Assembly: GCA_031856995.1 (NCBI GenBank) | Contig: GCA_031856995.1_4356.1 | Length of the DNA stretch: 43,888 nt | Source of the DNA: a phage | Reading direction: 5' to 3' (one strand) | In this document: piece after piece, positions 1-43,888 of the stretch | Layout: every line of letters starts with the position of its first letter | Position numbering within the stretch: the stretch's first letter is position 1 | Notes under the pieces: model-generated | Databases searched by the model: none | Told to the model about the DNA's origin: nothing | The model's input: the letters and a program-made list of their open reading frames with translations, nothing else | Program-made: the position numbers and the translations under genes

Positions 1-729
1 GACCATATTTGGGCCGCTACCGCACGCGGATACGAATGGGCGCGTATTCAGGAAGCCAAGCGACCACCACGTCCTGGTGAAAAAGATGACCGACCCTCAT
101 ATATCCTTGATAAGAAAGTTTGGCGCACCTGTGACGCTTTAAAGCGCATGTACCGGGAAGCTAATCCTGCAATAGTCCAATTCTGGCGCGATATTGAAGA
201 CGCAGCTATGGCAGCAATCCGTAATCCGGGGAAAGAGTTCACCGCTGGCCCTCGCGGGGTTAAGTTTTCTCGCAACGTAGAAACAGACAACAACGGCAAC
301 AAAGTCGCTGGTTGGTGGTTGCGCATGACGTTGCCGTCAGGTCGCGTTATGTCATACCCGGGCGTCGGGTTGAGCGTGTCAAAAGAGACAGACGAAGACG
401 GAAAAGTTTCTACTAACGTGCGCATCAAGTATCAGGGTGAAAATCAGTTAACCAGGCAGTGGGGCTTCCAGTACACCTACTCCGGTAAACTGGTGGAAAA
501 CTGCACTCAGGCACTGTGCCGTGACTTGCTGGCTAATGCGCTACTTAACGTTGAAGCAAACGGCTACCCGATTGTACTTCACGTACACGATGAGATTATC
601 TGCGAGACACCGGATTCGCCTGAATACAATGTGGCGGAACTCGAACGATTGATGTGTGAATTACCAGACTGGGCTAAGGGGTTCCCTCTTGTAGCAGAAG
701 GTAGCGAAATGTACAGATACGCCAAGTAG
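1..729 (+). CDS. DNA polymerase, family A (PolA), C-terminal part; continuation of the ORF that starts at 42369 and runs off the window end
   Basis: Frame-1 ORF open from base 1 to stop at 727-729; first 26 codons identical to translation of 43812-43888; VLHVHDEIICE motif resembles PolA motif C. Confidence 0.85.
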   Translation, partial: DHIWAATARGYEWARIQEAKRPPRPGEKDDRPSYILDKKVWRTCDALKRMYREANPAIVQFWRDIEDAAMAAIRNPGKEFTAGPRGVKFSRNVETDNNGNKVAGWWLRMTLPSGRVMSYPGVGLSVSKETDEDGKVSTNVRIKYQGENQLTRQWGFQYTYSGKLVENCTQALCRDLLANALLNVEANGYPIVLHVHDEIICETPDSPEYNVAELERLMCELPDWAKGFPLVAEGSEMYRYAK

Positions 730-751
730 TAGATTTAGGAAATACGTTGTA

Positions 752-796
752 GAAAATGTAAATACCGATATAATGGCTATGTCGGTATTTTTTTTT
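752..796 (+). terminator. Rho-independent terminator after polymerase gene
   Basis: Hairpin ATACCGAtataatggctatgTCGGTAT followed by a run of 9 T. Confidence 0.7.
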
Positions 797-806
797 GGAG
801 TTATTA

Positions 807-1502
807 ATGAAAAAGTGTTCAAGATGCGGCGAAGATAAACCGGCGACTACAGAGTATTTTTCAAAGTCAACGCGCCTCGGGCTGCAACGCTGGTGTAAAG
901 AGTGTGTAAATGCTAACAGGAAGGAAAAGTATGACGAAAAACTTAAATTACAAGGTAAATCCAGACGAGAAAGCCCTTGGTATGTTTTCACTGGGAAGCC
1001 TGTTAAATGCAGAAAGTGTGGGGAGGTAAAACCTTTAACAGAGGAAAACTTCAGGAAAGGAAATAAAAGTAATGGCTCTCATATCAGGAAAGATTGCCGG
1101 GAGTGTCTCAACAAGCAACGCAGGGAACTGGTGAATAAGGACCAAAGGACGCGGGCGTACGCGCTTTTGTTAGGATACAAAAGAGCAGATTCAGGAAAAG
1201 GGCTTATCTGCGATTTAACACTGGAAAGCGTTATTAAACTAATATCACAGCCATGCCATTATTGCGGAAGCACTACAAAAGTCGGGGTAGACCGCATAGA
1301 TAATACAAGCGGGCACATAGTATCTAACTGCGTTTCTTGTTGTCAGACATGTAATCTTACCAGAGGACACCGGTTTACATTCATTGAAATGGTTACGGAG
1401 ATAGGTCCCGCCATTAAAAGAATAAAAGCGGCGAGAGAAGTTTCACATATACCGTCTTTTCCTAATAGGTGGCCTGAAGGAGAATGTAGAGATGCCAAGT
1501 AA
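807..1502 (+). CDS. HNH homing endonuclease
   Basis: ORF track 795..1502 (TTG); ATG at 807 follows GGAG; Cys-rich N-terminus with CxxC pairs; C-terminal VDRIDNTSGHIVSNCVSCCQTCN HNH-like motif; AT-rich relative to neighbours. Confidence 0.75.
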   Translation: MKKCSRCGEDKPATTEYFSKSTRLGLQRWCKECVNANRKEKYDEKLKLQGKSRRESPWYVFTGKPVKCRKCGEVKPLTEENFRKGNKSNGSHIRKDCRECLNKQRRELVNKDQRTRAYALLLGYKRADSGKGLICDLTLESVIKLISQPCHYCGSTTKVGVDRIDNTSGHIVSNCVSCCQTCNLTRGHRFTFIEMVTEIGPAIKRIKAAREVSHIPSFPNRWPEGECRDAK

Positions 1503-1623
1503 ACTGATTATCGCGGTACTGGCGGGATTTGCTGCCGGTGTCTACTGTCACGAGGGCCAATACGGCATGATGGTCGCCGTATTAGGTATGTTCATCGCAA
1601 TTTATTTGTGGGTGCTGGAATGA
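1492..1623 (+). CDS. small hydrophobic protein (43 aa, one predicted TM helix)
   Basis: ATG 8 nt after AAGGAGA; translation MPSKLIIAVLAGFAAGVYCH...; stop overlaps next ATG (ATGA). Confidence 0.45.
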   Translation: MPSKLIIAVLAGFAAGVYCHEGQYGMMVAVLGMFIAIYLWVLE

Positions 1624-1709
1624 AAATTTACTGGTTCTATGAAGAAGACTGCCGAATCTGTCCGCGCTGCGGTATTGAGCATACGAAACGTGAGGGGTGC
1701 GTATTATGA
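1620..1709 (+). CDS. mini-protein with CxxCxxC motif (29 aa)
   Basis: MKIYWFYEEDCRICPRCGIEHTKREGCVL; ATGA coupling on both sides. Confidence 0.3.
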   Translation: MKIYWFYEEDCRICPRCGIEHTKREGCVL

Positions 1710-1858
1710 CAATGTTTGTATTTTGGACAATAGTAACCCTGCTCGCGCTGTTACTAGGTGCGGGAATAGCTGCGATGTTCTGTTACGGCCTGTTCTTTAA
1801 GTTTGTTGGCGTTGCCGTTCTCGGAGGAGCGTTTATAACCTGGGTTCTGCGCTCATGA
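1706..1858 (+). CDS. small hydrophobic protein (50 aa, two predicted TM helices)
   Basis: MTMFVFWTIVTLLALLLGAGIAAMF...; stop overlaps ATG at 1855. Confidence 0.4.
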   Translation: MTMFVFWTIVTLLALLLGAGIAAMFCYGLFFKFVGVAVLGGAFITWVLRS

Positions 1859-2139
1859 CCCCGGAAGGCAAGATTCAGAAATACGCAAAAGAGCAATTCG
1901 AGGCCATTGGCGGCCTCGTTCGTAAACTTTCCTACGAGGGGCGTTCCGGCGCTCCCGACCTGCTGGTAATTCTCCCTGGCGGCATCGTCTGGTTCGTCGA
2001 GGTGAAGAAAGACGAAAGCACGAAGCCTGACCCGCACCAGTTACGTGAGCATGAGCGGATGCGTAAACGCGGTGCAAATGTTTTTGTCGTTGGTTCGTTT
2101 AAACAGGTTGACGACCTAATAGCAAACTATTATAGTTAG
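1855..2139 (+). CDS. VRR-NUC domain nuclease (PD-(D/E)xK fold)
   Basis: 94 aa; APDLLVILPGG...VWFVEVKKDES matches the D...E-x-K arrangement of VRR-NUC domains. Confidence 0.7.
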   Translation: MTPEGKIQKYAKEQFEAIGGLVRKLSYEGRSGAPDLLVILPGGIVWFVEVKKDESTKPDPHQLREHERMRKRGANVFVVGSFKQVDDLIANYYS

Positions 2140-2169
2140 CCATACACCAACAATATAAGGAATTGAGAA

Positions 2170-2361
2170 ATGAAACACGAATACGACCGCAAACCAGCAC
2201 GTGACATCGTACCGGGCGACATGATTTTCAACGTTAAGACCCGTCGGCCTGTTGCCGTGGATACGGTGTTCGTCGAGTCGAACGGTAAACTGGTTATCGA
2301 AGACGTAACTGGCAACGTTACCGCGTTCGGGCGTAAAGAGCTTGTTCTGGTGGCAAAATGA
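2170..2361 (+). CDS. hypothetical protein
   Basis: 63 aa ORF with AAGGAA-type RBS; coupled (ATGA) to downstream helicase. Confidence 0.5.
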   Translation: MKHEYDRKPARDIVPGDMIFNVKTRRPVAVDTVFVESNGKLVIEDVTGNVTAFGRKELVLVAK

Positions 2362-3782
2362 GTAAGTTTCAAAGGCGCGAATATCAGAAGCTCATGACTT
2401 CGTTCATGCTGCAACACCCGCGCTGTAATATCTGGTGTGGCATGGGAGGGGGTAAAACCTCCTCTACTATGTGGGTGTTAAACCGCTTGTTCCGCAACGG
2501 GCAGCTTACAGAAGAGGACCGCGTGTTAATCCTCGCCCCGTTGCGTGTTGCGTCGGGTACGTGGCCTGCAGAACAAGAGAAATGGAACTTCCCTTGTCTG
2601 CGTGTCGTCGATGCGACCGGTTCGGAGAAGCGCCGCATCGCGGCGCTGGAGTCAGACGCTAACGTGGTGTGCACTAACTACGAAGTTATCGAGTGGCTAA
2701 TTGACTACTACGGCAAAGACGACTGGCCTTTTACGGTTATCGTTGCCGATGAAAGCACGAAGCTTAAATCGTTCCGCAGCCGTTCGGGTGGTAGCAAGCG
2801 GGCAAAGGCGCTCAGCAAGGTTGCGTTCGGAAAGGTTAAGCGTTTCATCAACCTTACTGGTACACCGTCGCCAAACGGCCTCAAGGACTTGTGGGGCCAG
2901 AACTGGTTTATCGACGCTGGCGAGCGCCTGGGGTCATCGTACACGGCATTCACCGACCGCTGGTTTAACTCGGTACAGAAGGGTAAATCGGCGATGGCAC
3001 GCGAGTACCACGCGCGACCAGGTGCCGATAATGAGATTCATCAGAAGATGAAAGACATCAGCCTTACCATCGACCCCGCAGAGTGGTTTGGATGTGAAGC
3101 GCCGATTATTGTACCGGTTGAAATAGACCTACCGAAGAAGGCGCGTCAGGCGTACATCGATATGGAGGAGAAATTATTCGCAGAACTGGAGAGCGGGGAA
3201 GTTGAAGCGGCTAACGCTGCGGCGAAGACCTCAAAGTGCTTGCAGATTGCATCTGGTGCCGTGTATGTGTCAGGGCCGGATGGCGAAGCGACCAAAGACT
3301 GGGAGAAAGTGCACGACACGAAACTGGATGCGCTCGAGTCGATTGTTGAGGAGTTGCAGGGTGCGCCGTTGCTGGTAGCCTATCAGTTTAAACACGAACT
3401 GGAGCGTATCCTTAAGCGATTCCCACAGGCACAGGCGTTCGCCAAAGGCGCTAGGGGGAACAAGCAGATGGAAGCGTGGAACCGTGGGGAAATCGAGATT
3501 TTATGCGTGCATCCTGCGTCAGCCGGGCATGGTTTGAATTTACAGGACGGGGGTCATCATCTGGCGTTCATCTCGCAAGGCTGGAACCTTGAGCACTATT
3601 TGCAGGTTGTTGAGCGCATAGGCCCAGTCCGCCAGAAACAGGCGGGTCACGAGCGCCCGGTGTTCCTTTATCACATCGTTGCTAAAGACACTCTGGACGG
3701 GGTTGTCGCCGCGCGTACCGACGAGAAGAAATCGGTACAGGAAGAGTTGCTTAATTACATGAAGAGACGAGGTAAGAAATGA
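2358..3782 (+). CDS. SF2 (SNF2/DEAD-like) helicase
   Basis: Walker A GMGGGKTS, DExx box VIVADEST, C-terminal helicase motifs (HPASAGHGLNLQ). Confidence 0.8.
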   Translation: MSKFQRREYQKLMTSFMLQHPRCNIWCGMGGGKTSSTMWVLNRLFRNGQLTEEDRVLILAPLRVASGTWPAEQEKWNFPCLRVVDATGSEKRRIAALESDANVVCTNYEVIEWLIDYYGKDDWPFTVIVADESTKLKSFRSRSGGSKRAKALSKVAFGKVKRFINLTGTPSPNGLKDLWGQNWFIDAGERLGSSYTAFTDRWFNSVQKGKSAMAREYHARPGADNEIHQKMKDISLTIDPAEWFGCEAPIIVPVEIDLPKKARQAYIDMEEKLFAELESGEVEAANAAAKTSKCLQIASGAVYVSGPDGEATKDWEKVHDTKLDALESIVEELQGAPLLVAYQFKHELERILKRFPQAQAFAKGARGNKQMEAWNRGEIEILCVHPASAGHGLNLQDGGHHLAFISQGWNLEHYLQVVERIGPVRQKQAGHERPVFLYHIVAKDTLDGVVAARTDEKKSVQEELLNYMKRRGKK

Positions 3783-4294
3783 TGGATTTCGAAGAGTTTC
3801 TACTTAAAGCTCATCTGCTGGCGCGTGGGTTTGACGCTGACCGTCTCCAGGTAGTCTTAGCCCCTGGAGTAGCTACGTTTTACCTGTGGGGGTTTGACGG
3901 TAGGCTTCGCGGATACCAGCATTACAAACCACATGCCGAAAAGAACTGTAAAAACCCTAAAGACGCGCGGTACTTTACCAGAACAACAAGGCCGTGTTTA
4001 TGGGGGCTTGAGTATTTGCCGGAAAGCGGGGTGGTATTTGTTACCGAAAGCATATTCAAAGCCGTAGCCTTGATGAATTGCGGGTTCAATGCTGTAAGCG
4101 CACTGGGGTCAAATATATCAACAGACCTACGGCAGCAAATGTCACTTTTGCCGTATGACTGGGTGTGCGCTGGCGACAATGATAAAGCTGGATTAAAGTT
4201 CAGCAAAACATTCACCAGAGGATTTGTATCTAACGACCTTGATGAACTTTGTGAAGAAGAAATAACGTATCTTGCGAGGAAATTTACCAGATGA
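3779..4294 (+). CDS. Toprim-domain protein (DnaG-like primase core)
   Basis: VFVTESIFKAVAL...AVSALG...VCAGDNDKAG: conserved E and DxD Toprim signatures. Confidence 0.7.
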   Translation: MMDFEEFLLKAHLLARGFDADRLQVVLAPGVATFYLWGFDGRLRGYQHYKPHAEKNCKNPKDARYFTRTTRPCLWGLEYLPESGVVFVTESIFKAVALMNCGFNAVSALGSNISTDLRQQMSLLPYDWVCAGDNDKAGLKFSKTFTRGFVSNDLDELCEEEITYLARKFTR

Positions 4295-4428
4295 ACATCA
4301 TAGCTCCGATTCCAGCATTGCAAAAACGTATCAAGGAACTTGAAGAAGAGGTTCTACGACTACGGCAACAGAGAGATGCCGCTAATGCGCAACTGGCGTT
4401 TGTACTGGAGAAGTTATCGGAAGAGTAG
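4291..4428 (+). CDS. small coiled-coil protein (45 aa)
   Basis: ATGA overlap with upstream gene; heptad-like KELEEEVLRLRQQRDAANAQLAFVLEKL. Confidence 0.35.
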   Translation: MNIIAPIPALQKRIKELEEEVLRLRQQRDAANAQLAFVLEKLSEE

Positions 4429-4430
4429 AG

Positions 4431-4460
4431 AAAAGGCCCCTTTCGGGGCCTTAGTTTTTA
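4431..4460. terminator. Bidirectional rho-independent terminator between the convergent + and - arms
   Basis: GGCCCCtttcGGGGCC hairpin flanked by A-run and T-run. Confidence 0.75.
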
Positions 4461-6410
4461 GAGTATGCGTATTTCCCCGCCGTGTATGGCGACAGGAGTA
4501 GCCAAATAAGGACTTTTTACCACAACGAAGCCATTTTCGTTGCTCACCACCGGCGGCTTCGATACATCGGATGTAGAAAGCGCCACCGCGGTCCCACCGG
4601 CTACGTGCCCGAGCCAAAACCATGTCCCCAAGTTATGGTCTATTTTAAGGGCGAGGAACAGTAATTGGGTATCTGAGTATTGAATCTGTGTTGTCCATTT
4701 TGCTCGGGTGTCTGAGCCAGAAATCTCTGTAGAGACGCTCGCGCCAACTGTGTACCCTGCGGAGCTACCATTGCTCATCTTCCCGTTAACAAGCTGCGGG
4801 TGGTATTTACTGGTCTGCTTGGCTTTCCCTACAACTGAACTAAGTCCTAAATCCGGGTTGTAGAAGACTATAGTCTGGTCTACTGTGCTGGCCTCTTTAG
4901 CGGATGCAGCGGGTAGTGTTGTACCGCCGGGTTTTATATCTGTTTGCCAGTGAATGTCAGAAAGGTTGTACGGCGACCCTTCGTTAAGGTTCCACCAAAC
5001 GGCCCCTCCCCCAATACGGTTATTAGGAAGAATACGCACGTTAGTATTATCGTCAAATGCGCCAAACATTTTCATACTACTGCCGTAAATCCAACAGTTA
5101 TCCATAGTGATATTATTGGCGCTCGTTGCTATGACGCCATATACACCACTTTCGTCTGACTCTATGTAGCATGAATCAAACTTGATGTTATATGCTCCTG
5201 CAATCCAAACGCCATGGGTACGAAAACTTTCAATGCCGCAGTTGAACAGCGTAAGAGCTTCAACAGCCCCTTCGAACTTAATGCCGACATCACACTGGCC
5301 TGTATGAACTGATACTAATGGCTGAATGTTACATTCATCGGTAAAGTGGTAACGGTGCAAGCCGTTAGTGTATGTACCGTTACACTGTAGGTTCCTGAAC
5401 ATGGAGTAAAAACAGCGCTGAGTGTAAATCAACTGCTGGACGTTTACACCAACAATATCTGTAACTTCGCAGCCAAATACATGGTCCCGCAGACGAAAGC
5501 CTTGATAGAAATTAATCAGTGTAGCATTGCGAATTGTTGTCCCTATAGTTAGATACTCTTCACCAGATTTTCCAAAAACCGAAGAGATAGTGCCAGTAGA
5601 AGTTATATAGCCAGTCTCAATGAACACGTTAGTTGTGTCAGAAGTGTCGTCACGCCCTACGATACGAGCGCCCTGAAAATCGATCACTTGCATCCTACGC
5701 TTAGGGAAATTAGTTGCTTCAATGTCAGATGGAGATTCTGAAGCCAACACATAAACTTTACCGGCGATGTAGTAGCTTTTCCACGGAGTAGCAACAACTT
5801 TAACACCACCCGCGCGCCACGCGGCGACTATAGCCGCCTGAAACGCCGATGTGTCGTCATGGCGACTAGGGTTTGGGCTTCCGTTTACCAGGTAGGCGTC
5901 ACCGTATGCGCCAAAATCATCAACGTTAATCTCCTGTTTGAGTTTATCCATTACGGTGAGTGAAACCGAATCGGAATACCCAGAATTGAATCCCACCAAA
6001 GATGCGCCGGATAGATCTGCTAGCTCATTGCGCAAATCCGGGTCAGTCTGCGGCTTCCAGTTAGCGTTACCAACCGGGTTAAACGATGCGGGGACAACAA
6101 CCGGCAGAGTCCCGGTATACGAGTACCACGTCTTGCTTACAGGGTCATACACCACTTTGTCTCGGTCATTAACTGTTAATGTCCCGCCTGTAGAAAAGTC
6201 CCACGACACGGGAGAAAATCCCGCGCCACGCAACACGGCGGGTAACGTCTTCTGTGTCTGTCCGGTAACCTGATTTGTTGCATAATCAATATCAGCACCA
6301 GTAGCAACACCGCCGGATTTGCCGGTGATAACCTCGGCTTCAAAAATTTGGTGTTTCTTGGCGGTCTGTAAATCCACCAGGCTTAAAACGTCACCGCATC
6401 CGCTTGACAT
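4458..6410 (-). CDS. tailspike / receptor-binding depolymerase (right-handed beta-helix)
   Basis: 650 aa, last gene of tail operon; repetitive G/N/I/V-rich segments typical of pectate-lyase-like beta-helix. Confidence 0.7.
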   Translation of the reverse strand: MSSGCGDVLSLVDLQTAKKHQIFEAEVITGKSGGVATGADIDYATNQVTGQTQKTLPAVLRGAGFSPVSWDFSTGGTLTVNDRDKVVYDPVSKTWYSYTGTLPVVVPASFNPVGNANWKPQTDPDLRNELADLSGASLVGFNSGYSDSVSLTVMDKLKQEINVDDFGAYGDAYLVNGSPNPSRHDDTSAFQAAIVAAWRAGGVKVVATPWKSYYIAGKVYVLASESPSDIEATNFPKRRMQVIDFQGARIVGRDDTSDTTNVFIETGYITSTGTISSVFGKSGEEYLTIGTTIRNATLINFYQGFRLRDHVFGCEVTDIVGVNVQQLIYTQRCFYSMFRNLQCNGTYTNGLHRYHFTDECNIQPLVSVHTGQCDVGIKFEGAVEALTLFNCGIESFRTHGVWIAGAYNIKFDSCYIESDESGVYGVIATSANNITMDNCWIYGSSMKMFGAFDDNTNVRILPNNRIGGGAVWWNLNEGSPYNLSDIHWQTDIKPGGTTLPAASAKEASTVDQTIVFYNPDLGLSSVVGKAKQTSKYHPQLVNGKMSNGSSAGYTVGASVSTEISGSDTRAKWTTQIQYSDTQLLFLALKIDHNLGTWFWLGHVAGGTAVALSTSDVSKPPVVSNENGFVVVKSPYLATPVAIHGGEIRIL

Positions 6411-6422
6411 ATAGAGTCCTCT

Positions 6423-8978
6423 TTAATTAAAACCATTGCTGAATCCGTCGGAGAAACCGCTGCCGTATGGCGCGACGCCGTCGTATTTATAGAATCCGTC
6501 GTCATAGTTGTAGCCTGTAATCTTGACCGTGCGGTCGTCGCCGGGGTCGATTGAAGAAACAACTATCTTCTGAGCATTATGCCTTGCTTCGTTGCCGAAT
6601 GAAAACTCAGTTTTTAGTGCGCTATTCCCCGTGTAGATTGCTTCTTCCGGCGCGGAGAGCATAATCACTTCGCGGTCGTGGCTTCCTTTGATAACGGAGA
6701 TACTCTGTACAGAGCCATCGCGCTTCTTGAGGATGATGGAGTGGTCATCACCCGGAGTAAACGCAACCGGCTGTGACAGTGTCAGCGTAAGCCCATTAAC
6801 GGCAGCAACATAGCCGTCCTGTGGCGCAATACGCGAGCCTTTAACTACGCTGATTACACCGCCTGGGGTAGCGAGCGCACCTTCTTCGGTAGCTTCAAAC
6901 TCTACGACAACTTTACTTAACGCATTGCGCTGGTAGCGACGCCACGCCAGCCAGTACGCTTGCTGATAGTTGCGCACGCCCTTCGATTCGTATTCCTCGG
7001 TGTTTGCCCCTAGTTCTTCCGGGATATAAATAGTTTCCTGTACGTTCGTATCCGGGTCGATGTATGAGAACGACAGGCTATCGTAGGTTGTCGAATCGTT
7101 GAACGTGCGGGTCCATTTCTCAGTACCGGTAGTTTTGCTGCGGTGGGTGAACACCATTTCAGGCCCCGCGACAGGACGGTCGAATCGCAGCATAATATCC
7201 GCACCTTTACGGTACGCAGTACAGAAAACGGCTTCCGCTATGGTCTGGACGATGTCCTGCATGGTTGTGTCATAGTCGTCGAACGTGTAGCAGAATTGCC
7301 CTGCTAATTCACTTCCGAAATAGGACTCAATTTCTTCCTGCACAGCAAGTAACTTGTCCATGTTTGCCGTTGTCAGTTCCAGATTGCCTACTGCGGGGTC
7401 GCGCGCCAGTCGAATTAGAGATTGTACGGCTTGCGTGTTCGGTGTCATTACTGTATCGAATACCCCATTGCCGAGGTATTTGTAGCACATCTCGGTCGCA
7501 ATCATGCGCAGTTCAGGGTTATCGATACTGGCGGCCCGCGGCGTCTGTTTACGGGCGCAATGTACGGTAGTTCGGTTGCCGTAGTGTGGGGTGGTGTCCA
7601 GAGACTGCCCATACAGGTTAATGAATGTTATCTCGTCGCTTACCGTTCCGTCATAGTCCTTATCAAAATTCGTTATACGGCGCATACGGGCGCGGAAACG
7701 AGACGCGGTCGGCAACTGCCCGTAGATAGACGTACCAACGTAATCCGTGCTATTACCAGTAATCGTAGCCTGTACCGTGTAAATATCGCTCAACGGGTTA
7801 CGCTGAGAGTCAATCATCTGGTACTGGAGCTCCACCGTTACGCTGGTGCGGTTATAGCCGCCGTCGTATTTGTAGATGCCGTTCTGCCCGGCAACGTTCG
7901 CAAGCACCCGGTCAACTTCTCCGCGCACCATGTAATACCAGTCTGTCAGGGATACGTCATAGGTGTCGCTCGGGCCGATAAACGTATCTGAACGCTCTGT
8001 TAGGGCGTACGTCTGCCCGCTGGTCAACGCCGCCCAGTTAGACGCACCGTTTACCGCTAATCTTACTTCGAAGTCATCAACGTATAAAACCTCAAACGAG
8101 CCGTTCAGGTTAGTGACATCAGCAACGTCAAAGTTGCTCAGCACCGCGACATCACCGACGCTAAGAAACTCAGAAAAAGCAGAGTCGCCCGACGGGTCAT
8201 AGATGTAGCCGGTGGTCGAAGTACGTTTGGCGGTTCCACCGGAGCTTGGGTTAGCCCCAATGTCGTTTGGCGCTTTGAGCACAATACCGTCAACGTCGTC
8301 ATTGGAGTACGTCACATAGAGCTTCTGATCAATGACGTCGCCGATTTGTACCTGCGGCGATGTGGTGTTGTTCGGTGACGTATACGGCGCGTACACGGCA
8401 ACAGAGGAACCTGTGATGTCGCTTATCGGGGTGTCGCCTTCCGTGACGCCATCGGCCTCAATATACAGATGTCCGCGCCCGGCGTCGTAGTACGAATACT
8501 CCAGCAAAGCACCAGTGGAGTTGAACGCTTTATACGTCTGCATAAGGTCGTTAGGGATTGTCTGCACAGTCCCGCAGATGTCATAAGAGCGCTCGTAAGG
8601 GCGTGGTTTGTTTGAGCGGTCCGTGAGGCTGTTATTTGGCGATGTTGTCTGGTTGTTAGTCGCCGTATAGTTGGCGTTTGCGGACATGTTCAGGCCAAAC
8701 AACTTAGCGATTGGCTTAAGGATAAAACCAAATACCTTACTAACTGCACCAAGCGCCCCGCTACCCGCACCCTCAATAATATGGTACACGGCGTCTTCGT
8801 CTTTAAGCGCTTCGAAGTCGTCTGTAACATCAGTATCATCGCCAATCTCGCCGAGGTAGACGCGCACAGGCACACCGTCCGGAATACGGCTAACAACAAA
8901 CTCCATCGGCATCCCGACGTGTTTTGTACGGTCGAAAGCGCCATCAGCGTTTCGCGAGTAGTGCAGGATTATCGCCAA
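6423..8978 (-). CDS. large tail tip/central fibre protein (lambda J-like by position)
   Basis: 851 aa ORF downstream of small tail-tip genes; position and size only. Confidence 0.55.
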   Translation of the reverse strand: MAIILHYSRNADGAFDRTKHVGMPMEFVVSRIPDGVPVRVYLGEIGDDTDVTDDFEALKDEDAVYHIIEGAGSGALGAVSKVFGFILKPIAKLFGLNMSANANYTATNNQTTSPNNSLTDRSNKPRPYERSYDICGTVQTIPNDLMQTYKAFNSTGALLEYSYYDAGRGHLYIEADGVTEGDTPISDITGSSVAVYAPYTSPNNTTSPQVQIGDVIDQKLYVTYSNDDVDGIVLKAPNDIGANPSSGGTAKRTSTTGYIYDPSGDSAFSEFLSVGDVAVLSNFDVADVTNLNGSFEVLYVDDFEVRLAVNGASNWAALTSGQTYALTERSDTFIGPSDTYDVSLTDWYYMVRGEVDRVLANVAGQNGIYKYDGGYNRTSVTVELQYQMIDSQRNPLSDIYTVQATITGNSTDYVGTSIYGQLPTASRFRARMRRITNFDKDYDGTVSDEITFINLYGQSLDTTPHYGNRTTVHCARKQTPRAASIDNPELRMIATEMCYKYLGNGVFDTVMTPNTQAVQSLIRLARDPAVGNLELTTANMDKLLAVQEEIESYFGSELAGQFCYTFDDYDTTMQDIVQTIAEAVFCTAYRKGADIMLRFDRPVAGPEMVFTHRSKTTGTEKWTRTFNDSTTYDSLSFSYIDPDTNVQETIYIPEELGANTEEYESKGVRNYQQAYWLAWRRYQRNALSKVVVEFEATEEGALATPGGVISVVKGSRIAPQDGYVAAVNGLTLTLSQPVAFTPGDDHSIILKKRDGSVQSISVIKGSHDREVIMLSAPEEAIYTGNSALKTEFSFGNEARHNAQKIVVSSIDPGDDRTVKITGYNYDDGFYKYDGVAPYGSGFSDGFSNGFN

Positions 8979-9334
8979 AATTCAATCTCCGTGTACGTGT
9001 CTCTGAGGTCCGCCAGCCTGTCAAGCCGTACCTGGCGGGATGCAAGCTCGCAATGACTCACCATCCCGTCGAAGTAAACTCCCGCATGCCACACGATACG
9101 ACCCCCGCAGCGATAACCCATAAGCACCGCGCAGAAGTTTTCAGGCTTATCAATTTTTGTAAGCCCCTTCGTGTCACGGCGGCCTTCGTCAAACGCTTCG
9201 TTAATTGCCGTTGGGCTTGTAACGTCGAACGCAGGGGTTTCTAACCCGGCATCCGCGCGGACAATGCGCACGTGATGCCAGCAATTGCGTTTGCGAAAGT
9301 CGTAAGGTATGCCCGTGTAGTCGTTAATATTCAT
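8969..9334 (-). CDS. tail assembly protein with NlpC/P60-like Cys-His signature (K-like)
   Basis: 121 aa; RKRNCWHHVRIV...GGRIVWHAGVY; position in tail-tip cluster. Confidence 0.5.
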   Translation of the reverse strand: MNINDYTGIPYDFRKRNCWHHVRIVRADAGLETPAFDVTSPTAINEAFDEGRRDTKGLTKIDKPENFCAVLMGYRCGGRIVWHAGVYFDGMVSHCELASRQVRLDRLADLRDTYTEIEFWR

Positions 9335-9846
9335 GTGGTCAACAGGCCGCGTAATAACGGTATCTCTTTAGGTGTCATCAGTATACCAGTGCTTCGTTGG
9401 TTCAGCATAGGTGTACCGACATCTGCGGAAAACTCGCCTTTCTCCTGATTGATGGCCTGTAACTCGTACACGACAGGGCCGTCCGCCGGATAAGACAGGT
9501 CGGTGCCGACGTAACGGCGGAATACAAACTTCGGCAACTCGGTGTTACTCATCGGGATTTTATCCATCTCATCATCAAGTTGATTGAGAATATCCGGTAG
9601 TGTAAACGTCGTCGTCTGGTCCATATCGCTGTTGTTAGCGGCCCCGGACGCCTCCATCGGGGTGGGTTCGAATGTGATAGTTTCGCCGGTTTCCAGTGTC
9701 GCCGTAAGTTCCTGTAGCCCACGAACAAGATAGTACGTCTTTGACAACAACGGGTGGCTGATTTGCAACGTGATGTAGTCTATCTCGCCGTCGGGATTTG
9801 ATGCCAACTTACGGCGATAGGCAGCTTCTACTGATTCCTGACTCAT
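9331..9846 (-). CDS. minor tail protein (L-like by position)
   Basis: 171 aa, translationally coupled within tail-tip cluster. Confidence 0.5.
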   Translation of the reverse strand: MSQESVEAAYRRKLASNPDGEIDYITLQISHPLLSKTYYLVRGLQELTATLETGETITFEPTPMEASGAANNSDMDQTTTFTLPDILNQLDDEMDKIPMSNTELPKFVFRRYVGTDLSYPADGPVVYELQAINQEKGEFSADVGTPMLNQRSTGILMTPKEIPLLRGLLTT

Positions 9847-9849
9847 AAG

Positions 9850-11250
9850 TTAGCCGTCCACATTAAAATCAATACGAGTGATATATTTACTACCCCACGC
9901 AGAATCGGCCTGAGGGATAGTCGCGTAATCATCTACAGCCTGAACGTTTATCACGGAGCCGTCGGAATAGGTGATGTCGATACTTGTCGCGCCGTTCATT
10001 ACTACTTTTGCCGATGGCGCTGGGCGTGTTACAGGAGACGCCGACGTAATTATTGGTGATGTTGTATTTTGGTTTACCTCTACAGTAGCCGCGGATAATT
10101 TAATCCCTGAAACGCCATCCCCCGTAAAGGATCCGGTAACTCCGTCTGAATATATCCATGCGTCCATCCGTATTCTCATTGTTTTATCTTCTGTCGCGGT
10201 GATCGTCTCCGATATTCGGAACCACCCTCCGCCTACGTCGGTTACATCTGTACCGCCTGGGCCGGAATAAATGCTACCATCCCGCAAATCAACAACTGCC
10301 GAGCCTAATACTGTAGGAAGTTCTCGCACGTACATCCGTATGAAATTGTATCCGTTTGCTTTTGCGAAGAAACTAAAAGTAACCATGTCGCCAACACCAA
10401 CGCTAACATCTACAGTCTGGTTTATTAGGTGGTTACCGCTTGCGGCGGTAGCAGTTACGTCGTACGTGCCAGCGGCTGTTAAAACACCTGTTTCAGATAC
10501 TGATACACTCACCAAACCTTTGTTCCAGTTTGACGAAGAGAAATTGCTTGAATATAGGAATCTGTTAGTTACTGATACCTCTGGTGGCACGCGCCCGGCG
10601 GCAACCCCGTCAATAAACGTAAGAGGCCATTCATTGGCGGCGGACTGTACAAGATTACCATTGCGGTTGATGTAATAAACCTGTGGCCCCTCATACACAA
10701 TGCGGCTATCAAGAGTCGACGCCAGAAGGTTAATCGGCGGATACCCGGCGGGGCCTTCATTGCTCCAGATGCGAGGGAACGTCGTCTCATAGTTCGCGTA
10801 TATTTTCAGGAAACTACCCAGACAATCCCCGTAACAGCCGTACAAATCCGGAAGATTGTTAATCAGGCACTGGTTCTCAAGGTCCTGGAACGGCGATTTC
10901 TCGGCGGTTGCCGTGAAGGTAATTGTCCAGTTAATCCCGTCTTCGGTGGACTCAGCGATAGTGGACGTAATGGTTACCTGATAATCTTCGATGCCCATGC
11001 CGAAGTCGTGCGCCATCCAGAAACTTGACGCACCGCCGTCTACTTTTTCGAGGAACGACAGAAACGCCTGTCGCCCCATTGCGGATGTAATCAGGGTTAC
11101 GCTAACAGGGAACACGTCGTAATACGTGTCGCGCCCCTGACGTACACCGCCACCAGCTAAATCAACGCTCCAGATGTTGTTACGTCTGGTCATCGAGTAG
11201 CCTTTCGATACAATTGGCTTAAGGCTACGTGGGAAATATAAGTCGGTCAT
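9850..11250 (-). CDS. minor/distal tail protein
   Basis: 466 aa ORF immediately downstream of tape measure gene. Confidence 0.55.
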   Translation of the reverse strand: MTDLYFPRSLKPIVSKGYSMTRRNNIWSVDLAGGGVRQGRDTYYDVFPVSVTLITSAMGRQAFLSFLEKVDGGASSFWMAHDFGMGIEDYQVTITSTIAESTEDGINWTITFTATAEKSPFQDLENQCLINNLPDLYGCYGDCLGSFLKIYANYETTFPRIWSNEGPAGYPPINLLASTLDSRIVYEGPQVYYINRNGNLVQSAANEWPLTFIDGVAAGRVPPEVSVTNRFLYSSNFSSSNWNKGLVSVSVSETGVLTAAGTYDVTATAASGNHLINQTVDVSVGVGDMVTFSFFAKANGYNFIRMYVRELPTVLGSAVVDLRDGSIYSGPGGTDVTDVGGGWFRISETITATEDKTMRIRMDAWIYSDGVTGSFTGDGVSGIKLSAATVEVNQNTTSPIITSASPVTRPAPSAKVVMNGATSIDITYSDGSVINVQAVDDYATIPQADSAWGSKYITRIDFNVDG

Positions 11251-13538
11251 TATTTAAACCCCGGCGCGTTTCTTGTGGCCTTTCTGGCCTTGCTAATCTT
11301 ACTGTTGCTGTTCTGCAAAGATGCGGCAACTTGCTCCTCGATGATGATACGCAAACGGCCTTCATCATCTTGCTCGGTGGATACGTTGCCGATTTGAGAA
11401 CTCGTGTTGTTTACGATAGTAACATTAGACGGGCCGGAAGAAGACCCGTTTTGCCCCATAATTTCTTTCATCTGCTGTGCGGTGCGAACACGCGATGCCC
11501 CCGCTGGCATGATAACTTCCGGTTTACCGCGTTCTGCGATGGTGGAAGCCTGCCCTGCGGATAACTGTCCGCCCTGTTCACGCGCGGACCGGATAGCGGA
11601 AACCTGCGCCATACCTGCACCAACGGCAGCGGCAGCGGCTACAGGGGCCAGGAACGGGCCAACTACGGGGATAGCCGCCGTGGACTTGTACGCCTCGATA
11701 GCCGCGGTGTACGTGGCTATGGTGGCCTGTACGATAGCAAATGCCTTGTACGCGCCAGAAGCCTCACCCAACGCAGACCCGATGTTTGAGGCCATGTTAC
11801 CAAAGGCCGTTGCCGTTGCATCGGCACGCTTGGTTGCGTATTGCTCGTTGATGGCGTTAAGAGCGGCCTGATACTGCTTCTCGCTAATCAAACCCTGCTC
11901 GCGGTACTTATCCGCTACCGCCAGTTTCTGCTGTTCCTGGATGTCGAGAAGCTCAAGCTCAGTAGCGTTCTGGCCCATAATCTGAGCCATGAAGTCGTCA
12001 CCTTTCTGTTGCTTTTCCTGGGCTTCTTTCTGGCGTTTATCCAGTTCATCTTGTCGTTTTTGCCCTGCTTCTAGGACAATAGCCGTTTTTGCTTGCTCGT
12101 ATTCTTTCAGTGACAGCGCGCCCTGGCTGTAGAACTCTTTTGCCTTAGCCAGTTTCTGCTGTTCCTGCGCGTCGATAGCCTTTAACTCATCGTTGTTCTG
12201 GCGGGCCAAAGTGTCGAGGTAATCTTGCGCCTGATTCCGCAATTGTTCTGCTTTCTTGGCGGCGGCTTTTGCTGCTTTATCGTCGGCGTTTCCGGTGCTG
12301 CCAGTTCCACCCTTTTTATTAACAAGGCTGGCTAAGTCAATTTCTTGCTTCTTGCGCTCGTCGTACTGCTTGCGCTGTTCCTCAATTTCTTTCTTACGCT
12401 GCTTAGACCTGTCTGTAATGGCCTGTGATTCCGCCTCTGCGCGTTTTATGCTGGCGGCGTATGCGGCGTCGGCCTCTGCGGTCAGGTTTTTAAATGTGAG
12501 CGCCGCCGTTTTGCTCGGGTCAAACACGTCGGCAAGGGTCTGTCCTAACGCTACGGCGTAATCGTCAATGCGCTGGAACCACGCAATAACCTCGTGGAAT
12601 GTCTGCTGGATGTCGGGCAGCCACTCACGGATAGCATCCGGTATAGTACCCAGCGAGTCGGACATATCCGAGGATTTGTCCTCGGTGTCATATGCCAGGT
12701 CGTTCAAGGCGTCAGAAATAAACTTGAACGACTCATTGAACAGTGTCGTCCAGTCCTGGAGCGTGGCGGCTATCTCATTAGACGCTATAGCGTCGGTGAG
12801 CGCTGTAATAGCATCTTCCGCTGTTGCCGCTTGTTCGCCTACCGCGTCACCAAAACCGGATTGCGCTACCGCAAGAACAAGACCATCGAAGGAGTCGGCG
12901 AGGCTCGATAACTGACCGTCTAGCGTCTTAGAGCGTGTCTCCATCGCTCCGGCAAAATCGGTGTTGCCGATGTTTAACAGGTATTTCTGAATCTCTTCGG
13001 AGTTCTTTTTAACCGTGGTCGTTACGCCGCGGAACGTGAACGAAACTGTATCCGCCTGTTGCGACGACTTGATGCCGAACTCTTTTAGTCGCTCAAACTC
13101 AAAGGTACTGGCGTCGGCAACTGCCTCAATCATCTGATTAAGGTCTTTACCCATAGCAGCCGCGGTGTTGCCGTAGGAGATTAATGCCTCTTTGCCGGGG
13201 TTTAGCCCAAGAGCTACGAGTTTAGTGAAGCCCTCGACCGCCTGATTGAGGCCGTACGGGGTTTCTTTTGCGAATTGCTGCAGTACGCTGAAAGCCTTAG
13301 CCGCGTTCTCGGCGCTCCCGGTCATTGTGATGAGGCCGGAGTTCAGCTTATCGAAGTTGCGCTGGGAGTCCACCAGTGCACTGAACACCTGCTTAGCGGT
13401 TTCCAGGCTGACAACGGCGGCAGCCGCAGCGCCTGCGGCTTTAGTAAGCCCGTTCAGTTGTGATGTTGTTTTATCGACGCCGGTCGATGATACTCGTACT
13501 ATCAAGCTAGCGGTATCAGCCATGATTTCTACCTTCAA
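11250..13538 (-). CDS. tail tape measure protein
   Basis: 762 aa, Ala/Gln/Lys-rich coiled-coil composition, between tail chaperones and tail-tip genes. Confidence 0.85.
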   Translation of the reverse strand: MKVEIMADTASLIVRVSSTGVDKTTSQLNGLTKAAGAAAAAVVSLETAKQVFSALVDSQRNFDKLNSGLITMTGSAENAAKAFSVLQQFAKETPYGLNQAVEGFTKLVALGLNPGKEALISYGNTAAAMGKDLNQMIEAVADASTFEFERLKEFGIKSSQQADTVSFTFRGVTTTVKKNSEEIQKYLLNIGNTDFAGAMETRSKTLDGQLSSLADSFDGLVLAVAQSGFGDAVGEQAATAEDAITALTDAIASNEIAATLQDWTTLFNESFKFISDALNDLAYDTEDKSSDMSDSLGTIPDAIREWLPDIQQTFHEVIAWFQRIDDYAVALGQTLADVFDPSKTAALTFKNLTAEADAAYAASIKRAEAESQAITDRSKQRKKEIEEQRKQYDERKKQEIDLASLVNKKGGTGSTGNADDKAAKAAAKKAEQLRNQAQDYLDTLARQNNDELKAIDAQEQQKLAKAKEFYSQGALSLKEYEQAKTAIVLEAGQKRQDELDKRQKEAQEKQQKGDDFMAQIMGQNATELELLDIQEQQKLAVADKYREQGLISEKQYQAALNAINEQYATKRADATATAFGNMASNIGSALGEASGAYKAFAIVQATIATYTAAIEAYKSTAAIPVVGPFLAPVAAAAAVGAGMAQVSAIRSAREQGGQLSAGQASTIAERGKPEVIMPAGASRVRTAQQMKEIMGQNGSSSGPSNVTIVNNTSSQIGNVSTEQDDEGRLRIIIEEQVAASLQNSNSKISKARKATRNAPGFK

Positions 13539-13848
13539 AGATTGCTTCTAAGCCCATGATAATGTCTATCTCGAACAGGCTAAGCTGTTTTTGCGTAACA
13601 TCGAGATAGGCTTTCAGGTCTTGCCACGTAACGGATTCTCTTGCGAACAATACTACAGCGTCCTCGCGCACGTGTCGCGTAAACTTAATATCACAGTACG
13701 TCTCAAAGGTGGATATAAAAAGGGGCGGGCATTCTGGCCCACCCCTTCGCGCTGCACGTTTTTTCTTATCGATTACACCCATCGCGATAAGCGCCTGTTC
13801 GTGCCCGTCAGCTATAGAATCGAACTCTCTGATTTTATGCTTATCCAC
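13516..13848 (-). CDS. tail assembly chaperone (T-like partner), GTG start in ORF track
   Basis: 110 aa between G-like chaperone and tape measure; reading frame open upstream of the annotated GTG. Confidence 0.5.
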   Translation of the reverse strand: MDKHKIREFDSIADGHEQALIAMGVIDKKKRAARRGGPECPPLFISTFETYCDIKFTRHVREDAVVLFARESVTWQDLKAYLDVTQKQLSLFEIDIIMGLEAIFEGRNHG

Positions 13849-13880
13849 AAACTCGTAGGTGGCGAACCTGTACAGCGCGT

Positions 13881-14300
13881 CTACTTTTCCTGTAATGCTT
13901 TGCGCTCGGCGTTATGGAACGCCGCAACCTGGGTTCCAAGACCTTTGAACTGGTCGAGCAATTTGTTGAACGCTTCCTTAGAGAAAGGCTCGTCGTCAAA
14001 GCTCCAGCCGTTTACGACTTCTGCCGCAAGTTGCCTGTTGAGGTCTTCCGCCAGTTCGTTAACTGCCAGGTTATATTCAGTATAGTCGCCGGAGTCTTTG
14101 GCGGCTTTTTCCAGTTCTTCGAAACGTGCCAACCCTCTACGGTACGCAATAATGAACGCACGCCCCGCTTTAACGGCGGCATCCGCATCAGGGCTTACAA
14201 CGTTAAGCCACTCCCCTGAGTCTTCACCATTCGGCAGGAGAATCGGCATCTTCTTGCCCACCAGTGCTTTCTCTTCGAAATAAAAATCAGAAAGTTTCAT
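13881..14300 (-). CDS. tail assembly chaperone (G-like)
   Basis: 139 aa acidic protein between major tail protein region and tape measure. Confidence 0.6.
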   Translation of the reverse strand: MKLSDFYFEEKALVGKKMPILLPNGEDSGEWLNVVSPDADAAVKAGRAFIIAYRRGLARFEELEKAAKDSGDYTEYNLAVNELAEDLNRQLAAEVVNGWSFDDEPFSKEAFNKLLDQFKGLGTQVAAFHNAERKALQEK

Positions 14301-14407
14301 TCTTTAATCCTTTGGTTAAGAGGTTACAGGTTAAGGTTGACGCGCCAGACGGGAACCACCCGCTTTTCGTGTGCGACACTAGGCGCAAACTTATTCTAAC
14401 ACACTAC

Positions 14408-14436
14408 TTGCGTACCCCAATATAATAGGGTACTAT
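14408..14436 (+). promoter_or_regulatory. sigma70-like promoter with palindromic core, driving the + strand island
   Basis: TTGCGT-17 nt-TACTAT with ATAATAGGGTACTATTC core; same element as at 32985-33013 and 34873-34901. Confidence 0.6.
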
Positions 14437-14451
14437 TCACTTACACCAACA

Positions 14452-14658
14452 ATGAAGGGGTTTAAAATGTCCAGTTTACCAGTTTCCTTAATTCTGTTTG
14501 CACTGCTCGCTTATTTCGCGCCTTTCCTGGTTGCGTACTTCCGTAACCATAAAGCGAAGTTAGCGATATTCATGGCTAATCTGTTTCTTGGTTGGGTTCT
14601 GCTGCCGTGGGTATTTATTTTAATCTGGGCTTGCAACTCGAACGTGAAAGAGAAGTAG
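14452..14658 (+). CDS. small membrane protein (two TM helices); likely start at ATG 14467
   Basis: MSSLPVSLILFALLAYFAPFLVAYF...LFLGWVLLPWVFILIWA; GAAGGGG RBS before 14467. Confidence 0.55.
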   Translation: MKGFKMSSLPVSLILFALLAYFAPFLVAYFRNHKAKLAIFMANLFLGWVLLPWVFILIWACNSNVKEK

Positions 14659-14696
14659 GCTACTATAAGACAAATCCTAAACACGAGGAAATAGGC

Positions 14697-15851
14697 ATGG
14701 CCCAGAAGAAAATAACCGACGAACAGTTACAGGAAGAATTGAACGCTGGGATGAAGAATATCGACATTGCTCGTAAATACGGCATCTCAGACCGCGTTAT
14801 TCGTATCCGTAAAGCGAAACTAGCGAAGAAAGGCGTAGGCCACGGGCGTGACGTTAGCCACCTTGTGCCGGACGGCTACAAGATTAAGGGTACATCGTCT
14901 CTGGTTGATGAGTTAGGCAACACTAAACTGCAATGGGTTAAGACCGACACCGATGCGGAACGTCAGGTCGAGTTAATGAAAGCCGTTGTGGACGAGATGA
15001 AAAAAGATTTACCCAAGTATAAGCCAGTCACTTTGGCCAAAAATGGGACAGATGACGACTTATTAAATCTTTACACAATAACAGACCATCACATAGGGAT
15101 GTTGGCGTGTCAAGAAGAAGGCGGGGATGATTACGACACCACAATCGCGGAATCTCTCGCGGTTGACTGGTTCAACAGTGCGGTTTGTATGAGTCCACAG
15201 AGTGGTGAATGTATCATTAACTTCTTAGGGGACCAAATGCACTACGACGGCATGAAGGCAATGACCCCTATGAGCGGTCATATTCTTTCAGCGGATAGTC
15301 GCCTGTTTAAAATGATACGCACGGCCATTAAGGTTATCAAGCTGGCTGTCTCACTGTGCTTGCGAAAACACAAGAAGGTTAAACTTCTTATCTGTGAAGG
15401 TAACCACGACCTTAGTTCTTCTCTGTGGCTCCGGGAGATGTTCTACGAGGTATACACAAATGAGCCTCGCGTCGAGGTTAACCGGGAGGTGTCACCGTAT
15501 TATGCGTACAAGTTCGGGGATTGTATGATTTCAGCACATCACGGGCATTGTTCTAACTTTGCTAAGGTAGAGCAGGCTATAATCGGTAAGTACCGGGAGA
15601 TGTACGGGCGGTGTAAGTTCACATATGTCCATACGGGGCACCTCCATCACAGGGCGGTTAAAGAGACTAATCTGCTAATTGTTGAGCAACACCAGACATT
15701 AGCGGCTAAAGATGAGTATTCTAGTAAGGGCGGCTATTATTCAGGTAGAAGCGCAAATGTGATTACATACCACAAACGTTACGGGGAGGTGTCCCGCATA
15801 AGTATACCTGTCGAAATGCTGCGAGACATAAACCCAAAATCGACATACTAA
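14697..15851 (+). CDS. HTH-domain protein fused to calcineurin-like metallophosphoesterase
   Basis: N-terminal HTH-like IDIARKYGISDRVIRIRKAKL; phosphoesterase motifs TDHHIG, GDQMHYDG, EGNHD, AHHGH, GHLHH in canonical order; ATG 14697 after GAGGA (track ORF begins 14592). Confidence 0.7.
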   Translation: MAQKKITDEQLQEELNAGMKNIDIARKYGISDRVIRIRKAKLAKKGVGHGRDVSHLVPDGYKIKGTSSLVDELGNTKLQWVKTDTDAERQVELMKAVVDEMKKDLPKYKPVTLAKNGTDDDLLNLYTITDHHIGMLACQEEGGDDYDTTIAESLAVDWFNSAVCMSPQSGECIINFLGDQMHYDGMKAMTPMSGHILSADSRLFKMIRTAIKVIKLAVSLCLRKHKKVKLLICEGNHDLSSSLWLREMFYEVYTNEPRVEVNREVSPYYAYKFGDCMISAHHGHCSNFAKVEQAIIGKYREMYGRCKFTYVHTGHLHHRAVKETNLLIVEQHQTLAAKDEYSSKGGYYSGRSANVITYHKRYGEVSRISIPVEMLRDINPKSTY

Positions 15852-15866
15852 AATATAGGTGAAAGT

Positions 15867-16367
15867 ATGGATTGGAGTGAGGTTTTTAGCTACAAAAATG
15901 GCGTCCTATACTGGAAAGTCAAATCATGTCGCCGTAACGATGTGAATATAGGTGATGTGGCCGGGAGTTTGTGTAAAAACGGCTATTGGTATGTCATGTT
16001 TGGTAACCGTAAGTTTAAAAGGTCGAGGGTGGTGTATGAGATGTTCTCAGGTAAGATTCCAAAAGGATTTGCCATAGACCATACTAACCATGATACCTGT
16101 GACGACAGAATTGAAAACCTGTCATGCAAATCTAGAAGGGACAACATGGTTAACGTGAAAAGGCGCAAAGATAATACCTCTGGAGTTACGGGTGTGGCGC
16201 GGAAAGGAAAAACTAAGTGGAGAGCTTATGCCGTTGTCAACGGTAAGCAGATTAGTAAAACATTTGACAGAATAGAGGACGCTTTCGCTGAAAGAATTTA
16301 CATGTCTGTGGCTAATAGGTTTCACATAAATCATGGACTGACAACATTCAACAACGGTTATAAATAG
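15867..16367 (+). CDS. HNH endonuclease with AP2-like DNA-binding domain
   Basis: IDHTNHDTCDDRIENL HNH motif; SGVTGVARKGKTKWRAYAVVNGKQISKTFDRIEDA AP2-like segment; AT-rich. Confidence 0.75.
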   Translation: MDWSEVFSYKNGVLYWKVKSCRRNDVNIGDVAGSLCKNGYWYVMFGNRKFKRSRVVYEMFSGKIPKGFAIDHTNHDTCDDRIENLSCKSRRDNMVNVKRRKDNTSGVTGVARKGKTKWRAYAVVNGKQISKTFDRIEDAFAERIYMSVANRFHINHGLTTFNNGYK

Positions 16368-16376
16368 GGTGTAGAG

Positions 16377-16607
16377 ATGACTTCAAAATACAACCGCACA
16401 ATGACAAACACTCACGGCAGAACTATGACAGTAGACGTTTATGATGTGCTCCGCGCTTTCGACATCCGCGACCCGGCGTTGCAGCACGCATTGAAGAAGC
16501 TGTTGTGTATGGGCTTGCGCGGTCACAAAGACACAGGAACAGACTTAGCGGAAGCAATTGAAAGTCTGGAAAAGTTACGGGAGTATCGAAGTAACATTGA
16601 TGAGTAA
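16377..16607 (+). CDS. hypothetical protein
   Basis: 76 aa ORF, last gene of + island, followed by terminator. Confidence 0.5.
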   Translation: MTSKYNRTMTNTHGRTMTVDVYDVLRAFDIRDPALQHALKKLLCMGLRGHKDTGTDLAEAIESLEKLREYRSNIDE

Positions 16608-16610
16608 TAA

Positions 16611-16640
16611 AAAGGCCCCGAAAGGGGCCTTAGTTTTATG
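16611..16640. terminator. Bidirectional rho-independent terminator (end of + island, after major tail protein gene)
   Basis: GGCCCCGaaaGGGGCC hairpin with A-run upstream and T-run downstream. Confidence 0.75.
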
Positions 16641-17808
16641 CGTAGGTGATACGTTGAATTACGATAGACGACTGGTACTGGTTGCCGGTGGCCTGGCCTT
16701 CAATAGACTGAGTGATTGACTCAGGGCCACCAATCTCAGGTGTGACCGCCGTAAGCTCTGCACGTTTCAAACTGAAAGACATAGCCCCGTTTACCCCCGC
16801 CAGAATGGAGTTAATCTCTACCTGCTGCTCGTTGATAAACTTCTGAATCATCGCCATGTCATACAGCTTACCGGAGATGGAGAAGGTGTTAGCTGCACGG
16901 CTACGCTCCACAAACGCTACGTTAGTGTTACCAAGTTCGAACTGCGCGGACGCGCTGTTATCGTTGGTGATAGTCAGACTGTCGCAACGCAACGGCGTAG
17001 AGCCGTCGAACACGGAAACGTCAACCGAAGAGAACGGCTCATCACCAAAAGTAACAGATGAGAAGTTGGAACCGGTCGGCGGCGTAGTGAGAATCTCCTG
17101 ACTGCGACCGATGAATGGGAAGCTGCCAGTTACCATCGCGTTAACAGCCTGTTCGATGGTAAAACCAGAAACTTCCACGCCTTTGGTTAACGTGTACGCG
17201 TCAGTACCGCCGCACTGGCCTTTGTACCAGGTAAGGATAGAGAACGTCTTACACGCGTTACCGGTTTCCAACGTGTCGCCAGTTTTAGCCTTACTAGTTT
17301 TTGTCTCGGTGGTCAGGGTGTGTTGGATGCCCGCACCAGTAACAACCGTAGCCGTTACTGCAGTAACAATAAATGGTTTTGCGTTATCGCCTGTTAAATC
17401 GGTAAACGCAATCAGGTCGCCTACCCCAACTCCGTCAGTGATAAAACTGCCGGTAGCGCGTGTGAACGTCTTGCCCGCGGGTGCGACGGTAATCGATAGT
17501 CCTGACAGGGAAACGCCGGATTGCCACGTAGAGCCTAAAGCGCCCGCTAACCAGTCGTCCTGGCTTTTCGAGCTAAGCTCGATGGCGTATTCTCCACTAA
17601 CCTGTTTGTTACCGGTGCGGATGGATGTAGTTTCACGGCTGCCGTCCAGTTCGTTGGATGTCAGCGTGTCACGGGTAATCGCGGGAACGCCACCCGTGTT
17701 ACGCAACGGCGACCATACCGGGTTAGTCGGTGTTACGCCGGGGGTAGTTTCCGCCACATAGAATTGCGCGGTATTCGCGCCCTTAAAAGGAGTTGTAGCC
17801 ATATTCAC
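16636..17808 (-). CDS. major tail protein
   Basis: 390 aa Thr/Gly/Ser-rich protein followed by strong terminator; position upstream of chaperones and tape measure. Confidence 0.7.
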   Translation of the reverse strand: MNMATTPFKGANTAQFYVAETTPGVTPTNPVWSPLRNTGGVPAITRDTLTSNELDGSRETTSIRTGNKQVSGEYAIELSSKSQDDWLAGALGSTWQSGVSLSGLSITVAPAGKTFTRATGSFITDGVGVGDLIAFTDLTGDNAKPFIVTAVTATVVTGAGIQHTLTTETKTSKAKTGDTLETGNACKTFSILTWYKGQCGGTDAYTLTKGVEVSGFTIEQAVNAMVTGSFPFIGRSQEILTTPPTGSNFSSVTFGDEPFSSVDVSVFDGSTPLRCDSLTITNDNSASAQFELGNTNVAFVERSRAANTFSISGKLYDMAMIQKFINEQQVEINSILAGVNGAMSFSLKRAELTAVTPEIGGPESITQSIEGQATGNQYQSSIVIQRITYA

Positions 17809-18221
17809 AGCCTCTTGGTGAATGCAATAAAGTTAATTGACAATGGTCTTTTGGCCCATCCGTTTTCTACAATCAGCGGCCCCAGGCTAACCGATTGAAC
17901 CTCGGCGCAGATGTCGTTACGTGAAAATGACTTACCTGCTTTAAACGCCGTGTTAAGTAAGTCTGCCATTTTATTGATTGGCGCGCTACCTTTCACCGAT
18001 GCGTAGTTAATGTCAACCTGATAAATACCAGAGCGTTGTTCCGTGAAGAACAAATCCGCCTGTTCCGTATCCGCCAGCAACATGTAACTTGCCAGATACG
18101 GCGTATCGGTTGACGTCGGTGCGTCGATATTTTCAAGCGCGACTTTGATGCCGTTGGCGGTTCCGAAGGCTACCAGCGGCACATCAAACGCTTTTGTTAA
18201 GTCCTCAAAGTAGCCCATCAT
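17805..18221 (-). CDS. tail component (tail terminator/completion-like)
   Basis: 138 aa, coupled between head-tail joining genes and major tail gene. Confidence 0.5.
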   Translation of the reverse strand: MMGYFEDLTKAFDVPLVAFGTANGIKVALENIDAPTSTDTPYLASYMLLADTEQADLFFTEQRSGIYQVDINYASVKGSAPINKMADLLNTAFKAGKSFSRNDICAEVQSVSLGPLIVENGWAKRPLSINFIAFTKRL

Positions 18222-18613
18222 TTCACCTTGTTGGCTTCTTCGTTAATGAGTTGCTGGAAGCGGGACACGTTAGTCCTGACCACCCCGGCGGGTGCCTGTT
18301 GCGACCAGCCATACTCCAGCCGTTGTGCATACGGCAGGTTATTTGTCAGCGTGAACTCGTGCCAGTCTGCGGCTTTCAGTACGAAACTCGTAGCGTTTCC
18401 GGTTGCCGTGTTTCCTGATTTATCCGTAGCGTCTGTAATACCGGAAGCAGGAGTACCGCCAGATGCCATCCAGTTCATACGAAAGCGACCCGTATCTACC
18501 GGACTCGCCTTTATAATAGCGGAAAACAGCTTGATAGACACCTGGCGCATCACCGTCTCAGGGTTCTTCTTCGCCTTTTCCACGAACTTAGAGACATCGA
18601 GCGCGAAACTCAT
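18218..18613 (-). CDS. head-tail joining protein (HK97 gp10-like by position)
   Basis: 131 aa; position only. Confidence 0.45.
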   Translation of the reverse strand: MSFALDVSKFVEKAKKNPETVMRQVSIKLFSAIIKASPVDTGRFRMNWMASGGTPASGITDATDKSGNTATGNATSFVLKAADWHEFTLTNNLPYAQRLEYGWSQQAPAGVVRTNVSRFQQLINEEANKVK

Positions 18614-18969
18614 TTTCTCACCTGAATAAAGTAGGCCACGACATCATCATTAACCATCTTCTTCTCAATGGTTACGACGGACCATTGCTCTCCGCCGAAT
18701 TGAACCTTGTCTTCCATCTTCGGTACGACACTGTAATCGGCTTTAACAATCATGTCGCCGGCCTGAATCGTCGTACCATTTACCAGTCCCGCGTTTACCG
18801 GAACCGGAACGGCCTTCAACGGCAACACTTCATCGTCAGACCATACGTACTCGCCGAGGGCTTCATCCCACACTTTCGAGCCAGCGCGAATCAGCGACAC
18901 CGTGCTGCCGAATTTGGTTAGCAGGCGCGTACCCACGCCTTGCATACGCTTACTGAAAGCGGTGCTCAT
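18610..18969 (-). CDS. head-tail joining/closure protein
   Basis: Track ORF 18610..19023; internal ATG at 18969 gives ATGA coupling with upstream gene. Confidence 0.45.
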   Translation of the reverse strand: MSTAFSKRMQGVGTRLLTKFGSTVSLIRAGSKVWDEALGEYVWSDDEVLPLKAVPVPVNAGLVNGTTIQAGDMIVKADYSVVPKMEDKVQFGGEQWSVVTIEKKMVNDDVVAYFIQVRK

Positions 18970-19508
18970 CAGGCGGCCTCCAGTCTTGAGATAACCAGTA
19001 GCGCGGATGGTGCTGTGCCCCATGCGGTCACGGTAGCCGCTTGCGGGTATACGCCGCCGTAGTTGCTTCCGGAGCTATCTCGCATAATCTGAACGGCAAA
19101 CGTCTGGCCTGCGGTCGGGTTAATAACGACGCGAGATTCAATCGGGATTGTTACGTCGGCGCTTACCAGTTTCGTGGCGGCTGGAGAGCCATACTGCGCA
19201 CCGTTTACTAAAATACGTGATAGCAGGATTGACGTACCACTTGCCCCTGTTCGCCCCGCCTGCAACTTGATGCGAACGGCATAGTTTCCGGGGGTGTTGA
19301 ACGTAACCAGCCCTGCGGCATTAATCATTACCGGGTCTGACGCGGCGCGGAGAACTTCAACCTCTTTAACACCAGGAGTGGCGTAAATAGGCGAGTCAGC
19401 CATCTGCGTCATCACCTCGCGCAACGCTGCGGGGGTAATAAGTCCAGTGGTGTTATCGGGTAGATTTGCACCGATAAGGGTAAACATCTCTGTTTTAGTC
19501 TTCGCCAT
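18969..19508 (-). CDS. structural protein (hypothetical)
   Basis: 179 aa ORF in head-tail connector region. Confidence 0.5.
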   Translation of the reverse strand: MAKTKTEMFTLIGANLPDNTTGLITPAALREVMTQMADSPIYATPGVKEVEVLRAASDPVMINAAGLVTFNTPGNYAVRIKLQAGRTGASGTSILLSRILVNGAQYGSPAATKLVSADVTIPIESRVVINPTAGQTFAVQIMRDSSGSNYGGVYPQAATVTAWGTAPSALLVISRLEAA

Positions 19509-19510
19509 TT

Positions 19511-20023
19511 TTAGCCCCGGTACACGTTAAACGAGAAGCCATTGTTAAGACCGCCACACAGTAACGGGCGTAAGGCGTCGTCCGCAGCGGTAATAGAAGT
19601 TGTAGCGCCACTGTTGCCGTTGTTGAAGTAGGTCACTGTCACTGCGCCTTCTACGCGCTCAGTCTGCACGGAGCGCCCATCAGAGTTAGCCCGCACCTCA
19701 GTACCGGAGCCATACGTAACGGCGGCGATTACCTGCGCAAGAATCACCTGCTTCGGGATGGCATTGTTCGATACAGGGAACCCGTTTAACGTTACACCAG
19801 CGCGAGGATACGCCAGGGACTGTTCAGCAGATACACGACGACCGCACATCTGCGGTTCTGCAAGCCCGACATAAGTAGCACCGTTGCGCAAGGCCACCTC
19901 TGCGGCGGTATCGTCTGCTGGCAACTCCAGACCATAATTAGCCGCTAACGCGCGGGCGTCAGCCAGACTAATGTAACTGTCAGCGCCAGGTACTATTGAC
20001 CCATCTTCCACGATTAGCGGCAT
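19511..20023 (-). CDS. head-tail adaptor-like protein (hypothetical)
   Basis: 170 aa ORF, position. Confidence 0.45.
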   Translation of the reverse strand: MPLIVEDGSIVPGADSYISLADARALAANYGLELPADDTAAEVALRNGATYVGLAEPQMCGRRVSAEQSLAYPRAGVTLNGFPVSNNAIPKQVILAQVIAAVTYGSGTEVRANSDGRSVQTERVEGAVTVTYFNNGNSGATTSITAADDALRPLLCGGLNNGFSFNVYRG

Positions 20024-20026
20024 AAA

Positions 20027-20206
20027 TTATTCCTCTGACTTACGGCGACGACGCTTGGCACCGCCACCGTTGTTGTGCGCTTCTTCGTTGTCCGGTTGAG
20101 TCGTAACCAGTTCATCCGCTTCTACAACACCGCGAACAGGCATCACCTGACCGTCAACGATATCAACGTGGGTGTACTTTTCGCGGATTACATAATTATC
20201 TGCCAT
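20027..20206 (-). CDS. small hypothetical protein (59 aa) with basic C-terminus
   Basis: ATG preceded by AAGGAAAGG; MADNYVIREKYTHVDIVDGQ...AKRRRRKSEE. Confidence 0.45.
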   Translation of the reverse strand: MADNYVIREKYTHVDIVDGQVMPVRGVVEADELVTTQPDNEEAHNNGGGAKRRRRKSEE

Positions 20207-20242
20207 GACCTTTCCTTATTACGGCCCCGAAGGGCCGTTGTA

Positions 20243-20596
20243 TTAAGACACAGTTGCTACAGTGCTGCTGGAGATAATATTACCATACACATCGTGAACA
20301 ACCACTTTATACGTGCCGGAATCGGTAGATGCGACAGTGGTGGCTTTGGTGTACGTAGCCGCTGTAGCGCCTGGGATGGCGTTGTTATCCTTGAACCACT
20401 GATAGGAATAAGGCGCCAGCCCACCTGTCACCACAACGGTAAGGGTTAACGCGTTAGGCGCGGTGACAGCGGTAGTAGCCGCAAGCGCGGTAGAAAAAGA
20501 GGCTGGCGCGATATTTGCCATGTCGATTTCAACCTGACCGTCGGCAGGAGAGTCGTCAGAAACACCGGTAATACGACGTTTGATTACATCAACCAT
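20243..20596 (-). CDS. Ig-like domain protein (possible head decoration)
   Basis: PYSYQWFKDNNAIPGATAATYT...DSGTYKVVVHDVYGN resembles bacterial Ig-like (Big) fold signature. Confidence 0.55.
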   Translation of the reverse strand: MVDVIKRRITGVSDDSPADGQVEIDMANIAPASFSTALAATTAVTAPNALTLTVVVTGGLAPYSYQWFKDNNAIPGATAATYTKATTVASTDSGTYKVVVHDVYGNIISSSTVATVS

Positions 20597-20608
20597 TTTT
20601 AAGCTCCT

Positions 20609-20908
20609 TTAGCTTACGGTTCCTGCGTTTTTAAGCGCAGTCAACAGATTTGCTACGGTAGTGCGCAGCGCGGTAACATCAGTTCGGAGTTTGTTGTACT
20701 CCGCTACGAGAGCATCGAACTCGGTCTTAGTTGGAGCATCAGCAGACTGCGCCCCCGCACCAGCGGTAATGGCTGCGGGCGCTGCTACAGTAGCTGACTT
20801 TTTAACTCCACCAACTACGCTGGTAGTAGCTGGCGTGACTGGGATATCCAGGTCGCCGAAATCGACATTCTGAAGGCTGCGCGGCAAGCCTTTTCCGGTC
20901 TTAGCCAT
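20609..20908 (-). CDS. hypothetical head-associated protein
   Basis: 99 aa Ala-rich ORF just downstream of major capsid gene. Confidence 0.5.
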   Translation of the reverse strand: MAKTGKGLPRSLQNVDFGDLDIPVTPATTSVVGGVKKSATVAAPAAITAGAGAQSADAPTKTEFDALVAEYNKLRTDVTALRTTVANLLTALKNAGTVS

Positions 20909-20967
20909 AATTTACCTCTTAGTAAATGAAAAGAGGGACCGAAGTCCCTCTAGATTATAGCTTAACC

Positions 20968-22017
20968 TTAAGCACCGACACCAGTTACCAGGAAGGCAAT
21001 CGGTACGTGCTTACGTTCAACAACACGGTTCCAGTTAGAGGCGTTCGCCAGGTCCTGCCAGGAAGCAGAACGTGCGACAGTCTCGGTGCCGTTGCCGGTG
21101 ATCACCGCGCCGGTGAAGCTGTAGCCCAGCGGGTGCAGTAACCAGGTCTTACGGGTCCACAGGGTTTCTACGCCACCACCGTTGCCGCGAGACGGTTCGC
21201 GCTCGTATTCCAGCGGGTTGGACGGAGAACCTTCACCGTAACCGATAGCGCCGTTGCCGAAGATGATGGAGATGAACTTACGGGTCGAGCCAGTACCAAC
21301 TACAGTCATGCTGTCATCAACAATCACGCGGTATCCCTGGTAGGTGGCGAACAAGGTGTCGTTGTCGGCGTCTTTGATGAAGTCGATAAGCTGCTGCTTA
21401 CGTGCCTGCGCATAAACGAAGCTGTGCATCGCGATAGCACCCAACACTTCACCGCCGTTACCCATCAGCGCATCACCCATAGTCTGGGTAGCGTCGATGA
21501 ACGCACCTGCGTCGAAGCCCAGAGTAGCGGACACGTCGATAACCATGTCGTTCTGCTCGTGGTACGCATCGGTAGCCGCTACGTTATCATTGTACAGACC
21601 GAGCGCGGTAGCAATAAGACGGCGTTGTGCCTGACGCTGCCAGAAGTTATCCAGACGGGAAGCCACGGATTGCAGCGGATTCTGGCTGGTCAGTTCTACC
21701 GTCAGGTCAGCCTGACCAAAACCTTCGTTCAGGTAAGCTACGCGAACATCCATCTCACCGGTTTGCACGTTACGCGGGGTGGCGACGTCCTGATATACGT
21801 CGTTCGAGTAGTTCGGCTCGATAGAGGTATCAATAGCTTTCCAGTACGGCAGGACCGCTTTGTTGGACGGGCCGTTTGCGATAGCGGCGGCATACGGAGT
21901 CGAGGTAAGGATACCGGACTGGAAGAACGCGGTTTTCTCTACCGGGTCCTCTGTCATGTAGGACAGGATTACCGATTCTTTACCAGTTACGATGTCGCCG
22001 ATAGTAGTAATTGCCAT
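20968..22017 (-). CDS. major capsid protein
   Basis: 349 aa; GAGGA RBS; directly after scaffold gene; position and size. Confidence 0.75.
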   Translation of the reverse strand: MAITTIGDIVTGKESVILSYMTEDPVEKTAFFQSGILTSTPYAAAIANGPSNKAVLPYWKAIDTSIEPNYSNDVYQDVATPRNVQTGEMDVRVAYLNEGFGQADLTVELTSQNPLQSVASRLDNFWQRQAQRRLIATALGLYNDNVAATDAYHEQNDMVIDVSATLGFDAGAFIDATQTMGDALMGNGGEVLGAIAMHSFVYAQARKQQLIDFIKDADNDTLFATYQGYRVIVDDSMTVVGTGSTRKFISIIFGNGAIGYGEGSPSNPLEYEREPSRGNGGGVETLWTRKTWLLHPLGYSFTGAVITGNGTETVARSASWQDLANASNWNRVVERKHVPIAFLVTGVGA

Positions 22018-22721
22018 TATTTTTTCCTCAGGGCTTTAAGTTGCCGTTCAAATTCGGCAGGGTTCGATTCGTACAGAGCGATACGCTCCGCTTCACTCAT
22101 GTCTTTAAACGCTGGTGCGGCCCCGCCGCCTTTGCTACCGGAAGCCCCGCCGCCGGAAGCTGCATTTGCTTTAATCAAATGTGAAAACGCTTTGTGTTCT
22201 CGCAAGTATTTGCGGAACTGTTCCGGGTCAGTCGTGATTACGTTGCCGTCTGCGCCAACAAACTTAGTAACCACATCATCGCCTTCGAACTCAGTCTTAA
22301 CGAACGGCGCAAGAATGTCCACTGCTTCTGGGGTAATAAAGTCACCCGCGAAAGAGCCTAGCACCGCTTTACGTTCGCTGCCGAGGATACGCTCTGCCAT
22401 TCTGGAGATGCGACCGTCTTTCTCGGCTAACACCGGGTCATACTGGCTACGAATCGTCTTTTCGAACTCATCCATCTTACCAGCGGCTTTTAACGCCTCC
22501 TGGTGCGCGCGCTGCCGTTCTTCTTCGGCCTCTTTTGCTTTGCGAGCGGCTTCTTTCTTCTCCGCCAACAATGCTTCCTGATTAGCCTTAAGCCCGGCAA
22601 CTTCTTTCTCAATCAGCGCCTGAACTTCTTCAGCGGTGAACATTTTCGGCGCGTCACCGCCACCAGCTTTATCTTCTGCCCCAGCTTCTTCCTGGAACGG
22701 ATAACGTAAAAAACGATTCAT
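22017..22721 (-). CDS. scaffolding protein
   Basis: Charged, Ala/Glu/Lys-rich coiled-coil protein immediately upstream of capsid gene; likely start at ATG 22721 (track ORF starts 22775). Confidence 0.6.
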   Translation of the reverse strand: MNRFLRYPFQEEAGAEDKAGGGDAPKMFTAEEVQALIEKEVAGLKANQEALLAEKKEAARKAKEAEEERQRAHQEALKAAGKMDEFEKTIRSQYDPVLAEKDGRISRMAERILGSERKAVLGSFAGDFITPEAVDILAPFVKTEFEGDDVVTKFVGADGNVITTDPEQFRKYLREHKAFSHLIKANAASGGGASGSKGGGAAPAFKDMSEAERIALYESNPAEFERQLKALRKK

Positions 22722-22803
22722 AGTCAGTATGTCCCCTGGACGTTGGAACCCGGGCCACCCGGATTTACATGTCAAGAATAAATTATTCCAACATGCAAGG
22801 CAA

Positions 22804-23067
22804 CTATTCCAGAATATTCCTCACGTAGTCCTGCAACATGAACACTTTCAGCCTCAGTTGCCGTACGCATTCGGCGTTCTGAACGTCGATAGCCAAATCC
22901 TCGTCAGCGTCGTTACTTGGCGGAGCCAGTTTGCACGGCGGCTGCATCATTGTCGTATCCGGGGATGGAATTAGCGTTTGCGACGGCGCTGGACTTGAGC
23001 AGGACGCGAGCATCGTCGAAAGTGCACACGCTGCGACCAGGCGTTTTAATGTACTTAACGACTTCAC
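22804..23067 (-). CDS. o-spanin (Rz1-like outer-membrane lipoprotein)
   Basis: Lipobox LASC after signal sequence, Pro-rich mature part; out of frame inside 3' half of i-spanin gene. Confidence 0.7.
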   Translation of the reverse strand: MKSLSTLKRLVAACALSTMLASCSSPAPSQTLIPSPDTTMMQPPCKLAPPSNDADEDLAIDVQNAECVRQLRLKVFMLQDYVRNILE

Positions 23068-23299
23068 GGGTAATTACCTCTGATTTCGTCTTGCCTTCGT
23101 TGTCAGCGGCTGCGGCCTTTGATTCGTCCTGCTGCTGCCGTTGTGTTTTCTTCGCCAACTCAGCCTGTGCTTTCTGCTGTTGCTGAGAAACGAGATTCGC
23201 CCGGCCTTCGTTCCAGCCGCTGCGGTACTGGTAGATGCCGTGTGCGTAAGCCAGGATGACGAAACATGCTCCTGCTACGACAGTTGCTTTAAGATTCAT
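22913..23299 (-). CDS. i-spanin (Rz-like)
   Basis: N-terminal TM anchor VVAGACFVILAYAHG, Gln/Ala/Lys-rich coiled-coil periplasmic part; AAGGAG RBS. Confidence 0.7.
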   Translation of the reverse strand: MNLKATVVAGACFVILAYAHGIYQYRSGWNEGRANLVSQQQQKAQAELAKKTQRQQQDESKAAAADNEGKTKSEVITREVVKYIKTPGRSVCTFDDARVLLKSSAVANANSIPGYDNDAAAVQTGSAK

Positions 23300-23550
23300 G
23301 TTTCTCCTTTCTCGATAAGTAAAGCCCCGCTTTAAGGCGGGGCGCTAGTCCTTATCATTTAAACATAGAAACGGCGTAATCTCAGTAAACCCGTTACTTT
23401 TTACACGAGCAATAGAGTATGGCCCTTCCGAACGCGTCAGCGTAACTACACTCATGACTTACGTCCCGCTCCGTTACCTGCCCGCGCCGCGGTCGCTTGT
23501 TCATACTTCACAAGCTCAGGTGGAGCTTAGCACATTTTTAGTGAAAAGTC

Positions 23551-23566
23551 AACTATTCGAATAGTT
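23551..23566. promoter_or_regulatory. Perfect 16-bp palindrome AACTATTCGAATAGTT
   Basis: Direct reading; half-sites are those of the recurring promoter palindrome but in inverted arrangement. Confidence 0.5.
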
Positions 23567-23604
23567 TATTCCTACATTTACAATTTGGTGGAATAACTGG
23601 AATA

Positions 23605-23632
23605 ATCACAGGCATTAAAAAGCCCCTTTCGG
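23605..23632 (-). terminator. Rho-independent terminator
   Basis: GCCCCtttcGGGGC hairpin with T-run on - strand. Confidence 0.7.
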
Positions 23633-23641
23633 GGCCTAAGT

Positions 23642-24103
23642 TTATTCTGGCTTAGTGACCTTCGCCGCTTTGCTGACAGCCTCTACACCATCGGCATCAG
23701 TAACTTTAACGAAGTATTCCCCAACAGAATTAACCGTCAGAGACAAAGCCTCTTCCGGGGCGTTAACCACTTCCTTCCCGTCTTTGTACCAGGTCAGCGC
23801 ATATGGTGCTTTGCCCGCCTTAACTTCGACAGCGATATTTGCGCTGCCGTCTGCCAGTTCAGCGTCCTGCGGTTGTACGGAGAAATACACATCACCAGCA
23901 TCCGCCAGGTACTGAATCTCATAAAGCATGCCCGCCGCCGGTAGCGCAATACCGGTTTTATCTGCAAACGGCATATCGTCTACGGGCGCACCCAGTACAC
24001 TTTCATCTTCAATAAATACCACGTTCTCGCCGGAGCCAGGCACACGGGCGTACTGGACTACGCGACGCGACGGTACATCAGTTACTTTGAAAAAGCCCAT
24101 CAT
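23642..24103 (-). CDS. Ig-like domain protein
   Basis: APYALTWYKDGKEV...GEYFVKVTDADG Big-like signature. Confidence 0.55.
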   Translation of the reverse strand: MMGFFKVTDVPSRRVVQYARVPGSGENVVFIEDESVLGAPVDDMPFADKTGIALPAAGMLYEIQYLADAGDVYFSVQPQDAELADGSANIAVEVKAGKAPYALTWYKDGKEVVNAPEEALSLTVNSVGEYFVKVTDADGVEAVSKAAKVTKPE

Positions 24104-25179
24104 TATTCCCCTTTCAGATAATCAGCAACACGTTTATCGAGTTCCGCCATCTGCTTAAGCGTGAGCGGATTCCCGAAACCATCTACAGATATTACGCGAA
24201 ACTCTTCCGGCGATATACCGCTGTTACGGAAAATCTTACCCCGCACCGGGCCTAGAGCCTGGTCCTGAAACCATGCCGGTTGTTGTTTCAGGAACTCGTA
24301 GTAAGTGGTGTCTGCGCTTACCTGAGTACCTCCGTCCGCACCCTTAGCCGCGCGTTTTGCGCCTTTATCCAGGAAGTCGAACTCCGAACTGATTACCGGA
24401 GCCGTGCACGACCGGCAGTTCGGATGGGCGGGGGGCATCGGCCCTTTACCGATTTCCCACGTCATCCCATCTCTGGCCTTGCAAACGGCTGAGGTCCTAG
24501 AATCAAGAGTAGACACCCACTCATATTTCTCGATAATGTCGTCGTTCTGGCGGTACGTCTCATTACGGGCTTCGTTGGACACGTGGGACAGCGCGGTGCG
24601 GATTACTGTAGCAGCGTGTTTCTCTGATACGTCAGCCAGGCCGCCTTTACCAACTACTTCTTTAACAATCTGCCGTGTGGTTTGGCCTTGCACAAAGCCC
24701 ATCTTAACGCCAGTTACAAGGCGCGCGACCTCCGCTTCACCCCAGCCTGACATCAGCTTGGTGAAGTCAACAGGCTTGTCGCTCAACGATAAGGGTTGAA
24801 ACTCGGCGGCGGCCCACACCTGTTCAGCGGTAGGCGTAACAAATTCCGCGTTTACGTTGGCGGTCAGTGTCTTTACGTTCCACTCCGCCTCATACGCCGC
24901 CAGTTCCTTAAGGTCTTCTGTCAGCTTTGTTTGCCAGTCAACTGTAAGTCCAGCCAGTGCTTCTTCAAGGTCGCGTAACAGTTTATTCAGCCGGGCGGTG
25001 CTGCGGCCATCATCGCCGAATAACAGCACCTGCCGTTTGATTTCGTCCCGCATCTCCTGAATGAACGGTGCTAGGTCTTTCACCTCACCGGATGCAGTAC
25101 GTTGCAGCCATATCTGGTGGCTAATTAGAGATGTAAGTAAGCTCATAGATAAACCCTGCGGTGCTAAAGTTAATAGCAT
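24103..25179 (-). CDS. head morphogenesis protein (Mu F / SPP1 gp7-like)
   Basis: 358 aa directly after portal gene; C-terminal AHPNCRSC motif. Confidence 0.65.
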   Translation of the reverse strand: MLLTLAPQGLSMSLLTSLISHQIWLQRTASGEVKDLAPFIQEMRDEIKRQVLLFGDDGRSTARLNKLLRDLEEALAGLTVDWQTKLTEDLKELAAYEAEWNVKTLTANVNAEFVTPTAEQVWAAAEFQPLSLSDKPVDFTKLMSGWGEAEVARLVTGVKMGFVQGQTTRQIVKEVVGKGGLADVSEKHAATVIRTALSHVSNEARNETYRQNDDIIEKYEWVSTLDSRTSAVCKARDGMTWEIGKGPMPPAHPNCRSCTAPVISSEFDFLDKGAKRAAKGADGGTQVSADTTYYEFLKQQPAWFQDQALGPVRGKIFRNSGISPEEFRVISVDGFGNPLTLKQMAELDKRVADYLKGE

Positions 25180-25215
25180 ACTATAGGAAAGCCCCTTTCG
25201 GGGCTATAGATGAAC

Positions 25216-26697
25216 TTACGGCTGAGCGGCGTCTTGTTGCTGTGCCGACCGCGGAATCTCCCCCTCCACCTGAGCAACAGTACCTAACGGCAGCGGCGCA
25301 TCCTCGATAGCGTTCCGAATATCTTCGTCTGTCCAGTCAGTTACACCGGCCTTGCGCAATGCCGCGTAATAAGCAGTAGCGGGTAGCAGGCCAGCGTTAA
25401 TATCCGCCATCCACTGCGCTCGTTCGGGAGCGGTCATCGGTTGCAGGAAGAATTCCATATTCAGCTTGAACTCAATCTCAGTGTCTTCGCGCAACCCAAG
25501 CATCGCCGCTACCCAGCGCAACGCATCGGTATACGCCATGCTTACGTTACGCGCGATTGTTGCCATAACGGACGTATCAGCACCGCGCTGCAGACGGGCC
25601 GATTCAGCGGTGATTTGCTGCGTCGGGGTGATAAGCTGCGCGCCAATCTGGATTGCCTGATTCTCTTTATCCAGCATGTTTTGTTTGGCGAGGTTGTTCT
25701 CTCCTGCCTGAACCAGAAACGCATTGCCGCCGTAGCCGATGTTATGGCCCGAACGCGACCCCATGCGCACACCGTGTGGGTTAGCTTCTTTCCACTGTTC
25801 CATGCTCATATTCTCACCGGGGGCGATGAACAGAGTGGGCTGGCCCACAACGAAACTGGACTCCTCATTGTCTGCGCTGTTACGGAAATGTCCGATATTA
25901 AGCTCAGCCAACGGCAGCAAAGGCGCATCGTCGATAGTAGCGTCGTTGTTGCTTGCACCAATGAACGTGAACGGGATTTTGCCACGTAACTGTTCGCCGA
26001 GTTCCGGGAAGATTTCGATTACTTCACCCTGTGCGCCACCTTCTGCGTCAAAGCGGTAAATGCGCTGACGGTAGCGACCGTCAATCAAATCGAGAACGCG
26101 GTATTGCTCACCGAACTTTGTTTCGAACTCTGCGCCCGGTTCTGAGTATTCCCATACCTCACGCAATACAACCATCGTCACGCGGTTAACTGAACCGACG
26201 CGAGTCAGTCGCCAGTTGATGATGTTCTCTGCGGTATAGAAAGCGATGACCGGGTTTAATAGCCCCGCGTTCTGCTCTGCCGCCGTTGCCGCGGCGGTCT
26301 CCGGGGCGTCAACCAGCAACCCACCACGGCCCACCGAGTCAATCTCCATCAGCGTGTCCTGCGCGTGCTGCCACAGACCAACACCGGAGCCGTCGGTATT
26401 ACGTAACAGGTACTCCAGTTCAGGCGGGATAATCTGCTCGGGGTCTTTGCGCATCACGGACCCAACCATCCCCGCCAGGGTACGTTTAGTAAAGTTGTAG
26501 CAGATAGCGCCGTTCTCGTATTCTTCCTGACGCTGTGCCGCGTAGGTCGGGTCTGGTTCGTTCTTCCCGACGTTGCGCAGGTAACGGATAAGGCCGCCTT
26601 CCAGCGCGTGGCGTACCTTCTGCCATTTATTGAAGTGATGCAGCCATTCCCGGTGTTTAGTCTTAACACCCTGATTCTGACCGTTCATAGTTAACAT
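25216..26697 (-). CDS. portal protein
   Basis: 493 aa ORF immediately downstream of terminase large subunit. Confidence 0.75.
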   Translation of the reverse strand: MLTMNGQNQGVKTKHREWLHHFNKWQKVRHALEGGLIRYLRNVGKNEPDPTYAAQRQEEYENGAICYNFTKRTLAGMVGSVMRKDPEQIIPPELEYLLRNTDGSGVGLWQHAQDTLMEIDSVGRGGLLVDAPETAAATAAEQNAGLLNPVIAFYTAENIINWRLTRVGSVNRVTMVVLREVWEYSEPGAEFETKFGEQYRVLDLIDGRYRQRIYRFDAEGGAQGEVIEIFPELGEQLRGKIPFTFIGASNNDATIDDAPLLPLAELNIGHFRNSADNEESSFVVGQPTLFIAPGENMSMEQWKEANPHGVRMGSRSGHNIGYGGNAFLVQAGENNLAKQNMLDKENQAIQIGAQLITPTQQITAESARLQRGADTSVMATIARNVSMAYTDALRWVAAMLGLREDTEIEFKLNMEFFLQPMTAPERAQWMADINAGLLPATAYYAALRKAGVTDWTDEDIRNAIEDAPLPLGTVAQVEGEIPRSAQQQDAAQP

Positions 26698-26709
26698 TGA
26701 ATAATCCTC

Positions 26710-27981
26710 TTAAAGTGCGAAAGTCACCGGGACGTTAATAACTGGTTTGCGAATCGGCATTTCATACGCGATAGGGTATGTGGTTCCATCATTCTGGTGG
26801 TCCACACCACCTGATTTATCCGGTTCGCCGTTCTTGTCGTAGGCTTGCTGCTCCAGGCATCGAGCAGTAACCGGGCAAGCCTGTTCGTTAATCATGACCA
26901 TACCAGATTCAAGCGCCTTATTCATCGCAGATACGCGGTCTTTAACCGGTGGGTTTGTCGATTTAGCGCGTACTTCGAAACCGGCCTGCTGTAGCTGGAC
27001 GATGTCGGAGGTGCTGGCGTTGTTGCTTTTACGGTTCTTGCCGCTGGCGTCCGGGTACATAACGATATAATGGCCCTTACTTTTCCAGCGCTCCGTTATG
27101 GCTCGCACTACATCCGGCGTATCGAACATATCAACCAACTCGGCGACAGCGTGCCACACCTTTCCGCGTTGCACGTAGACTGTGCTCGCCATATGGCCTA
27201 CGTTAAAATCCTGCCCAATATACAGAGTCTCACCAGGCTTGATTGTTTCGCGACTGCTGTTTTTCCTGCGGTCGTAAGCGTAGTAGACCGTCCCAGCCGT
27301 GAGGTTTACGAACTCGCCGTTGATGTAGGCATCAATCAACTGCCCGGGGTAGGTATCTCGTAAGGACTGCACATAATCTTCTGGCAGGAACGGGTTAGAC
27401 AGGGTGGACGCCTGAATCATCTCGTAACCAGGATTCTTTTTAACAACCCAGCGGTCATGCACGAAACGGAATCCTTCCGGCGTAGTGAACACGGAAACGG
27501 TATTAGCAGGTTTTGGCGTAATAGGTTTATACGTCCTCGGCAACTGACGGTTACGGGCGATGACTTTGTTCCATGCGTGCTCCGCGTGTTCCATGTTCAG
27601 GGTATCCAACTCGTCGATTTTTGCACGAAATGACTCGTAACCAACGATTCGTGCTGGATTATCTAATGTACGCAGGACAAAATCCCCAAATTGACCGGAT
27701 GACGTATAGATTATGTTGTCGGACTTATTGTATTTGTACCGGATACCCCAGTCCGTCAGCTTCTCTTCCATACGGGGCGCAAGGATAAGGCGTACCAGGT
27801 CATAAGTAGGCTCATACATGGCGATGATAGAATCGCTGCCACCCTCCATGCTGTCCAGTAGCGCGGAGTTACACATAACCTCTGATTTCCCGGTGCCGAA
27901 GCCAGCCACGAACGCAGGGAACTTGCAATGCATCCCAAGAAATGCGCCTTGAGGTTCCGTTGCCGTGATATTAACGTTCAC
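26710..27981 (-). CDS. terminase large subunit
   Basis: Walker A-like AGFGTGKS near N-terminus; 423 aa; upstream of portal. Confidence 0.8.
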   Translation of the reverse strand: MNVNITATEPQGAFLGMHCKFPAFVAGFGTGKSEVMCNSALLDSMEGGSDSIIAMYEPTYDLVRLILAPRMEEKLTDWGIRYKYNKSDNIIYTSSGQFGDFVLRTLDNPARIVGYESFRAKIDELDTLNMEHAEHAWNKVIARNRQLPRTYKPITPKPANTVSVFTTPEGFRFVHDRWVVKKNPGYEMIQASTLSNPFLPEDYVQSLRDTYPGQLIDAYINGEFVNLTAGTVYYAYDRRKNSSRETIKPGETLYIGQDFNVGHMASTVYVQRGKVWHAVAELVDMFDTPDVVRAITERWKSKGHYIVMYPDASGKNRKSNNASTSDIVQLQQAGFEVRAKSTNPPVKDRVSAMNKALESGMVMINEQACPVTARCLEQQAYDKNGEPDKSGGVDHQNDGTTYPIAYEMPIRKPVINVPVTFAL

Positions 27982-28483
27982 CGGACACCACCTTAATTGT
28001 TACTTCACTGATTGGCTCGTCGCGTACTTCTTCGGCGACAACTGTTTTATTCAGCCCCAGCTTAGCGGCGGCGAACGTAGCAGAGATACCGGCGGCCCCA
28101 TTCTCAGTGAAATACGCCTCTTCCAGCGCCTGTGCCGTTTCATAGGCTTCTGCAAATGAGGGAATCTCGCGCAGCCACAGCTTAATAATCGGGATAGTGA
28201 CACCGATGTGTAAGGCGAAGCGAGCCAGTGATGGCGGTTTATCCGCAATGACTGCTTTGTAGTCTCCGTGCGCACCGGTCGGCATAGCCTCCCACGACGT
28301 GCGGTCGAAGAAACGAATCAATTCGTCACAATAGTCCGGGTCCCACAACGCGGCGGAATTACGGGATGATTGATAAAGGCTCTGTTTACCGCGCGGTCGT
28401 TTACGGCGACGGTTTGCGCTAACAGCTTCTTCATGTGCAGCTTGCACCACCTCTGGTGATGGCTGCTTGAGTTTCAGCTTCAT
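27971..28483 (-). CDS. terminase small subunit (putative)
   Basis: Overlaps start of large subunit; likely ATG at 28483 after AAGGGGA (track ORF starts 28522); basic stretch RRRKRPRGK. Confidence 0.55.
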   Translation of the reverse strand: MKLKLKQPSPEVVQAAHEEAVSANRRRKRPRGKQSLYQSSRNSAALWDPDYCDELIRFFDRTSWEAMPTGAHGDYKAVIADKPPSLARFALHIGVTIPIIKLWLREIPSFAEAYETAQALEEAYFTENGAAGISATFAAAKLGLNKTVVAEEVRDEPISEVTIKVVSGER

Positions 28484-28548
28484 AGAATCCCCTTGCATAT
28501 GCGTCTGACCATCAGAGCGCACCAGACGCGCCCTACGCGTCTAAATGG

Positions 28549-28578
28549 ATTATATAAGGGGATTGGGCGGGATGTACA
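28549..28578 (-). promoter_or_regulatory. sigma70-like late promoter upstream of terminase genes
   Basis: On - strand TGTACA-18 nt-TATAAT, directly downstream of a terminator hairpin. Confidence 0.5.
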
Positions 28579-28599
28579 GAAAAGCCCTCGGTAGAGGGC
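28579..28599 (-). terminator. Rho-independent terminator
   Basis: GCCCTCggtaGAGGGC hairpin plus T-run on - strand. Confidence 0.6.
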
Positions 28600-28702
28600 T
28601 TGTATCAGTTGTATAGGCCGTGGCGTGGTGCTCTTTTACCGTCGCCGCCGTAATGGTCGTTAGCTACGGGAATGGCCCGGGCGTTAGGGATGATTAGTAG
28701 TC

Positions 28703-28939
28703 TCATTCCCCGCTCTCCTCTCGTGCGATACGTTGCTCAGTTTTAGTGATACCCCGGCGCGTGAATAACACCGGGCTTGTTTTAACGTGCGTCATCAGAC
28801 GGTTGTTATAAATTACGTGGCGCTCGCAGTCCACGTCTTTGCTGTACTTCGCAATCGTCATTTCGTTGATGCCGGTTTGTCGGCACGTCTCGGCCATCGT
28901 GCCAAATTCTTTAATCAGGTTAGGAATGCTGGTAATCAT
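28703..28939 (-). CDS. small HTH DNA-binding protein
   Basis: TMAETCRQTGINEMTIAKYSK helix-turn-helix-like; ATG 28939 coupled to upstream small ORF (track ORF starts with GTG at 28963). Confidence 0.5.
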   Translation of the reverse strand: MITSIPNLIKEFGTMAETCRQTGINEMTIAKYSKDVDCERHVIYNNRLMTHVKTSPVLFTRRGITKTEQRIAREESGE

Positions 28940-29106
28940 CCTAAGAAATTCCTCGTTGTCCACATCGCATTCGGATATTTGTTATCGCGGTCCTGCACTA
29001 CAGCAATCATGTTTCCACGTTGCACCAGGCAGAAGTGCCGTTGTTGCTCGCCGTTGTAGCGACGCCAGATTGCCTCTTCGATTGCTGCGTTGATGTCACT
29101 GAACAT
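28936..29106 (-). CDS. small hypothetical protein (56 aa)
   Basis: ATG after GTGGGG RBS; MFSDINAAIEEAIWRRYNGEQQRHF... Confidence 0.4.
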   Translation of the reverse strand: MFSDINAAIEEAIWRRYNGEQQRHFCLVQRGNMIAVVQDRDNKYPNAMWTTRNFLG

Positions 29107-29108
29107 AT

Positions 29109-29300
29109 CTACCCCACTATTTCATCACCGAGCCACGCCGTCTCTCGTATATCATCGACCACACACGCGGCGTGCTCACGGCTAATTGCAAAAATGTAGA
29201 AGCTAAACTTCTTCCCGTCGGCGTCGATATGGTTAACAGAGTATGGTTTCCACAGGACGCCATCAATCACTACCGGTTCAGGCGCTTTCATGCCCATCAC
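29109..29300 (-). CDS. hypothetical protein
   Basis: 63 aa track ORF in translationally coupled chain. Confidence 0.5.
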   Translation of the reverse strand: MMGMKAPEPVVIDGVLWKPYSVNHIDADGKKFSFYIFAISREHAACVVDDIRETAWLGDEIVG

Positions 29301-29475
29301 CGGATGCTTTGTTCAGGCTGAAGCGGTTAATCAGTTCACGACGTGTCTCGTAAAGTGACTCAACCATTTGCTCGGCTACAGCGATTTTAGTATTCAGGAC
29401 GTGCATCACGTGACTGATGTCTACGCCGCCGTTAACAGCCTCCACCATCATCTTTTCATATTCACGGTCAGTCAT
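29278..29475 (-). CDS. hypothetical protein
   Basis: 65 aa track ORF. Confidence 0.5.
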   Translation of the reverse strand: MTDREYEKMMVEAVNGGVDISHVMHVLNTKIAVAEQMVESLYETRRELINRFSLNKASGDGHESA

Positions 29476-29630
29476 TCTTTACGCTCTCCCCACATGCGAT
29501 TTAGATACTTGTTCTTGTCCGGCCCCGGGAAACTGTTACGTTTCATAAGCTCCTCTCGTGTCGGGAACGAGGTGTGACTGACTTTACGGCCTACTCGTAA
29601 TGGTTGGCTTACTTGACCTTGTTCGCTCAT
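29472..29630 (-). CDS. small hypothetical protein (52 aa)
   Basis: ATGA coupling at both ends; MSEQGQVSQPLRVGRKV... Confidence 0.4.
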   Translation of the reverse strand: MSEQGQVSQPLRVGRKVSHTSFPTREELMKRNSFPGPDKNKYLNRMWGERKE

Positions 29631-29824
29631 TCTACAATCTCCCATTTAACGCCGTGGAAGCCATCACCTTCATCGTTACCAAAGTCTATGAAAATATAGC
29701 AGTCGTCGTCGGAGTCTATATAACCGAAACCAGTAGCTGTCGGGTTGTACACATCGTACACTTTACCCTCTGTCACATAGTCAAGGGCGGCTAACCAGAG
29801 AATTTTAGCGGCTTTAACTTTCAT
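29627..29824 (-). CDS. hypothetical acidic protein
   Basis: 65 aa track ORF. Confidence 0.5.
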   Translation of the reverse strand: MKVKAAKILWLAALDYVTEGKVYDVYNPTATGFGYIDSDDDCYIFIDFGNDEGDGFHGVKWEIVE

Positions 29825-30030
29825 TTCTTCTCTCCTGCAAACTTAAATTTAGCCTCGAACTCCTTTCTACCAACACAATATTCTGAATAGGATTCATTGA
29901 ATTTCATCAATGGGTAGTCGGCGATAAGTACGTGGTCCAACCCAACCGCAGTTACAATGAAACTAACTTCACCTACATCACCCCACGAGTAATTACTCTT
30001 ATAGATGCCACCAACGATAACGTCGATCAT
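29821..30030 (-). CDS. hypothetical protein
   Basis: 69 aa track ORF. Confidence 0.5.
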   Translation of the reverse strand: MIDVIVGGIYKSNYSWGDVGEVSFIVTAVGLDHVLIADYPLMKFNESYSEYCVGRKEFEAKFKFAGEKK

Positions 30031-30176
30031 TTCTTCTCTCCTGCATAAGCTGCTTTCAGTGTCTGCATCGCGGCGAACCAGAATGCAGCCGCTGGGATGC
30101 TGTTGCTCAGGTTGCTAACGGCGATGCGTGCCATCAGTTGTGCGTCTTTGAATGCTTCGATATCTGTAATTTTCAT
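30027..30176 (-). CDS. small hypothetical protein (49 aa)
   Basis: Coupled at both ends; MKITDIEAFKDAQLMARIAV... Confidence 0.4.
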   Translation of the reverse strand: MKITDIEAFKDAQLMARIAVSNLSNSIPAAAFWFAAMQTLKAAYAGEKK

Positions 30177-30373
30177 TAGTTATTCTCCAGTATTTCTAAC
30201 GCTTTCACGAGGTAACGTTTACGTAAAACATCAGTCTGCGCGCTATTAGCCCTGCGTATGTAGCCCGCAGCAGCCCTCATCTGTAGTTTTTCCACCGAAC
30301 CATTCCCTATAACTGATGCGATACATTTAACTTCGAGTTCTTCGGTTATTTCTATCGTCGATACGTTGCCCAT
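30176..30373 (-). CDS. hypothetical protein
   Basis: 65 aa track ORF, first gene after promoter at 30408-30436. Confidence 0.5.
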   Translation of the reverse strand: MGNVSTIEITEELEVKCIASVIGNGSVEKLQMRAAAGYIRRANSAQTDVLRKRYLVKALEILENN

Positions 30374-30407
30374 TTCTCTCTACTCCGTTCTCGTTGTCGA
30401 TGAAGTA

Positions 30408-30436
30408 AATATAATAGGGTCGAGGATAATAGTCAA
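30408..30436 (-). promoter_or_regulatory. sigma70-like promoter (TTGACT-17 nt-TATATT on - strand)
   Basis: Hexamers with 17-nt spacer about 35 nt upstream of ATG 30373; leader contains AACGAGA shared with other phage promoters. Confidence 0.55.
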
Positions 30437-30454
30437 CTAGTCATTACAGAAAAC

Positions 30455-30490
30455 AGATAAAAAAAATCCCGGCTGGGTCAGGGCCGGGAT
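30455..30490 (-). terminator. Rho-independent terminator (first of tandem pair after lysis genes)
   Basis: ATCCCGGCtgggtcagGGCCGGGAT hairpin followed by T-run on - strand. Confidence 0.7.
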
Positions 30491-30562
30491 AAAACTGGAG
30501 AGCAGAGGGATGGAACAGGAGGTGATTTAAGTATCGTCTGATTAGTCTTAGGTGTCAATTGG

Positions 30563-30593
30563 TAAAATAAAACCCGGATTCGCGGTCCGGGTT
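30563..30593 (-). terminator. Rho-independent terminator (second of tandem pair)
   Basis: AACCCGGAttcgcggTCCGGGTT hairpin followed by TTTTATTTT on - strand. Confidence 0.65.
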
Positions 30594-30720
30594 TCGGGCA
30601 TAAGCCCCTGAACCCTACGCAGTCTCCACCGCCTGGGCTGCTGCTTCAGGTTTACCAGGGCTTAGTATGCAAGCACAAGCAGCGTGATGTAAGTTTACTA
30701 AACGCCTTCGTATTCGTCCA

Positions 30721-31206
30721 TCATTTAACAGCCCTCCCGATAGCCTCCGCCTCCTGCCACTGTTTACCGTCGAACAACGCCAGACGACCCGCAGTACGGC
30801 GACGCAGACCAAGTAACGGTTTACCATTCTGGTTGATGAACAGCGCCAGCTTAGCCCGCAGCGTCGTGATATCACCAGAACGCAGCGCCTTACCCGTGCC
30901 CGTAGTAGCAGCAATCACGCCAGCGCCCGCGTTATAGACCAGGTCGCAAACAGCATCAAACTGCGCCTGCGTCAGTGAATGGTGCGCTGCTGCGTCAACC
31001 GCAGCTACGGCCTTAGCCATATCACGATTCAGTAACAGGAGGCCTTGCCCTGGAGTGATGGTCCGCCCAGCCTTAACATGAGGGCCATAGCTTCCGTAGC
31101 CTATTGTAAGGTACTTCTCATTCGGTGTAGCGCGATACGCAGTTCCGCGGAATCCCTCAAATGCAGCGGTAAAATGCAACCCATTATCTGAAATGTTTCG
31201 AGACAC
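30721..31206 (-). CDS. endolysin (GH24 lysozyme-like)
   Basis: FEGFRGTAYRATPNEKYLTIGYGSYGP resembles the T4/lambda-type lysozyme catalytic region; likely GTG start at 31206, 7 nt after GGAGGA (track ORF starts at TTG 31257). Confidence 0.7.
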   Translation of the reverse strand: MSRNISDNGLHFTAAFEGFRGTAYRATPNEKYLTIGYGSYGPHVKAGRTITPGQGLLLLNRDMAKAVAAVDAAAHHSLTQAQFDAVCDLVYNAGAGVIAATTGTGKALRSGDITTLRAKLALFINQNGKPLLGLRRRTAGRLALFDGKQWQEAEAIGRAVK

Positions 31207-31456
31207 GCTTATGTCCTCCGTATGACAGCCACGCCTGACGAATCTGGCGCAGCGCAACTAATGTGATTAATGTCCCAGGCAGCGTTGGCGACATGCTGCC
31301 CTGTAACAGGTGGATGCATCCGGCAGCGCAAACGATAGCGGTCAGGATGTAGAGCACCCGACCAAATAACCCATCGTCAACACTGGGGTGGTATACATTA
31401 AACAGCGATGTGCCACCGATTGCCAGCATACCGCCGAACCAGAATAACTCATTCAT
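31184..31456 (-). CDS. holin/antiholin-like membrane protein
   Basis: 90 aa, two hydrophobic helices, basic C-terminus; directly upstream of endolysin. Confidence 0.55.
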   Translation of the reverse strand: MNELFWFGGMLAIGGTSLFNVYHPSVDDGLFGRVLYILTAIVCAAGCIHLLQGSMSPTLPGTLITLVALRQIRQAWLSYGGHKRVSKHFR

Positions 31457-31757
31457 CCGGGTCTCCTCGACGTGCGATGTATTCTCCGGCGACGATACCG
31501 GAGAGGCGGGAATAGATAGGCATCCAGAGAATAGCGATAATGAAGCCCAGGCCAGCTATCTCGCGTTCGCCGGTAATACCAAACCATTGGGCTGCGAGAG
31601 GCGCACCAAATACGGCGCAGGTGAAGCCGGTAGCGATAAAGCAGAAGCCATCAATAGGGCCAGAAATAACGGACTTATGTTGCCGTAGGCCGATTACCCC
31701 TCCGGCTAGTGCGGCAGCGAGAAGCCACCCCGTCACTGTTTCAGTAAATTTATCCAA
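31449..31757 (-). CDS. putative holin
   Basis: 102 aa with three hydrophobic segments and charged C-terminus; first gene of lysis cassette. Confidence 0.6.
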   Translation of the reverse strand: MDKFTETVTGWLLAAALAGGVIGLRQHKSVISGPIDGFCFIATGFTCAVFGAPLAAQWFGITGEREIAGLGFIIAILWMPIYSRLSGIVAGEYIARRGDPDE

Positions 31758-31832
31758 GATGAATCCTCCAGGTGCGTATTAAGTATGCAGTAACTGGAGG
31801 ATACCACGGGTAGGAATTATCCTAATAACGGT

Positions 31833-32126
31833 TTATTTATGTCTCCAGATGTATTGTCGTCTCTGTGGTTTCGTCGGGATATCATCGTATCCCAGCGATT
31901 TCCAGTAATTAAATAACCGATTAGAGATTGCAGCGCGTTCCTGTGTTTTAAACTCACCGAGGTTTACGGCCTTCCCGTTCTGGAATCCACAGGCGCGGAC
32001 AGCTTTACGCCGCTCTTGTATCTCAGGGAACAGTGCGTTACGGCGACGCTTGTGTATACGTGTCTTCGCTCTCGGTGACAGCGGCGCAAGGCCGCTTCGT
32101 TTCAGGATGTCAGTTGCTAACGACAT
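31833..32126 (-). CDS. hypothetical basic protein
   Basis: Track ORF 31833..32171; internal ATG at 32126 abuts upstream gene stop. Confidence 0.45.
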   Translation of the reverse strand: MSLATDILKRSGLAPLSPRAKTRIHKRRRNALFPEIQERRKAVRACGFQNGKAVNLGEFKTQERAAISNRLFNYWKSLGYDDIPTKPQRRQYIWRHK

Positions 32127-32395
32127 CACTCCACCCCCTCCACATGTGTAACTGACCCACAGTTCGCGCACTCGACGTAATCAGGGAACTGGTCTTTGTA
32201 TTTCTGTAACTCGGCTTCCGCTTTTTCTGCCCACGCTAAAAAGTCGAAAGCGGCATTGAGCATCTGCGTACGCCATGTCCTGAGTTCATTGAACTTACGC
32301 TCAAGTTCCGCGTAGTCTTCGTAACCAACCCAGTCACCATCGTCGTGCGGCCCTATTAAACCGCCTTGTAATAAATATCTCTGTACCATAATCAC
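32126..32395 (-). CDS. hypothetical protein
   Basis: 89 aa track ORF; C-terminal CANCGS. Confidence 0.5.
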   Translation of the reverse strand: MIMVQRYLLQGGLIGPHDDGDWVGYEDYAELERKFNELRTWRTQMLNAAFDFLAWAEKAEAELQKYKDQFPDYVECANCGSVTHVEGVE

Positions 32396-32610
32396 TTCTC
32401 CTGTTTACCAAGTCGCTTAGGTGAGCAGATAGCGCGTACCTCTGAATCGTTAGGCTTGTCGCCCTGAAACAAGAAGTGCGCGTTCTCTGCAGCGCGTGCC
32501 GCTGACTGGCACGCCTCCATCGAGTAAAACGTTTCTGATGCCGCTAGTTGCATCTGGCCAGCCGACAATACCCAGATAAATAAGATGCTGGTCATTTCTT
32601 TAACCCACAT
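32392..32610 (-). CDS. small secreted protein (signal peptide, two Cys)
   Basis: MTSILFIWVLSAGQMQLAAS signal-like N-terminus. Confidence 0.5.
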   Translation of the reverse strand: MWVKEMTSILFIWVLSAGQMQLAASETFYSMEACQSAARAAENAHFLFQGDKPNDSEVRAICSPKRLGKQEK

Positions 32611-32867
32611 TTAATGCACATACATGGAAACCCGACTCCGTAAAATTGCCATTCGTGTTCACGCTGTTTCTCCTTCCACCGTACCCACATCCGCTGAACC
32701 TCTGGTTCAGCGTAGCCATTGTCTTTCCGGGCCGGGGTGAACCCAAACCGGCTCCGGAACCATATTTCAAACTGCTGCAAAGTGAGTCTCACTTCCTGGT
32801 AACTTGAAGCCGTTGTCGGTCCGCGCCACGTTCCACTCAATCCCACCGTGGTACACAACCATGTCAT
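32592..32867 (-). CDS. hypothetical protein (overlaps 32767..32952 in another frame; true start uncertain)
   Basis: 91 aa track ORF; C-terminal CMCIKCG. Confidence 0.35.
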   Translation of the reverse strand: MTWLCTTVGLSGTWRGPTTASSYQEVRLTLQQFEIWFRSRFGFTPARKDNGYAEPEVQRMWVRWKEKQREHEWQFYGVGFPCMCIKCGLKK

Positions 32868-32952
32868 CTAAATCCAGGTCTATAACGGTTCCTACTTTGA
32901 AGATGCCTTTAGTCAGTTCACTGTCTCTTTTTGTAACTTTAACTTCTAACAT
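32767..32952 (-). CDS. hypothetical protein
   Basis: 61 aa ORF with GAGGAAAA RBS, first gene after promoter at 32985-33013. Confidence 0.5.
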   Translation of the reverse strand: MLEVKVTKRDSELTKGIFKVGTVIDLDLDDMVVYHGGIEWNVARTDNGFKLPGSETHFAAV

Positions 32953-32984
32953 TTCGTTTTCCTCTGTCTCGTCTGTGTAAATGA

Positions 32985-33013
32985 ATAGTAGCCTATTCTA
33001 TCTTAGTGTGCAA
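32985..33013 (-). promoter_or_regulatory. sigma70-like promoter with palindromic core
   Basis: On - strand TTGCAC-17 nt-TACTAT; core GAATAGTAGCCTATTC is a perfect 6+4+6 palindrome. Confidence 0.6.
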
Positions 33014-33020
33014 GTAAATT

Positions 33021-33191
33021 TTATTGGTGTTTTAAAGATAATCGTTCGCCACGAATCCAGTAGTACCTCGGGCGTCTGGCCCACTGGCACCAGCGCATAA
33101 CACGGTACTTGTTGCCGTCTGACGCAACAATAAGCCCGAATCGCTTTTCTCCGTTTCTACCGGTCCAGGTTACGATGTCATTCAGTTTCAT
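33021..33191 (-). CDS. small hypothetical protein (56 aa)
   Basis: ATG preceded by AGGAGA; MKLNDIVTWTGRNGEKRFGLIV... Confidence 0.4.
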   Translation of the reverse strand: MKLNDIVTWTGRNGEKRFGLIVASDGNKYRVMRWCQWARRPRYYWIRGERLSLKHQ

Positions 33192-33325
33192 TGTTGCGTC
33201 TCCTGCAATAGTCGCTTCGATTGTTGCGTTTGGTGAAAGTGTCGCCTTTTGACGACACTAAGTTAAAGTTGTACGCTGCTGTGTAGCAGCGTAAGTCACT
33301 CAGTAAAATCCCAAACTATTGAACA

Positions 33326-33526
33326 TCACACTTCCGGCGGCTCAGGTAACGGCATCCAGTGAGTCACGTACTTATCGTAGTGATTCCAGAAAGGCTTTCT
33401 CCCGTCATCAGGAACGATGTAATAATCGTGTTGAACTGCGTTATTTAACGTTTCATACACCAGGAATTCTTTATCTGTACTACCGTTGCCCGGCAGCATC
33501 TCACTACACTTAATCCACTCACCCAT
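33326..33526 (-). CDS. DUF551-like phage protein
   Basis: 66 aa ending ...WMPLPEPPEV, the W-x-PLPEPP signature I associate with DUF551. Confidence 0.5.
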   Translation of the reverse strand: MGEWIKCSEMLPGNGSTDKEFLVYETLNNAVQHDYYIVPDDGRKPFWNHYDKYVTHWMPLPEPPEV

Positions 33527-33529
33527 ATC

Positions 33530-33673
33530 TCACCTCGTATTCATCGCAGTTTGAACACCAGCTTTCCACGCCCGCCACGCGAGACGTGTCTTAACGTTCA
33601 GGTACTCTTTCTTTGAACCCTTGTTAACCGGCAGACCCTCGACGATGGCCCACCGTTCGAATGCTTCTCTCAT
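33530..33673 (-). CDS. small hypothetical protein (47 aa)
   Basis: ATGA coupling with upstream gene; MREAFERWAIVEGLPVNKG... Confidence 0.35.
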   Translation of the reverse strand: MREAFERWAIVEGLPVNKGSKKEYLNVKTRLAWRAWKAGVQTAMNTR

Positions 33674-33876
33674 AACTCAACCCCGTGGTGCTTAAGAAAA
33701 CTGTTTAACTTGTACTCACGGTACTGTGCTACCTCCTTAGCATGAGCCAAATGCCACGACTTCAACGGGGTGTACTTCGCCTTTTCCCAGCATTCAACAC
33801 CAAACTCGGCGGCGCGCAGACCGCCAATCAGACGGCGTAAGCGGAATTCGTTATACGGACTCATACCAACCTCCAC
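33670..33876 (-). CDS. hypothetical protein
   Basis: 68 aa track ORF. Confidence 0.5.
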   Translation of the reverse strand: MEVGMSPYNEFRLRRLIGGLRAAEFGVECWEKAKYTPLKSWHLAHAKEVAQYREYKLNSFLKHHGVEL

Positions 33877-33928
33877 AACGCGTGCACCACATAAACGGCG
33901 CTGATGATTAAAACAAACGGGTAATTAT

Positions 33929-34201
33929 TCATACCACCCCCATCTTCTCTTTAACGTGCACCCAGAACTCACCACAATACCAGCACCACATTAAATTCGG
34001 TGTCTCGCGAACCCAACCGTAATCCCCGCGTGCGCGAATAGGGATAACGCCTTTAATGAAATAATAACCTGTTCGCAGAAACTCAGGGTCGCGCGTCGCT
34101 GTGCGCCACATGTTATAAAACTGCTCCAGCCCGGCACCCCGACGCATGACCCGTACCTTATGAATGGTGTCAGAGACTTTTTCCAGTTCAGCGTTATTCA
34201 T
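33929..34201 (-). CDS. hypothetical protein
   Basis: 90 aa track ORF, coupled to upstream gene. Confidence 0.5.
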   Translation of the reverse strand: MNNAELEKVSDTIHKVRVMRRGAGLEQFYNMWRTATRDPEFLRTGYYFIKGVIPIRARGDYGWVRETPNLMWCWYCGEFWVHVKEKMGVV

Positions 34202-34419
34202 TTACGGCAACCTCCCTCAGAGTCGTCGGCACGAGCATCATGATTCGGTGCCGGTTCGAGTAAAGTGACCACACCACTTTCCTTCGTCAGAAGGATGTAA
34301 ACCGTCCGCAAATGTGCGTACTGTTTTAGCCAGGGACCGATTTCGGATTTACTGTTGAATTCTTTACTGGCTATGGTTTGTTTTGTCTCTTTCGATTTAA
34401 TCTCTAGCTTAATCATCAC
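34198..34419 (-). CDS. hypothetical protein
   Basis: 73 aa track ORF. Confidence 0.5.
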   Translation of the reverse strand: MMIKLEIKSKETKQTIASKEFNSKSEIGPWLKQYAHLRTVYILLTKESGVVTLLEPAPNHDARADDSEGGCRK

Positions 34420-34610
34420 TTCGCCCCTTTGAATTTAAAATTGTTGCCGATGAGTGTTAAATTATCTCTGAAAGCGTAACCATGTTTCTTTCGTACAAGA
34501 CCCCATACGTCTACAGCGGTACTATATTCATCCTCATTCTGGGTAACTATTACGTACTGTCCGCCGCGTTTTGTTTTAACCAACTGACCCTTCTTAAACA
34601 TAACCATCAC
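34416..34610 (-). CDS. hypothetical protein
   Basis: 64 aa track ORF. Confidence 0.5.
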   Translation of the reverse strand: MMVMFKKGQLVKTKRGGQYVIVTQNEDEYSTAVDVWGLVRKKHGYAFRDNLTLIGNNFKFKGAK

Positions 34611-34619
34611 TCCTCTGTC

Positions 34620-34838
34620 TTATTTAAAGTAGATAGCAAATTTCTTGTAACCCGCTGGCTCGTTACGAAGTCCTTTACCGTTAGCGAAACGTTGTACGTT
34701 AACAAAATCATTTTCATCCATTCCGTCGGTGTCGAACGTAAAGAAGTTGCGCTTGTTCCCGATAATTACGCGCTCTGAGATATCGATGCCGTAAACTTCT
34801 TTGATTGCGGAAACTACGCTTGCGGTCGCTTTGTTCAT
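34620..34838 (-). CDS. hypothetical protein (first - strand early gene)
   Basis: 72 aa ORF with AAGGAA RBS, directly downstream of promoter 34873-34901. Confidence 0.55.
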   Translation of the reverse strand: MNKATASVVSAIKEVYGIDISERVIIGNKRNFFTFDTDGMDENDFVNVQRFANGKGLRNEPAGYKKFAIYFK

Positions 34839-34872
34839 TTCTAAATTCCTTATGTCTCGTTTCGATAAGTGA

Positions 34873-34901
34873 ATAGTAACCTATTATGTTGGGGTGTGCA
34901 A
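34873..34901 (-). promoter_or_regulatory. sigma70-like promoter with palindromic core (leftward early promoter)
   Basis: On - strand TTGCAC-17 nt-TACTAT; core GAATAGTAACCTATT. Confidence 0.6.
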
Positions 34902-34973
34902 GAGAATAGTTACGTTGCCGTTGTGATTCTTCGGGGAGGGTTGTGCCTTTATTCTTATTACTTGGTAACTAAA

Positions 34974-34993
34974 GGGCAGGCTTAAGCCTGCCC
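34974..34993. other. Perfect stem-loop GGGCAGGCttaaGCCTGCCC in the divergent intergenic (origin-like) region
   Basis: 8-bp perfect inverted repeat with 4-nt loop. Confidence 0.6.
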
Positions 34994-35259
34994 AATAATC
35001 GTTACATTTTTACGGTTGCGAATCTACGGCACATTAAGAAACAGTAGATATTTCAGCGGGTTACTTCTTTAAATGAGATTTAGATACACTTATCCTTAAA
35101 CCCCAAGGCAAGCATCTCAGCTGTCTGGGAGGGGTTGACGAATCCCTCGGGGAGGGTTCGTCAACTCCGTAATATATACAAGTCCCAAAACCATTATACA
35201 AACATGTGTCAAGAACTTTCAATAACATTTTTGTAAAGATTAAATATTACAGAGATTGG

Positions 35260-35288
35260 TTGCTTTTACATTCCCGCTATCCTATACT
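35260..35288 (+). promoter_or_regulatory. sigma70-like rightward early promoter
   Basis: TTGCTT-17 nt-TATACT about 30 nt upstream of ATG 35320; preceded by AT-rich tract. Confidence 0.55.
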
Positions 35289-35319
35289 CAGTTTCACCAA
35301 ACAAACAGGAGATATAAAA

Positions 35320-35502
35320 ATGTCGCATTATATGACGCAGAATGAAGTAGCTGAACGTATCGGGGTGACACGTCAGACAATTAATAACTGGTTGCGCAGC
35401 GGCAAATTCCCTGACTGCTGTATTAAGGTTATGGGCCGCCGTTTACCGGGAACATTTGACCGTAATAAAGTCGAAGCATGGATTAAGGAGAACGTGAAAT
35501 GA
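35320..35502 (+). CDS. small HTH DNA-binding protein (AlpA/excisionase-like fold)
   Basis: MTQNEVAERIGVTRQTINNWLRSGKFP; ATG 35320 after AGGAGA (track ORF starts 35206). Confidence 0.6.
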   Translation: MSHYMTQNEVAERIGVTRQTINNWLRSGKFPDCCIKVMGRRLPGTFDRNKVEAWIKENVK

Positions 35503-35789
35503 AAGGCGTAATTTTCCACAATAAAGCAGAAAACGAAGTGTATATGGTTCACTCCGTGGCAGGAGAGTTCGCTTTATGCTTCAATATCTCTTGCCATCTT
35601 GATACCTACCGGCCTTTCTGCGTAGAAACAGAAATGAAGCTAATTAGCTTACGCCAACTAAGCACCATGTCGGCATCGCTTAACGTAAGAGATAATCTCG
35701 AGTATATCGACTTCTATTTCGGCGATGATTTGGTCGAGGAATATTTTGAAGAGTATAAAAATTTGCTGGAAGGGTTGGCTAAACGGTAA
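35499..35789 (+). CDS. hypothetical protein
   Basis: 96 aa track ORF, ATGA-coupled to HTH gene. Confidence 0.5.
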   Translation: MKGVIFHNKAENEVYMVHSVAGEFALCFNISCHLDTYRPFCVETEMKLISLRQLSTMSASLNVRDNLEYIDFYFGDDLVEEYFEEYKNLLEGLAKR

Positions 35790-35858
35790 AAAGAAACCCC
35801 AACGCAAGAACGTCGGGGCCAAAGCACAAATCATCAAAGTAAGCACAAGGATTATACA

Positions 35859-35987
35859 ATGACGAAGTTAATAGTTCCACAGCTGCGCCGACAGAAACAC
35901 GGCGCCGATTTCTTCGCGCCGGTAAAGATGAACCGCGCAATGCGCCGTATGCAGGAAGCCTTAGAACGTGCGGAGAAAAAGAAATGA
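35859..35987 (+). CDS. small basic protein (42 aa)
   Basis: MTKLIVPQLRRQKHGADFFAPVKMNRAMRRMQEALERAEKKK; stop overlaps ATG 35984. Confidence 0.35.
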   Translation: MTKLIVPQLRRQKHGADFFAPVKMNRAMRRMQEALERAEKKK

Positions 35988-38206
35988 ATATTGTTTTTGC
36001 AACGCTGCGTAACACATTCGATAAAAACCCTGTAGCGCGTGAAATGCCGCTGGAGCAGTTTGTCGAGTATGTCTGCGATACATCGAAGCGTTTATCCGTG
36101 GACCCGTCATGGACTAAGGAAGAGTACGACGCTGCCAAGATTAAACAGAAAGCTATTGCGCCTGTTGGTGGTCGCCGTAAAAACGCTATCCTGGAAGACA
36201 GTGTGGTTAAGTTCGATTTCGACCATCTCAACCGTACTCAGTACCGCGACCTGACACGCAAATTCAAGAACGCGCCGTTCTTCAATATTCTGCACACAAC
36301 GGCATCGCATCAGCACGCATGTAAAAACGGAGATTACGCTTTCCGCGTTCTGGTTCCAGCTCGCACGCCGTTTAACTCTAACGACGCGTGGATGGTGCAA
36401 CGTGCTATTTGTGCAGAGTTAGAAATAGACGAAGCGTTGCGCGACCACTGCACAGAAGACGGCAACCGCCTTATCTACCTGCCGCATAAAGAGTCGAAGA
36501 TAACGGTTACAGAAGGGCGTGTTATCCGTGCTGAGCGGTACATCAAGAAAGCCGAAGAGATGGGGTTGCGTAAGCGTGAGGCTAAAACACTTGCCGCTGA
36601 TGAGCATGGGCTTAACGCGGATATAGCACACTTCTGCGAAGCCGAGCTTGGCCTTGACGCTTTATCTTCCGGGCGCGGGTACGAAGTGCCATGCCCTAAC
36701 GAACATCTGCATACAGGCAAGGGCTCCACCAGCATAATGCTCGACGGTAAAGAAGTGCGCTTTGTCTGCCAGCATACAAACAACGGCGCTTGCACCGAGC
36801 TTAACCGTAGGCAGCATTTGGCCCTGCGTATGTGTGGCCTACCCGACGAGCTTAACATAGATAAGCAACCTATCAGCATTAACAGCATTCGTGCGGCTCT
36901 GCCTGATTTACCGGAAGAAGAGATTGAAGAACTACACCGCACAGAGAACGAGGACCCAGTAACTTGCAGCCTCGACGACCTGGAAGACGACGAGGACTCA
37001 GAGGAGGACGAGTTACCGGAGCCGGTAAAGGCTGATTTCGTCGTTGAGGGGTACATGCCGTCGGATTGTATCTGGGATATCGTCGGGGAATCTGGCACGT
37101 ACAAATCGTTCTATACGCTGGGGATGATGTACCTCAGCGCCGCCGGGTACAGGTTTGCGGGGGCGGATACCCAGCGTTGCCACCATTTCTATATTGATGG
37201 TGAGGGTGGCGCAGCTACACGCACCCGTATTGATGCACTAGCGGCTAAATATGGCGGGGAAGGTAAAGATTATGTACACGTCATCGATATGGGCGAAGTC
37301 GGCAAACTTAAAAGCCTGATTAAGTTAATGCGCGAAACTGCTGGCGACGAGCCAATTGGCATGGTTGCGTTCGACACCCTTAACCAGACCCTGGCACTGA
37401 CGATTGATAAGTTCGACGAGAACAGTTCATCAACAGCAATCGGCATGGGTAAAGTTATCGCCATTCTGAAAGAAGTACGCGATGCAACTAAAGCCGCAGT
37501 AGGCGTTGTCCACCATACGCCGAAGGGTGGAAAGAAAGCACGCGGCAGTGGGGCGCTGTATGCGGGTGTTGACGTGGAACTGACAATCGAACGTGCAACC
37601 GACCGTCAGATAAACGTATATCACTCGAAATTCAAGCACGGGCCTCAGCAGAAGACGGTTGGCATGGTGCTGGAGTCGGTACAGTTCCGTGAAGCGCCGC
37701 CGCCTAAAGAATACCGAGCGGTTGAGTTCCTGGGTAGCACAGAGGAATACGGCACAATCGTAAACCTGGACCTGCCTGAACCACACAAGGCGCTTGTGTT
37801 GATGCCGTGGGGTTTCGAGCCGTTCAAAACTGACGAGGAGAAAGAGCGGGAAGAAGGGTTGACGAAAGAAGGTAAGCAAAAAGTAAAGGAAGAAGTTAAA
37901 CGCGGCAGGGATGAAGTAAGGAAGGAGTCAATACTTTCGGCACTGGAAGACCTGCAACAGTCAGATGACACAGGTCGCGGTTTTACTCAGCAGCAGATAG
38001 TGGCTCGTTCCGGTGACTTCTCTGTGACTAACACCCATCTTGATAAAATGTTGAAAGATGGAGAACTAATGCTTGGTTGCGATGCTAACGGCGAAGTAGT
38101 ACCGAGAACATATCGTATACCCGAAAGAATAGGTGATAGATTAAGGCCGAAGACACTATACGAACCAAATGAGATGCTGGTGGTGACAGAGGAGGATTTG
38201 GAATAG
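35984..38206 (+). CDS. replication initiation primase/helicase-like protein (N-terminal Zn-binding primase-like region plus RecA-like ATPase)
   Basis: 740 aa; Walker A-like VGESGTYKSF, Walker B-like IGMVAFDTL, Cys/His cluster CPNEHLHTGKG...CQHTNNGAC, acidic linker. Confidence 0.6.
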   Translation: MNIVFATLRNTFDKNPVAREMPLEQFVEYVCDTSKRLSVDPSWTKEEYDAAKIKQKAIAPVGGRRKNAILEDSVVKFDFDHLNRTQYRDLTRKFKNAPFFNILHTTASHQHACKNGDYAFRVLVPARTPFNSNDAWMVQRAICAELEIDEALRDHCTEDGNRLIYLPHKESKITVTEGRVIRAERYIKKAEEMGLRKREAKTLAADEHGLNADIAHFCEAELGLDALSSGRGYEVPCPNEHLHTGKGSTSIMLDGKEVRFVCQHTNNGACTELNRRQHLALRMCGLPDELNIDKQPISINSIRAALPDLPEEEIEELHRTENEDPVTCSLDDLEDDEDSEEDELPEPVKADFVVEGYMPSDCIWDIVGESGTYKSFYTLGMMYLSAAGYRFAGADTQRCHHFYIDGEGGAATRTRIDALAAKYGGEGKDYVHVIDMGEVGKLKSLIKLMRETAGDEPIGMVAFDTLNQTLALTIDKFDENSSSTAIGMGKVIAILKEVRDATKAAVGVVHHTPKGGKKARGSGALYAGVDVELTIERATDRQINVYHSKFKHGPQQKTVGMVLESVQFREAPPPKEYRAVEFLGSTEEYGTIVNLDLPEPHKALVLMPWGFEPFKTDEEKEREEGLTKEGKQKVKEEVKRGRDEVRKESILSALEDLQQSDDTGRGFTQQQIVARSGDFSVTNTHLDKMLKDGELMLGCDANGEVVPRTYRIPERIGDRLRPKTLYEPNEMLVVTEEDLE

Positions 38207-38211
38207 GTAAA

Positions 38212-38235
38212 AAGAAAGGGGCGTTACGCCCCTTC
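38212..38235. terminator. Bidirectional terminator hairpin
   Basis: GGGGCGttaCGCCCC with A-rich 5' flank (T-run on - strand). Confidence 0.55.
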
Positions 38236-38439
38236 ACCTAGCGCCAGCCACTTGGCGTCTACTTCCAGCACTTCCGCCAGTTTAAACAGCGTTGCCGGGC
38301 GTACGTCCTGAGTTACCCCGAGTGCAAGCTGGTTAATCGCGCCCTGGGAAACGCCGGCCAGAACAGCCAGACGGCGCTGGGAGATACCGAGTTCTTTACG
38401 GCGTTGCTCTACACGGATGCCTAGTTCAGATGGTTGCAT
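38224..38439 (-). CDS. XRE-family (Cro/CI-like) HTH transcriptional regulator
   Basis: 71 aa; ISQRRLAVLAGVSQGAINQLALG classic HTH; AAGGAG RBS; divergent from + strand genes. Confidence 0.75.
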   Translation of the reverse strand: MQPSELGIRVEQRRKELGISQRRLAVLAGVSQGAINQLALGVTQDVRPATLFKLAEVLEVDAKWLALGEGA

Positions 38440-38454
38440 GTCAGTTACTCCTTA

Positions 38455-38490
38455 GTCAGTTGATATGTGAATAGTACCATATTAATTATT
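38455..38490 (-). promoter_or_regulatory. Promoter/operator element for the leftward HTH gene
   Basis: Palindromic core GAATAGTACCATATT; on - strand TACTATTCAC box matching -10 regions of the TTGCAC promoters. Confidence 0.45.
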
Positions 38491-38503
38491 TTAGAAAAGC
38501 CCA

Positions 38504-38532
38504 TTGACATGTGAATAGTTCGCTATTATAGT
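38504..38532 (+). promoter_or_regulatory. sigma70-like rightward promoter with palindromic core
   Basis: TTGACA-17 nt-TATAGT; core GAATAGTTCGCTATT. Confidence 0.6.
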
Positions 38533-38560
38533 TAGCCCATACCAAACGAGAGGGGCAGAT

Positions 38561-38788
38561 ATGAACACAATCACTGGGGCCATAGCTAAAGGTTTTCGAG
38601 CAATTTTCGGCGCTCCGCAAGAAGTGTGCACAAAACATAAATTTGTACTTTCTTGCGTAGTAGGGGATGAGTTTGATGGGTTCGATAAACTTGTTGTCTG
38701 TGACCATTGCGGGCAAGAAGCTATTCAACACTCAAACGGTAAATTTGAACTAATAGACGATAGCCTTACTGAAGGCGACGGTGAGTAA
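38561..38788 (+). CDS. hypothetical protein with CxxC
   Basis: 75 aa; GAGAGGGG RBS; CDHCGQE motif. Confidence 0.5.
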   Translation: MNTITGAIAKGFRAIFGAPQEVCTKHKFVLSCVVGDEFDGFDKLVVCDHCGQEAIQHSNGKFELIDDSLTEGDGE

Positions 38789-38812
38789 CTTACACAAACA
38801 GGAGAGAAACAA

Positions 38813-39313
38813 ATGTTAGAGAAATTCTTAGTATTGCTGGAACGTTTCGTAGTTGCACATGAACTGATTGCCGCGAACAGTGCGAAACAAGTTGTTCAGG
38901 TTGCCACGCCGCTGGAAGTAGAGACGGTATCGTACACCAAAGAAGCGGTAGCTGAGTGCGCTGAAGAAGCAACAAAAGAAATCCCGGTTGAAGGTGAAGA
39001 CGTAGTTGACACTAAACCGGCGGAGGAAGAGAAGCCAAAACGCAAGCCGCGTAAAGCTAAAGTAGAGGAACCTGCGCCAGAACCGGAAGAAGAGAAAGAA
39101 GAAGTCGATTACAAGTCTCTGCGTGACCAGATTCAGGCCATCGACGATGCAATTAATGAAGGTCCTAGCGATGCCGCGTGCGACGATTCTGATGAACTGC
39201 TGGAAGAGTTCACTGGTAAGAAAATGAAGATTGCAGCGATTAAAGACGAAGACCTGGCTGAATACCTGGAACGCTTGACAGCAATCAAGAACAAGTATTT
39301 CGAAGAAGAATAA
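38813..39313 (+). CDS. hypothetical acidic protein
   Basis: 166 aa, Glu/Lys-rich; followed by terminator. Confidence 0.5.
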   Translation: MLEKFLVLLERFVVAHELIAANSAKQVVQVATPLEVETVSYTKEAVAECAEEATKEIPVEGEDVVDTKPAEEEKPKRKPRKAKVEEPAPEPEEEKEEVDYKSLRDQIQAIDDAINEGPSDAACDDSDELLEEFTGKKMKIAAIKDEDLAEYLERLTAIKNKYFEEE

Positions 39314-39320
39314 TTATCTG

Positions 39321-39340
39321 GCGGCCTTCGGGCCGCTTTA
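39321..39340 (+). terminator. Rho-independent terminator
   Basis: GCGGCCttcgGGCCGC followed by TTTA. Confidence 0.6.
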
Positions 39341-39356
39341 ACTGAGGGTCGTAATA

Positions 39357-39572
39357 ATGAGTAACGTATACAAAGTAATAAACGAACAAATAGTTGTAGA
39401 AATAAGTGACTCATATGTGGGTTGTCAGCAATTCTTTGTTTTGAATGGTGCGTGGCGCGGGACTCTTGACTATGCCGCTGGCGAATATTGGGCGGACATG
39501 TACCCAACCGATAAAACGGCGGTACATACAATTCGTCCCGCCGTTAAAGGTGAATTTGCGCCGTACTACTGA
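39357..39572 (+). CDS. hypothetical protein
   Basis: 71 aa ORF preceded by conserved ACTGAGGGTCG initiation motif. Confidence 0.5.
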   Translation: MSNVYKVINEQIVVEISDSYVGCQQFFVLNGAWRGTLDYAAGEYWADMYPTDKTAVHTIRPAVKGEFAPYY

Positions 39573-39583
39573 GGGTCGGAATT

Positions 39584-39787
39584 ATGGCTATTTTAGCTAA
39601 GAAAAGTGGTCTTATGATTTCTGGCAGCGTTGTCGCTGAAAATGATTTGGTTTACGTATTTCAGGCGGTAGACAACAAACACCCTACGACGGTCAAGAAG
39701 GCCAGCAAAGTTGAGAAGGTTTTCGACGGCGATTTTTCTATTGACGATGTTTTCACGTGGATTAATTCTGCGAGGGTAAGGAAATGA
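39584..39787 (+). CDS. hypothetical protein
   Basis: 67 aa ORF preceded by ACTGAGGGTCG motif. Confidence 0.5.
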   Translation: MAILAKKSGLMISGSVVAENDLVYVFQAVDNKHPTTVKKASKVEKVFDGDFSIDDVFTWINSARVRK

Positions 39788-40056
39788 TTTACCAACTCTA
39801 CCGCGCCGTCGACAGGCGGGACAACACAGAGGCACTATGGCTGTTGCGTGCGCCGTCCGGAGCGCACCAGATGGAAGAGATGGCTTACTTAGGCAAAGTA
39901 CCGCGGCCTAAAGATATAGGCCGTCACGTGTCACAGATTAAGCGCACGACATTCGCCAAGCCAGACTTTTATGTCTTTGAGTCGATGTATGGGTGGGCTA
40001 TGCACTGCGAACATAAGACGCGACATTTAATCGACCAGTGGGAGAGCAGGGTATGA
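39784..40056 (+). CDS. hypothetical protein
   Basis: 90 aa ORF, ATGA coupled. Confidence 0.5.
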   Translation: MIYQLYRAVDRRDNTEALWLLRAPSGAHQMEEMAYLGKVPRPKDIGRHVSQIKRTTFAKPDFYVFESMYGWAMHCEHKTRHLIDQWESRV

Positions 40057-40202
40057 CAAGGTACGCGATAATTGTAGAAATAGACGGTAAAGACCAGGAA
40101 CACAGCCGCTACGCACGTTTGGACGAAGCCCAGTACATCTTCTACACATTCGGCTTCGCACGCAGTTTCACTAATGCGCGTATTGTGGAGATTGCAGAAT
40201 GA
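40053..40202 (+). CDS. small hypothetical protein (49 aa)
   Basis: ATGA coupling at both ends; MTRYAIIVEIDGKDQEHSRY... Confidence 0.35.
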   Translation: MTRYAIIVEIDGKDQEHSRYARLDEAQYIFYTFGFARSFTNARIVEIAE

Positions 40203-40357
40203 CGAACCGTAAAGCGCGACTTCTCTTTATTAAATGTCACCAGCCTTTTCGAGTAAGCAACTCGACTTGGCTGATTATATTCAACCGTAGCGGTGACACG
40301 TGCGCCTACAAGCGCAAAACGCGTAAAGTTAAATGGGGTGGGAGTTTAAGAGCATGA
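40199..40357 (+). CDS. small basic protein (52 aa)
   Basis: ATGA coupling at both ends; MTNRKARLLFIKCHQPF... Confidence 0.35.
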   Translation: MTNRKARLLFIKCHQPFRVSNSTWLIIFNRSGDTCAYKRKTRKVKWGGSLRA

Positions 40358-41595
40358 AACTAAAAGAACGAGGCGGCAATAATGATGTACACGCCTTACT
40401 GTCACCGTCAGGCGCTAAAAAGTGGCTGTCATGCGCTGCGTCGCTGGCGTGTGAAAAAGATATCCCTAACACGTCGGGTAAAGCCGCTGTATCAGGAACC
40501 GCCATGCACACCATAGCTGAGGTCCATCTCAACGCCTATATACGCGGCACTGCGTTGCCGTTGGAGCGTGAAGTCGGCGCTTACGTGCTGGACGAGGGTA
40601 AAGGCCAGATTAAGGCGCTAATTAGCCAGATGAAAGGCGCGGTACTGATTACGGCTGACATGATTGAGCAGGTGCGCAAGTACACCGACTACTGCAAAGC
40701 GATTATCGACGTAGCGACTTACGCCAAGCTGGAAATGCGGGTAAATCTTACTGAGGTATTGCATCCGGGTTACGAAGGCGTTGAGACGTTCGGAACCGCT
40801 GACCTTGTTGCCGTTCAGGAACTGGCGAACACTGACGAGCATATGCTCATTATCGGCGACCTGAAAACAGGACGGCATCATGTCGAAGCGAAAGAAAACA
40901 AGCAGCTTATGCTCTACGCTCTCGGTGTTTACCGCCGACTCAAGAGACGTTATAACATATCAGTAGTGCGCCTGGTCATCTTCCAGCCGTACGCCGGGGG
41001 CGCGTCGGAGTGGGACATCTCGGTTGAAGGTCTGGAACTGTTCGCTAAGTTCGCACAGAAACGCGCACTGTTAGCCCTTGATGCGTATTTCCGAGGCAAG
41101 AAGAACCTGAAAGCGTCGGACTTTAAGCCGTCTGTCGACGGTTGTCAGTGGTGTCGGTTCTCTGAACAGTGCGCAGCGCGTACAAAGACGGTTAATTCTG
41201 TACTTGCCGAAGAACTGGAGGACGACTTTGCGCTGGAACTTACGCCGGAGCAACTCGTAGCTGAATATGAGAAGTTGCCGTTGTTGCGCCAGCACATCGA
41301 TAAGGTCGAAAAAGCTATGGCTGCTGCGTTGCATTCCGGTAAGAAAGTGCCAGGGTACAAGCTGGTGGAAGGTCGCCCAGGTAATCGTGCGTGGAAAGAC
41401 GCAGAGAAAGTAGCAGAACTCTACGGCGACAAGCTGACTAAAGAAGTGCTCCTGACGCCGACCGAAGCGGTTAAAGTAATACCAGAAGAAGAACTGAAAG
41501 ACTTCATCACACGTAAGCCGGGGGCGCCATGCGTCACAACAGCGGACGACAAACGTCCTGAGTGGAATAAGGTTAGTGAAGAAGATTTAGAATAA
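40354..41595 (+). CDS. PD-(D/E)xK exonuclease, Cas4/RecB-like with probable Fe-S cysteines
   Basis: GTADLV, IGDLKTG (D..K), QLMLYALG, and cysteines LSCAASLAC near N-terminus plus CQWCRFSEQC near C-terminus; ATG 40354 after GGGAG (track ORF starts 40333). Confidence 0.7.
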   Translation: MKLKERGGNNDVHALLSPSGAKKWLSCAASLACEKDIPNTSGKAAVSGTAMHTIAEVHLNAYIRGTALPLEREVGAYVLDEGKGQIKALISQMKGAVLITADMIEQVRKYTDYCKAIIDVATYAKLEMRVNLTEVLHPGYEGVETFGTADLVAVQELANTDEHMLIIGDLKTGRHHVEAKENKQLMLYALGVYRRLKRRYNISVVRLVIFQPYAGGASEWDISVEGLELFAKFAQKRALLALDAYFRGKKNLKASDFKPSVDGCQWCRFSEQCAARTKTVNSVLAEELEDDFALELTPEQLVAEYEKLPLLRQHIDKVEKAMAAALHSGKKVPGYKLVEGRPGNRAWKDAEKVAELYGDKLTKEVLLTPTEAVKVIPEEELKDFITRKPGAPCVTTADDKRPEWNKVSEEDLE

Positions 41596-41599
41596 AGTG

Positions 41600-41628
41600 T
41601 TGACATCTGAATAGTTAGCTATTATAGT
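41600..41628 (+). promoter_or_regulatory. sigma70-like promoter with palindromic core
   Basis: TTGACA-17 nt-TATAGT; core GAATAGTTAGCTATT. Confidence 0.6.
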
Positions 41629-41682
41629 TCTAATCACTGGCCGGGCAGCTTCCCGGAGTAATCTTAAAAGCGAGAAATCAAG

Positions 41683-42309
41683 ATGGGCATTAAACTGAAT
41701 CTGCGTAAAGTAAACACTGCATGGGTTAACGTATTCGAACGCGAAAAAGACCGTGAAAACGACGACGGCTCAATCACTAAAGGCCAGTACAGCGCAACTA
41801 TCATCCTGCCGACTGACCATGCTCAAATCGATGCGCTGTACGACACTGTTTACGCTGTAGTTGAAGAAGCATTAGGTGCAGCTGCTGCCGAGAAGTGGAT
41901 GAAGTCAAACTACGGCGAAGGCAAGCATATGGATAAATGCGCTATTAAAGACATTGCTGAGCGCGACAATCCGTTTGAAGACTTCCCGGAAGGCTTCTAC
42001 TTCAAAGCGAAAGCACAGAAACAGCCGCTGATTGTAACCTCTAAAAAAGGTGAGACTCAGGTGGAGCAGGACTTCAACGTAGACGGTGAACAGATTGAAG
42101 GTGAACAGGTTTACAGCGGCTGCGTCGCTAACGTAAGCGTCGAAATCTGGTTCAGCCAGAAATATAAAGTACTCGGCGTTAACCTGCTGGCGATTAAATA
42201 CGTCGGAGAAGGTAAAGCGTTTGGAGGCTCTAAAGTTGCTGCAAGCGTCGACGACCTGGAAGACGACGAAGAAGATGAAGCACCGCGCCGCGAACGTCGC
42301 CGCCGTTAA
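41683..42309 (+). CDS. putative ssDNA-binding protein (acidic C-terminal tail)
   Basis: 208 aa between exonuclease and polymerase; C-terminus VDDLEDDEEDEAP...; own promoter and terminator. Confidence 0.5.
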   Translation: MGIKLNLRKVNTAWVNVFEREKDRENDDGSITKGQYSATIILPTDHAQIDALYDTVYAVVEEALGAAAAEKWMKSNYGEGKHMDKCAIKDIAERDNPFEDFPEGFYFKAKAQKQPLIVTSKKGETQVEQDFNVDGEQIEGEQVYSGCVANVSVEIWFSQKYKVLGVNLLAIKYVGEGKAFGGSKVAASVDDLEDDEEDEAPRRERRRR

Positions 42310-42329
42310 TATCTGAATCAATTTAACTA

Positions 42330-42351
42330 AGGCCCTTCATTGGGCCTTTTT
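42330..42351 (+). terminator. Rho-independent terminator
   Basis: GGCCCttcattGGGCC followed by TTTTT. Confidence 0.7.
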
Positions 42352-42368
42352 ACTAAGGGTCGAAAATA

Positions 42369-43888
42369 ATGAGTTACCTGTTCTTAGACTTTGAAACATT
42401 CTCCGAAGCCGATTTGAAGAAAGTCGGTTCCTACGCTTACGCCGAACATCCAACTACCGAAGTGCTAATCTGTACATATGCTTTTAACGACCAGCCTGTA
42501 CAGGTATGGGATTGCACCGACGGCAGCGATATGCCGGGCGATTTGTATCGCGCGTTACGCCGCCTGGTTAAGCCGAACAGCCGCGTTAAGATGGTGTGGC
42601 ACAACGGCTCAATGTTCGATAGGCTCGTCATGAAACACTGCTGGGGTTTTGACATTCCGGTAAGCAACACCATTGATACGATGATTTGGGCGTTTCGTCA
42701 CGCGCTGCCGGGTTCGCTCGATGCGCTGTGCGAAGTGCTGGGCGTGTCCGCCAACAACGCGAAAGACAAACGCGGCAAGGCGCTGATTCAGCGTTTCTCT
42801 AAACCGACGCCGAAGAACTACAAAATCCGCCGCTACACCGCTGAAACACATCCCGATGAGTGGGCGCTGTTCATCAAGTATGCCGTTAGCGACATTACTG
42901 CGATGCGTGAAGTCTTCCATAAGCTGCCGCGGTGGGGTAACTCGGAGTTCGAAGACCGTGTACTGGAACTTGACCAGTTAATCAACGACCGCGGATTTAA
43001 GGTTGACGTCGCACTGGCGGAAGCCGCGATTGAAGCCGTAGAGAAGCACAAGGCACAGTTACAGGAAGAAGCTCAACGTAAATACGGCGGCTCGCTTACC
43101 GGTAAAGACTTCCTTCCGATTCTGCGTGAACTTGCGCCCGCGCACCACATACACAATGCACAGAAGTCGACGCTTAACGACCTGTTGGCAGATGATGATT
43201 TACCGGACGACGCCCGGATGATTATCGAAATGCGCCTCGGGGCCGCGTCAACAGCGTCCACGAAATATAACCCGCTGCTGTTAGGCCGCTCGTCGGACGA
43301 CCGACGCCGCGGTTGTATCCAGTACGGTGGGGCAAAGCGTACTCTGCGATGGGCCGGTAAAGGCTTCCAGCCGCAGAACCTGGCACGCGGTTACTATCAC
43401 GATGATGAGCTGGATAAAGGCATTTCGGCGTTACTTAAGGGTCGCGCCCATCGCCGTTTCGATGTGGCCAAGCTAACGGCATCGACCGTTCGTAGCTGCA
43501 TCATACCGGAAGCAGGGCATAAGTTTGTCGTTGCCGATTACTCTAACGTCGAGGGCCGCGGTCTTGCGTGGCTGGCGGGTGAAGACGATTTAATCGAAGT
43601 ATTTGTAAACGGGGTTGATGTGTATAAGAAACTCGCATCAACGGTGTTCAATGTTGCATATGAAGCCGTAACAAAGGACCAAAGACAAATAGCCAAAGCA
43701 ATGGTTCTGGGACTCGGCTACGCGGGGGGCGTCGGTGCTTTCGTCACGTTTGCTAAAAACTTAGGTCTTGATTTGAATGACATGACTAACACTTTAGACG
43801 GTACATTCCCGGACCATATTTGGGCCGCTACCGCACGCGGATACGAATGGGCGCGTATTCAGGAAGCCAAGCGACCACCACGTCCTGG
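42369..43888 (+). CDS. DNA polymerase, family A, N-terminal part with 3'-5' exonuclease motif (ORF runs off window end and continues at 1..729)
   Basis: ATG 42369 after TAAGGGTCG; MSYLFLDFETFS contains Exo I-type D-x-E; no stop before 43888; in frame with ORF at base 1. Confidence 0.85.
   Translation, partial: MSYLFLDFETFSEADLKKVGSYAYAEHPTTEVLICTYAFNDQPVQVWDCTDGSDMPGDLYRALRRLVKPNSRVKMVWHNGSMFDRLVMKHCWGFDIPVSNTIDTMIWAFRHALPGSLDALCEVLGVSANNAKDKRGKALIQRFSKPTPKNYKIRRYTAETHPDEWALFIKYAVSDITAMREVFHKLPRWGNSEFEDRVLELDQLINDRGFKVDVALAEAAIEAVEKHKAQLQEEAQRKYGGSLTGKDFLPILRELAPAHHIHNAQKSTLNDLLADDDLPDDARMIIEMRLGAASTASTKYNPLLLGRSSDDRRRGCIQYGGAKRTLRWAGKGFQPQNLARGYYHDDELDKGISALLKGRAHRRFDVAKLTASTVRSCIIPEAGHKFVVADYSNVEGRGLAWLAGEDDLIEVFVNGVDVYKKLASTVFNVAYEAVTKDQRQIAKAMVLGLGYAGGVGAFVTFAKNLGLDLNDMTNTLDGTFPDHIWAATARGYEWARIQEAKRPPRP
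43812..43888. repeat. 77-bp terminal direct duplication of bases 1..77 (assembly overlap / circular permutation)
   Basis: Exact identity between 1-77 and 43812-43888 by direct comparison. Confidence 0.95.

What the first reader, a model, noticed from the sequence alone, without database searches (positions are those of the whole stretch)
1..77. Terminal 77-bp duplication shows the record is a complete, permuted genome with PolA split across the ends
Bases 1-77 are identical to 43812-43888 and the polymerase ORF is continuous across the junction (42369..43811 plus 1..729, about 723 codons). The true unit is therefore 43811 bp, and the linear coordinates are an assembly choice rather than physical ends. 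This should be checked so that the polymerase is not annotated as two fragments or a pseudogene.
Basis: seen in the sequence. Interest (0 to 1): 0.35.

Follow-up and report, generated by a model that had tools for sequence, protein, structure and literature searches.

The report
Assembler overlap closing a phage genome
The identical 77 bases at both ends of this record are a leftover of the assembly software closing a circle, not part of the virus, so the record is one complete 43,811-base Kagunavirus phage genome cut by chance in the middle of its DNA polymerase gene.

Summary
Observation confirmed. Bases 1-77 equal 43812-43888 exactly, and this is the only long exact repeat in the window. 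Dropping one copy gives a 43,811-bp unit.

In that unit, 42369..43811 + 1..729 is one 723-codon ORF. It is a family A DNA polymerase, 715/723 residues identical and gapless to the Pol I of Escherichia phage vB_EcoS_XY1 (Kagunavirus).

The 317-nt join is 100% identical to XY1, which has one copy of the 77-mer.

A second assembly, Logan contig SRR30549279_937 (31-mer graph), gives the same genome at 43,841 nt = 43,811 + 30. Its ends overlap by exactly 30 nt, its cut is at window 282, and it reads straight through the window's junction. The repeat therefore differs in length and position between the two assemblies, which marks it as an assembly artefact. A published report attributes identical 77-bp contig ends to SPAdes.

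Real virion ends are most likely headful (pac): permuted and terminally redundant. This is inferred from the terminase, which is about 89% identical to that of Jerseyvirus phages, a group where headful packaging was shown experimentally.

The result is ordinary and of low interest, but it matters for annotation: GenBank PV656001, a relative cut inside pol, has no polymerase annotated.

The parts
1..77 (+). Left copy of the 77-nt terminal overlap. It lies inside the polymerase gene: codons 482-506 plus two bases of codon 507. This is the copy to keep.
   Evidence: Exact identity to 43812-43888. XY1 has a single copy with both flanks identical.
43812..43888 (+). Right copy of the overlap. It is a redundant assembler-generated duplicate and should be trimmed before annotation.
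   Evidence: The Logan contig of the same genome reads 43811 into 1 with one copy only.
42369..43811 (+). 5' part of the family A DNA polymerase gene (codons 1-481). It holds the 3'-5' exonuclease-like N-terminal region and polymerase motifs A (DYSNVE) and B (RQIAKAMVLGLGYAGG).
1..729 (+). 3' part of the same polymerase gene (codons 482-723 plus stop), including motif C (HVHDE).
26710..27981 (-). Terminase large subunit, the enzyme that makes the real virion ends (Terminase_6N/6C type).
   Evidence: Pfam and PHROGs hits. It is 99.8% identical to XY1 TerL and about 89% identical to Jerseyvirus TerL.
27971..28522 (-). Terminase small subunit. By analogy with other pac phages, the pac site is usually in or near this gene; it was not located here.
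   Evidence: phrog_3064 'terminase', E = 1.6e-71. The pac location is inference only.

Best explanation
The 77-bp terminal duplication is the k-mer overlap that a de Bruijn graph assembler leaves when it writes a closed (circular) path as a linear contig. The length fits SPAdes, for which identical 77-bp contig ends have been reported. The genome unit is 43,811 bp and holds one copy of the 77-mer. The assembler happened to open the circle inside the DNA polymerase gene, so an intact 723-aa family A polymerase appears as two fragments. The organism is a virulent E. coli siphovirus of the genus Kagunavirus (Guernseyvirinae). Its virion DNA is most likely linear, packaged by the headful (pac) mechanism, and so circularly permuted and terminally redundant with no fixed ends. 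That is also why the reads assemble into a circle. Shown: the repeat, the ORF continuity, the single copy in an independent genome and an independent assembly, the different overlap in a second assembler, and the taxonomy. Inferred: the assembler used, and the headful packaging of this particular phage.
For: The exact 77-nt repeat is unique in the window. The joined ORF is 723 aa and matches PF00476 at 80 bits against a cut-off of 34.3. It is 715/723 identical and gapless to XY1 Pol I, which is annotated as one 2172-nt CDS. The joined gene aligns in one piece over 99% of its length to XY1 and to other annotated polymerases, and 73 phage records cover at least 80% of it. The 317-nt join is 100% identical to XY1 with one copy of the 77-mer. 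Logan contig SRR30549279_937 is 43,841 nt long. Its ends overlap by exactly 30 nt and it starts at window 282. It shows 0 mismatches over record 25703-43841, which runs through the window junction, and 1 mismatch over record 1-16129. The Logan paper states that 30-mer end repeats mark circular contigs and that the files are built on 31-mers. [quoted passage not shown] In 24 other contigs of relatives the polymerase is one intact 723-727-aa gene. Packaging evidence: TerL is of the Terminase_6N/6C type. It is 88.7% identical to the TerL of Kenya-K63, a phage of the Jerseyvirus (MT1) group whose representative K47 was shown to use headful packaging by PhageTerm, an EcoRV digest and PFGE. K1G and K1H TerLs cluster with headful packagers. 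The Guernseyvirinae phage Se_F1 was called redundant and permuted by PhageTerm. No termini were found for the Kagunavirus fBC-Eco01.
Against: The assembler and read data behind this window are unknown. A genome with a physical terminal repeat or cohesive ends can also assemble as a circle, so circular closure does not itself prove permutation. TerL has no sequence match in the PDB, so its class rests on Pfam and on homology to Jerseyvirus. One paper describes Kagunavirus terminase as recognising a cos site, but gives no data and found no termini with PhageTerm. The two assemblies of this genome are cut only 281 nt apart, which has about a 1.3% chance if cuts are uniform. This remains unexplained.
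Confidence: 0.95

Rival explanations
1. The 77 bp is a real physical direct terminal repeat of the virion DNA (T7-like short DTR), with the genome ends at window 1 and 43888.
For: Short DTRs exist in other phages, for example the 165-289 bp repeats in K1E/K1F-like podoviruses. A DTR genome would also assemble as a circle. Sequence alone cannot formally exclude it.
Against: The length matches the 77-bp contig-end repeat reported for SPAdes. A second assembly of the same genome has a 30-nt overlap at a different place and one copy of the 77-mer. The repeat lies in frame in the middle of a conserved gene, not in a non-coding end region. TerL is 89% identical to that of headful Jerseyvirus phages. 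No deposited relative ends at this position. PhageTerm found no termini in a Kagunavirus.
Confidence: 0.01
2. The genome unit is right and the 77 bp is an artefact, but the virion has fixed ends elsewhere (a cos site or a DTR at another locus) rather than headful permuted ends.
For: Circular assembly is compatible with cos or DTR genomes. One Kagunavirus paper speaks of a cos site in general terms. PhageTermVirome gave no call for a Kagunavirus-like phage.
Against: There is experimental evidence for headful packaging in the sister genus, whose TerL is 89% identical. Se_F1 is permuted and redundant. K1G and K1H TerLs group with headful packagers. The Pfam type is Terminase_6N/6C, not a lambda-like or HK97-like terminase family. 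Which Pfam family holds which packaging class is from my own knowledge.
Confidence: 0.04
3. The circular closure is a misassembly: a chance or repeat-induced join of a linear, incomplete contig, and the polymerase 'continuity' is spurious.
For: None found.
Against: The join is 317/317 identical to an independent isolate genome. The joined protein is gapless and 99% identical to an annotated Pol I. An independent assembly reads through the junction. All expected modules are present, and the unit length is within the 41-46 kb of relatives.
Confidence: 0.003

Closest known systems
SPAdes-type k-mer overlap at the ends of circular contigs (the 'DTR' signal many pipelines use to call viral contigs complete)
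   Same: An exact repeat at the two contig ends, of the length (77) reported for SPAdes. Trimming one copy restores a gene that spans the ends. This behaviour is described for Salmonella phage assemblies in PMC9409062. The equivalent 30-mer repeat marks circular Logan contigs.
   Different: Nothing of substance. The assembler used for this record cannot be verified.
Escherichia phage vB_EcoS_XY1 (MN927225), genus Kagunavirus, subfamily Guernseyvirinae
   Same: Same gene order. The polymerase is 99% identical and TerL 99.8% identical. About 85% of the unit aligns to XY1.
   Different: VIRIDIC-like intergenomic similarity is about 79%, so it is the same genus but a different species by the 95% rule. 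This phage has a 650-aa beta-helix tailspike, whereas XY1 has an endosialidase. It also has a 789-nt HNH cassette at the 3' end of pol that XY1 lacks.
Headful (pac) packaging phages, as shown for Jerseyvirus K47 and described as P1-like by PhageTerm
   Same: TerL is about 89% identical to Jerseyvirus TerL, the assembly is circular, and relatives have no fixed ends.
   Different: Not demonstrated for this phage. The pac site was not located, and TerL has no detectable sequence match to any solved terminase.
Bacterial and phage family A DNA polymerases (Taq, Klenow, Bst Pol I large fragments)
   Same: Motifs A, B and C align with Taq polymerase. PF00476 scores above the gathering threshold.
   Different: Only about 80-110 residues align at the sequence level. 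Motif B and motif C are about 235 residues apart, against about 120 in Taq, so there is a lineage-specific insertion of roughly 110 aa. The assembly cut falls within it (my reading). The N-terminal exonuclease domain scores just below the Pfam cut-off.

Membership tests
Assembler k-mer overlap of a circular de Bruijn path | The two contig ends are exactly identical, with no mismatch | tested here: met
   77/77 identical.
Assembler k-mer overlap of a circular de Bruijn path | The overlap length equals a k (or k-1) used by the assembler | tested here: met
   77 is the length reported for SPAdes contig ends. The Logan contig, built on 31-mers, overlaps by 30. The assembler of this window itself is unknown.
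Assembler k-mer overlap of a circular de Bruijn path | After one copy is removed, the join is colinear with independent genomes that carry a single copy | tested here: met
   The 317-nt join is 100% identical to XY1, with one copy. The polymerase is intact in 24 other contigs.
Assembler k-mer overlap of a circular de Bruijn path | The position and length of the overlap change with another assembler or k | tested here: met
   The Logan contig is cut at window 282 with a 30-nt overlap and is otherwise the same sequence.
Physical short direct terminal repeat (T7-like) | Read starts and ends and double coverage define the repeat boundaries | not testable with these tools
   No read data are available.
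Physical short direct terminal repeat (T7-like) | The repeat lies at conserved, non-coding genome ends shared by relatives | tested here: not met
   The repeat lies in frame within pol codons 482-507. Relatives' records start elsewhere.
Headful (pac) packaging with a circularly permuted, terminally redundant genome | TerL related to terminases of phages with demonstrated headful packaging | tested here: met
   TerL is 88.7% identical to the TerL of Jerseyvirus Kenya-K63. Headful packaging was shown for the MT1 Jerseyvirus K47. Pfam type is Terminase_6N/6C.
Headful (pac) packaging with a circularly permuted, terminally redundant genome | No fixed termini in virion DNA (reads, restriction map, PFGE) | not testable with these tools
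   Available only from the literature on relatives.
Headful (pac) packaging with a circularly permuted, terminally redundant genome | An identifiable pac site | not tested
   No pac consensus for this group was found in the papers read.
Family A DNA polymerase (PF00476) | Pfam DNA_pol_A match above the gathering score, and catalytic motifs A (DYSxxE), B (RxxxKxxxFGxxYG-like) and C (HDE) | tested here: met
   80 bits against a cut-off of 34.3. Motifs A and B (residues 372-452) and motif C (660-699) align to Taq polymerase.
Family A DNA polymerase (PF00476) | N-terminal 3'-5' exonuclease domain | tested here: inconclusive
   PF01612 scores 22.7 bits against a cut-off of 23.6, and RNase_H_2 scores 20.5 against 22. 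A DFET motif is present at residues 7-10.
Genus Kagunavirus (ICTV: at least 70% nucleotide identity over the genome) | Intergenomic similarity of at least 70% to a genus member | tested here: met
   About 79% VIRIDIC-like similarity to XY1, and 80% coverage at 91% identity to K1ind2 over 25 kb.

The most novel reading that the evidence does not exclude
The cuts are not purely arbitrary. Two assemblies of this genome open the circle 281 nt apart inside pol. One GenBank relative (PV656001) is also cut inside pol, and another (BUCT825) about 1 kb downstream. This could reflect a real physical discontinuity in this region, such as a packaging-initiation (pac) cleavage zone or a site-specific nick, perhaps connected to the HNH endonuclease cassette just downstream of pol. 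Such a feature could leave a residual branch point in assembly graphs.
Probability: 0.03. Interest if true: 0.35.

Novelty: already known. Interest (0 to 1): 0.08.

Why it matters
The value is practical only. The record should be trimmed to 43,811 bp, treated as circular for gene calling (or rotated, for example to start at the small terminase gene), and the polymerase annotated as a single 723-aa gene. The risk is real. GenBank PV656001 (vB_Eco_ORH_001, labelled 'complete genome') is cut inside the same gene and has no polymerase CDS on either side of the cut. The 77-bp repeat must not be reported as a biological terminal repeat or used to infer the packaging mode. Biologically this is an ordinary new member of a well-sampled genus of E. 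coli siphoviruses.

Tried and rejected
(1) I searched IMG/VR viral contigs for two 40-mers spanning the left and right edges of the 77-mer; there were no exact hits, so provenance could not be established there.

(2) I looked for a solved-structure relative of TerL to classify packaging directly; there was no PDB sequence match, so I relied on Pfam and on Jerseyvirus homology.

(3) I tested whether host-like sequence near the junction could explain why both assemblies break there. Window 1-1700 has no match in 5,426 complete E. coli genomes, so this was rejected.

(4) I tested whether raw assemblies of relatives are generally cut in pol. In 18 other contigs of 42.7-45.5 kb the estimated cut lies 5.7-37.5 kb downstream of the pol start, and none is in pol (my arithmetic; circularity of those contigs was not verified). 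A general hotspot was therefore rejected, and the 281-nt proximity stays unexplained.

(5) I looked for internal repeats that could cause a false join; none longer than 55 nt was found, and all are imperfect.

(6) I considered a physical 77-bp DTR and a misassembly; both were rejected (see the rival explanations).

Full report
**1. The observation**

Window bases 1-77 and 43812-43888 are identical. Apart from the trivial single base, 77 is the only length at which prefix equals suffix, and the window has no ambiguous bases. A repeat scan lists this pair as the only long exact repeat; every other direct-repeat family is 55 nt or shorter and imperfect. A fuzzy search allowing up to 15 substitutions on the + strand finds no third copy. 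Chance cannot produce a 77-nt exact match at the two ends.

**2. The ORF across the junction**

Dropping the right-hand copy and joining 43811 to 1 gives one open frame. It runs from the ATG at 42369 to the stop at 727-729: 2172 nt, 723 codons plus stop. Window base 1 is the first base of codon 482.

The protein matches Pfam DNA_pol_A (PF00476) at 80 bits against a cut-off of 34.3. It has near-threshold hits to the 3'-5' exonuclease and RNase H-like families in its N-terminal third. Against solved structures, residues 372-452 align with Taq polymerase motifs A and B (DYSxxE; RxxAKxxxxGxxY). Residues 660-699 align with motif C (HVHDE against QVHDE). Motifs B and C are about 235 residues apart, against about 120 in Taq. 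The lineage therefore has an insertion of roughly 110 residues, and the assembly cut lies inside it (my reading).

**3. Is the join right?**

Three independent lines say yes.

- **(a) Comparison with phage XY1.** Escherichia phage vB_EcoS_XY1 (MN927225, Kagunavirus) annotates a single 2172-nt 'DNA polymerase I' CDS. Its 723-aa product is 715/723 identical to the joined ORF with no gap. The 317-nt stretch made of 120 nt of left flank, the 77-mer and 120 nt of right flank is 100% identical to XY1. XY1 carries exactly one copy of the 77-mer.
- **(b) Other phage records and contigs.** The joined gene aligns in one piece over 99% of its length to XY1 and to other annotated polymerases, and 73 phage records cover at least 80% of it. 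In 24 further contigs of relatives from public assemblies, the gene after the ssDNA-binding protein is one intact 723-727-aa DNA_pol_A gene.
- **(c) A second assembly of the same genome.** The exact tailspike protein of this window occurs on one public contig, Logan SRR30549279_937, 43,841 nt long. Its first 16,129 nt match the window from position 282 with one mismatch, at window 8428. Its last 18,139 nt match window 25984..43811 followed by 1..311 with no mismatch. It therefore reads straight through the junction with one copy of the 77-mer. Its own ends overlap by exactly 30 nt, and 43,841 - 30 = 43,811.

**4. What the 77-mer is**

Logan contigs are built on 31-mers, and its authors use 30-mer repeats at contig ends to recognise circular sequences. 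So the same genome, written out by two assemblers, carries a terminal repeat of 77 nt at one place and of 30 nt at another.

The repeat therefore belongs to the assembler, not to the DNA. [quoted passage not shown] From my own knowledge, 77 is the largest default k of SPAdes for 150-nt reads. I could not verify which assembler produced this record.

**5. What the organism is**

Both halves of the window match Kagunavirus phages (K1G, K1ind1-3, XY1, the BASEL Bas70-76 phages and others) at 88-97% identity over 60-86% of their length. Salmonella Jerseyvirus phages match more distantly. XY1 is classified as Caudoviricetes; Guernseyvirinae; Kagunavirus.

A VIRIDIC-like calculation gives about 79% intergenomic similarity to XY1: same genus, different species. 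The unit holds all expected modules:

- small and large terminase, portal, head morphogenesis protein and major head protein;
- tail genes and tailspike;
- helicase, helicase-primase, exonuclease, ssDNA-binding protein and polymerase.

It has no tRNA. Its length falls within the 41-46 kb of relatives. Calling it a complete genome is justified.

**6. What the real ends are (inference)**

A circular assembly does not reveal the virion ends, because cos and DTR genomes can also close into a circle. The best evidence is the terminase. TerL (26710-27981, minus strand) is of the Terminase_6N/6C type. It is 99.8% identical to XY1 TerL and about 89% identical to the TerL of Jerseyvirus phages, including Kenya-K63.

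For the Kenyan Jerseyvirus group, phage K47 gave three results consistent with headful packaging: a P1-like headful call from PhageTerm, an EcoRV pattern equal to the circular map, and a broad PFGE band. Further support from relatives:

- The Guernseyvirinae phage Se_F1 was called redundant and permuted.
- K1G and K1H terminases group with headful packagers.
- PhageTerm found no termini in the Kagunavirus fBC-Eco01.

Deposited relatives start at many positions, often at the terminase genes by convention. I therefore consider headful, circularly permuted, terminally redundant virion DNA the most likely state, at about 0.9 given the artefact reading. This is not shown for this phage, and no pac site was located.

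**7. Rivals**

A physical 77-bp DTR at this site is very unlikely. The length is the one reported for SPAdes contig ends. The second assembly places its overlap elsewhere. The repeat is in-frame coding sequence in a conserved gene. The terminase is of a headful lineage. Only read-end analysis can formally exclude it.

A false circularisation is excluded. Fixed ends elsewhere in the genome remain possible at a few per cent.

**8. An unexplained detail**

The two assemblies of this genome cut the circle only 281 nt apart, both inside pol. GenBank PV656001 is also cut inside pol, and BUCT825 about 1 kb past its stop.

Against a general hotspot, 18 other raw contigs of relatives (42.7-45.5 kb) are cut 5.7-37.5 kb away from the pol start (my arithmetic; I did not verify that those contigs are circular). 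The region has no match in complete E. coli genomes that could create a graph branch, and it has no internal exact repeat. I regard this as chance or a data-set-specific graph vertex. A real physical feature gets about 3%.

**9. Why it matters, and verdict**

PV656001 (vB_Eco_ORH_001, 'complete genome', linear) is cut at about codon 137 of the same gene. It carries no polymerase CDS: bases 1-1781 and 43988-44456 are unannotated. Joining its ends gives a 733-aa ORF that is 83% identical to this polymerase.

For this record, the remedy has three steps:

- trim 43812-43888;
- treat the sequence as circular, or rotate it;
- annotate one 723-aa polymerase.

The finding is correct, well understood and ordinary. 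Interest is low.

Noticed in passing
window 703-1491 (ORF 807-1502, + strand): A 231-aa HNH/endonuclease VII-like ORF (phrog_1035) sits in an insertion of about 789 nt at the very 3' end of pol. XY1 lacks it. XY1's pol and this ORF both end in ..GC[T/C]AAGTAAACTGATTATCGCGG, overlapping the start of the same 43-aa ORF. The cassette is present in some relatives (L003-L008, L023) and absent in others. It looks like a sporadic mobile (homing-type) endonuclease cassette that rebuilt the last 9 codons of pol.
   Followed up: partly
window 26710-27981 (- strand): There are two terminase types within the genus. This TerL (423 aa) is 99.8% identical to XY1 and about 89% to Salmonella Jerseyvirus, but only about 54% to other Kagunavirus phages (DUEC01, Schulenburg, UTI-CM001). 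Related contigs carry either a 423-aa or a 416-aa TerL. This suggests exchange of the packaging module between genera.
   Followed up: partly
L028/L029 = GenBank PV656001 (vB_Eco_ORH_001), record ends: This deposited 'complete genome' is cut inside the polymerase gene at about codon 137. No polymerase CDS is annotated on either side. Joining the ends gives a 733-aa ORF 83% identical to the window's pol.
   Followed up: yes
window 282-311 versus 1-77; Logan contig SRR30549279_937: Two independent assemblies of the same genome open the circle only 281 nt apart, both inside pol (about 1.3% by chance). No host homology or internal repeat explains this, and other relatives' contigs are cut elsewhere.
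   Followed up: partly
window 8428: This is the only difference found between the window (G) and the Logan contig (A) over the 34,268 nt compared. It lies inside the 851-aa tail protein ORF (6423-8978, - strand). It may be a population variant or a consensus difference.
   Followed up: no
window 38490-38533, 41586-41629, 2118-2141; also 14407-14443 and 34866-34902: A repeated promoter-like element (TTGACAT ... TATTATAGTT) lies upstream of + strand gene blocks, with related copies forming long-range inverted pairs. These are probably a family of phage promoters.
   Followed up: no
window 4433-4454, 16612-16633, 23619-23640, 25188-25209: Near-identical GC-rich hairpins (AAGGCCCCTTTCGGGGCCTT) followed by T runs recur at gene-block boundaries. 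They are probably shared, partly bidirectional, intrinsic terminators.
   Followed up: no
window 4458-6410 (- strand): The tailspike is a 650-aa beta-helix protein whose exact sequence occurs on only one public contig. Its receptor-binding part (4459-6039) has no match in XY1, which carries a K1 endosialidase instead. The host glycan is therefore probably an O-antigen or a non-K1 capsule.
   Followed up: partly

Follow-up and report, generated by a model that had tools for sequence, protein, structure and literature searches.

A divergent Guernseyvirinae accessory cassette between the tail tube and tail chaperone genes of a Kagunavirus-like phage, with a probable homing-associated exchange

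A Kagunavirus-like siphophage genome (Guernseyvirinae; assembly GCA_031856995.1), whose 43,888 nt are the window analysed here, has a cassette of non-structural genes on the opposite strand that separates its tail tube gene from those of the tail assembly chaperones, and the question arises whether this block is cargo acquired by this phage, as an earlier note had proposed, or a regular component of the genome. The cassette itself is real, and all four + strand open reading frames were found (14452/14467..14658, 14697..15851, 15867..16367 and 16377..16607), the second of them starting at ATG 14697 and not at TTG 14592. It is flanked on the − strand by the tail tube gene (16636..17808; Pfam Phage_tube_2, 7e-38) and by the tail assembly chaperone genes (13881..14300 and 13516..13848; Phage_TAC_4 and Phage_TAC_18), such that the usual contiguity of tube, chaperone and tape measure genes is broken by a separately punctuated and compositionally distinct block. 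With a GC content of 44.7%, compared to 50.4% for the genome, the cassette ranks among the lowest 3% of 2.2-kb windows, and its HNH gene, at 41.1% GC, among the lowest 1.6% of 500-bp windows, so that the AT-richness ascribed to this gene is borne out. Largely, however, the cassette is ordinary, with most of its content already annotated in relatives. The best explanation of the locus as a whole, and in our judgement a probable one, is a standard divergent accessory cassette of the Guernseyvirinae that is recombinant in this phage, owing to homing of the HNH gene with co-conversion of its neighbour.

The first gene (14467..14658, +) encodes Imm, a membrane protein for superinfection immunity that belongs to the T4 Imm family and is 63 aa long, or 68 aa if translation were to start at 14452; because a Shine-Dalgarno sequence (aagggg) is present only before ATG 14467, the shorter form is the likelier. 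The assignment is based on Pfam Imm_superinfect PF14373 (48.3 bits, cut-off 27.9, E 9.3e-13) and on phrog_1039, 'immunity to superinfection' (5e-23), and the same annotation is found in K1ind2, Bas74 and Ent1. Kyte-Doolittle windows of 19 residues exceed 1.6 at aa 4-31 and aa 36-63 of the 68-aa form, and these two hydrophobic stretches, together with the Imm_superinfect match, agree with the earlier description of a small membrane protein with two transmembrane segments. The protein resembles T4 Imm in its PF14373 match above the cut-off and in its small two-helix membrane architecture, but at 63 aa it is very divergent, it resides in a siphovirus, and its exclusion role is a prediction. By homology, it should act in the inner membrane and block the entry of superinfecting phage DNA. 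A search of the literature returned passing annotations and one coarse RNA-seq time course, with the cassette and its strand inversion undiscussed; according to this time course, the Imm gene of the Kagunavirus K1B4 is transcribed in infection and classed as late (PMC12645636).

The product of the second gene (14697..15851, +; phrog_704, 1e-150) is a chimeric, HTH-fused binuclear metallophosphoesterase (MPE) of 384 aa. Motifs I-V follow in canonical order (D130xH, G178D, G235NHD, H281HGH and G314HLH) and are invariant across 16 homologues; no Pfam family, Metallophos and Metallophos_2 included, was detected even at E ≤ 10, and a precomputed PF12850 match is on record for one close homologue. 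An AF2 model of moderate quality (pLDDT 67) retrieved Rv0805, Mre11, GpdQ, Vps29 and PolD DP1 in Foldseek at E 1e-6 to 1e-4 and with a probability of 1.0, but with TM-scores of 0.3-0.45. The motifs and the modelled sandwich fold place the protein in the binuclear metallophosphoesterase (calcineurin-like) superfamily, and, since the TM-scores are low and the model is moderate, the placement is made at superfamily level only. A finer assignment to a sub-family was abandoned, with the PDB sequence search and PADLOC empty, nothing specific in Pfam or NCBIfam, and only generic metallophosphoesterases in the fold search. Of the HTH fusion claimed earlier, the enzyme part is borne out by motifs and fold, while an N-terminal HTH is weakly suggested by three helices in the model with GerE/FixJ-like matches at E 0.005-0.05.

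The 76-aa protein announced for the end of the cassette is present as well (orf76; 16377..16607, +; phrog_2452), and is predicted to adopt a small DUF3310/SaV-like fold. Its AF2 model (pLDDT 88) matched stand-alone phage proteins and SaV-like/DUF3310 proteins in BFVD, along with terminal domains of phage proteins named 'nucleotide kinase', 'phosphodiesterase' and 'DNA ligase'; its 35 homologues are small stand-alone proteins without domains. The idea that orf76 is a remnant of the ATPase found in K1G-type phages came from PHROG matches at the C-terminal parts of long profiles, and was rejected, as neither K1ind2 gp19 nor the 58-aa ORF of XY1 is similar to it and the homologues are all small. 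The fold search accounts for these matches by a shared DUF3310-like domain, which other phages carry as part of kinase, phosphodiesterase and ligase proteins. The MPE and the DUF3310-like protein may constitute a mini-module for the processing of nucleic-acid or nucleotide ends; relatives also have a polynucleotide kinase/phosphatase (PNK) and an ATPase. The same MPE is located within the replication module of T1-like contigs, accompanied by PNK or by an orthologous HNH protein.

Rightward transcription of the cassette probably originates from a weak sigma-70-type promoter within a 150-bp divergent control region. The candidate TTGCGT-N17-TACTAT at 14408..14436 (+), where the earlier note had located the cassette's own promoter, has 7/12 consensus matches and scores under the threshold of the scanner, yet Jerseyviruses keep its hexamers and spacing in register (TTGCAT-N17-TATTAT), and its role as the cassette promoter is plausible. 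Rival candidates lie at 14398-14426 and 14440-14468; the latter, proposed by the scanner, was discarded, as its transcripts would begin within or beyond the Imm start codon and Jerseyviruses do not conserve it. On the − strand, TTGGGG-N16-TAGAAT (14393..14420, 8/12 matches) may serve as a promoter; it overlaps the + strand promoter candidate, and its −10 hexamer stops 6 nt short of a structured leader RNA. Its Jerseyvirus counterpart is weak, with TATTCT at the aligned −10 position. At the other end of the cassette, a hairpin shared by both strands, AAGGCCCC-GAAA-GGGGCCTT (16612..16631), lies 4 nt past the tail tube stop codon and is terminator-like in either orientation (8 bp, six of them GC; −18.8 kcal/mol on the + and −15.5 kcal/mol on the − strand). 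Both strands score better than shuffled sequences (z = −3.9 and −4.4), the hairpin is 97-100% conserved in relatives with flanks ~70% identical, and the Ent1 record has a depositor annotation of a bidirectional terminator for it, in accord with the terminator claimed for 16611-16640. This GC-rich hairpin would end the cassette transcript and also that of the tail tube gene, which arrives from the other side. A terminator-like site on the + strand at 14370-14387 was dismissed, because it is no better than shuffles (z = −0.5) and its sequence is that of the leader structure on the − strand.

This leader RNA (14342..14386, −), outside the cassette and upstream of the tail assembly chaperone gene, resembles the int-alpA RNA and comprises two hairpins within an outer stem; behind it come AACC repeats (14341-14305) with complementarity to the hairpin-2 loop. 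It is much better conserved than the flanking genes, and RNAalifold returned 14 pairs, two of them compensatory, with G-U pairs valid on the − strand only. Scores against Rfam RF02996 amount to 27.7 bits in the window, 31.8 in K1ind2, 27.8 in Bas74 and 26.2 in Ent1, below the gathering score of 35.8 bits, with canonical int-alpA copies at 55-69 bits. The cmscan alignment recovers the outer stem, both hairpins and the conserved CUAG, CGAAAAG and CUGG junctions, and RNAalifold agrees independently. The int-alpA RNA is reportedly described in the supplement of a 2017 study by Weinberg. In integrative elements, it is positioned 8 nt past the integrase stop codon as the leader of a cargo gene, and the canonical copies show covariation between the hairpin-2 loop and a site downstream. 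The leader in the window shares with int-alpA the near-identical unpaired CUAG, CGAAAAG and CUGG, the outer stem around two hairpins, a hairpin-2 loop complementary to a site 10-17 nt downstream, and then a start codon whose Shine-Dalgarno sequence sits in the loop of a small hairpin. It differs in its scores of 26-32 bits, in its shorter outer stem and loops, in the use of an AACC repeat as pairing partner instead of an AGGG-type box, and in its place before the tail chaperone gene of a lytic phage, whereas int-alpA follows an integrase gene. The pseudoknot was weak in a per-sequence shuffle test (p 0.003-0.3), its support being the consistent position across different loops only. We tentatively suggest that the leader could be a divergent int-alpA member, a cis-acting, pseudoknotted element that sets the expression of the chaperone, tape measure and distal tail genes. 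The hairpin-2 loop UGGUU would pair with the AACC repeats beside the Shine-Dalgarno sequence, and the leader would set the expression of these genes after the cassette terminator has cut the tail operon.

The same signals allow for a mainly architectural reading of the cassette, in which its terminator and the divergent control region split the tail operon, such that the tail tube gene is expressed at a high level and apart from the genes for chaperone, tape measure and distal tail; the proteins of the cassette would be of secondary importance. The strength and the 97-100% conservation of the hairpin right behind the tail tube stop codon, the conserved leader preceding the chaperone gene and the overlap of the divergent promoter candidates would all be in line with such an arrangement; a terminator and a leader would, however, suffice without 2 kb of genes, and Imm and MPE are themselves conserved throughout the subfamily, which makes this reading possible but rather doubtful.

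In the preferred reading, an accessory cassette remodelled by homing, the third gene is the selfish element. Inserted into the 15-nt spacer between MPE and orf76 (15867..16367, +), it encodes a putative free-standing HNH_3 homing endonuclease of 166 aa (PF13392, 2e-15, 56.6 bits with a gathering score of 24.8; phrog_99, 9e-49; PADLOC 'homing endonuclease', 1.4e-5) with intact catalytic residues, DH-x13-N-x8-N, at aa 71-96. It had been named an HNH-AP2 enzyme, of which the HNH_3 part holds, but Pfam gave no AP2 domain (PF00847) at E ≤ 10, and the AP2-like C-terminal pattern (SGVTGV...KWRAY...NGK...F...EDA) is discernible by eye only. A second HNH copy was not found within the window, nor was a solved structure of the HNH protein or of orf76. 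The HNH DNA occurs in 162 phage records (155 Salmonella, 5 Escherichia), and it is missing in most Kagunaviruses and in some otherwise syntenic Jerseyviruses. MET_P1_001_43 has an intact empty site consisting of the MPE stop codon, 15 nt and the orf76 ATG, and F118P13 has a deletion remnant in which only 35 nt from the beginning and 10 nt from the end of the ORF are left; the HNH junctions carry duplicated sequences similar to ribosome-binding sites. XY1 has a fusion of residues 1-61 of the HNH protein with the last 126 aa of the other MPE allele, the joint being an EMFS microhomology. Furthermore, a 62%-identical HNH orthologue is found directly 3' of the MPE gene in a T1-like contig in which MPE resides among replication genes.

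The closest counterpart of the whole arrangement is provided by gp24-gp21 of the Jerseyvirus vB_SenS-Ent1 (NC_019539), with the same order on the opposite strand at the same position between tail tube and chaperone: Imm, MPE (384 aa), HNH (166 aa), the 76-aa ORF and the hairpin terminator, as in ~115 other Jerseyviruses. The HNH gene is 97% identical to that of Ent1 in DNA and the catalytic part of MPE ~95%, while Imm, the MPE N-terminus, orf76 and all flanking tail genes of Ent1 are only 55-80% identical to those of the window, and Ent1 has an additional antirepressor/Roi-like gene and a second terminator ahead of the tail tube gene. In K1G/K1ind2 and Bas74, on the other hand, the locus, Imm, the MPE N-terminus, the control region and the terminator are as in the window, with 92-95% identity; orf76 is also present in Bas74, and K1G-type phages have PNK and ATPase in its place. 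These phages are without the HNH gene, and their MPE catalytic domain is another allele with ~48% amino-acid identity whose DNA is not alignable. The MPE of the window is of Kagunavirus type at aa 1-95 and of Jerseyvirus type at aa ~96-384. The MPE catalytic domain and the HNH gene form a ~1.4-kb block (~14980..16376, +) common to Salmonella Jerseyviruses; sliding identity to Ent1 is 91-97% over ~14950-16375 and 55-75% in the flanks. Third-codon-position identity to Ent1 rises from left to right (0.36, 0.53, 0.78, 0.86 and 0.875) to 0.93 in HNH, and the right edge is abrupt, with a value of 0.56 in orf76 right after HNH. In the comparison with Bas74, the third-position pattern is reciprocal, and MPE is likewise chimeric at the protein level.

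We infer that the HNH gene and the adjoining part of the MPE gene were recently imported from Salmonella phages, and that recent lateral transfer was limited to HNH and only ~870 nt of MPE; the proposal that the endonuclease possibly mobilises the cassette is upheld as regards its involvement in mobility, but the endonuclease does not mobilise the cassette as such. The empty, remnant and chimeric states, the identity gradient and the orthologue in the T1-like contig bear the marks of a free-standing homing endonuclease that acts with co-conversion. In a mixed infection, the enzyme would cut alleles that lack HNH, within the MPE gene or beside it, and repair from the donor would then bring in HNH together with neighbouring MPE sequence; such copying would account for a Jerseyvirus-type MPE catalytic domain and HNH gene in a Kagunavirus backbone. 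In T-even phages, free-standing homing genes of the seg and mob type, such as segG and mobE, encode GIY-YIG enzymes or HNH enzymes of a different subclass, with demonstrated cleavage. As known for these genes, the HNH gene of the window is an AT-richer intergenic insertion by a conserved gene, sporadic among close relatives, with flanking co-conversion that fades with distance; different from them, it belongs to HNH_3, its cleavage is predicted, and its transfer, out of a Salmonella Jerseyvirus into an E. coli Kagunavirus, spans a boundary of both genus and host.

It can also be argued that recombination during co-infection, either ordinary homologous or illegitimate, brought in the Jerseyvirus-like block, with HNH as a passive or inactive passenger. 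Phage genomes are mosaic, the left breakpoint falls into a stretch of MPE (aa 51-95) in which the alleles are 93-98% identical at the protein level, and the joint in XY1 is microhomology-mediated. What renders this course of events unlikely is that identity is highest on HNH and decays along the MPE side, that presence, absence and decay of HNH are polymorphic at one exact site, that the same HNH lineage is tied to MPE in the unrelated T1-like context, and that the catalytic DH...N...N residues are intact.

Of the ~495 phage records that share the tail tube gene, from two genera, ~470-480 have the locus occupied: 495 records contain the tail tube gene, 483 the divergent intergenic region and 467 the right half of the cassette. 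Imm and MPE are present at the same locus in K1ind2, Bas74, XY1, Ent1, buks, F118P13 and MET_P1_001_43, with the annotated orders Imm-MPE-PNK-ATPase in K1ind2, Imm-MPE-76 aa in Bas74 and Imm-MPE-HNH-76 aa-terminator-antirepressor in Ent1 and buks. As the locus is occupied in nearly all relatives, the cassette is ancestral to the Guernseyvirinae and not a recent gain of this phage, and the view of the whole cassette as a horizontally acquired moron is contradicted by this synteny; the situation that the earlier note had named as its refutation, the same cassette at this position in all related phages, is largely what is found. Morons of lambdoid and HK97 phages are extra non-structural genes that sit in a late operon, are set off by a promoter and a terminator of their own and deviate in composition. 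The cassette is similar in that its genes are non-structural and embedded in a late operon, with a clear terminator, low GC and a candidate promoter; it differs in being a multi-gene block on the opposite strand and in not varying as a whole among relatives, where only the sub-parts HNH, PNK/ATPase and antirepressor vary. A new acquisition of the entire 2.2 kb by this phage, perhaps carried in by HNH, would be compatible with the low GC, the opposite strand, the own terminator and the plausible promoter, and the MPE gene in the replication module of T1-like contigs implies that cassette genes moved at some point. It is nevertheless very improbable, in view of the filled locus in both genera and of the foreign part being restricted to 14980-16376; other Kagunaviruses match Imm, the MPE N-terminus and orf76 at 92-94% identity, as they do the flanking tail genes. 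For the cassette, an older origin by relocation is plausible. Finally, that the HNH protein is no homing endonuclease at all but a packaging or morphogenesis cofactor like HK97 gp74 is scarcely credible. HNH proteins near structural genes can help terminases (Kala and colleagues are said to have reported this in 2014), but this one belongs to the homing-type HNH_3 family, is encoded >10 kb from the terminase genes, and is absent from most Kagunaviruses and some syntenic Jerseyviruses.

The locus should be labelled a conserved Guernseyvirinae accessory cassette (Imm, HTH-MPE, HNH homing endonuclease and DUF3310-like protein), and not a novel island. The sole element that could open a new question is the int-alpA-like leader beside it; if the assignment is true, it would give the first concrete cis-regulatory context for int-alpA, which Rfam describes as an sRNA of unknown function, and would link the tail operon of a lytic phage to the cargo-gene leaders of integrative elements. 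The exchanged block would be a clear case from nature in which a free-standing homing endonuclease takes part of a neighbouring gene across a genus and host boundary, and because occupied, empty, decayed and chimeric states are all at hand in sequenced relatives, the target and the co-conversion gradient are directly testable. Imm and the variable end-processing genes MPE, PNK and ATPase represent candidate superinfection-exclusion or counter-defence traits in therapy phages, which differ between otherwise near-identical Kagunavirus and Jerseyvirus phages.

With its 43.9 kb, the window covers all or nearly all of the genome of a Kagunavirus-like siphophage (subfamily Guernseyvirinae). By megablast, positions 13500-17900 match 315 phage records, all from Escherichia Kagunaviruses, Salmonella Jerseyviruses or relatives, and none of these records carries an identical cassette. 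The tail genes lie on the - strand, with the tape measure gene (11250..13538) and two tail assembly chaperone ORFs (13516..13848, Pfam Phage_TAC_18; 13881..14300, Phage_TAC_4) on one side of the cassette gap, and the tail tube gene (16636..17808; Phage_tube_2, 7e-38) with the tail terminator and completion genes beyond it. The two chaperone ORFs (13516-14300) occupy different frames, and the annotation of the Kagunavirus K1ind2 joins them as a frameshift product. Within the gap, four + strand ORFs and a terminator were found, as the earlier note had described.

The first ORF (14452 or 14467..14658, +) encodes a superinfection immunity protein, Imm (Pfam Imm_superinfect, 48.3 bits vs a 27.9-bit cut-off; also phrog_1039, 'immunity to superinfection'). 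Its two hydrophobic segments agree with the small two-TM protein read earlier from the sequence; the start codon is corrected to the second ATG (14467), the only one preceded by a Shine-Dalgarno sequence, in agreement with the K1ind2 RefSeq annotation. The metallophosphoesterase (MPE) gene (14697..15851, +; 384 aa) matches phrog_704, 'DNA repair exonuclease' (1e-150), and sequence searches of Pfam and the PDB gave no match. The assignment is borne out by the motifs of metallophosphoesterases, all five of which occur in the canonical order (D130xH, G178D, G235NHD, HHGH at 281, G314HLH), all invariant across 16 homologues, and by the fold, the AlphaFold model (pLDDT 67) matching Rv0805, Mre11, GpdQ, Vps29 and PolD DP1. 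As to the proposed N-terminal HTH, the model shows three helices over residues 8-44, and the matches of the LuxR/FixJ type are weak. The third gene, HNH (15867..16367, +; 166 aa), is assigned by Pfam HNH_3 (2e-15), phrog_99 (9e-49) and PADLOC ('homing endonuclease'), with its DH...N...N residues intact; for the AP2 domain also proposed, a Pfam search relaxed to E<=10 gave no match. The fourth, orf76 (16377..16607, +), encodes 76 aa.

The whole cassette had been read as a moron-like, probably horizontally acquired island, and synteny does not bear this out. In every relative examined the locus is filled, on the same strand and with the same terminator, and the phage collection holds 495 records for the tail tube gene, 483 for the divergent intergenic region and 467 for the right half of the cassette. 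Among the Kagunaviruses, the order is Imm, MPE, polynucleotide kinase and ATP-binding protein in K1ind2, Imm, MPE and the 76-aa ORF in Bas74, where the latter two overlap, and Imm, MPE, a chimeric ORF, polynucleotide kinase/phosphatase (PNK) and ATPase in XY1. The Jerseyviruses Ent1 and buks have Imm, MPE (384), HNH (166), the 76-aa ORF, a terminator, an antirepressor gene and another terminator; F118P13 and MET_P1_001_43 keep the order of Ent1 without the HNH gene. GenBank already contains the four genes in the order seen in the window, annotated for Ent1 and about 115 further Jerseyviruses; in the literature searched, the cassette genes are named in passing only. On this synteny, the cassette is a fixture of the subfamily Guernseyvirinae and is to be equated with Ent1 gp24-gp21 and the K1G/Bas74 variants; the window adds a recombinant form of an arrangement that was known and annotated before. 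Of the features of a moron, the cassette shows a terminator, a candidate promoter and a deviant composition; variable presence applies only to sub-parts.

Of the two conditions that the earlier note named as counting against acquisition, the first, the presence of the cassette at this position in all related phages, holds for the cassette as a whole; as to the second, matching composition, the cassette differs from its flanks. Its GC content of 44.7% vs a genome mean of 50.4% falls within the lowest 3% of 2.2-kb windows, and at 41.1% the HNH gene is AT-rich, as had been noticed. The sole region of the window below the cassette in GC is 33800-35500 (39-44%), where short ORFs are numerous; this is presumably an early or host-takeover region.

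Pairwise comparison places the recent event inside the cassette. With Bas74 and K1ind2 the window shares 92-95% identity up to 15002, resuming at 16376 or 16604; the stretch between is not alignable at the DNA level. With Ent1 the pattern is inverse, 91-97% identity from about 14950 to 16375 standing out from a background of 55-75%. The switch can be followed along the MPE gene by identity at third codon positions, which for Ent1 and Bas74, respectively, is 0.36 and 0.84 over residues 1-50, 0.53 and 0.67 over 51-95, 0.78 and 0.29 over 96-140, 0.86 and 0.36 over 141-240, and 0.875 and 0.40 from 241 to the end. In HNH, absent from Bas74, identity to Ent1 is 0.93, and in orf76 the values return to 0.56 and 0.82. 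The MPE protein is thus a chimera, and pairwise protein alignments agree: it shares 98% identity with Bas74 over residues 1-95, and from residue 141 onwards it is 98-100% identical to Ent1 and about 48% to Bas74. The likeness to Ent1 extends to synonymous sites and so stems from recent common descent rather than from selection. The recent element is a mosaic block of 1.4 kb with the HNH gene at its centre. HNH DNA occurs in 162 phage records, 155 from Salmonella and only 5 from Escherichia, so transfer is likely to have run from a Jerseyvirus to a Kagunavirus.

The same gene is found in several states among the relatives. In MET_P1_001_43 (locus L008, 3553-3567) the site is empty, the MPE stop codon being followed by 15 nt (AAATAGGGGGTAGAG) and the ATG of orf76, with the junction sequence ACATACTAAAAATAGGGGGTAGAGATGAC. 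In the window and Ent1 the HNH ORF sits exactly at this position, and both of its junctions carry similar ribosome-binding-site-like sequences, AATATAGGTGAAAGT-ATG and AAATAGGGTGTAGAG-ATG. In F118P13 (locus L007, 3553-3621) the HNH ORF is reduced to its first 35 nt and last 10 nt, which meet at a short AACGG repeat. Between them, the three sites illustrate how a homing endonuclease gene is gained, decays and is lost. A further state is seen in XY1 (locus L003), where a Jerseyvirus-type MPE is followed by HNH codons 1-61, which continue in frame, through the microhomology EMFS, into the final 126 codons of the K1G-type MPE; PNK and ATPase come next. This ORF (4106-4669) carries the annotation 'calcineurin-like phosphoesterase', and as it is chimeric, XY1 possesses a third of an MPE gene besides a whole one, together with a dead HNH. 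The fusion resembles a break-repair intermediate that has been frozen within the MPE gene of the recipient.

The association of HNH with MPE extends beyond the tail module. In more distant T1-like contigs of 47-48 kb, the neighbours of MPE are replication genes (helicase, primase, methylase), and it is followed in one (L094, 5001-6698) by a 62%-identical orthologue of the window HNH (HNH_3) and in another (L093, 5001-6631) by a HAD-type PNK. Since both pairs, MPE-PNK and MPE-HNH, occur in this replication module, they are older than the tail-module position, and since the linkage is repeated there, the HNH lineage accompanies the 3' side of MPE wherever the latter is sited. Such linkage would be expected of an enzyme that recognizes, and presumably cleaves, a site in or beside the MPE gene. 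With its sporadic presence, empty sites and co-conversion gradient, the window HNH resembles, by comparative criteria, the homing endonucleases that T-even phages carry as free-standing genes, a comparison drawn from established knowledge.

The HTH-MPE family is widespread, with 2012 phage records by tblastn (including T1-like, Webervirus, Vibrio, Era103 and LIMEzero phages) and 744 homologues in the protein database; the structural neighbours of the MPE model range from cyclic-nucleotide phosphodiesterases to Mre11-type nucleases. The model of orf76, a confident one (pLDDT 88) showing a β-hairpin with three helices, has no neighbour in the PDB by fold search. In BFVD, its matches are small phage proteins and the terminal domains of phage proteins that bear the names nucleotide kinase, phosphodiesterase and DNA ligase; weaker matches are to SaV-like/DUF3310 proteins. 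When the PNK and ATPase of the relatives are considered as well, the cassette's right half can be read as a small and plastic module for nucleotide or nucleic-acid end processing, whose role might, as a tentative working assumption, be end healing or counter-defence.

The terminator had been described as bidirectional, and the shared hairpin AAGGCCCC-GAAA-GGGGCCTT (16612-16631) indeed folds on both strands, with T-runs following in both orientations (-18.8 kcal/mol on + and -15.5 on -; z = -3.9 and -4.4); the depositors of Ent1 also annotated it as bidirectional. It lies 4 nt past the stop codon of orf76 and likewise 4 nt past that of the tail tube gene, and is 97-100% conserved amid flanks of ~70% identity. 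Another strong terminator-like hairpin, UCCCGGCCC...GCCGGGA followed by U8, occurs at 30459-30504 (-); it weakly matches an Rfam 'toxic sRNA' family (25 bits vs a 50-bit gathering score) and is most likely just an intrinsic terminator. The promoter proposed for the cassette, TTGCGT-N17-TACTAT at 14408-14436 (+), is a plausible candidate: it has 7/12 matches, under the scanner threshold, and Jerseyviruses keep its hexamers and spacing (TTGCAT-N17-TATTAT) amid diverged sequence. The best - strand candidate, TTGGGG-N16-TAGAAT (14420-14393), overlaps it back to back (14393-14436), each -35 hexamer lying within the spacer of the other, and RNA polymerase on one could exclude polymerase from the other. 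The 16612-16631 hairpin would probably end both converging transcripts, from the orf76 and the tail tube side, and the tail genes downstream would then depend on read-through or on a new start at the divergent candidates in the 150 bp that separate Imm from the chaperone ATG (14300). In an RNA-seq time course of the Kagunavirus K1B4, the Imm gene was transcribed and, in coarse time classes, classed as late (PMC12645636), which documents + strand expression in one relative. A 37-aa 'hypothetical protein' of Bas74 (locus L001, 2310-2423), here ORF 14264..14425, runs antisense to the leader RNA and promoter region (14310-14425, +) and is probably not a gene.

Just outside the cassette, upstream of the tail assembly chaperone gene, the leader segment 14386..14342 (-), GCGCCUAGUGUCGCACACGAAAAGCGGGUGGUUCCCGUCUGGCGC, is nearly invariant between Kagunavirus and Jerseyvirus, amid neighbouring genes of 55-65% identity. 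RNAalifold predicts for 14342-14386 an outer stem around two hairpins, with two compensatory pairs in hairpin 1 and G-U pairs valid on the - strand only. The best Rfam match of the whole window falls here, RF02996 (int-alpA), with 27.7 bits vs a gathering score of 35.8 (E-value 0.005 in a local search, 0.089 for the whole window), and unpaired CUAG, CGAAAAG and CUGG are matched in the alignment. The same family is the top sub-threshold match at the corresponding position of K1ind2 (31.8 bits), Bas74 (27.8) and Ent1 (26.2); by score, the leader stays under the gathering score for int-alpA in all four phages. An 18-base pattern taken from the phage leader finds, in IMG/VR, Guernseyvirinae together with bona fide int-alpA copies (55-69 bits). 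The canonical copies considered were those at loci L012 (12324-12391, -), L043 (549-617, +), L009, L011, L014, L016, L024, L027 and L032. At L012, the one described in detail, int-alpA starts 8 nt past the integrase stop codon and ends 17 nt ahead of the start codon of an ORF of unassigned function, with alpA further downstream; the ORFs following the canonical copies are mutually unrelated. Throughout these copies a small hairpin presents the Shine-Dalgarno sequence, and the loop of hairpin 2 shows covariation with a site located 12-17 nt past the outer stem (CCCUA/UAGGG, ACCUAC/GUAGGU, CUUCA/UGAAG, GUCCCUU/AAGGGAU, UCCUUCG/CGAGGGG). This suggests a pseudoknot, the argument being positional consistency, as the per-sequence statistics are weak, and it further suggests that canonical int-alpA may be a cis-acting pseudoknotted leader, not a trans-acting sRNA as Rfam lists it. 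In the phage leader, three or four AACC(A) repeats (14305-14341) could pair with the loop UGGUU by complementarity; they face it at +10 to +13 and again beside the Shine-Dalgarno sequence, which the last repeat abuts. The int-alpA-like leader of the phage is a lead, not a finding, and is the only part of the present analysis that may deserve more attention.

Follow-up and report, generated by a model that had tools for sequence, protein, structure and literature searches.

The genome examined here carries a 14-bp palindrome, AATAG-N4-CTATT, within the core of at least seven predicted host-type promoters, and this dyad is probably the operator of a 71-aa Cro-like repressor of the HTH_3 family encoded at 38439..38224. 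The window, i.e. the whole stretch of 43,888 nucleotides that was analysed (GCA_031856995.1, contig GCA_031856995.1_4356.1), is the complete genome of a virulent Kagunavirus (subfamily Guernseyvirinae) of E. coli, ~97% identical to phages JSSK01 and XY1, and its ends fall within the DNA polymerase gene. A sequence-only reading of the window had proposed that host-type promoters are overlaid with a recurring palindrome to which a small dimeric phage regulator would bind, so that one circuit governs both arms and the island, and had made this depend on the motif being commoner than composition predicts. It is: the whole genome holds six exact matches against 0.02 expected, a number reached by none of 100 shuffles, and 12 matches with up to one mismatch against 1.14 expected. 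Terminator hairpins aside, no other exact 5+5 dyad is as frequent in the genome. With its flanks, the motif reads (G/T)AATAG-N4-CTATTA. The six sites named by that reading all lie where it placed them. A strong site at 2118-2131 and weaker ones at 30428, 23544 and 25172 had gone unnoticed there. The weak sites (30428-30441, 23544-23557, 25172-25185) score 10-14 bits and the next-best match 2.6 bits; the one at 25172, which was also picked by PHIRE in phage Golestan (PMC7203180), may be a chance occurrence or a weak site.

Table 1. Dyads, predicted promoters and candidate binders in the window.
Feature	Coordinates	Strand	Description
Promoter TTGACG-17-TATAGT	2108..2136	+	Layout 2; exact dyad AATAGCAAACTATT (2118-2131) fills spacer; inside 3' end of ORF 1855..2139; feeds 63-aa gene, SNF2 helicase (2358..3782) and 171-aa gene
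Promoter TTGCGT-17-TACTAT	14408..14437	+	Layout 1; exact dyad 14424-14437 across -10; feeds opposite-strand island (superinfection-immunity protein, 419-aa protein, HNH endonuclease, 76-aa protein)
Weak dyad AAAAGTCAACTATT	23544..23557		13.7 bits; in 340-bp intergenic gap; adjoins everted palindrome AACTATTCGAATAGTT
Weak dyad AATAGCATACTATA	25172..25185		10.1 bits; over head-morphogenesis start codon, just past portal terminator
Promoter TTGACT-17-TATATT	30408..30441	-	Imperfect dyad ACTAG-TTGA-CTATT (30428-30441) centred on -35; after two terminators; heads small-gene/terminase/structural operon
Promoter TTGCAC-17-TACTAT	32983..33013	-	Layout 1; perfect 16-bp palindrome GAATAGTAGCCTATTC (32983-32998; exact core 32984-32997) across -10; feeds small genes heading to lysis genes
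Promoter TTGCAC-17-TACTAT	34872..34901	-	Layout 1; exact dyad 34872-34885 across -10; feeds small-gene block 34838..33021
HTH_17 protein	35320..35502	+	60 aa, E 1.6e-8; excisionase/MerR-like winged helix; rival binder
Intrinsic terminator	38215..38235	-	Overlaps end of Cro-like gene
Cro-like protein	38224..38439	-	71 aa, single-domain HTH_3 (E 2.3e-12), 434-Cro-like; proposed repressor
Cro-like gene promoter	38470..38498	-	Layout 1 with weak -35 (TTTTCT), 16-nt spacer, TACTAT; dyad 38470-38483 with one mismatch (CCATATT; AATAGTACCATATT)
Promoter TTGACA-17-TATAGT	38504..38532	+	Layout 2; 11/12 consensus; exact dyad 38514-38527 in spacer; feeds 75-aa and 166-aa genes through to exonuclease
Promoter TTGACA-17-TATAGT	41600..41628	+	Layout 2; 11/12 consensus; exact dyad 41610-41623 in spacer; feeds gp2.5-like ssDNA-binding protein and DNA polymerase

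At every strong site the dyad overlaps a sigma-70-type core promoter (-35/17/-10), which makes at least seven host-type promoters, with promoters and transcription starts in the window predicted purely from consensus (Table 1). The two layouts described in the earlier reading are both present. The palindrome lies across the -10 in layout 1 (TTGCGT/TTGCAC-17-TACTAT) and fills the spacer in layout 2 (TTGACA/TTGACG-17-TATAGT). Layout-1 promoters match the sigma-70 consensus poorly (7/12), and the promoters at 38504 and 41600 are two of the three 11/12 matches in the 28-43.9 kb region. The dyad sits upstream of the predicted start, in both orientations and in three registers in the window, with centres at ~ -12.5, -18.5 and -33.5; phage SETP7 (Jerseyvirus) adds a fourth. 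Such freedom of orientation and register fits a steric repressor and would not be expected of a positioned activator site or a promoter element. Folded as a hairpin, the dyad would gain only -1.5 to -3.2 kcal/mol, too weak to matter. The same reading had also seen a leader box, AACGAGA, shared by these promoters. About half of the dyad leaders do have it: three of its six copies (30389, 34855, 38545) follow the -10 of a dyad promoter at 11-12 nt, as does a one-mismatch GACGAGA at the 33013 promoter. Over the whole genome, however, the box is no commoner than expected (6 found, 6.0 expected).

The overlap with promoters could also mean that the dyad has no dedicated binder and is a by-product of -10-like hexamers (TATTAT or TAATAT) set back to back, one per strand, so that symmetric and perhaps bidirectional promoters result. 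The half-site with its flank, CTATTAT, holds a 5/6 match to the -10 hexamer, the two halves at SETP7 position 14330 can act as divergent -10s (TTGACG-17-TATTAA and TTGCAT-17-TATTAT), and the right half of the Cornellvirus dyad often doubles as the -10 (TAATAT). In the window, however, the working -10, at 17-nt spacing, overlaps the half-site in varied registers (TACTAT, TATAGT), or the dyad lies over the -35 instead. In addition, no promoter rule calls for the G/C positions or for a spacing of exactly 4 nt, yet both are conserved, and for most sites there is no gene on the other strand. We regard this explanation as quite unlikely. At the 14424 dyad, the other half-site would provide TTGGTG-16-TATTAT on the minus strand, towards the tail operon. 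If so, the tail operon too would come under the operator, a point against a simple early shut-off by the Cro-like protein.

The placement of the dyad in the spacer of layout 2 recalls the binding element of Q/AlpA-like antiterminators, which load between -35 and -10 (cf. lambda PR' and P. aeruginosa PalpB), and the genome has many intrinsic terminators that such a factor could read through. Yet the dyad varies in register and also lies across the -10 or over the -35, and the candidate proteins have only 60 and 71 aa, whereas AlpA, with at least 142 residues, inserts an N-terminal segment into the RNA exit channel (PMC9371919). One AlpA molecule binds a 6-bp non-palindromic element, and a -10-like pause site is required (PMC9371919). 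A role as antiterminator loading site is therefore very unlikely.

The repeat itself is already known. Two genome papers, on fBC-Eco01 (PMC9825357) and Golestan (PMC7203180), list it from PHIRE output as a promoter, with the consensus tgAATAGTa-ccTATTat-T and seven copies per genome at the same relative positions. The fBC-Eco01 authors assign it to a phage-encoded RNA polymerase ('Phage RNAP promoter'); neither paper remarks that the repeat is palindromic, that it occurs in two orientations and overlaps sigma-70 hexamers, or that it may be linked to the HTH_XRE gene. The phage RNA polymerase label is probably mistaken, because no RNA polymerase gene is found among the annotations of Bas70, SETP7 and SP-031. 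By position relative to Bas70, the three listed ORFs of at least 700 aa encode a tail protein, the tape measure and a helicase-primase, and the motif, a palindrome embedded in sigma-70 hexamers, points in either direction with respect to the gene that follows it. We consider a phage polymerase promoter extremely unlikely.

Across genera, the dyad is kept at orthologous promoters though the intergenic DNA has otherwise diverged. Jerseyvirus has the form TAATAG-N4-CTATTA, with the flanking T in 74 of 74 half-sites; SETP7 shows 9 matches with at most one mismatch (1.6 expected), and 12 further Jerseyvirus loci hold 37 exact cores. At the SETP7 orthologue of the 30428 site, the imperfect half is on the opposite side. 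Cornellvirus instead has a related 18-bp dyad, ATAWTA-N6-TAWTAT, at the orthologous promoters (9 versus 1.31 expected and 4 versus 0.56 expected). Together with the promoter overlap, this conservation lends computational support to the proposed operator role.

As the probable dyad binder, the Cro-like protein is better supported than the HTH_17 protein; both had been picked out as candidates in the earlier reading, and their family calls stand (Table 1). The best solved relative of the 71-aa protein is 434 Cro, by sequence (E 2e-6) and by fold (TM 0.74/0.81). The HTH_17 protein has only weak PDB matches. Two dyads occupy the divergent control region of the Cro-like gene; their centres, at the 38504 promoter and the 38470 site, are 44 bp apart. 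With a terminator at its end, the Cro-like gene forms a monocistronic unit that converges on the helicase-primase gene. No other annotated DNA-binding regulator is common to all three genera (Bas70, SETP7 and SP-031 annotations), and within Kagunavirus the Cro-like protein is 94-100% conserved apart from a single outlier locus (78%). The recognition helix SQGAINQ is shared by 38 of 39 copies in that genus; the Jerseyvirus and Cornellvirus proteins have SQSLITH and TQSAISH, respectively, in its place. Between Kagunavirus and Jerseyvirus, four of seven aligned helix residues differ, and the operator flank (G or T in the former, T in the latter) changes in step.

Alternatively, the HTH_17 protein, made early from a dyad-free promoter, could bind the dyad and repress or otherwise modulate the other promoters, with the Cro-like gene as one target. 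Its own promoter (TTGCTT-17-TATACT, 35260-35288) contains no dyad, and an HTH gene, probably HTH_17, is reported to be early in K1B4 RNA-seq. Its 443 homologue records, all with at least 60% identity, are confined to Kagunavirus and Jerseyvirus, which are also the genera that have AATAG-N4-CTATT, so that the G-containing core co-occurs with this gene, a point against the Cro-like protein. In addition, it is 82% identical between these genera, versus 51% for the Cro-like protein. However, its recognition helix has three variants in Kagunavirus (TRQTINNW, TRRTLNNW, S[TP]MTLNRW) while the dyad and flanks are unchanged, and Cornellvirus, in which no HTH_17 homologue was found, keeps the architecture with a related dyad. 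Both points make HTH_17 less likely. The TRRTLNNW helix is also common to Jerseyvirus and some Kagunaviruses, yet the flanks differ. Short palindromes are not the usual targets of small excisionase/MerR-like winged-helix proteins, which tend to recognize direct repeats or to work as monomers. Overall, HTH_17 is an unlikely binder.

About as unlikely is some other binder, either a host transcription factor or a small unannotated phage protein. No family could be assigned to about half of the small early genes, and a clean AATAG core is found in two genera with different Cro-like recognition helices. Cornellvirus and Jerseyvirus both infect Salmonella but their dyads differ, which argues against a shared host factor, and we know of no E. 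coli regulator with the consensus and spacing of AATAG-N4-CTATT (the spacing of ArgR, OxyR and CRP sites differs). Moreover, two dyads flanking the Cro-like gene are the usual signature of an autoregulated regulator.

We therefore return to the Cro-like protein as the probable repressor. In the proposed circuit, host sigma-70 RNA polymerase would initiate at 7-8 phage promoters with the operator across the -10, in the spacer or over the -35. These would drive small early, replication and recombination genes, the immunity/HNH island, the SNF2 helicase operon and the repressor gene. As the Cro-like protein builds up, its dimer would occupy the operators and exclude polymerase, so that the units are throttled together. 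The repressor's own promoter has a weakened operator, a feature also seen in fBC-Eco01, and would thus be shut last, giving negative autoregulation. The HTH_17/helicase-primase operon promoter, which has no operator, would escape. Several observations stand against this circuit. Kagunavirus and Jerseyvirus share the AATAG core despite their differing Cro-like helices, whereas the Jerseyvirus and Cornellvirus helices look more alike and their operators differ more; covariation of helix and operator by genus is not clean in these sequences, which sample very few independent events. In low-resolution Kagunavirus RNA-seq, several genes that correspond, matched by function name only, to genes downstream of dyad promoters in the window peak late.

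The closest known parallel is phage 434. Its Cro is a 71-aa single-domain HTH_3 protein that binds 14-bp operators as a dimer, is encoded in a divergent control region, and acts in lytic growth to lower early transcription. The 434 operators (OR1-3, OL1-3) are likewise 14-bp dyads with conserved outer bases and a variable centre, and they overlap core promoters. Unlike 434, annotated Bas70 and SETP7 genomes contain no CI partner, integrase or lysogeny functions, and single operators over about 7-10 promoters genome-wide replace the tripartite OL and OR. The half-site here is AATAG, not ACAA, the centre is 4 bp, not 6, and the Cro-like gene has its own promoter and terminator instead of being the first gene of PR. 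The next-best fold matches, the controller (C) proteins C.AhdI and C.BclI, are small XRE dimers as well; they recognize palindromic boxes within the promoter of their own gene, which makes control dependent on their concentration. A C protein, however, serves only one promoter, through one box or two adjacent ones, and can activate as well as repress it, in contrast to the single sites at many promoters seen here. Remnant cro-like/immunity genes occur in virulent siphoviruses, and the present phage resembles them in keeping a Cro-type gene in a strictly lytic genome. It differs in that its Cro-like protein is highly conserved within the genus and apparently tied to a genome-wide set of operators, so that it looks functional rather than vestigial.

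The dyad, a 14-bp palindrome (AATAG-N4-CTATT) proposed to serve as an operator, occurs exactly six times in the window against 0.02 expected from 100 dinucleotide-preserving shuffles, and 12 times against 1.14 when at most one mismatch is allowed. No other exact 5+5 dyad with a gap of 0-8 is as common in the genome, the terminator hairpins included. These counts bear out the sequence-only reading, which a motif no commoner than its composition predicts would have refuted. All the sites it had listed are present (five regions read), but the list omitted a strong site within a TTGACG-17-TATAGT promoter at 2118-2131, the seventh of its class, and the weaker sites 30428, 23544 and 25172, which score 10-14 bits against a matrix built from relatives. 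In the matrix scan, ten dyad sites stand cleanly apart from the next-best match, which scores 2.6 bits; this gap between the ten and the background is all that the scan adds to the mismatch search. A weak dyad lies between the head-decoration and spanin genes (23540-23575), accompanied by AACTATTCGAATAGTT, an everted palindrome, and by the dyad GAATA-N3-TATTC. This last dyad recurs in the orthologous gap of Cornellvirus FSL SP-031 (25438 and 26596), and Bas70, another relative, has one additional gene on the opposite strand there, headed by a full dyad promoter.

All seven strong dyads, within the 14-18 bp expected of Cro-type operators, overlap sigma-70-type -35 and -10 hexamers separated by 17 nt. 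The two layouts described earlier, one with the palindrome across the -10 and one with the palindrome filling the spacer, are both found, at four and three promoters respectively; the dyad of 30436(-) lies over the -35, and Jerseyvirus SETP7 has an additional register at about -15.5. When the motif is read as GTGAATAG..., it runs along transcription in the spacer layout and is opposed to transcription in the -10 layout. A sigma-70 consensus scan of the 28-43.9 kb region gave 16 matches against 16.3 expected, no richer than shuffles, so it is the dyad and not the hexamers that marks these promoters; 38504 and 41600 are two of the three 11/12 matches in that region. The several registers, the two orientations and the constant overlap of the polymerase footprint point to the operator of a steric repressor. 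Such placement is at odds with an element of the promoter itself, with an activator site at a set position and with a loading site for an antiterminator.

Host-type promoters and candidate regulator genes. Promoters, named by the start of the -35 and called by consensus alone, are given with dyad centres that assume a start 7 nt after the -10.
Feature	Strand	Dyad	Dyad placement (centre)	Hexamers	Unit or description
2108	+	2118-2131	filling spacer (~-18.5)	TTGACG-17-TATAGT	63-aa gene and SNF2 helicase operon
14408	+	14424	across -10 (~-12.5)	TTGCGT-17-TACTAT	opposite-strand island: superinfection-immunity protein, 419-aa protein, HNH endonuclease, 76-aa protein
30436	-		over -35 (~-33.5)	TTGACT-17-TATATT	operon towards terminase and structural genes
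33013	-		across -10 (~-12.5)	TTGCAC-17-TACTAT	small-gene block, heading towards lysis genes
34901	-		across -10 (~-12.5)	TTGCAC-17-TACTAT	small-gene block
35260-35288		none		TTGCTT-17-TATACT	HTH_17/helicase-primase promoter
38498	-	38470-38483 (one mismatch)	across -10 (~-12.5)	weak -35	Cro-like (HTH_3) gene alone
38504	+	38514-38527	filling spacer (~-18.5)	TTGACA-17-TATAGT	genes through to exonuclease
41600	+		filling spacer (~-18.5)	TTGACA-17-TATAGT	gp2.5-like single-strand-binding protein and DNA polymerase
38439..38224	-				Cro-like gene, 71 aa
35320..35502	+				HTH_17 gene, 60 aa
dyad sequence GAATAGTAGCCTATTC					proposed target of a Cro-like dimer

The dyad is a DNA-level element. It lies upstream of the inferred starts and is marginal as a hairpin (stems of 5-6 bp, -1.5 to -3.2 kcal/mol), and an RNA or DNA hairpin was rejected on these grounds; a search for known RNA families gave no Rfam match anywhere in the window. 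A MerR-type operator, in which the dyad sits in a 19-20 bp spacer, was rejected because the spacers are 17 nt; the HTH_17 protein matches MerR_1 at 18.4 bits, below the 21.6 cut-off. A loading site for a Q/AlpA antiterminator was likewise set aside: the candidate proteins have 60 and 71 aa against at least 142 residues for AlpA, which occupies its 6-bp element as a single molecule, and the dyad here is also found across the -10 and over the -35. To our knowledge, the spacings of the ArgR, OxyR and CRP consensus sites do not fit the dyad. The AACGAGA box said to be shared by the leaders is not enriched overall (6 copies against 6.0 expected), but it stands as a positional feature in about half. 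Three of the six copies (30389-30395, 34855-34861, 38545-38551) follow the -10 of dyad promoters by 11-12 nt, with the same placement in SETP7, and GACGAGA follows the -10 of the 33013 promoter by ~11 nt. The ACGAGA box falls at roughly +5 to +11 of the transcript and is not always a ribosome-binding site.

The putative dyad promoters head units in both arms of the genome. The Cro-like gene is monocistronic, since an intrinsic terminator follows at 38235..38215. In the island, the gene at the position of the 419-aa protein is annotated in Bas70 as a DNA repair exonuclease. The other half of the 14424 dyad provides a minus-strand TTGGTG-16-TATTAT facing the tail operon, and in SETP7 the two dyad halves can act as -10 elements of divergent promoters; late genes may thus come under the 14424 operator as well. 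The Cro-like gene has a second candidate promoter, TTCACA-16-TAAAAT (38488-38515, minus strand, 10/12), whose -35 overlaps the 38514 dyad and which would put the 38470 dyad at about +1, an arrangement like the back-to-back PRM/PR. The leader of the gp2.5-like gene (41633-41660) contains a hairpin, CACTGGCCGGGCAG..CCCGG, which is kept in Kagunavirus, Jerseyvirus and Cornellvirus despite differing flanks and may act in translational control or in attenuation. Between 34906 and 35320 lies a 400-bp gap with no dyad and no Rfam match; it has a strong promoter on the minus strand (TTGAAA-18-TATAAT, 35222..35193), an inverted repeat of 15 nt (35131-35168) and, further along, a terminator (34993..34974), and may be a small transcript or origin region.

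The window begins and ends with an exact 77-bp repeat (1-77 = 43812-43888), and because its first bases recur at its end we take it as a circularly closed, complete genome of 43,811 bp; the DNA polymerase gene spans the junction. Over the last 13.9 kb (30000-43888), identity to Escherichia phages JSSK01, classified as Kagunavirus, and vB_EcoS_XY1 is ~97%, and 465 Guernseyvirinae records match this part. Like its kin, the phage is a virulent siphovirus, with Jerseyvirus and Cornellvirus as related genera. Bidirectional terminators of nearly the same sequence, AAGGCCCC-N4-GGGGCCTT, at 4433-4452 and 16612-16631 mark both meeting points of converging operons, and similar hairpins occur in FSL SP-031. 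An HNH_3 homing-type endonuclease lies at 15867-16367 within the opposite-strand island. HNH genes appear to be mobile insertions, as they are placed differently among relatives, with three in SETP7. In most Kagunaviruses, homology to the window ends exactly past the 38504 promoter and leader (query position 404), and the 75-aa gene that follows (38553-38790) has ~85% nucleotide identity to genes of T7-like Kayfunavirus phages (LM33_P1, PM139). This break and this likeness suggest exchange of gene cassettes at a conserved promoter.

The motif scan of related phages that the sequence-only reading proposed places the dyad, or a relative of it, at orthologous promoters in all three genera. In Kagunavirus, 37 of 37 related viral contigs (protein identity of at least 78%) hold 2-6 exact dyads each, in corresponding places; across 159 instances about half of the half-sites are flanked by G, typically with one G-half and one T-half per site. 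SETP7, at about 70% or less nucleotide identity to the window in this region, has five exact and nine near-exact dyads against 1.6 expected, at the promoters of the immunity gene, the single-strand-binding gene, the divergent region and the small-gene blocks and before the terminase. Twelve further Jerseyvirus loci contain 37 exact cores with T on both outer flanks in all; the palindrome there extends to 16 bp, TAATAG-N4-CTATTA, and 74 of 74 half-sites conform to it. AATAG-N4-CTATT is absent from the Cornellviruses FSL SP-031 and vB_SenTO17. A related 18-bp dyad, ATAWTA-N6-TAWTAT, occurs nine times in the former (1.31 expected) and four times in the latter (0.56 expected), and again lies on promoters in orthologous places, where it either forms the -10 itself or spans the -35. 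This recurrence indicates that the operator-in-promoter architecture is subfamily-wide with genus-specific sequences. The original observation is thus confirmed, and extended to a seventh strong site, weaker sites and other genera. In both Cornellviruses the helicase-primase gene follows the Cro-like gene on the same strand and there is no HTH_17 gene, so that their control region is wired unlike that of Kagunavirus and Jerseyvirus.

The dyad is probably bound by the Cro-like protein. This protein matches Pfam HTH_3 over residues 11-65 (E 2.3e-12, 47.2 bits, cut-off 23), and its best PDB match by phmmer is 434 Cro, also of 71 aa (E 2e-6). Its AF2 model (pLDDT 81.7) is a single domain of five helices with 2cro as top Foldseek match (TM 0.74/0.81), that is, a 434-Cro fold of ~70 aa with no C-terminal oligomerisation or peptidase domain, as in a Cro-type repressor. 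After 2cro, the fold most resembles controller proteins, SinR, HipB and the 434 and P22 repressors, which are known to act as dimers on palindromic sites. The gene adjoins its own putative sites, with the 38470 and 38514 dyads of the divergent region within 120 bp upstream and with 44 bp between their centres. The dyad at its own promoter is weakened likewise in fBC-Eco01, a relative, and degenerate in the SETP7 ortholog. A lambdoid CI/Cro immunity region was rejected: the annotations of Bas70 and SETP7 include neither a CI-type repressor nor an integrase, and in place of tripartite operators there is a single operator per promoter, with only two in the divergent region.

The other candidate binder is the HTH_17 protein. 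Confined to Kagunavirus and Jerseyvirus, with 82% conservation between the two, and lacking in Cornellvirus, it seemed at first the better correlate of the AATAG core. However, its recognition helix has three variants within Kagunavirus while the motif is unchanged, Jerseyvirus has one of these variants yet a T-only flank, and Cornellvirus keeps the operator-in-promoter design without it. The helix of the Cro-like protein, by comparison, is identical in 38 of 39 Kagunavirus copies (variants include SQSAINQ in L037) and differs in Jerseyvirus and Cornellvirus, where the operator differs as well; this covariation comprises few independent events and is not clean, the Kagunavirus and Jerseyvirus forms being only 51% identical yet sharing the AATAG core. 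The Cro-like protein is the only annotated regulator common to all three genera. Sought outside the subfamily, distant homologues with the same recognition helix did not turn up in a large protein search: all its matches had at least 77% identity, the long ones on 28-45 kb contigs. No dyad occurs at L040 and L056, two remote loci of 38-39% identity. On balance the evidence favours the Cro-like protein, and binding by HTH_17 is unlikely. The proposal that the dyad is an operator for one of the two proteins is therefore supported and narrowed to the Cro-like protein.

The repeat itself is already published. The fBC-Eco01 paper (PMC9825357) used PHIRE to define seven "phage RNAP promoters" with the consensus tgAATAGTa-ccTATTat-T, and the Golestan paper (PMC7203180) gives seven PHIRE promoters, at least three of them with the same dyad. 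Database records name the 71-aa gene "transcriptional repressor", "DicA" or "Cro". What is new relative to these sources is the palindrome over sigma-70 hexamers in several registers and the link to the repressor gene; no paper in the literature searched connects the repeat with a repressor. Gene content contradicts the "phage RNA polymerase" label: the annotations of Bas70, SETP7 and SP-031 include no RNA polymerase, and no unassigned ORF of at least 700 aa is listed in the window. A T7-like promoter would also be an asymmetric motif at a fixed distance, and this one is palindromic, in both orientations to the downstream gene and in several registers. If our reading is true, the published label would be corrected, and a likely master regulator with 7-10 targets would be named; the result would be a circuit open to direct test, in which one 71-aa protein acts on a single kind of 14-bp site. 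Such a circuit may be a source of a small set of natural repressor/operator pairs for use in synthetic biology, and may help to engineer Kagunaviruses and Jerseyviruses, phages that are often isolated and have been put forward for therapy and food safety.

In the mechanism we propose, host RNA polymerase would fire all dyad promoters on entry, and the Cro-like protein would build up from its own weak promoter. Its dimers on the operators would then exclude polymerase, throttling early and replication units together. The weakened operator at its own promoter would delay negative autoregulation until late, and the HTH_17/helicase-primase promoter would escape repression. RNA-seq of Kagunavirus K1B4 (PMC12645636; low resolution, non-synchronous) places an HTH gene early, a "specific DNA binding" gene beside the AAA-domain gene in the middle class, and the genes for immunity, methylase and polymerase among those that peak late; the correspondence to genes of the window is inferred from gene order, and we give this timing little weight because the infection was not synchronous. 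More speculatively, one Cro-like protein might govern almost every host-type promoter across virulent Guernseyvirinae, possibly including the bidirectional tail-gene promoter, with operator and helix co-diverged into at least three, possibly orthogonal, sets: (G/T)AATAG-N4 in Kagunavirus, TAATAG-N4 in Jerseyvirus and ATAWTA-N6 in Cornellvirus. If this doubtful extension is true, a genome-wide "governor" could set transcription dosage in a lytic phage and could silence superinfecting relatives like an immunity repressor, without lysogeny. In kind the circuit is unsurprising, since Cro-type repression of sigma-70 promoters is textbook; the setting, a virulent subfamily with apparently genome-wide and genus-specific operators, is new. 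The proposed action is the same as that of 434 and lambda Cro in lytic growth, but here it would proceed with neither a CI partner nor lysogeny, and from single operators dispersed over 7-10 promoters.

Follow-up and report, generated by a model that had tools for sequence, protein, structure and literature searches.

The window analyzed here is a 43,888-nucleotide stretch of phage DNA (contig GCA_031856995.1_4356.1 of GenBank assembly GCA_031856995.1) from a Kagunavirus-like E. coli siphophage. At 14697-15851 (+ strand) it carries a gene whose predicted product joins an N-terminal helix-turn-helix (HTH) domain to a calcineurin-like metallophosphoesterase (MPE). The locus raises the question of what such a fusion acts upon during infection: a first-pass annotation of the sequence had considered host signaling nucleotides and DNA as candidate substrates. 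The integrity of the gene, its active site, its relatives and its neighbors were therefore considered in turn.

The gene and its islet

The 14697-15851 reading frame was translated without interruption into 384 amino acids followed by a stop codon, and the opposite strand was rich in stops. The ATG at 14697 lies 8 nt downstream of a Shine-Dalgarno sequence (GAGGA, 14684..14688, + strand; both read directly from the sequence), and homologues likewise begin MAQKK or MARKK, in agreement with this start. An alternative start at TTG 14592, upstream of the ATG, would give a protein of 419 aa and an overlap with the preceding gene; only a few database gene calls use it.

The gene is located in a variable, lower-GC islet on the opposite strand within the tail module. 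The first gene of the islet (14452..14658, +) encodes a membrane protein, 68 aa long, of the superinfection-immunity (Imm) type (Pfam Imm_superinfect, E 9e-13; PHROG 1039, E 5e-23), as the annotations of phages K1G and Bas74 also have it. A perfect TATAAT (14421..14426, +), read directly from the sequence, is a weak candidate for the -10 element of a promoter belonging to the islet; no good -35 element accompanies it, and a promoter consensus scan returned one weak site (14440-14468), the number of sites being no higher than expected by chance. Directly downstream of the MPE gene is a 166-aa HNH homing endonuclease (15867..16367, +; Pfam HNH_3, E 2e-15; PHROG 99, E 9e-49), which also matches the PADLOC homing-endonuclease model and has the lowest GC content of the region (0.41). 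The orthologues in T1, a Jedunavirus and cyanophage Pam1 likewise have an HNH gene after them, and the one found here is probably a selfish insertion rather than a functional partner. The last gene of the islet (16377..16607, +) is a 76-aa ORF that matches only the C-terminal ~70 positions of two longer families, PHROG 2452 and PHROG 17613, and that also occurs in Bas74 and in Jerseyviruses. Its derivation from the P-loop kinase of K1G was considered and rejected, as BLASTP similarity was absent. A bidirectional GC-rich hairpin (AAGGCCCCGAAAGGGGCCTT, 16612..16631) probably ends transcription of the islet and of the tail tube gene that converges on it.

The islet is a mosaic. In blastn comparisons, positions 14301-15002 of the window were 92-93% identical to K1G and Bas74, positions 14820-16639 were 92% identical to the Jerseyvirus ZCSE9, and positions 16376-16700 were 92% identical to Bas74; segment-wise protein identities followed the same pattern. 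The tract at 15003..16375 (+), which holds the catalytic domain and the HNH gene, comes from a Salmonella Jerseyvirus and is set within Kagunavirus-type sequence.

Active site and predicted structure

An AlphaFold2 model of the 384-aa protein was built from an alignment of 73 sequences and had a mean pLDDT of 92.3 (an earlier model, from 16 sequences, was poor, with a pLDDT of 68, and was discarded). The N-terminal domain (residues 8-44; 14718..14828, +) was modeled as three helices (8-16, 21-28 and 32-44) with a pLDDT of 91-95 over most of its length; the value for the first ten residues of the protein was 76. This domain gave weak matches to GerE/FixJ in Pfam and NCBIfam, homologues independently matched the Pfam HTH families HTH_1, Sigma70_r4_2, HTH_8, HTH_23 and GerE, and the family profile matched the GerE structure 1fse at E 0.05. 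A beta-hairpin (residues 61-85) and a helix (87-103), containing the near-invariant residues G74 and W80, link the HTH to the catalytic domain (14868..15005, +); it is at this linker, too, that recombination joined the parts of the mosaic gene.

The binuclear catalytic domain, defined from the alignment and the model, occupies residues 119-371 (15051..15809, +). The five MPE motifs that had been read in the sequence behind an HTH-like segment were all recovered in the canonical order: TDHHIG (residues 129-134, 15081-15098), GDQMHYDG (178-185, 15228-15251), EGNHD (234-238, 15396-15410), AHHGH (280-284, 15534-15548) and GHLHH (314-318, 15636-15650), all on the + strand. Loss of metal ligands on alignment would have spoken against an active enzyme, but the ligands were intact across the 73 homologues, which are 31-93% identical: D130, H132, D179, N236, H237, H282 and H317 were invariant and H315 was conserved in 68. 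Beyond the generic motifs, the window protein contains the signatures that mark its own family (GDxxHxD, VTPxSGHxLDADxR and TLAAxDAY). These include the loop TPxSGHxLDADxR (15264-15302, +), and the family-specific residues H182, D184, T190, P191, H195, L197, D200, R202, T334 and D339 all occur in the window protein and are conserved in 62-72 of the 73 sequences. Position 198 is serine in the window protein and aspartate in 68 of the 73.

Comparison of the model with known structures confirmed a calcineurin-like MPE fold with DxH, GD, GNH(D/E), H and GxH in order, and a search of a viral structure library matched uncharacterized phage proteins only. Sequence searches with the window protein itself were largely silent: in Pfam and NCBIfam it matched no enzyme family and gave merely the weak HTH match, Pfam Metallophos was not matched even at E up to 1, and no match was returned from the PDB. 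Among the homologues, 17 of 73 matched Metallophos and 13 of 73 matched Metallophos_2. By the model and the alignment, the protein is a catalytically intact calcineurin-like MPE with an N-terminal HTH.

A family of virulent phages

The profile search that the first-pass annotation had proposed placed the protein in PHROG 704, a family with the MPE fold. Residues 3-375 matched profile positions 1-389 of 390 (E 1e-150), and related proteins formed 5,519 clusters at 50% identity in a library of 1.84 billion proteins; with a match of this length and strength, and this many clusters, the motif set is not a chance occurrence. Gp16 of coliphage T1 (ST16, YP_003929.1) matched the same family from end to end (E 7e-155) and is a full-length orthologue of the window protein (40% identity over 377 residues, E 1e-98) with the same HTH-hairpin-MPE architecture and, in both phages, an HNH gene downstream.

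As a sequence the gene is not new, since a near-identical copy has been deposited (the nearest phage protein is 99.7% identical) and the family is routinely annotated. The family name, 'DNA repair exonuclease', is an annotation and denotes a predicted function; no functional study of PHROG 704 was found in literature searches that covered Kagunavirus, Drexlerviridae, Jerseyvirus transcriptomes and T1 gene 2.5. There are 2,056 phage records in the family, which is limited to virulent phage groups and widespread in Jersey-like, Dhillon-like, Vibrio, Rhodobacter and cyanobacterial phages. The gene is carried by 508 of 522 Drexlerviridae (PMC13164509) and is found in both Kagunavirus and Jerseyvirus, a distribution that hardly suits its earlier description as part of an accessory cassette. 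The fusion to an HTH had also appeared unusual, as indeed it is among MPEs in general, but within PHROG 704 it is the norm: nearly all members have the HTH, and 150 representatives shared an architecture of N-terminal HTH, beta-hairpin plus helix, and MPE in a total of ~370-420 aa. Between lineages the HTH varies in sequence and the catalytic domain is conserved. A scan of 185,579 species genomes, narrow in that it used two peptide patterns from the closer alignment, found five loci, of which three were on contigs of 2.5-13 kb and one was on a phage-genome-sized contig of 46.7 kb. On weak evidence from such sequence data, PHROG 704 appears to be absent from bacterial chromosomes.

The position of the gene varies among phage families. 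In T1-like phages it ends a replication operon with genes for a helicase, a VRR-NUC endonuclease and a Dam methylase, just upstream of the lysis cassette, whereas in the window it lies in the opposite-strand islet of the tail module. In T1 itself a terminator follows gp16, and the HNH gene and a small ORF lie between gp16 and the holin. The gene is directly upstream of or near lysis genes in five unrelated phage groups, far from them in the Guernseyvirinae, and adjoins primase or terminase genes in Jedunavirus and Dhillonvirus. Genes for a HAD_PNKP 3'-phosphatase and a dNMP-kinase-like P-loop protein frequently come next in T1-like phages (see also PMC13164509), and in K1G a HAD_PNKP phosphatase and a P-loop protein directly adjoin it downstream; in DSS3-P1 a dNMP phosphatase lies two genes downstream of the orthologue.

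Evidence for a DNA nuclease

The homologues matched a single NCBIfam enzyme family, the ligase-associated DNA damage endonuclease PdeM, with 16 of the 73 giving a match and a best E of 1.6e-5; the window protein itself gave no match to this model (TIGR04123) at E up to 1. The PdeM of Pseudomonas putida (P. putida MPE; PDB 6NVO) is a Mn-dependent single-strand DNA endonuclease. The family's motif II, GDFLH, aligns with LIILGDFLHA of the P. putida enzyme and its motif III with the GNHD of that enzyme, and the P. putida and window proteins both lack the Mre11-type capping domain. They differ in that PdeM consists of a single domain of ~200 aa whose beta-sandwich topology is distinct, and its gene belongs to an Lhr-ligase repair operon. 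In P. putida MPE, DNA cleavage requires His81 and His113, whereas the hydrolysis of bis-pNPP does not (PMC7826289); the equivalents of these histidines in the phage family are H182 (71 of 73 homologues) and H237 (73 of 73). A nuclease is favored because PdeM was the only enzyme match, because both of these histidines are conserved and because the HTH is nearly family-wide, and the window protein probably has DNA nuclease activity.

The fold comparison is not decisive in this respect, as the non-nuclease MPEs scored just 2-3 Z units lower (MJ0936, 13.6; LpxH, 13.2; GpdQ, 12.5; Rv0805, 12.4), and in Foldseek Rv0805 ranked eighth at E 2e-7 against E 5.5e-8 for the archaeal PolD subunit DP1. The window protein resembles Mre11/SbcD in that a histidine follows the motif II GD at a distance of three residues, but compared with Mre11/SbcD and DP1 it lacks a capping domain, an OB domain and a gene for a Rad50/SbcC or polymerase partner, and the sequence similarity of these proteins to the family was insignificant (E about 0.7-1).

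Which DNA might be cut? Host chromosome breakdown by T1, with recycling of the nucleotides, has been on record since 1981. In both T1 and TLS, host DNA is broken down and its nucleotides are reused, with no gene assigned to this activity as of 2024 (PMC11447400). Two phage MPEs offer precedents. T5 A1, a predicted metallophosphatase reported to resemble double-strand-break-repair and proofreading nucleases, is both required and sufficient for the degradation of host DNA in vivo (bioRxiv 10.64898/2026.04.02.716235), and its relatives outside the Demerecviridae bear an N-terminal HTH, as does the window protein. A1 belongs to PHROG 1745, is 556 aa long and has a further role in second-step DNA transfer, for which it is required and which is missing from the phages considered here. 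Gp48 of mycobacteriophage A10ZJ24 is expressed early, is toxic, degrades DNA in vivo and, in vitro, linear, plasmid and genomic DNA, and weakens defense gene expression by disrupting the host genome (PMC12287305); it and its counterpart Bxb1 gp47 (PHROG 221) are about 255 aa, have no HTH and come from temperate Cluster A phages. Neither T5 A1 nor Bxb1 gp47 showed detectable specific homology to the window protein, and they serve as analogies rather than orthologues. For T5 A1, hhalign with a single sequence aligned 20 residues around motif III (24% probability), and a 28-sequence profile aligned only the HTH region (42% probability), with no significant relationship between the catalytic domains; homology to Bxb1 gp47, which belongs to a different PHROG, was not supported, the hhalign probability of 3.8% reflecting generic superfamily likeness.

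By analogy with these unrelated enzymes, the most likely role of the window protein would be an attack on host DNA. In such a mechanism the HTH, which is of the sigma-region-4/LuxR-like kind, would tether the enzyme to duplex DNA, and the catalytic domain, dependent on a divalent metal (Mn2+ or another), would cut the backbone through a metal-bridged water, with H237 as the general acid and H182 as a second nuclease-specific histidine. In these strictly lytic phages its job would be host chromosome breakdown, which would switch off host and defense gene expression and feed nucleotides to phage DNA synthesis. P. putida MPE leaves mixed 3'-PO4 and 3'-OH ends (PMC7826289), and products of this kind would provide substrates for a neighboring phosphatase and kinase; relatives with an adjacent HAD-type 3'-phosphatase and P-loop kinase might therefore tidy 3'-phosphate/5'-OH ends or phosphorylate the released nucleotides. 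That the protein is a T1 gp16-type HTH-MPE nuclease degrading the host chromosome, with this link to the kinase and phosphatase, falls a little short of an even chance in our judgment. The broader proposition, that PHROG 704 including T1 gp16 is the HTH-tethered, PdeM-like endonuclease by which T1-type phages destroy the host chromosome, and that mixed ends explain the linkage to end-processing genes, is put forward tentatively.

Alternative explanations

A transcription-factor-type HTH suggests site-specific binding, for which bulk degradation has no need, and the structural and motif evidence would be identical for a nuclease acting on the phage's own DNA. Such an enzyme would process ends or intermediates for replication, recombination-dependent concatemers or packaging, with its HTH directed to a phage site, in the manner of Mre11/SbcD without a Rad50 partner or of the MPE-type Bxb1 gp47, on which both excision and phage DNA replication depend. 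The company of replication genes in T1-like phages and of primase or terminase genes in Jedunavirus and Dhillonvirus speaks for this, as does an HTH of the type found in site-specific binders that varies by lineage beside a conserved catalytic domain. It is countered by the inconstant position of the gene, by the absence of an SbcC/Rad50-like ATPase from both the islet and the K1G genome annotation, by the missing capping domain in the AlphaFold2 model, and by the exonuclease, Holliday-junction resolvase and terminase that such phages already encode separately (K1G annotation). Action on phage DNA is a possibility of some substance, though not a probable one. Less probable by far is an end-healing phosphoesterase, i.e., a 2',3'-cyclic phosphodiesterase or 3'-phosphatase that, with a neighboring PNK or phosphatase, repairs tRNA or DNA nicked by host defense nucleases, like the MPE domain of bacterial Pnkp. 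The HAD_PNKP phosphatase and P-loop protein directly after the gene in K1G and many Drexlerviridae (PMC13164509) would suit it, as would a small protein annotated 'polynucleotide kinase' (without a Pfam match) two genes upstream in Jedunavirus; but no PNK adjoins the gene in the window phage, Bas74, the T1 locus or most other lineages, it has no linked ligase gene, a neighboring HAD 3'-phosphatase would then be redundant, the HTH points to duplex DNA rather than tRNA, and lambda-phosphatase/Pnkp-like folds were outside the top structural matches.

Transcriptional regulation of late, lysis or own-operon genes, with the MPE domain as a sensor or accessory enzymatic module, would account for an HTH resembling the sigma-70 region 4, LuxR and Fis types, for a weak match to a 'late transcriptional activator' PHROG and for the proximity to lysis genes in five unrelated groups. 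Strictly conserved catalytic residues beside a variable HTH are the opposite of the pattern expected from a regulator that retains a vestigial enzyme, the Guernseyvirinae gene is distant from lysis genes, and a position before lysis is equally expected for the last gene of an early operon, as the terminator after T1 gp16 illustrates; such a role is improbable. Hydrolysis of cyclic mono-, di- or oligonucleotides, directed against CBASS, Pycsar, Thoeris or type III CRISPR signals, is just as improbable: class III cyclic-nucleotide phosphodiesterases (CpdA/Icc, Rv0805) share the calcineurin-like fold and metal-ligand motifs, as does lambda phosphatase, but none of them has a fused DNA-binding domain, and the class III profiles gave neither a family match nor the best structural match. 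The signaling-nucleotide function suggested by the first-pass annotation is accordingly unlikely, and its view of the protein as an anti-defense candidate may hold through destruction of host DNA, as for Gp48 (PMC12287305), and not through cyclic-nucleotide hydrolysis. PADLOC defense-system models gave no match to the window protein at E up to 0.1. A protein phosphatase of the lambda type, acting on Ser, Thr or Tyr residues of host or phage proteins, shares the superfamily, and lambda encodes its own such enzyme near its lysis genes too. The window protein lacks the PPP signatures GDxHG, GDxVDRG and GNHE and the corresponding fold similarity (PPP enzymes scored about 9, and Rv0805, at 12.4, was likewise lower than the best matches), neither PPP nor cyclic-nucleotide phosphodiesterase families were among the 25 families most matched by members in Pfam and NCBIfam scans, and this last explanation is highly improbable.

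Implications

Almost every T1-like phage has a PHROG 704 gene, and the genomes of these phages offer very few other nuclease candidates. The family is also carried by many phages used or proposed for therapy and biocontrol. T1 mutants deficient in host DNA breakdown are better transducers (Roberts & Drexler 1981, as cited in PMC11447400), for which reason a confirmed nuclease function would bear on generalized transduction by PHROG 704 phages. It would bear, too, on the safety assessment of therapeutic phages and on the triggering of defense systems that sense genome degradation. The available portion of the literature on those systems held no report of T1-like phages triggering them, and the MPEs described in two papers on them are bacterial effectors, not the phage protein considered here. 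If the host-chromosome nuclease reading is correct, a core gene shared by over 2,000 sequenced lytic phages would acquire a function, and host-genome erasure would be a general form of counter-defense.

The gene and its product

The ORF at 14697-15851 (+) runs through 384 codons to a stop without interruption, and the opposite strand is closed in its frame. A GAGGA ribosome-binding site lies 8 nt 5' of the ATG at 14697; the other possible start, a TTG upstream at 14592, would overlap the preceding gene and is chosen in only a handful of automatic gene calls. The gene is real and its limits are correctly set. The five metallophosphoesterase (MPE) motifs quoted in the first-pass annotation were located at residues 129-134, 178-185, 234-238, 280-284 and 314-318, and the N-terminal helix-turn-helix (HTH) that it described was recovered in an AlphaFold2 model built from a 73-sequence alignment (mean pLDDT 92.3). 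In the model, three helices at residues 8-44 form the HTH, a beta-hairpin and a helix follow at 61-103, and the MPE core spans 119-371, with no additional C-terminal domain. Across the alignment, the metal-ligand positions D130, H132, D179, N236, H237, H282 and H317 do not vary.

Family and distribution

The family was not recognised in a Pfam search with the window protein; its members match Metallophos, Metallophos_2 and numerous HTH families, HTH_1, Sigma70_r4_2, HTH_8, HTH_23 and GerE among them. PHROG 704 ("DNA repair exonuclease") matches the window protein end to end (E 1e-150). The closest deposited protein is that of Escherichia phage vB_EcoS_XY1 (99.7% identity), and coliphage T1 gp16, also of PHROG 704 (40% identity, E 1e-98), is the orthologue. 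The window protein adds a member to a known family that is widely annotated and has only a predicted function.

By tblastn, the family was found in 2,056 of 50,697 phage records (coverage was 80% or higher in 1,940), from T1-like Drexlerviridae, Webervirus, Dhillonvirus, Jedunavirus and Casjensviridae to Vibrio, Campylobacter, Rhodobacter and cyanobacterial phages. Among 1.84 billion representative proteins, a profile search picked out 5,519 clusters, nearly all of 370-420 aa. The gene is persistent in 508 of 522 Drexlerviridae in a pangenome study (PMC13164509), and a narrow scan of species genomes, one per species, yielded only five loci; the contigs are 2.5-13 kb long for three of them, and a fourth lies on a 46.7-kb contig of phage-genome size. 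The MPE gene is therefore a phage gene that is core in T1-like phages, and its earlier placement in an accessory cassette does not hold, though the adjoining genes vary. The sole member found on a long bacterial contig was L016, from a Rhodanobacter MAG (112.8-kb contig, match 8001-9149, 35% identity), which may be a prophage or a large phage contig.

Annotations of certain phages divide the gene into two or three separate ORFs, as in Jk06 (H52) and RDJL Phi 1 (BFVD F4YXL3 and F4YXL6), and PHROGs 20703 and 20762 are separate families for its N- and C-terminal halves. These splits could reflect frameshift errors in sequencing, or the gene could truly be interrupted.

A mosaic gene in a four-gene islet

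E. coli phages of Kagunavirus and Salmonella phages of Jerseyvirus, both groups belonging to the subfamily Guernseyvirinae, match this region at 92-99% identity. The MPE gene is part of a four-gene + strand islet within the - strand tail module; the islet has the tail assembly chaperone gene on one side and the tail tube gene on the other, and is lower in GC than its flanks (0.41-0.47 versus 0.51-0.57). The MPE gene follows a superinfection-immunity-type membrane protein gene (14452-14658) and precedes genes for an HNH homing endonuclease (15867-16367) and a 76-aa ORF (16377-16607). At the islet end, a perfect 8-bp GC-rich hairpin (AAGGCCCCGAAAGGGGCCTT, 16612-16631), placed where islet and tail tube gene converge, is T-rich on both sides and is therefore probably a bidirectional terminator. 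The longer PHROG families 2452 and 17613 ('ATPase') align with the 76-aa ORF through their C-terminal ~70 positions alone, and no similarity was found between this ORF and the P-loop protein in the equivalent position of the Kagunavirus K1G, in which the islet has the same orientation as the replication genes.

Residues 1-97 of the window protein are identical to the Kagunavirus allele, whereas residues 121-384 share 48% identity with that allele and 98.5% with a Salmonella Jerseyvirus allele. At the DNA level, 14301-15002, covering the HTH and hairpin part of the gene, is Kagunavirus-like; 14820-16639, including the HNH gene, is Jerseyvirus-like (92% identical to Salmonella Jerseyvirus ZCSE9); and 16376-16700 is again Kagunavirus-like. 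This pattern indicates a recombinant MPE gene, with a Jerseyvirus-type tract of catalytic domain and HNH gene at approximately 15003-16375. The simplest reading is that the mosaic possibly arose by co-conversion while the HNH endonuclease homed. Four unrelated phage lineages have an HNH gene immediately 3' of their PHROG 704 gene: that of the window (15867-16367), T1 (42028-42510), a Jedunavirus (L009 5121-5597) and cyanophage Pam1 (L010 5201-5917). This is as expected of homing endonucleases targeting a conserved gene, and the MPE gene may have been a target of homing repeatedly.

Predicted activity

Foldseek searches with the model placed DP1 first, with poor separation of MPE classes. The only NCBIfam enzyme family matched was TIGR04123 (PdeM, ligase-associated DNA damage response endonuclease), by 16 of the 73 members (best E 1.6e-5). 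Motif II of the family profile (llilGDflHy) aligns to LIILGDFLHA of the Pseudomonas putida MPE, a single-strand DNA endonuclease, and motif III to GNHD. In the P. putida enzyme, His81 and His113 are required for single-strand DNA cleavage and dispensable for bis-pNPP hydrolysis (PMC7826289); their equivalents in the window protein are H182, conserved in 71 of the 73 sequences, and H237, conserved in all 73. The PdeM match, this conservation and a DNA-binding domain in almost the entire family together favour a candidate DNA nuclease, and nuclease activity is likely, with a modest lead over small-molecule phosphodiesterases. The proposal that the protein is a phosphodiesterase acting on signalling nucleotides has superfamily membership alone in its favour; the ranking of structural matches, the conservation of the nuclease-specific histidine and the fusion to a DNA-binding domain argue against it and make it very improbable. 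A protein phosphatase is weaker still, and barely credible. Of the suggested anti-defence role, the outcome is conceivable through genome destruction, while the signalling-nucleotide route is disfavoured.

Proposed role

In T1-like phages the MPE gene is the last of an operon with helicase, VRR-NUC endonuclease and Dam methylase genes, with the lysis cassette just after. In K1G and many Drexlerviridae it is followed by genes for a HAD_PNKP 3'-phosphatase and then a P-loop kinase-like protein (for Drexlerviridae see also PMC13164509), in phage DSS3-P1 by a methylase and a dNMP phosphatase, and in other lineages it is close to lysis, terminase or primase genes. As the P. putida MPE leaves mixed 3'-PO4 and 3'-OH ends (PMC7826289), similar products would be substrates for the linked 3'-phosphatase and kinase. 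At the K1G locus (gp20 and gp21, 12327-13366), the gene called 'polynucleotide kinase' encodes just one domain of Pnkp, the HAD-type 3'-phosphatase (PF25109, E 7e-20). The P-loop part is encoded by its own gene further downstream, for which only a weak AAA_18 match was found; together they may make up a split Pnkp, or a phosphatase and a dNMP kinase.

Tests for homology between the window family and either T5 A1 or the Gp48/Bxb1 gp47 family found none, so that these unrelated phage MPEs offer functional analogy only. Homologues of A1 (43-49% identity) occur beyond T5-like phages (proteins P0343, P0345, P0346, P0373 and P0385; loci L021 and L022), in DNA-metabolism modules on contigs of T7-like and larger phages. 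Several of these homologues have a Pfam HTH domain at the N-terminus, so the A1 family too includes proteins of HTH-MPE architecture. In the Bxb1 RefSeq copy used (5876-6788), 'recombination directionality factor' labels the 46-aa gp46, and gp47 is named metallo-phosphoesterase; the directionality factor is gp47, so the label seems to be misplaced.

Phages T1 and TLS break down the chromosome of their host and recycle the nucleotides; those who re-annotated TLS in 2024 state that they were unable to identify the gene responsible (PMC11447400). In T5, degradation of host DNA in vivo depends on A1, which is also sufficient for it (bioRxiv 10.64898/2026.04.02.716235). Gp48 of mycobacteriophage A10ZJ24, a toxic protein expressed early, degrades DNA in vitro and in vivo and so blunts host defence gene expression (PMC12287305). 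Given the gap in T1 and TLS and these precedents, attack on host DNA is tentatively the likeliest role, at somewhat under even odds; its main rival, processing of the phage's own DNA, is rather unlikely. By itself the window protein would not surprise a specialist, but it is a concrete candidate, open to testing, in the long-standing question of which T1 gene breaks down host DNA.

Follow-up and report, generated by a model that had tools for sequence, protein, structure and literature searches.

The defining signature of a two-component spanin is a membrane protein anchored N-terminally together with an outer-membrane lipoprotein, encoded by adjacent or overlapping genes. LysB/LysC of P2, located within a lysis cassette, is the prototype of the overlapped architecture. 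The terms 'overlapped' and 'embedded' follow the nomenclature of Summer and Young and of Kongari. Kongari 2018 lists 'P2' among the overlapped families and, also under 'Overlapped', a 27-member 'Jersey' i-spanin family with a matching o-spanin family (PMC6139136). Members of the Jersey family, which include Jersey, SETP3, K1G, K1H, K1ind1-3 and HK578, have a published overlap of 155 bp and were curated as spanins by the group that defined spanins (PMC6139136). No complementation or lipid-labelling test of this family was found in the literature. Rz1 of lambda is fully embedded and is found in the S-R-Rz lysis cassette behind pR'. Spanins that are unlinked to the other lysis genes are classic in T4, where pseT.3/pseT.2 lie away from the holin (t) and endolysin (e) genes (PMC6139136). 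Separation of the spanins from holin and endolysin is also already in print for phage Schulenberg, and the paper on fBC-Eco01 assigns the spanins to gp11/12 and places the holins and endolysin near the genome end.

The window examined here, a phage contig of 43,888 nt (GCA_031856995.1_4356.1), belongs to Kagunavirus (Guernseyvirinae). A 3.2-kb query around the spanin locus matched 482 phage records, the best matches being Escherichia phages with 92-96% identity over the full length. The locus is read here as a functional overlapped two-component spanin of the Jersey family that would form the first cistron pair of a scaffold/capsid unit, behind a terminator, a promoter and a structured leader, and the probability of this reading is put at about 0.88. 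The spanin pair itself is not new. It is a known member of a curated family at a known position. In the 2010 record of K1ind1 (GU196279) the same two ORFs are already labelled 'putative spanin' and noted as 'overlapping gene', and many other records from relatives annotate overlapping spanins here. The leader is the only element at the locus for which no description was found in the literature. Features are listed in Table 1.

Table 1. Coordinates of features at the spanin locus and of the holin and endolysin genes in the window.
Feature	Coordinates	Strand	Description
Second holin	31184-31456		Confirmed by Pfam/PHROG searches
Holin	31449-31757		Confirmed by Pfam/PHROG searches
Endolysin	within 30721-31257		PF00959, 1.7e-25; canonical, without N-terminal membrane segment
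MuF	24103-25179	-	Profile matches
Hoc-like Ig protein	23642-24103	-	Profile matches
Intrinsic terminator	23637-23617	-	Right after the Hoc-like stop; stem GGCCCC, loop GAAA, stem GGGGCU, U5 run
GAATA/TATTC half-site array	23548-23606	-	TTATTCC twice, GGAATAA, palindrome CTATTCGAATAG abutting the -35; candidate regulator-binding sites
Sigma-70-like candidate promoter	23524-23552	-	-35 TTGACT (23552-23547), 17-nt spacer, extended -10 TGcTAAGCT (hexamer 23529-23524)
Leader core	23418-23523	-	P1 hairpin and nested P2-P3-P4; conserved internal loops RAGC and GAGUGUA
Leader 3' domain	23300-23399 (model R2: 23294-23399)	-	Small hairpin, then long irregular hairpin (RNAalifold)
i-spanin gene	22913-23299	-	ATG start, 128 aa; ORF list
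o-spanin gene	22804-23067	-	GTG start, 87 aa, other frame than i-spanin; ORF list
o-spanin 3' end and 82-nt gap to scaffold ATG	22722-22845	-	Second half-site array, hairpin, scaffold ribosome-binding site
Scaffold gene	ATG at 22721	-	Starts 82 nt after o-spanin
Capsid gene	20968-22017	-	Profile matches

The overlapped spanin genes

The i-spanin is predicted to carry a single N-terminal transmembrane domain followed by a largely helical periplasmic domain. The transmembrane anchor proposed in the first-pass annotation is supported by the best 19-residue Kyte-Doolittle window (residues 5-23, 1.71) and by a single-sequence AF2 model, in which residues 3-64 form a continuous helix (pLDDT 72-86) and confidence is low past residue 64. 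The periplasmic helix is Q/A/K-rich with weak heptad character, and the AF2 model is uninformative on a coiled coil. One Cys lies in the transmembrane segment and one is periplasmic (C92). The protein matches phrog_2536 (Rz-like spanin) over its full length (5e-55), and is 92% identical to the 'putative spanin' of K1ind1 and 60-65% identical to Jerseyvirus relatives including SETP13 and AG11. The gene has its own ribosome-binding site, AAGGAG, at 23309-23304, as had been noted earlier for the pair.

The N-terminus of the o-spanin, MKSLSTLKRLVAACALSTMLASC, contains a PS51257-like lipobox match, LASC, with the invariant Cys at position 23 (codon 23001-22999) and Ser rather than Asp at +2. The mature protein has 65 aa, of which 12% are Pro, and includes a Pro-rich linker, three Cys counting the lipidated Cys23, and a conserved C-terminal helix-like segment that holds the other two Cys. 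Residues 8-86 match phrog_1267 (Rz-like spanin; 2e-18), and a ribosome-binding site, GAGG, is found at 23080-23077. The out-of-frame, Pro-rich lipoprotein described from the ORF list is thus as described, and the profile matches of both proteins, taken with their anchor and lipobox topology, identify the pair as two-component spanins. A Pfam scan gave no family for either of them at E <= 0.01, and so the lambda Rz/Rz1 models are not matched. The name 'Rz/Rz1-type' given to the pair is therefore apt by function and topology but not by sequence.

The o-spanin gene overlaps the i-spanin gene by 155 nt and runs 109 nt past the i-spanin stop at 22913, ending at 22804. Because the o-spanin ORF extends beyond the i-spanin ORF and is not wholly within it, the architecture is overlapped, and not the embedded, lambda-type arrangement that the first-pass annotation reported. 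As in the Jersey family, the o-spanin gene starts within the i-spanin gene and extends past it, the sequences are similar, and the overlap equals the published value.

The overlap was compared in 53 relatives, of which 47 are viral contigs and 6 are loci taken from annotated phage records, and in each of them a lipobox ORF overlaps the 3' end of the i-spanin gene. Assignments were settled by inspection, as a decoy VAAC motif and an unusual LNGC lipobox mislead an automatic search. The overlap is 155 nt in Kagunavirus, where the GTG start, the GAGG ribosome-binding site and the lipobox (LASC or LSAC) are conserved. It is mostly 155 nt in Jerseyvirus (LSGC or the unusual LNGC), 8-14 nt in the Cornellvirus type represented by Shemara and the contig L042 (ITGC), and 98 nt in the Dhillonvirus PaulFeyerabend (LSAC). 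Automated annotation in the style of Pharokka/PHROG shortens the o-spanin to 47-48 aa with loss of the signal peptide, and hence the correct 87-aa gene with its GTG start is easily missed.

Pairwise comparison of 36 Kagunavirus sequences gave a dN/dS of 0.11 for the part of the i-spanin gene outside the overlap and 0.04 for the unique part of the o-spanin gene; inside the overlap the values are 0.37 in the i-frame and 0.83 in the o-frame. Given the value of 0.04 in its unique part and the presence of the lipobox Cys in all 54 sequences (window and 53 relatives), the o-frame is a real gene and not a chance ORF. These data bear on the view that the out-of-frame ORF arose by chance, or that the two genes encode some other membrane protein/lipoprotein couple, such as one for superinfection exclusion. 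Such a view could draw on the lack of a Pfam match for either protein, on the distance of the genes from holin and endolysin, and on the absence from the literature of an experimental validation of the family. It is very improbable, as the o-frame is under strong constraint in its unique part and as Kagunavirus, Jerseyvirus, Cornellvirus and Dhillonvirus all keep the lipobox Cys, the two further Cys and the C-terminal segment. An anchored membrane protein paired with an outer-membrane lipoprotein is moreover the spanin signature, no other spanin candidate lies beside the endolysin or is annotated in the near-identical genome PQ417132, and the family has been curated as spanins by those who defined them.

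Reading the pair as a Jersey-family spanin, comparison with K1ind1 gives about 92% DNA identity across the locus and the identical 155-nt overlap. The two conserved Cys of the mature o-spanin, its C-terminal helix-like segment and the genomic position are likewise those of the family, and there is no substantive difference from it; the lipobox is LASC in the window and LSAC in many relatives. Like lambda Rz/Rz1, the pair joins an inner-membrane protein of type II to an outer-membrane lipoprotein, the two being read from the same DNA in different frames, and has periplasmic Cys, but there is no similarity at the Pfam level. The o-spanin here is longer, with a predicted C-terminal helix, and its gene extends beyond that of the i-spanin at a site remote from holin and endolysin, unlike the embedded Rz1 of the lambda cassette. 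The T4 o-spanin also has a predicted C-terminal helix (PMC6139136), though pseT.3/pseT.2 are separated genes outside the head module with no detected homology to the pair described here. P2 LysB/LysC is overlapped like this pair but differs in its sequence family as well as in its location.

Position of the spanin genes within the head module

All genes around the spanin locus are on the minus strand. In PQ417132, the annotated genome from which the minus-strand gene map was taken, they form part of a single long leftward run of small genes, two holins and endolysin, about 10 small hypothetical genes, terminase, portal, MuF, the Hoc-like Ig protein, an intergenic gap, the two spanins, scaffold, major capsid and other head/tail genes. 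The holin-endolysin cassette (30721-31757) was recovered where it had been placed, with both holins and the PF00959 endolysin confirmed, and the end of the endolysin is 7.4 kb from the i-spanin start. The small genes, terminase, portal, MuF and Hoc-like genes intervene, and the spanin genes are not contiguous with holin and endolysin. The placing of the pair between a head morphogenesis gene and the scaffold/capsid genes was also correct, MuF and the Hoc-like gene being upstream and scaffold and capsid downstream.

The first-pass annotation had proposed that the position be checked in related genomes. The spanins are unlinked and inside the head module in 52/52 Guernseyvirinae relatives examined, and 50 of these have the order MuF, Hoc-like, intergenic region, spanins, scaffold, capsid. 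The two exceptions are a short contig without the upstream genes and Klebsiella phage 37P2, which has no Hoc-like match and in which the spanin still follows a MuF-like gene. In Dhillonvirus the pair is also found between MuF-like and capsid genes, with the i-spanin gene overlapping the end of the MuF gene and no intergenic region. As this placement is common to the Guernseyvirinae relatives and Dhillonvirus, the comparison indicates that the head-module location is ancestral to a large group of siphophages and not a recent displacement.

Between Kagunavirus and Jerseyvirus, i-spanin identity (60-65%) is well below that of the scaffold (about 88%), and the spanins diverge faster than their neighbours. 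In the contig L042, which is of Kagunavirus type, the spanins behind the Kagunavirus leader are of the Cornellvirus type, and the spanin cassette has therefore been exchanged between lineages.

Promoter-like element and structured leader upstream of the spanins

The intergenic region between the Hoc-like and i-spanin genes is 342 nt in the window and 320-1693 bp among relatives. It had been described as a structured region of about 340 bp, and it does contain conserved leader folds with covariation. The terminator that follows the Hoc-like gene is conserved in Kagunavirus and Jerseyvirus with variation in loop and stem, and was missed by the terminator scan solely through the U-window rule of that scan. 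This is the canonical terminator of the region. The one previously assigned beside the spanins is not upheld, the hairpin there (23343-23324) having a poor and unconserved U-tract. The stretch that begins with the half-site array and leads to the ATG keeps a fixed distance from the ATG (-306 in Kagunavirus, -279 in Jerseyvirus), whatever the intergenic length, in the 47 Kagunavirus/Jerseyvirus relatives whose upstream sequence is long enough, and all insertions therefore fall between the terminator and the half-site array.

Directly upstream of the spanins is a conserved promoter-like element, predicted to act as a sigma-70-type promoter. In the alignment, its Jerseyvirus counterpart is mostly TAGACT (TTGACT in one), 17 nt, TGyTACGCT. 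With no more than 3/6 positions of the -10 hexamer matching the consensus, though the critical A (-11) and T (-7) are there, the element fell below the threshold of the promoter scan and was not listed. A plus-strand promoter that the scan did list (23577-23606) was set aside, as it is inside the half-site array and the window has no conserved plus-strand gene there. Two 36-aa ORFs (23345-23455 and 23394-23504) were likewise rejected as genes, the first ATG being CTG in most relatives and the covariation being of RNA type.

The approximately 220 nt from promoter to AUG are conserved above the expectation for spacer DNA and appear to form a structured leader RNA. Single-sequence folds of the core agree among Kagunavirus sequences, and a covariance model (R1) trained on Kagunavirus alone, with 16 sequences, recovers the Jerseyvirus copies (E values of 4e-5 to 9e-4). 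In alignments fitted to the models, 96.3% of cells in the core pairs are paired against 89.1% in shuffles, and ten pairs are changed on both sides, a number equalled in 0/500 shuffles; across alignments the ranges are 95-96% paired, 87-89% for shuffles and 10-12 such pairs. Slid-register controls gave 27-43% for the core and 27-55% across all leader tests. The corresponding values for the 3' domain, from an alignment likewise fitted to its model (R2), are 95.9% against 87.2%, with 11 pairs changed on both sides, and R2 finds Jerseyvirus copies at E values of 3e-5 to 1e-3. Most of the compensatory changes separate the two genera, and the counts therefore represent few independent events.

The hairpin 23343-23324 is the tip of the long irregular hairpin of the 3' domain, the lower stem of which is GAUAAG/CUUAUC in Kagunavirus and UAUACG/CGUAUA in Jerseyvirus. 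The basal helix pairs GUUUCU (23372-23367) with AGAAAC (23305-23300). The latter takes in the final two bases of the ribosome-binding site AAGGAG together with the spacer that leads to the AUG. A U-A to A-U change is found in this helix in 6 sequences, and Jerseyvirus has the pair GUAU/AUAC.

A search of Rfam with positions 22600-23800 of the window and with the Jerseyvirus, Cornellvirus and Klebsiella-phage loci found nothing relevant at E <= 1. R1 and R2 found no copy in Shemara, Klebsiella phage 37P2 or Dhillonvirus, and the leader is thus not universal in the subfamily. In the window R1 finds a single copy. A diverged second copy (70-73 bits) was detected in three Kagunavirus contigs by a loose DNA pattern scan of viral contigs, in which most matches were due to chance and the R1 filter left only Guernseyvirinae-type contigs. 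In one of the three (L093), the paralogue lies behind a nearly identical promoter, TTGACTTTTACTAAGAAATATGGTAAGCT, heads the leftward early operon and is divergent from an HTH regulator gene and a helicase-primase gene; in another (L089) it is 11.6 kb from the primary copy, a spacing that corresponds to the same genomic position. The paralogue retains P1 and P2 (with one C-G to U-A change in P2) and the internal-loop motifs RAGC and GAGUG, and other complementary sequences replace the arms of P3 and P4. When paralogues are included, 7/8 P3 pairs have compensatory changes. At the same early-operon place the window has another promoter (TTGAAA, 18 nt, TATAAT, ~35225-35190) and a bipartite hairpin (34951-35043) that is a weak R2 match.

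If the region acted at the DNA level only, as a protein-binding site, packaging site or origin, the apparent RNA structure would be incidental. In favour of this view, the half-site arrays and palindromes are plainly signals of the DNA type, and the near-invariance of the leader within Kagunavirus is by itself silent on RNA structure. The pairs changed on both sides that remain paired (10-12 in the core and 11 in the 3' domain, against 27-55% pairing in slid registers) nevertheless make this improbable, as do the numerous G-U pairs that are possible only on the minus-strand transcript and the exchange of the P3 and P4 arms for different complementary sequences in both the early-operon paralogue and Jerseyvirus.

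Promoter-proximal leader RNAs of lambdoid early operons include the put RNAs of HK022. In lambdoid late operons, this place is taken by the 6S RNA of lambda pR' and by StxS (PMC7547250). The leader resembles these in being a short structured RNA that stands behind a constitutive-looking promoter and heads a long lysis/morphogenesis operon. It differs in having no sequence or Rfam-model similarity to them and no good terminator after it, and no Q-like protein is annotated.

On a further view the spanins form an independent mini-cassette, in which the hairpin 23343-23324 is the true terminator of a small RNA and spanin expression needs antitermination or read-through, as in lambda pR'-6S-tR' or HK022 put. 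A promoter, a transcript of about 200 nt and a GC-rich hairpin do stand just before lysis/head genes, the leader core comprises two stem-loop units straight after the promoter, the paralogue heads a long early operon in three relatives, and the late operon holds internal terminators at 20951-20932 and 16631-16612. The hairpin has 7 GC pairs with the tail UUUACUUAUC in the window and UUAGCGUAU in Jerseyvirus, but the U-tract is poor and unconserved (UUUAC in the window, UUAGC in Jerseyvirus, UGUUAC in Shemara), and on this ground it is not regarded as a good terminator. The bases of the tract take part, paired or in an internal loop, in the covariation-supported longer hairpin, and neither a Q-like nor an N-like protein is annotated in PQ417132. 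The hairpin is probably not a terminator and the mini-cassette is unlikely, if somewhat less so than a role confined to DNA.

Candidate regulator sites and expression of the spanin genes

No other part of the window is as dense in half-sites as the array upstream of the promoter-like element. The motif GGAATAA-N2/3-TATTC has just two occurrences in the whole window, against 0.03 expected. Both are on the minus strand (23559-23572 and 22776-22789), at the two densest half-site clusters, which bracket the spanins. The second array includes GGAATATTC, GGAATAG with the o-spanin stop, and GGAATAATTTATTC, and is followed by TTGACA and an invariant hairpin, CCGGGTGGCCCGG, that precedes the scaffold ribosome-binding site. 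The element has remained beside the scaffold gene in Shemara, where a further gene comes between it and the spanins. The gap was considered as a second sigma-70 promoter, TTGACA being a perfect -35, and is read only as a regulator-site array and hairpin because no usable -10 is found at 16-18 nt.

A related palindrome, GAATAGT-N4-CTATT, accompanies promoter-like sequences at 6 further places in the window, lying inside or next to them, and at 38514 and 41610 it is in the spacer between TTGACA and TATAGT. It matches a repeated consensus reported for a Kagunavirus with PHIRE in the fBC-Eco01 paper. It is plausible that one phage regulator represses the promoters that carry this palindrome and acts differently at the spanin/capsid promoter.

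Independent regulation of the spanins, as suggested in the first-pass annotation, holds in part. The conserved promoter-like element, the structured leader and the terminator that separates the upstream genes are consistent with it, but there is no terminator after the spanins and the scaffold gene starts 82 nt on. With a promoter and leader of their own and no such terminator before the scaffold gene, the spanins appear to be the first genes of the scaffold/capsid unit and not a separately regulated cassette.

In the course of expression deduced from these features, the terminator would end the upstream portal-MuF-Hoc transcript, and the sigma-70-type promoter with its regulator half-sites would restart transcription. 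The last helix of the leader, judging from its position and covariation, would partly occlude the translation start of the i-spanin, and the spanins would be produced alongside the capsid proteins, with their level probably damped. The i-spanin, as a type II inner-membrane protein, and the o-spanin, as an outer-membrane lipoprotein, would bind via their periplasmic C-terminal parts and span the periplasm. By analogy with lambda Rz/Rz1, their action would follow that of holin and endolysin and would disrupt the outer membrane, most likely through membrane fusion.

For the leader, one tentative proposal, rated at somewhat under even odds, is that it represents a conserved, structured cis-acting RNA module of Guernseyvirinae, placed at the start of the spanin-scaffold-capsid operon and in some genomes also at that of the leftward early operon. 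Through the GUUUCU/AGAAAC helix it might control how the first cistron is translated, or it might govern elongation along the long operon and read-through, as a put-like processive antiterminator. The flanking GAATA/TATTC arrays would then constitute a switch, the regulator that represses the early promoters also acting on this one.

The spanin pair is a textbook member of its curated family in the usual place, and the practical lesson from it is the truncation of the o-spanin by automated annotation. The leader, if functional, would be the point at which regulation enters the structural-gene operon of a subfamily widely used against Salmonella and E. coli in therapy and biocontrol, and as an RNA element of phages it would be new.

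Leader RNA upstream of the spanin pair and its paralogue

The RNA that precedes the i-spanin gene is a structured leader (see table) which carries compensatory base changes and has no match in Rfam. Pairing in its basal helix takes in the spacer that separates the ribosome-binding site from the AUG of the i-spanin. At 23453-23455 (minus strand), the window reads GUCAUG where most relatives have GUCCUG, and the GUCAUG variant leads to a weaker helix P4. The same difference supplies the ATG of a 36 aa open reading frame, which is not conserved. Diverged paralogues of the leader core (hairpin P1 and nested helices P2-P3-P4) were found in three relatives, and the window has no such paralogue. In L093, the paralogue heads a leftward early operon and is preceded by a promoter nearly identical to that of the primary copy, and in L089 the paralogue and the primary copy are separated by 11.6 kb.

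Features of the window and of related contigs. Positions are those of the window unless a contig (L) is named.
Feature	Position	Strand	Remark
Structured leader RNA, ~220 nt	23300-23523	minus	between promoter-like element and i-spanin AUG; conserved
Leader-core paralogue, diverged	L093 1787-1894	minus	Kagunavirus contig
Leader-core paralogue, diverged	L089 11816-11923	minus	Kagunavirus contig
Leader-core paralogue, diverged	L083 21-128		Kagunavirus contig
GAATA/TATTC half-site array	23548-23606	minus	one flank of spanin pair
GAATA/TATTC half-site array	22745-22845	minus	other flank of spanin pair
Palindrome GAATAGT-N4-CTATT	2118-2131, 14424-14437, 32984-32997, 34872-34885, 38514-38527, 41610-41623		related to half-sites
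Bipartite hairpin	34951-35043	minus	early-left leader
Intrinsic terminator, good	20932-20951	minus	directly 3′ of capsid gene
Intrinsic terminator, good	16612-16631	minus	bidirectional; adjoins opposite-strand gene cluster

Half-site arrays, candidate operators and the insertion hot spot

The spanin pair is bracketed by two half-site arrays, and the related palindrome is contained in or adjoins promoter-like sequences at all six further sites in the window. Arrays and palindromes are probably the operators of a single phage regulator. Klebsiella phage 37P2 (L004 3650-3982) carries five copies of TTGCGAG upstream of the spanin that replace the GAATAG half-sites, suggesting a lineage-specific regulator that acts at the equivalent control point. 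Between the terminator of the Hoc-like gene and the half-site array, comparison with relatives (L007-L053) revealed an insertion hot spot at 23607-23616 of the window. Among relatives, the intergenic region is between 320 and 1693 bp long. Some of these relatives carry small hypothetical open reading frames at the hot spot, and in the Cornellvirus-type phage Shemara it is occupied by a metallophosphatase gene on the opposite strand.

Early-left hairpin and internal terminators

The early-left hairpin is composed of GUAAC, then GGGCAGGC-UUAA-GCCUGCCC, then UUUA-GUUAC. It shares with the long irregular spanin-proximal hairpin a design of lower stem, internal loop and GC-rich tip, and could serve either for processing or as a terminator. 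Both intrinsic terminators are internal to the late operon, and read-through is therefore needed for expression of the tail genes.

O-spanin annotation and spanin exchange

Automated annotation has shortened the o-spanin of two relatives to 47-48 aa (L001 2308-2454 and L003 2305-2448), and these calls include neither signal peptide nor lipobox. The 47-position profile phrog_5672 spans only the C-terminal part of the o-spanin, the part that is kept in the shortened calls. Contig L042 (3001-3589) combines Cornellvirus-type spanins (118 aa i-spanin, lipobox ITGC, overlap of only 14 nt) with the backbone and leader of a Kagunavirus, indicating that the spanin cassette has been swapped between genera.

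Follow-up and report, generated by a model that had tools for sequence, protein, structure and literature searches.

The 342-bp gap that separates the Hoc-like gene from the spanin gene Rz (positions 23300-23641) is, as far as comparative sequence analysis can establish, a regulated promoter followed by a new family of structured leader RNA of a known general kind. Comparison of related phages argues that the leader is a real structured RNA, and we hold with moderate confidence that promoter and leader, the latter acting in cis as a leader or attenuator, together control the expression of the spanin, scaffold, and capsid genes.

Genomic Setting and Orientation

In what follows, "the window" denotes the whole stretch of DNA that was analyzed, 43,888 nucleotides in length. 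It resembles the genomes of Kagunaviruses (Guernseyvirinae) along its whole length, the best match being Escherichia phage vB_VIPECOTH07 with 98.6% identity over 22800-24200, and its first 77 nt are identical to its last 77 nt, which marks it as a complete circular assembly. The genes on either side of the gap lie on the minus strand: in the direction of transcription, the portal gene (25216-26697), a MuF-like head morphogenesis gene (24103-25179), and an Ig/Hoc-like gene (23642-24103) come before it, and Rz with an embedded Rz1 (22913-23299), the scaffold gene, and the major capsid gene (20968-22017) come after it, the spanin transcription unit continuing here into the scaffold and major capsid genes. 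The region has thus to be read in reverse, and in this orientation the predicted terminator ends the upstream Hoc-like gene, while the GC-rich hairpin near Rz lies at the 3' end of a non-coding RNA. The successive elements of the minus strand are a terminator, a cluster of GAATAR half-sites, an operator-type site, an extended -10 promoter, a leader of about 200 nt, and the ribosome-binding site of Rz. In the 98.6% identical relative PQ417132, no integrase or other lysogeny function is annotated, and the PHROG-based names of that record include no antitermination protein.

The upstream end of the gap is occupied by what we read from the sequence as the intrinsic terminator of the portal/MuF-like/Hoc-like unit (23617-23636, minus strand), in which the hairpin GGCCCC-GAAA-GGGGC (23622-23636) is followed by the minus-strand T-run TTTTT (23617-23621). 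The original prediction had located a terminator at 23605-23632; the hairpin and T-run are indeed present, at slightly different coordinates and on the minus strand. A terminator is annotated at the corresponding place in phages Sciku and phi135, and the hairpin sequence is reused at other terminators of the genome, being the only part of the region that recurs elsewhere in it. The terminator is missing from the list returned by our terminator scan, an omission that we provisionally attribute to an extension of the stem that consumes two T's of the tail. Two Jersey-type records carry a "tRNA-Ser" on the opposite strand over this terminator, which ARAGORN called in one of 12 loci and which lies outside the RNA; we did not retain it, and ARAGORN found no tRNA or tmRNA in the window. 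In many Kaguna-type relatives, an inserted extra gene of reverse orientation separates the upstream terminator from the TTATTCC repeats that are described below; this gene has an early-type promoter with an operator, and the spanin promoter and leader are unchanged in these genomes.

The Promoter and Its Binding Sites

The minus strand carries a sigma-70 promoter of the extended -10 class (23524-23552), composed of the -35 hexamer TTGACT (23547-23552), a 17-bp spacer, the dinucleotide TG (23531-23532), and the -10 hexamer TAAGCT (23524-23529), from which transcription would start near 23516-23517. The class is defined by a -35 hexamer, a spacer of 16-18 bp, and TGn in front of a -10 hexamer with A2 and T6, and TTGACT-17-TGcTAAGCT belongs to it in its -35, its spacer, and its TGn and -10 elements alike. 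The generic consensus scan made no call here because the -10 hexamer agrees with the consensus at only three of six positions. Across 37 Kaguna-type and eight Jersey-type versions, the hexamers and the TG are nearly invariant while the spacer varies, L022 being the sole Kaguna-type relative with an altered -35; the Jersey-type promoter reads TAGACT/TTGACT-17-TGnTACGCT, and phi135 carries an independently annotated promoter at the corresponding place. Between the two hairpin terminators and Rz, no other promoter was recognized by eye or by the consensus scan, and a polymerase would therefore have to get past the terminal hairpin of the leader for Rz/Rz1 to be made. We found no published description of the spanin promoter or leader, and no mapped 5' ends, in the literature on Kagunavirus and Guernseyvirinae transcription, where a Kagunavirus transcriptome paper gives expression per gene only.

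The -35 hexamer is overlapped by an operator-type site, GAATAG-TTGA-CTTTTC (23543-23558, minus strand), which has one mismatch to GAATAG-N4-CTATTC and is centered near -33.5, when centers are given, as throughout, relative to a start set 7 nt after the -10. Sites with at most one mismatch occur in the genome only at 14423, 23543, 32983, 34871, 38513, and 41609. Those at 38513 and 41609 (plus strand) and at 32983 and 34871 (minus strand) lie, as GAATAG-N4-CTATT[AC], within the spacers of four early promoters, so that the promoter palindrome to which the original prediction referred is real, and an operator-like site with two mismatches overlaps the -35 of another promoter (30408-30436). A 71-aa protein (38227-38439, minus strand) assigned to HTH_3 by Pfam is encoded beside an operator-bearing promoter and was the sole assignment when ten early proteins were compared with Pfam. 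We infer that this Cro-like protein binds the operator overlapping the -35. Given the further GAATAR half-sites upstream, a phage regulator probably sets the time at which the spanin promoter fires, and an operator centered at -33.5 predicts that the protein would repress rather than activate. The suggestion that the gap holds a regulated promoter is supported by hexamers that are kept while the spacer varies and by an overlapping operator like that of the four early promoters. Repression, as predicted by the position of the operator, would not by itself account for what turns the promoter on.

Upstream of the -35, the order on the minus strand is TTATTCC-AG-TTATTCC, the inverted repeat GGAATAA-A-CTATTC, and then GAATAG abutting TTGACT. 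The direct repeats (23590-23596 and 23599-23605, about -74 to -89 from the predicted start) are the tandem GGAATAA words of the plus strand, found where they had been reported, and they are kept in the Kaguna-type, Jersey-type, "pink", and GRNsp27-type lineages. The inverted repeat (23559-23572, minus strand, center near -48) has counterparts at the same distance from the -10, namely GGAATA-CT-TTATTC in the Jersey type and GGAATAA-A-TTATTCC in GRNsp27 and pink. In Klebsiella phage 37P2, another repeated word (TTGCGAGT) stands at the corresponding place, which indicates that the architecture is conserved while the recognized sequence changes.

The perfect 16-bp palindrome on which attention had originally centered is present at 23551-23566 (center near -41.5/-42.5). 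It consists of AACTATTC followed by GAATAGTT, and the full word, AACTATTCGAATAGTT, has its sole match here even when three mismatches are allowed. It is made up of the left arm of the operator (23543-23558) and one arm of the adjoining inverted repeat (23559-23572). The palindrome alone is at chance level, the window containing two perfect 16-bp palindromes against 0.6 expected, with at least one in 98 of 200 shuffles, and its weight rests on its half-sites, position, and conservation. The half-site GAATAGTT occurs in six copies against 1.5 expected, a count reached by none of 100 shuffles, and the six GAATAR half-sites that fall within 90 bp at the gap, compared with at most three in shuffles, form the densest cluster in the genome. 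The swap of the promoter half-sites within the palindrome is genuine, but what is kept across genera is instead the arrangement GGAATA-N1-2-TATTC together with the TTATTCC repeats. The palindrome is intact in most Kaguna-type relatives and absent in the Jersey and GRNsp27 types.

Structure of the Leader RNA

From about 23517 to the start of Rz, 218 nt contain no conserved ORF. The minimum-free-energy fold of the minus-strand RNA is the same as our hand-built model, which comprises the hairpin P1, the irregular hairpin P2-P5, and a terminal hairpin, and its energy is 16 kcal/mol more favorable than that of the plus-strand fold. Taken as a whole, the leader has a thermodynamic z-score of only -1.3.

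P1 (23495-23515, minus strand) is a 5'-terminal hairpin, GCUUGU-N9-ACAAGC, that is 100% paired in Kaguna-type sequences, where changes from U-A to U-G are seen, and its place is taken by a hairpin of other sequence in the Jersey type (ACGCU-UUC-AGCGU) and in the GRNsp27 type (UUCGU-UCU-ACGAA). P2-P5 forms a 65-nt irregular hairpin (23428-23492, minus strand), made up of CCG/CGG, a bulged C, GGCGCG/CGCGUU, CAG/CUG, and GUAAC/GUUAC, then GGA/GUA as a conserved internal loop, GC/GU, a bulge of GA, and GGGAC-GUAA-GUC(A)U. Apical loops vary freely, and no variation is seen within the Kaguna type in the internal loop GGAGC/GAGUGUA; the window has a private C-to-A mismatch at 23455, and a conserved GGAAGGG (23423-23429, minus strand) follows the hairpin. 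A loop-E-like arrangement of GUA/GA in the internal loop is possible, and a K-turn, considered by eye, was rejected on the misfit of its GA positions.

The pairing of the 5' domain is supported at several levels of comparison. In an alignment of Kaguna-type sequences only, 96.0% of the cells are paired, as opposed to 27-40% in slid controls, four pairs change on both sides, and the covariation score was reached by none of 500 shuffles. With the Jersey type included, both partners change in 16 of the 30 pairs, and the proportion of paired cells is 96.3%, in an alignment that was fitted to the model and so favors it; RNAalifold, run freely on the Kaguna and Jersey alignment, gave 23 pairs, 12 of them compensatory, and recovered P1, P2, P3, P4b, and P5. 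A covariance model built from Kaguna-type sequences detects the Jersey-type leaders with E values between 1e-5 and 1e-6 and, weakly, that of pink (E = 2); it finds one copy per genome and matches neither phage HK022 nor any of the 15 unrelated loci that served as controls. The structured RNA suspected from the hairpins of a single genome is thus supported by compensatory changes, which affect more than half of the 5'-domain pairs as well as the terminal hairpin, and the structure is kept by such changes across Kaguna- and Jersey-type phages. The recommended search with Infernal against Rfam was run and named no family, Rfam 15 giving no match at the gathering score in the window and, when matches up to E = 10 were admitted, only chance-level ones (E > 1) in 23200-23750. 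The 5' hairpin probably protects the end of the transcript, and the P2-P5 domain is a candidate control element.

The middle of the leader (23357-23422, minus strand) is highly conserved in sequence within the Kaguna type, with a variable patch at 23413-23420, and repeats the 5' arm of P1 as GCUUGUG (GCUCGUG in the window); the small hairpins that might form in it have weak, one-sided support. A pairing of the 3' arm of P1 with this downstream repeat was considered and set aside, the repeat tracking P1 in three lineages in a manner inseparable from shared ancestry.

The terminal hairpin (23314-23356, minus strand) combines the lower stem GAUAAG/CUUAUC with the upper stem GCCCCGC-N6-GCGGGGC (23324-23343), which is the GC hairpin earlier noticed near the spanin ribosome-binding site, and is followed by UUUACUUAU. 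The Shine-Dalgarno sequence of Rz (23304-23309) comes 4 nt after it, with 10 nt from the end of the hairpin to the GGAG core. The scan called the hairpin terminator-like, with a 7-bp all-GC stem. Five versions of the upper stem exist, all with seven of seven pairs formed (C-G, G-C, A-T, and T-A at one position), and the lower stem is wholly replaced in the Jersey type (UAUACG/CGUAUA). The Kaguna-type tail UUUACUUAU passes the threshold of the scan, yet it is interrupted and pairs with the upstream A-rich arm; the Jersey-type tail is UUAGCGUAU, and the Jersey, Cornell, and other lineages are without a U-tract. With the U-tract broken in the Kaguna type and lacking elsewhere, intrinsic termination cannot be the general mechanism, and the hairpin may terminate or attenuate transcription weakly, or may possibly be a site of processing. 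An antiterminator pairing was also tried, in which, in the Kaguna type, P4b/P5 would pair with a complementary stretch of 18 nt that runs up to and into the 5' arm of the terminal hairpin, as a truncated RNA indeed folds; it was rejected, being broken and uncompensated in the leaders L004, L027, L174, L022, and L032 and having another partner in the Jersey type, and no alternative pairing of this kind in the leader has covariation support.

Distribution among the Guernseyvirinae

The promoter and the RNA share 95-96% identity with those of relatives in which the figure for the Rz, scaffold, capsid, and MuF genes is 78-88%, so that the proposed comparison with homologous regions found promoter and leader better conserved than the neighboring genes. 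Homologues of Rz were identified in 545 phage records, Kaguna-type leaders in 181 records, and Jersey-type leaders in about 270. The other Guernseyvirinae sampled (Cornellvirus and the unclassified GRNsp27, FSL SP-031, pink, Hafnia TS33, Shemara, TS6, SE1, and Pantoea AH01, the Klebsiella phages 37P2 and Kp4885-1 being excepted and not classed) carry immediately before Rz a leader of 250-330 nt that is rich in hairpins and apparently does not code for protein. Their leaders are built from a 5' module akin to that of the Kaguna and Jersey types, a further 5' module unrelated to it that comes after a TGTATAAT promoter, and a shared 3' module whose last element is a GC hairpin lacking a U-tract. 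Rz1 is followed by a reverse-oriented gene in Shemara, TS6, SE1, and AH01, from which it appears that the constant partner of the leader is the spanin pair and not the scaffold or capsid gene. Scans of metagenomes and genomes with an Rz alignment yielded few new leader variants. The pattern TTCGGAAGG-N8-16-TTGCTT, applied to the whole collection, gave at least 120 matches, mostly due to chance, and was discarded as too unspecific.

Comparison with Known Regulatory Systems

In the late control of phage lambda, the promoter PR' is followed by the 194-nt 6S leader, the terminator tR', and the lysis and head genes, and read-through requires the Q protein. The region described here resembles PR'/6S in its order of a promoter, a non-coding leader of about 200 nt, a terminator-like hairpin, and then Rz/Rz1 and head genes, and also in a protein-binding DNA site that overlaps the promoter, here the predicted operator. 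It differs from lambda in that PQ417132 has no annotated protein of the Q family, the leader shows strong structure and strong conservation, the hairpin makes a poor terminator whose U-tract is missing in sister genera, and the holin and endolysin genes are elsewhere in the genome. A -10-like pause element is clear in the Jersey type alone, where TACGCT recurs 3 nt downstream of the -10; the Kaguna type has TGAGCT without the key A2, and the GRNsp27 type has none.

The predicted operator is reminiscent of those of Cro and CI in temperate phages, being a short inverted repeat that is reused at several promoters, overlaps core elements, and is accompanied by a small HTH protein. Unlike them, it stands in a phage whose 98.6% identical relative has no annotated lysogeny functions, and it lies on the -35, with extra half-sites in 0-bp and 1-bp spacing and in direct repeats. 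The long, structured untranslated leader, with hairpins at its 5' end and before the first ribosome-binding site, also recalls bacterial attenuators, in which termination in the leader depends on Rho or on a hairpin, and 5' stem-loop stabilizers of mRNA such as the ompA 5' hairpin; it differs from attenuators in that alternative terminator/antiterminator pairing is without covariation here, and no leader peptide, ligand, or protein was identified.

Functional Interpretation and Alternatives

In the model that we favor, transcripts of the terminase, portal, MuF, and Hoc-like genes would end at the strong upstream terminator, and the extended -10 sigma-70 promoter would restart transcription near 23517 under the control of the HTH protein at the operator over the -35. 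The first 200 nt or so, being non-coding, would fold into the 5' hairpin, the 65-nt irregular hairpin, and the long terminal hairpin before the Rz ribosome-binding site, and the leader would set in cis the share of transcripts that reach Rz/Rz1, scaffold, and capsid, as well as their stability, the remaining transcripts ending as a short RNA of about 200 nt. Such control might be exerted through termination or Rho, through an RNase that processes the terminal helix of 16-20 bp, or by acting directly on polymerase, as in HK022 put.

The RNA could in principle work in trans, as a free small RNA, about 200 nt long and with its 3' end at the 23324-23343 hairpin, that pairs with or sequesters a host or phage target, with the proximity of Rz being incidental. 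We consider this unlikely, although the RNA has its own promoter, a terminator-like 3' hairpin in the Kaguna type, a conservation above that of the neighboring genes, and in 23357-23400 a seed-like stretch that is very strongly conserved without clear structure. In the Jersey, Cornell, and other lineages, the absence of a 3' U-tract means that transcripts must enter Rz; this makes a leader of the spanin transcript the more likely form of the RNA. Moreover, the Kaguna U-tract UUUACUUAU is poor for Hfq-type small RNAs, complementary 12-mers in the phage genome are only at chance level, with no target found, and the element is always directly upstream of Rz. The small RNA envisaged in the original prediction is therefore upheld as a structured RNA, while its free form is less likely than a leader. 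Another way for the 5' end to act is suggested by phage HK022, whose put RNA (putL/putR) is a cis-acting antiterminator that binds RNA polymerase (PMC9378689). By analogy with put, which binds the beta-prime zinc-binding domain, P1 and P2-P5 would bind polymerase without the help of a factor and carry it past the leader hairpin and the terminators of the late operon. The layout agrees with that of putL (PMC9378689) in having two stem-loops a few nucleotides after the start of a sigma-70 promoter and 1-2 nt apart (P1 and P2-P5 are separated by GA, or by A in the Jersey type, as in the put layout), in the stems and internal loop being conserved and the apical loops variable, much as stems and internal loops matter more than apical loops in put, and in terminator-like hairpins downstream at 23324-23343, 20932-20951, and 16612-16631; the lack of an annotated antitermination protein in the 98.6% identical genome would fit as well. 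The comparison is nevertheless one of layout, as we read it. The Kaguna-type model of the 5' domain (R1) has no match at E <= 10 in the whole HK022 genome, which carries both putL and putR, and by eye only GC-richness is shared; the element is about 90 nt long against about 70 nt for put and occurs once per genome; and lineages with a reverse gene after Rz1 keep a long leader with a different 5' module, so that a co-directional operon is not required. We therefore rate a put-like antiterminator as distinctly improbable, and we give a similarly small chance to the idea that the 5' domain (P1 and P2-P5 with the GGAGC/GAGUGUA loop) is a new kind of RNA whose target is the transcribing polymerase or else a host factor, for example Rho or an RNase.

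Far less credible are the readings in which the function does not reside in an RNA. A 36-aa ORF (23394-23504, minus strand) is annotated as a "hypothetical protein" in some relatives, Sciku among them, and is intact in 30 of 37 Kaguna-type leaders, but it is frameshifted or has lost its start in the other seven and is absent from all eight Jersey-type leaders although the RNA structure is kept there; its ATG lies within the loop of P1 without a good ribosome-binding site, and most substitutions change the amino acid. We judge it not to be a gene, and the chance that it is one to be very slight. A second 36-aa ORF exists solely through the private C-to-A change at 23455, and with neither of the two conserved, the initial statement that the gap has no convincing ORF stands. 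A mini-ORF after the SD-like GGAAGGG (UUG-CUU-GUG-UAA in the Kaguna type, six codons in the Jersey type) was rejected, having no counterpart in GRNsp27 or pink. It is just as implausible that the region is a DNA-level site, such as an iteron replication origin or a packaging site whose hairpins form in DNA. The repeated TTATTCC/GAATAG half-sites are iteron-like, but the same half-sites occur in ordinary promoter spacers elsewhere in the genome, the pairing is strand-specific and includes G-U pairs, in keeping with the better fold of the minus strand, and the cumulative GC skew turns near 35 kb without an inflection at the gap. The packaging-related site that had been raised as an option gains no support from this evidence, nor from a single copy per genome.

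Biological Implications

The Guernseyvirinae, with their K1-specific and other Kagunaviruses and the Jersey-like Salmonella phages, rank among the phages that are most frequently isolated for use in therapy and biocontrol, and the Kagunavirus and Guernseyvirinae transcription literature gave us no account of the way in which their late genes are timed. The predicted operator network of a single Cro-like regulator would take in the early promoters as well as the spanin/late promoter. The best-conserved stretch of the head-gene region is a strongly covarying RNA element that is absent from Rfam, the spanin genes in most of the subfamily, as sampled, sit behind a long structured leader, and the "hypothetical protein" that many GenBank records place at the leader is probably no gene. 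Should the 5' domain, against our expectation, prove to act on polymerase or a host factor, the timing of spanin and capsid expression would depend on it in virulent siphophages without a recognizable late activator, sigma factor, or Q/N protein, and it would then be the functional counterpart of HK022 put, of unrelated sequence and distributed over a whole phage subfamily. If the leader gates read-through or mRNA stability, it would constitute a control point for both the timing of lysis and the yield of capsids.

Operator-like repeats and a candidate regulator

The operator-like inverted repeat GAATAG-N4-CTATT[AC] occupies the spacer of each of four strong early promoters (repeats at 32983–32998, 34871–34886, 38513–38528, and 41609–41624). 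These promoters read TTGACA-17-TATAGT on the plus strand and TTGCAC-17-TACTAT on the minus strand. The repeat also adjoins or covers the -35 element of two further promoters (repeats at 14423–14438 and 30427–30442). The distribution of these operator-like sites across both sets of promoters suggests a single regulator with a genome-wide network, the obvious candidate reader of the GAATAG half-sites being a 71-aa HTH_3 (Cro/C1-type) protein encoded on the minus strand at 38227–38439 and divergent to the promoter at 38504, which carries one of the operators. A second inverted repeat of the GGAATAA type, GGAATAA-T-TTATTC, is located on the minus strand in the gap between the stop codon of the spanin gene Rz1 and the start of the scaffold gene (22776–22809). 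It immediately precedes a TTGACA, after which comes the hairpin CCGGG-TGG-CCCGG. The TTGACA has no recognizable -10 element, and the site may represent a further place of regulator binding or a weak internal promoter serving the scaffold and capsid genes.

Insertion hotspot upstream of the leader

In many Kaguna-type relatives (loci L003–L036), variable extra ORFs of 37–179 aa in reverse orientation lie between the upstream terminator, which ends the Hoc-like gene unit, and the TTATTCC repeats that precede the promoter of the structured non-coding leader (for example, L005:1570–2205 and L036:1555–2205), and every one of them is equipped with an early-type promoter carrying an operator. The homologous site in the window, at approximately 23606–23612, is an insertion hotspot at which the leader promoter is left intact. 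The sole promoter-like scan match in the region, TTTACA-18-AATAAT with a TG (23577–23606, plus strand), is at chance level, faces the upstream terminator, and overlaps the GGAATAA repeats; it may be a leftover of the divergent promoter present in the insertion-bearing relatives.

Annotation calls and assembly ends

The consensus terminator scan returned no entry for the textbook terminator at 23617–23636 on the minus strand, so that absence from that scan is not evidence of absence; the omission likely arises, we conjecture, because an extension of the stem takes up two of the T's in the tail. A few Jersey-type genomes have an annotated or called "tRNA-Ser" that spans, on the opposite strand, the terminator and the last part of the Hoc-like gene (L171:576–653 in Salmonella phage templet, and L043:2154–2232); this is probably a false call, since ARAGORN finds it in only one of 12 related loci. 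A C-to-A change at 23455, private to the window and its closest relative, introduces a mismatch into stem P5 of the leader and also creates the ATG of a 36-aa ORF found in no other relative. Comparison of the two ends shows that positions 1–77 exactly repeat 43812–43888, an overlap typical of a circular assembly, which brings the true genome to approximately 43,811 bp.

Leaders of other lineages

Loci L191–L199 (Shemara, GRNsp27, pink, Hafnia TS33, Pantoea AH01, TS6, and SE1) have in common a 3' leader module, located approximately 120 nt before the spanin gene Rz and containing two hairpins, CGGCAAC...GUUGCCG and GUGGGG...CCCCAC, the latter with the conserved loop UUCGCUUUAGGCUAC; the module displays compensatory variants between lineages. 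At the same place upstream of Rz in Klebsiella phage 37P2 (L193:1500–1782), GAATAG is replaced by the repeated word TTGCGAGT, including the palindrome GACTCGCAAAATTTTGCGAGTC; the control architecture is that of the window, but the sequence presumably recognized is a different one.
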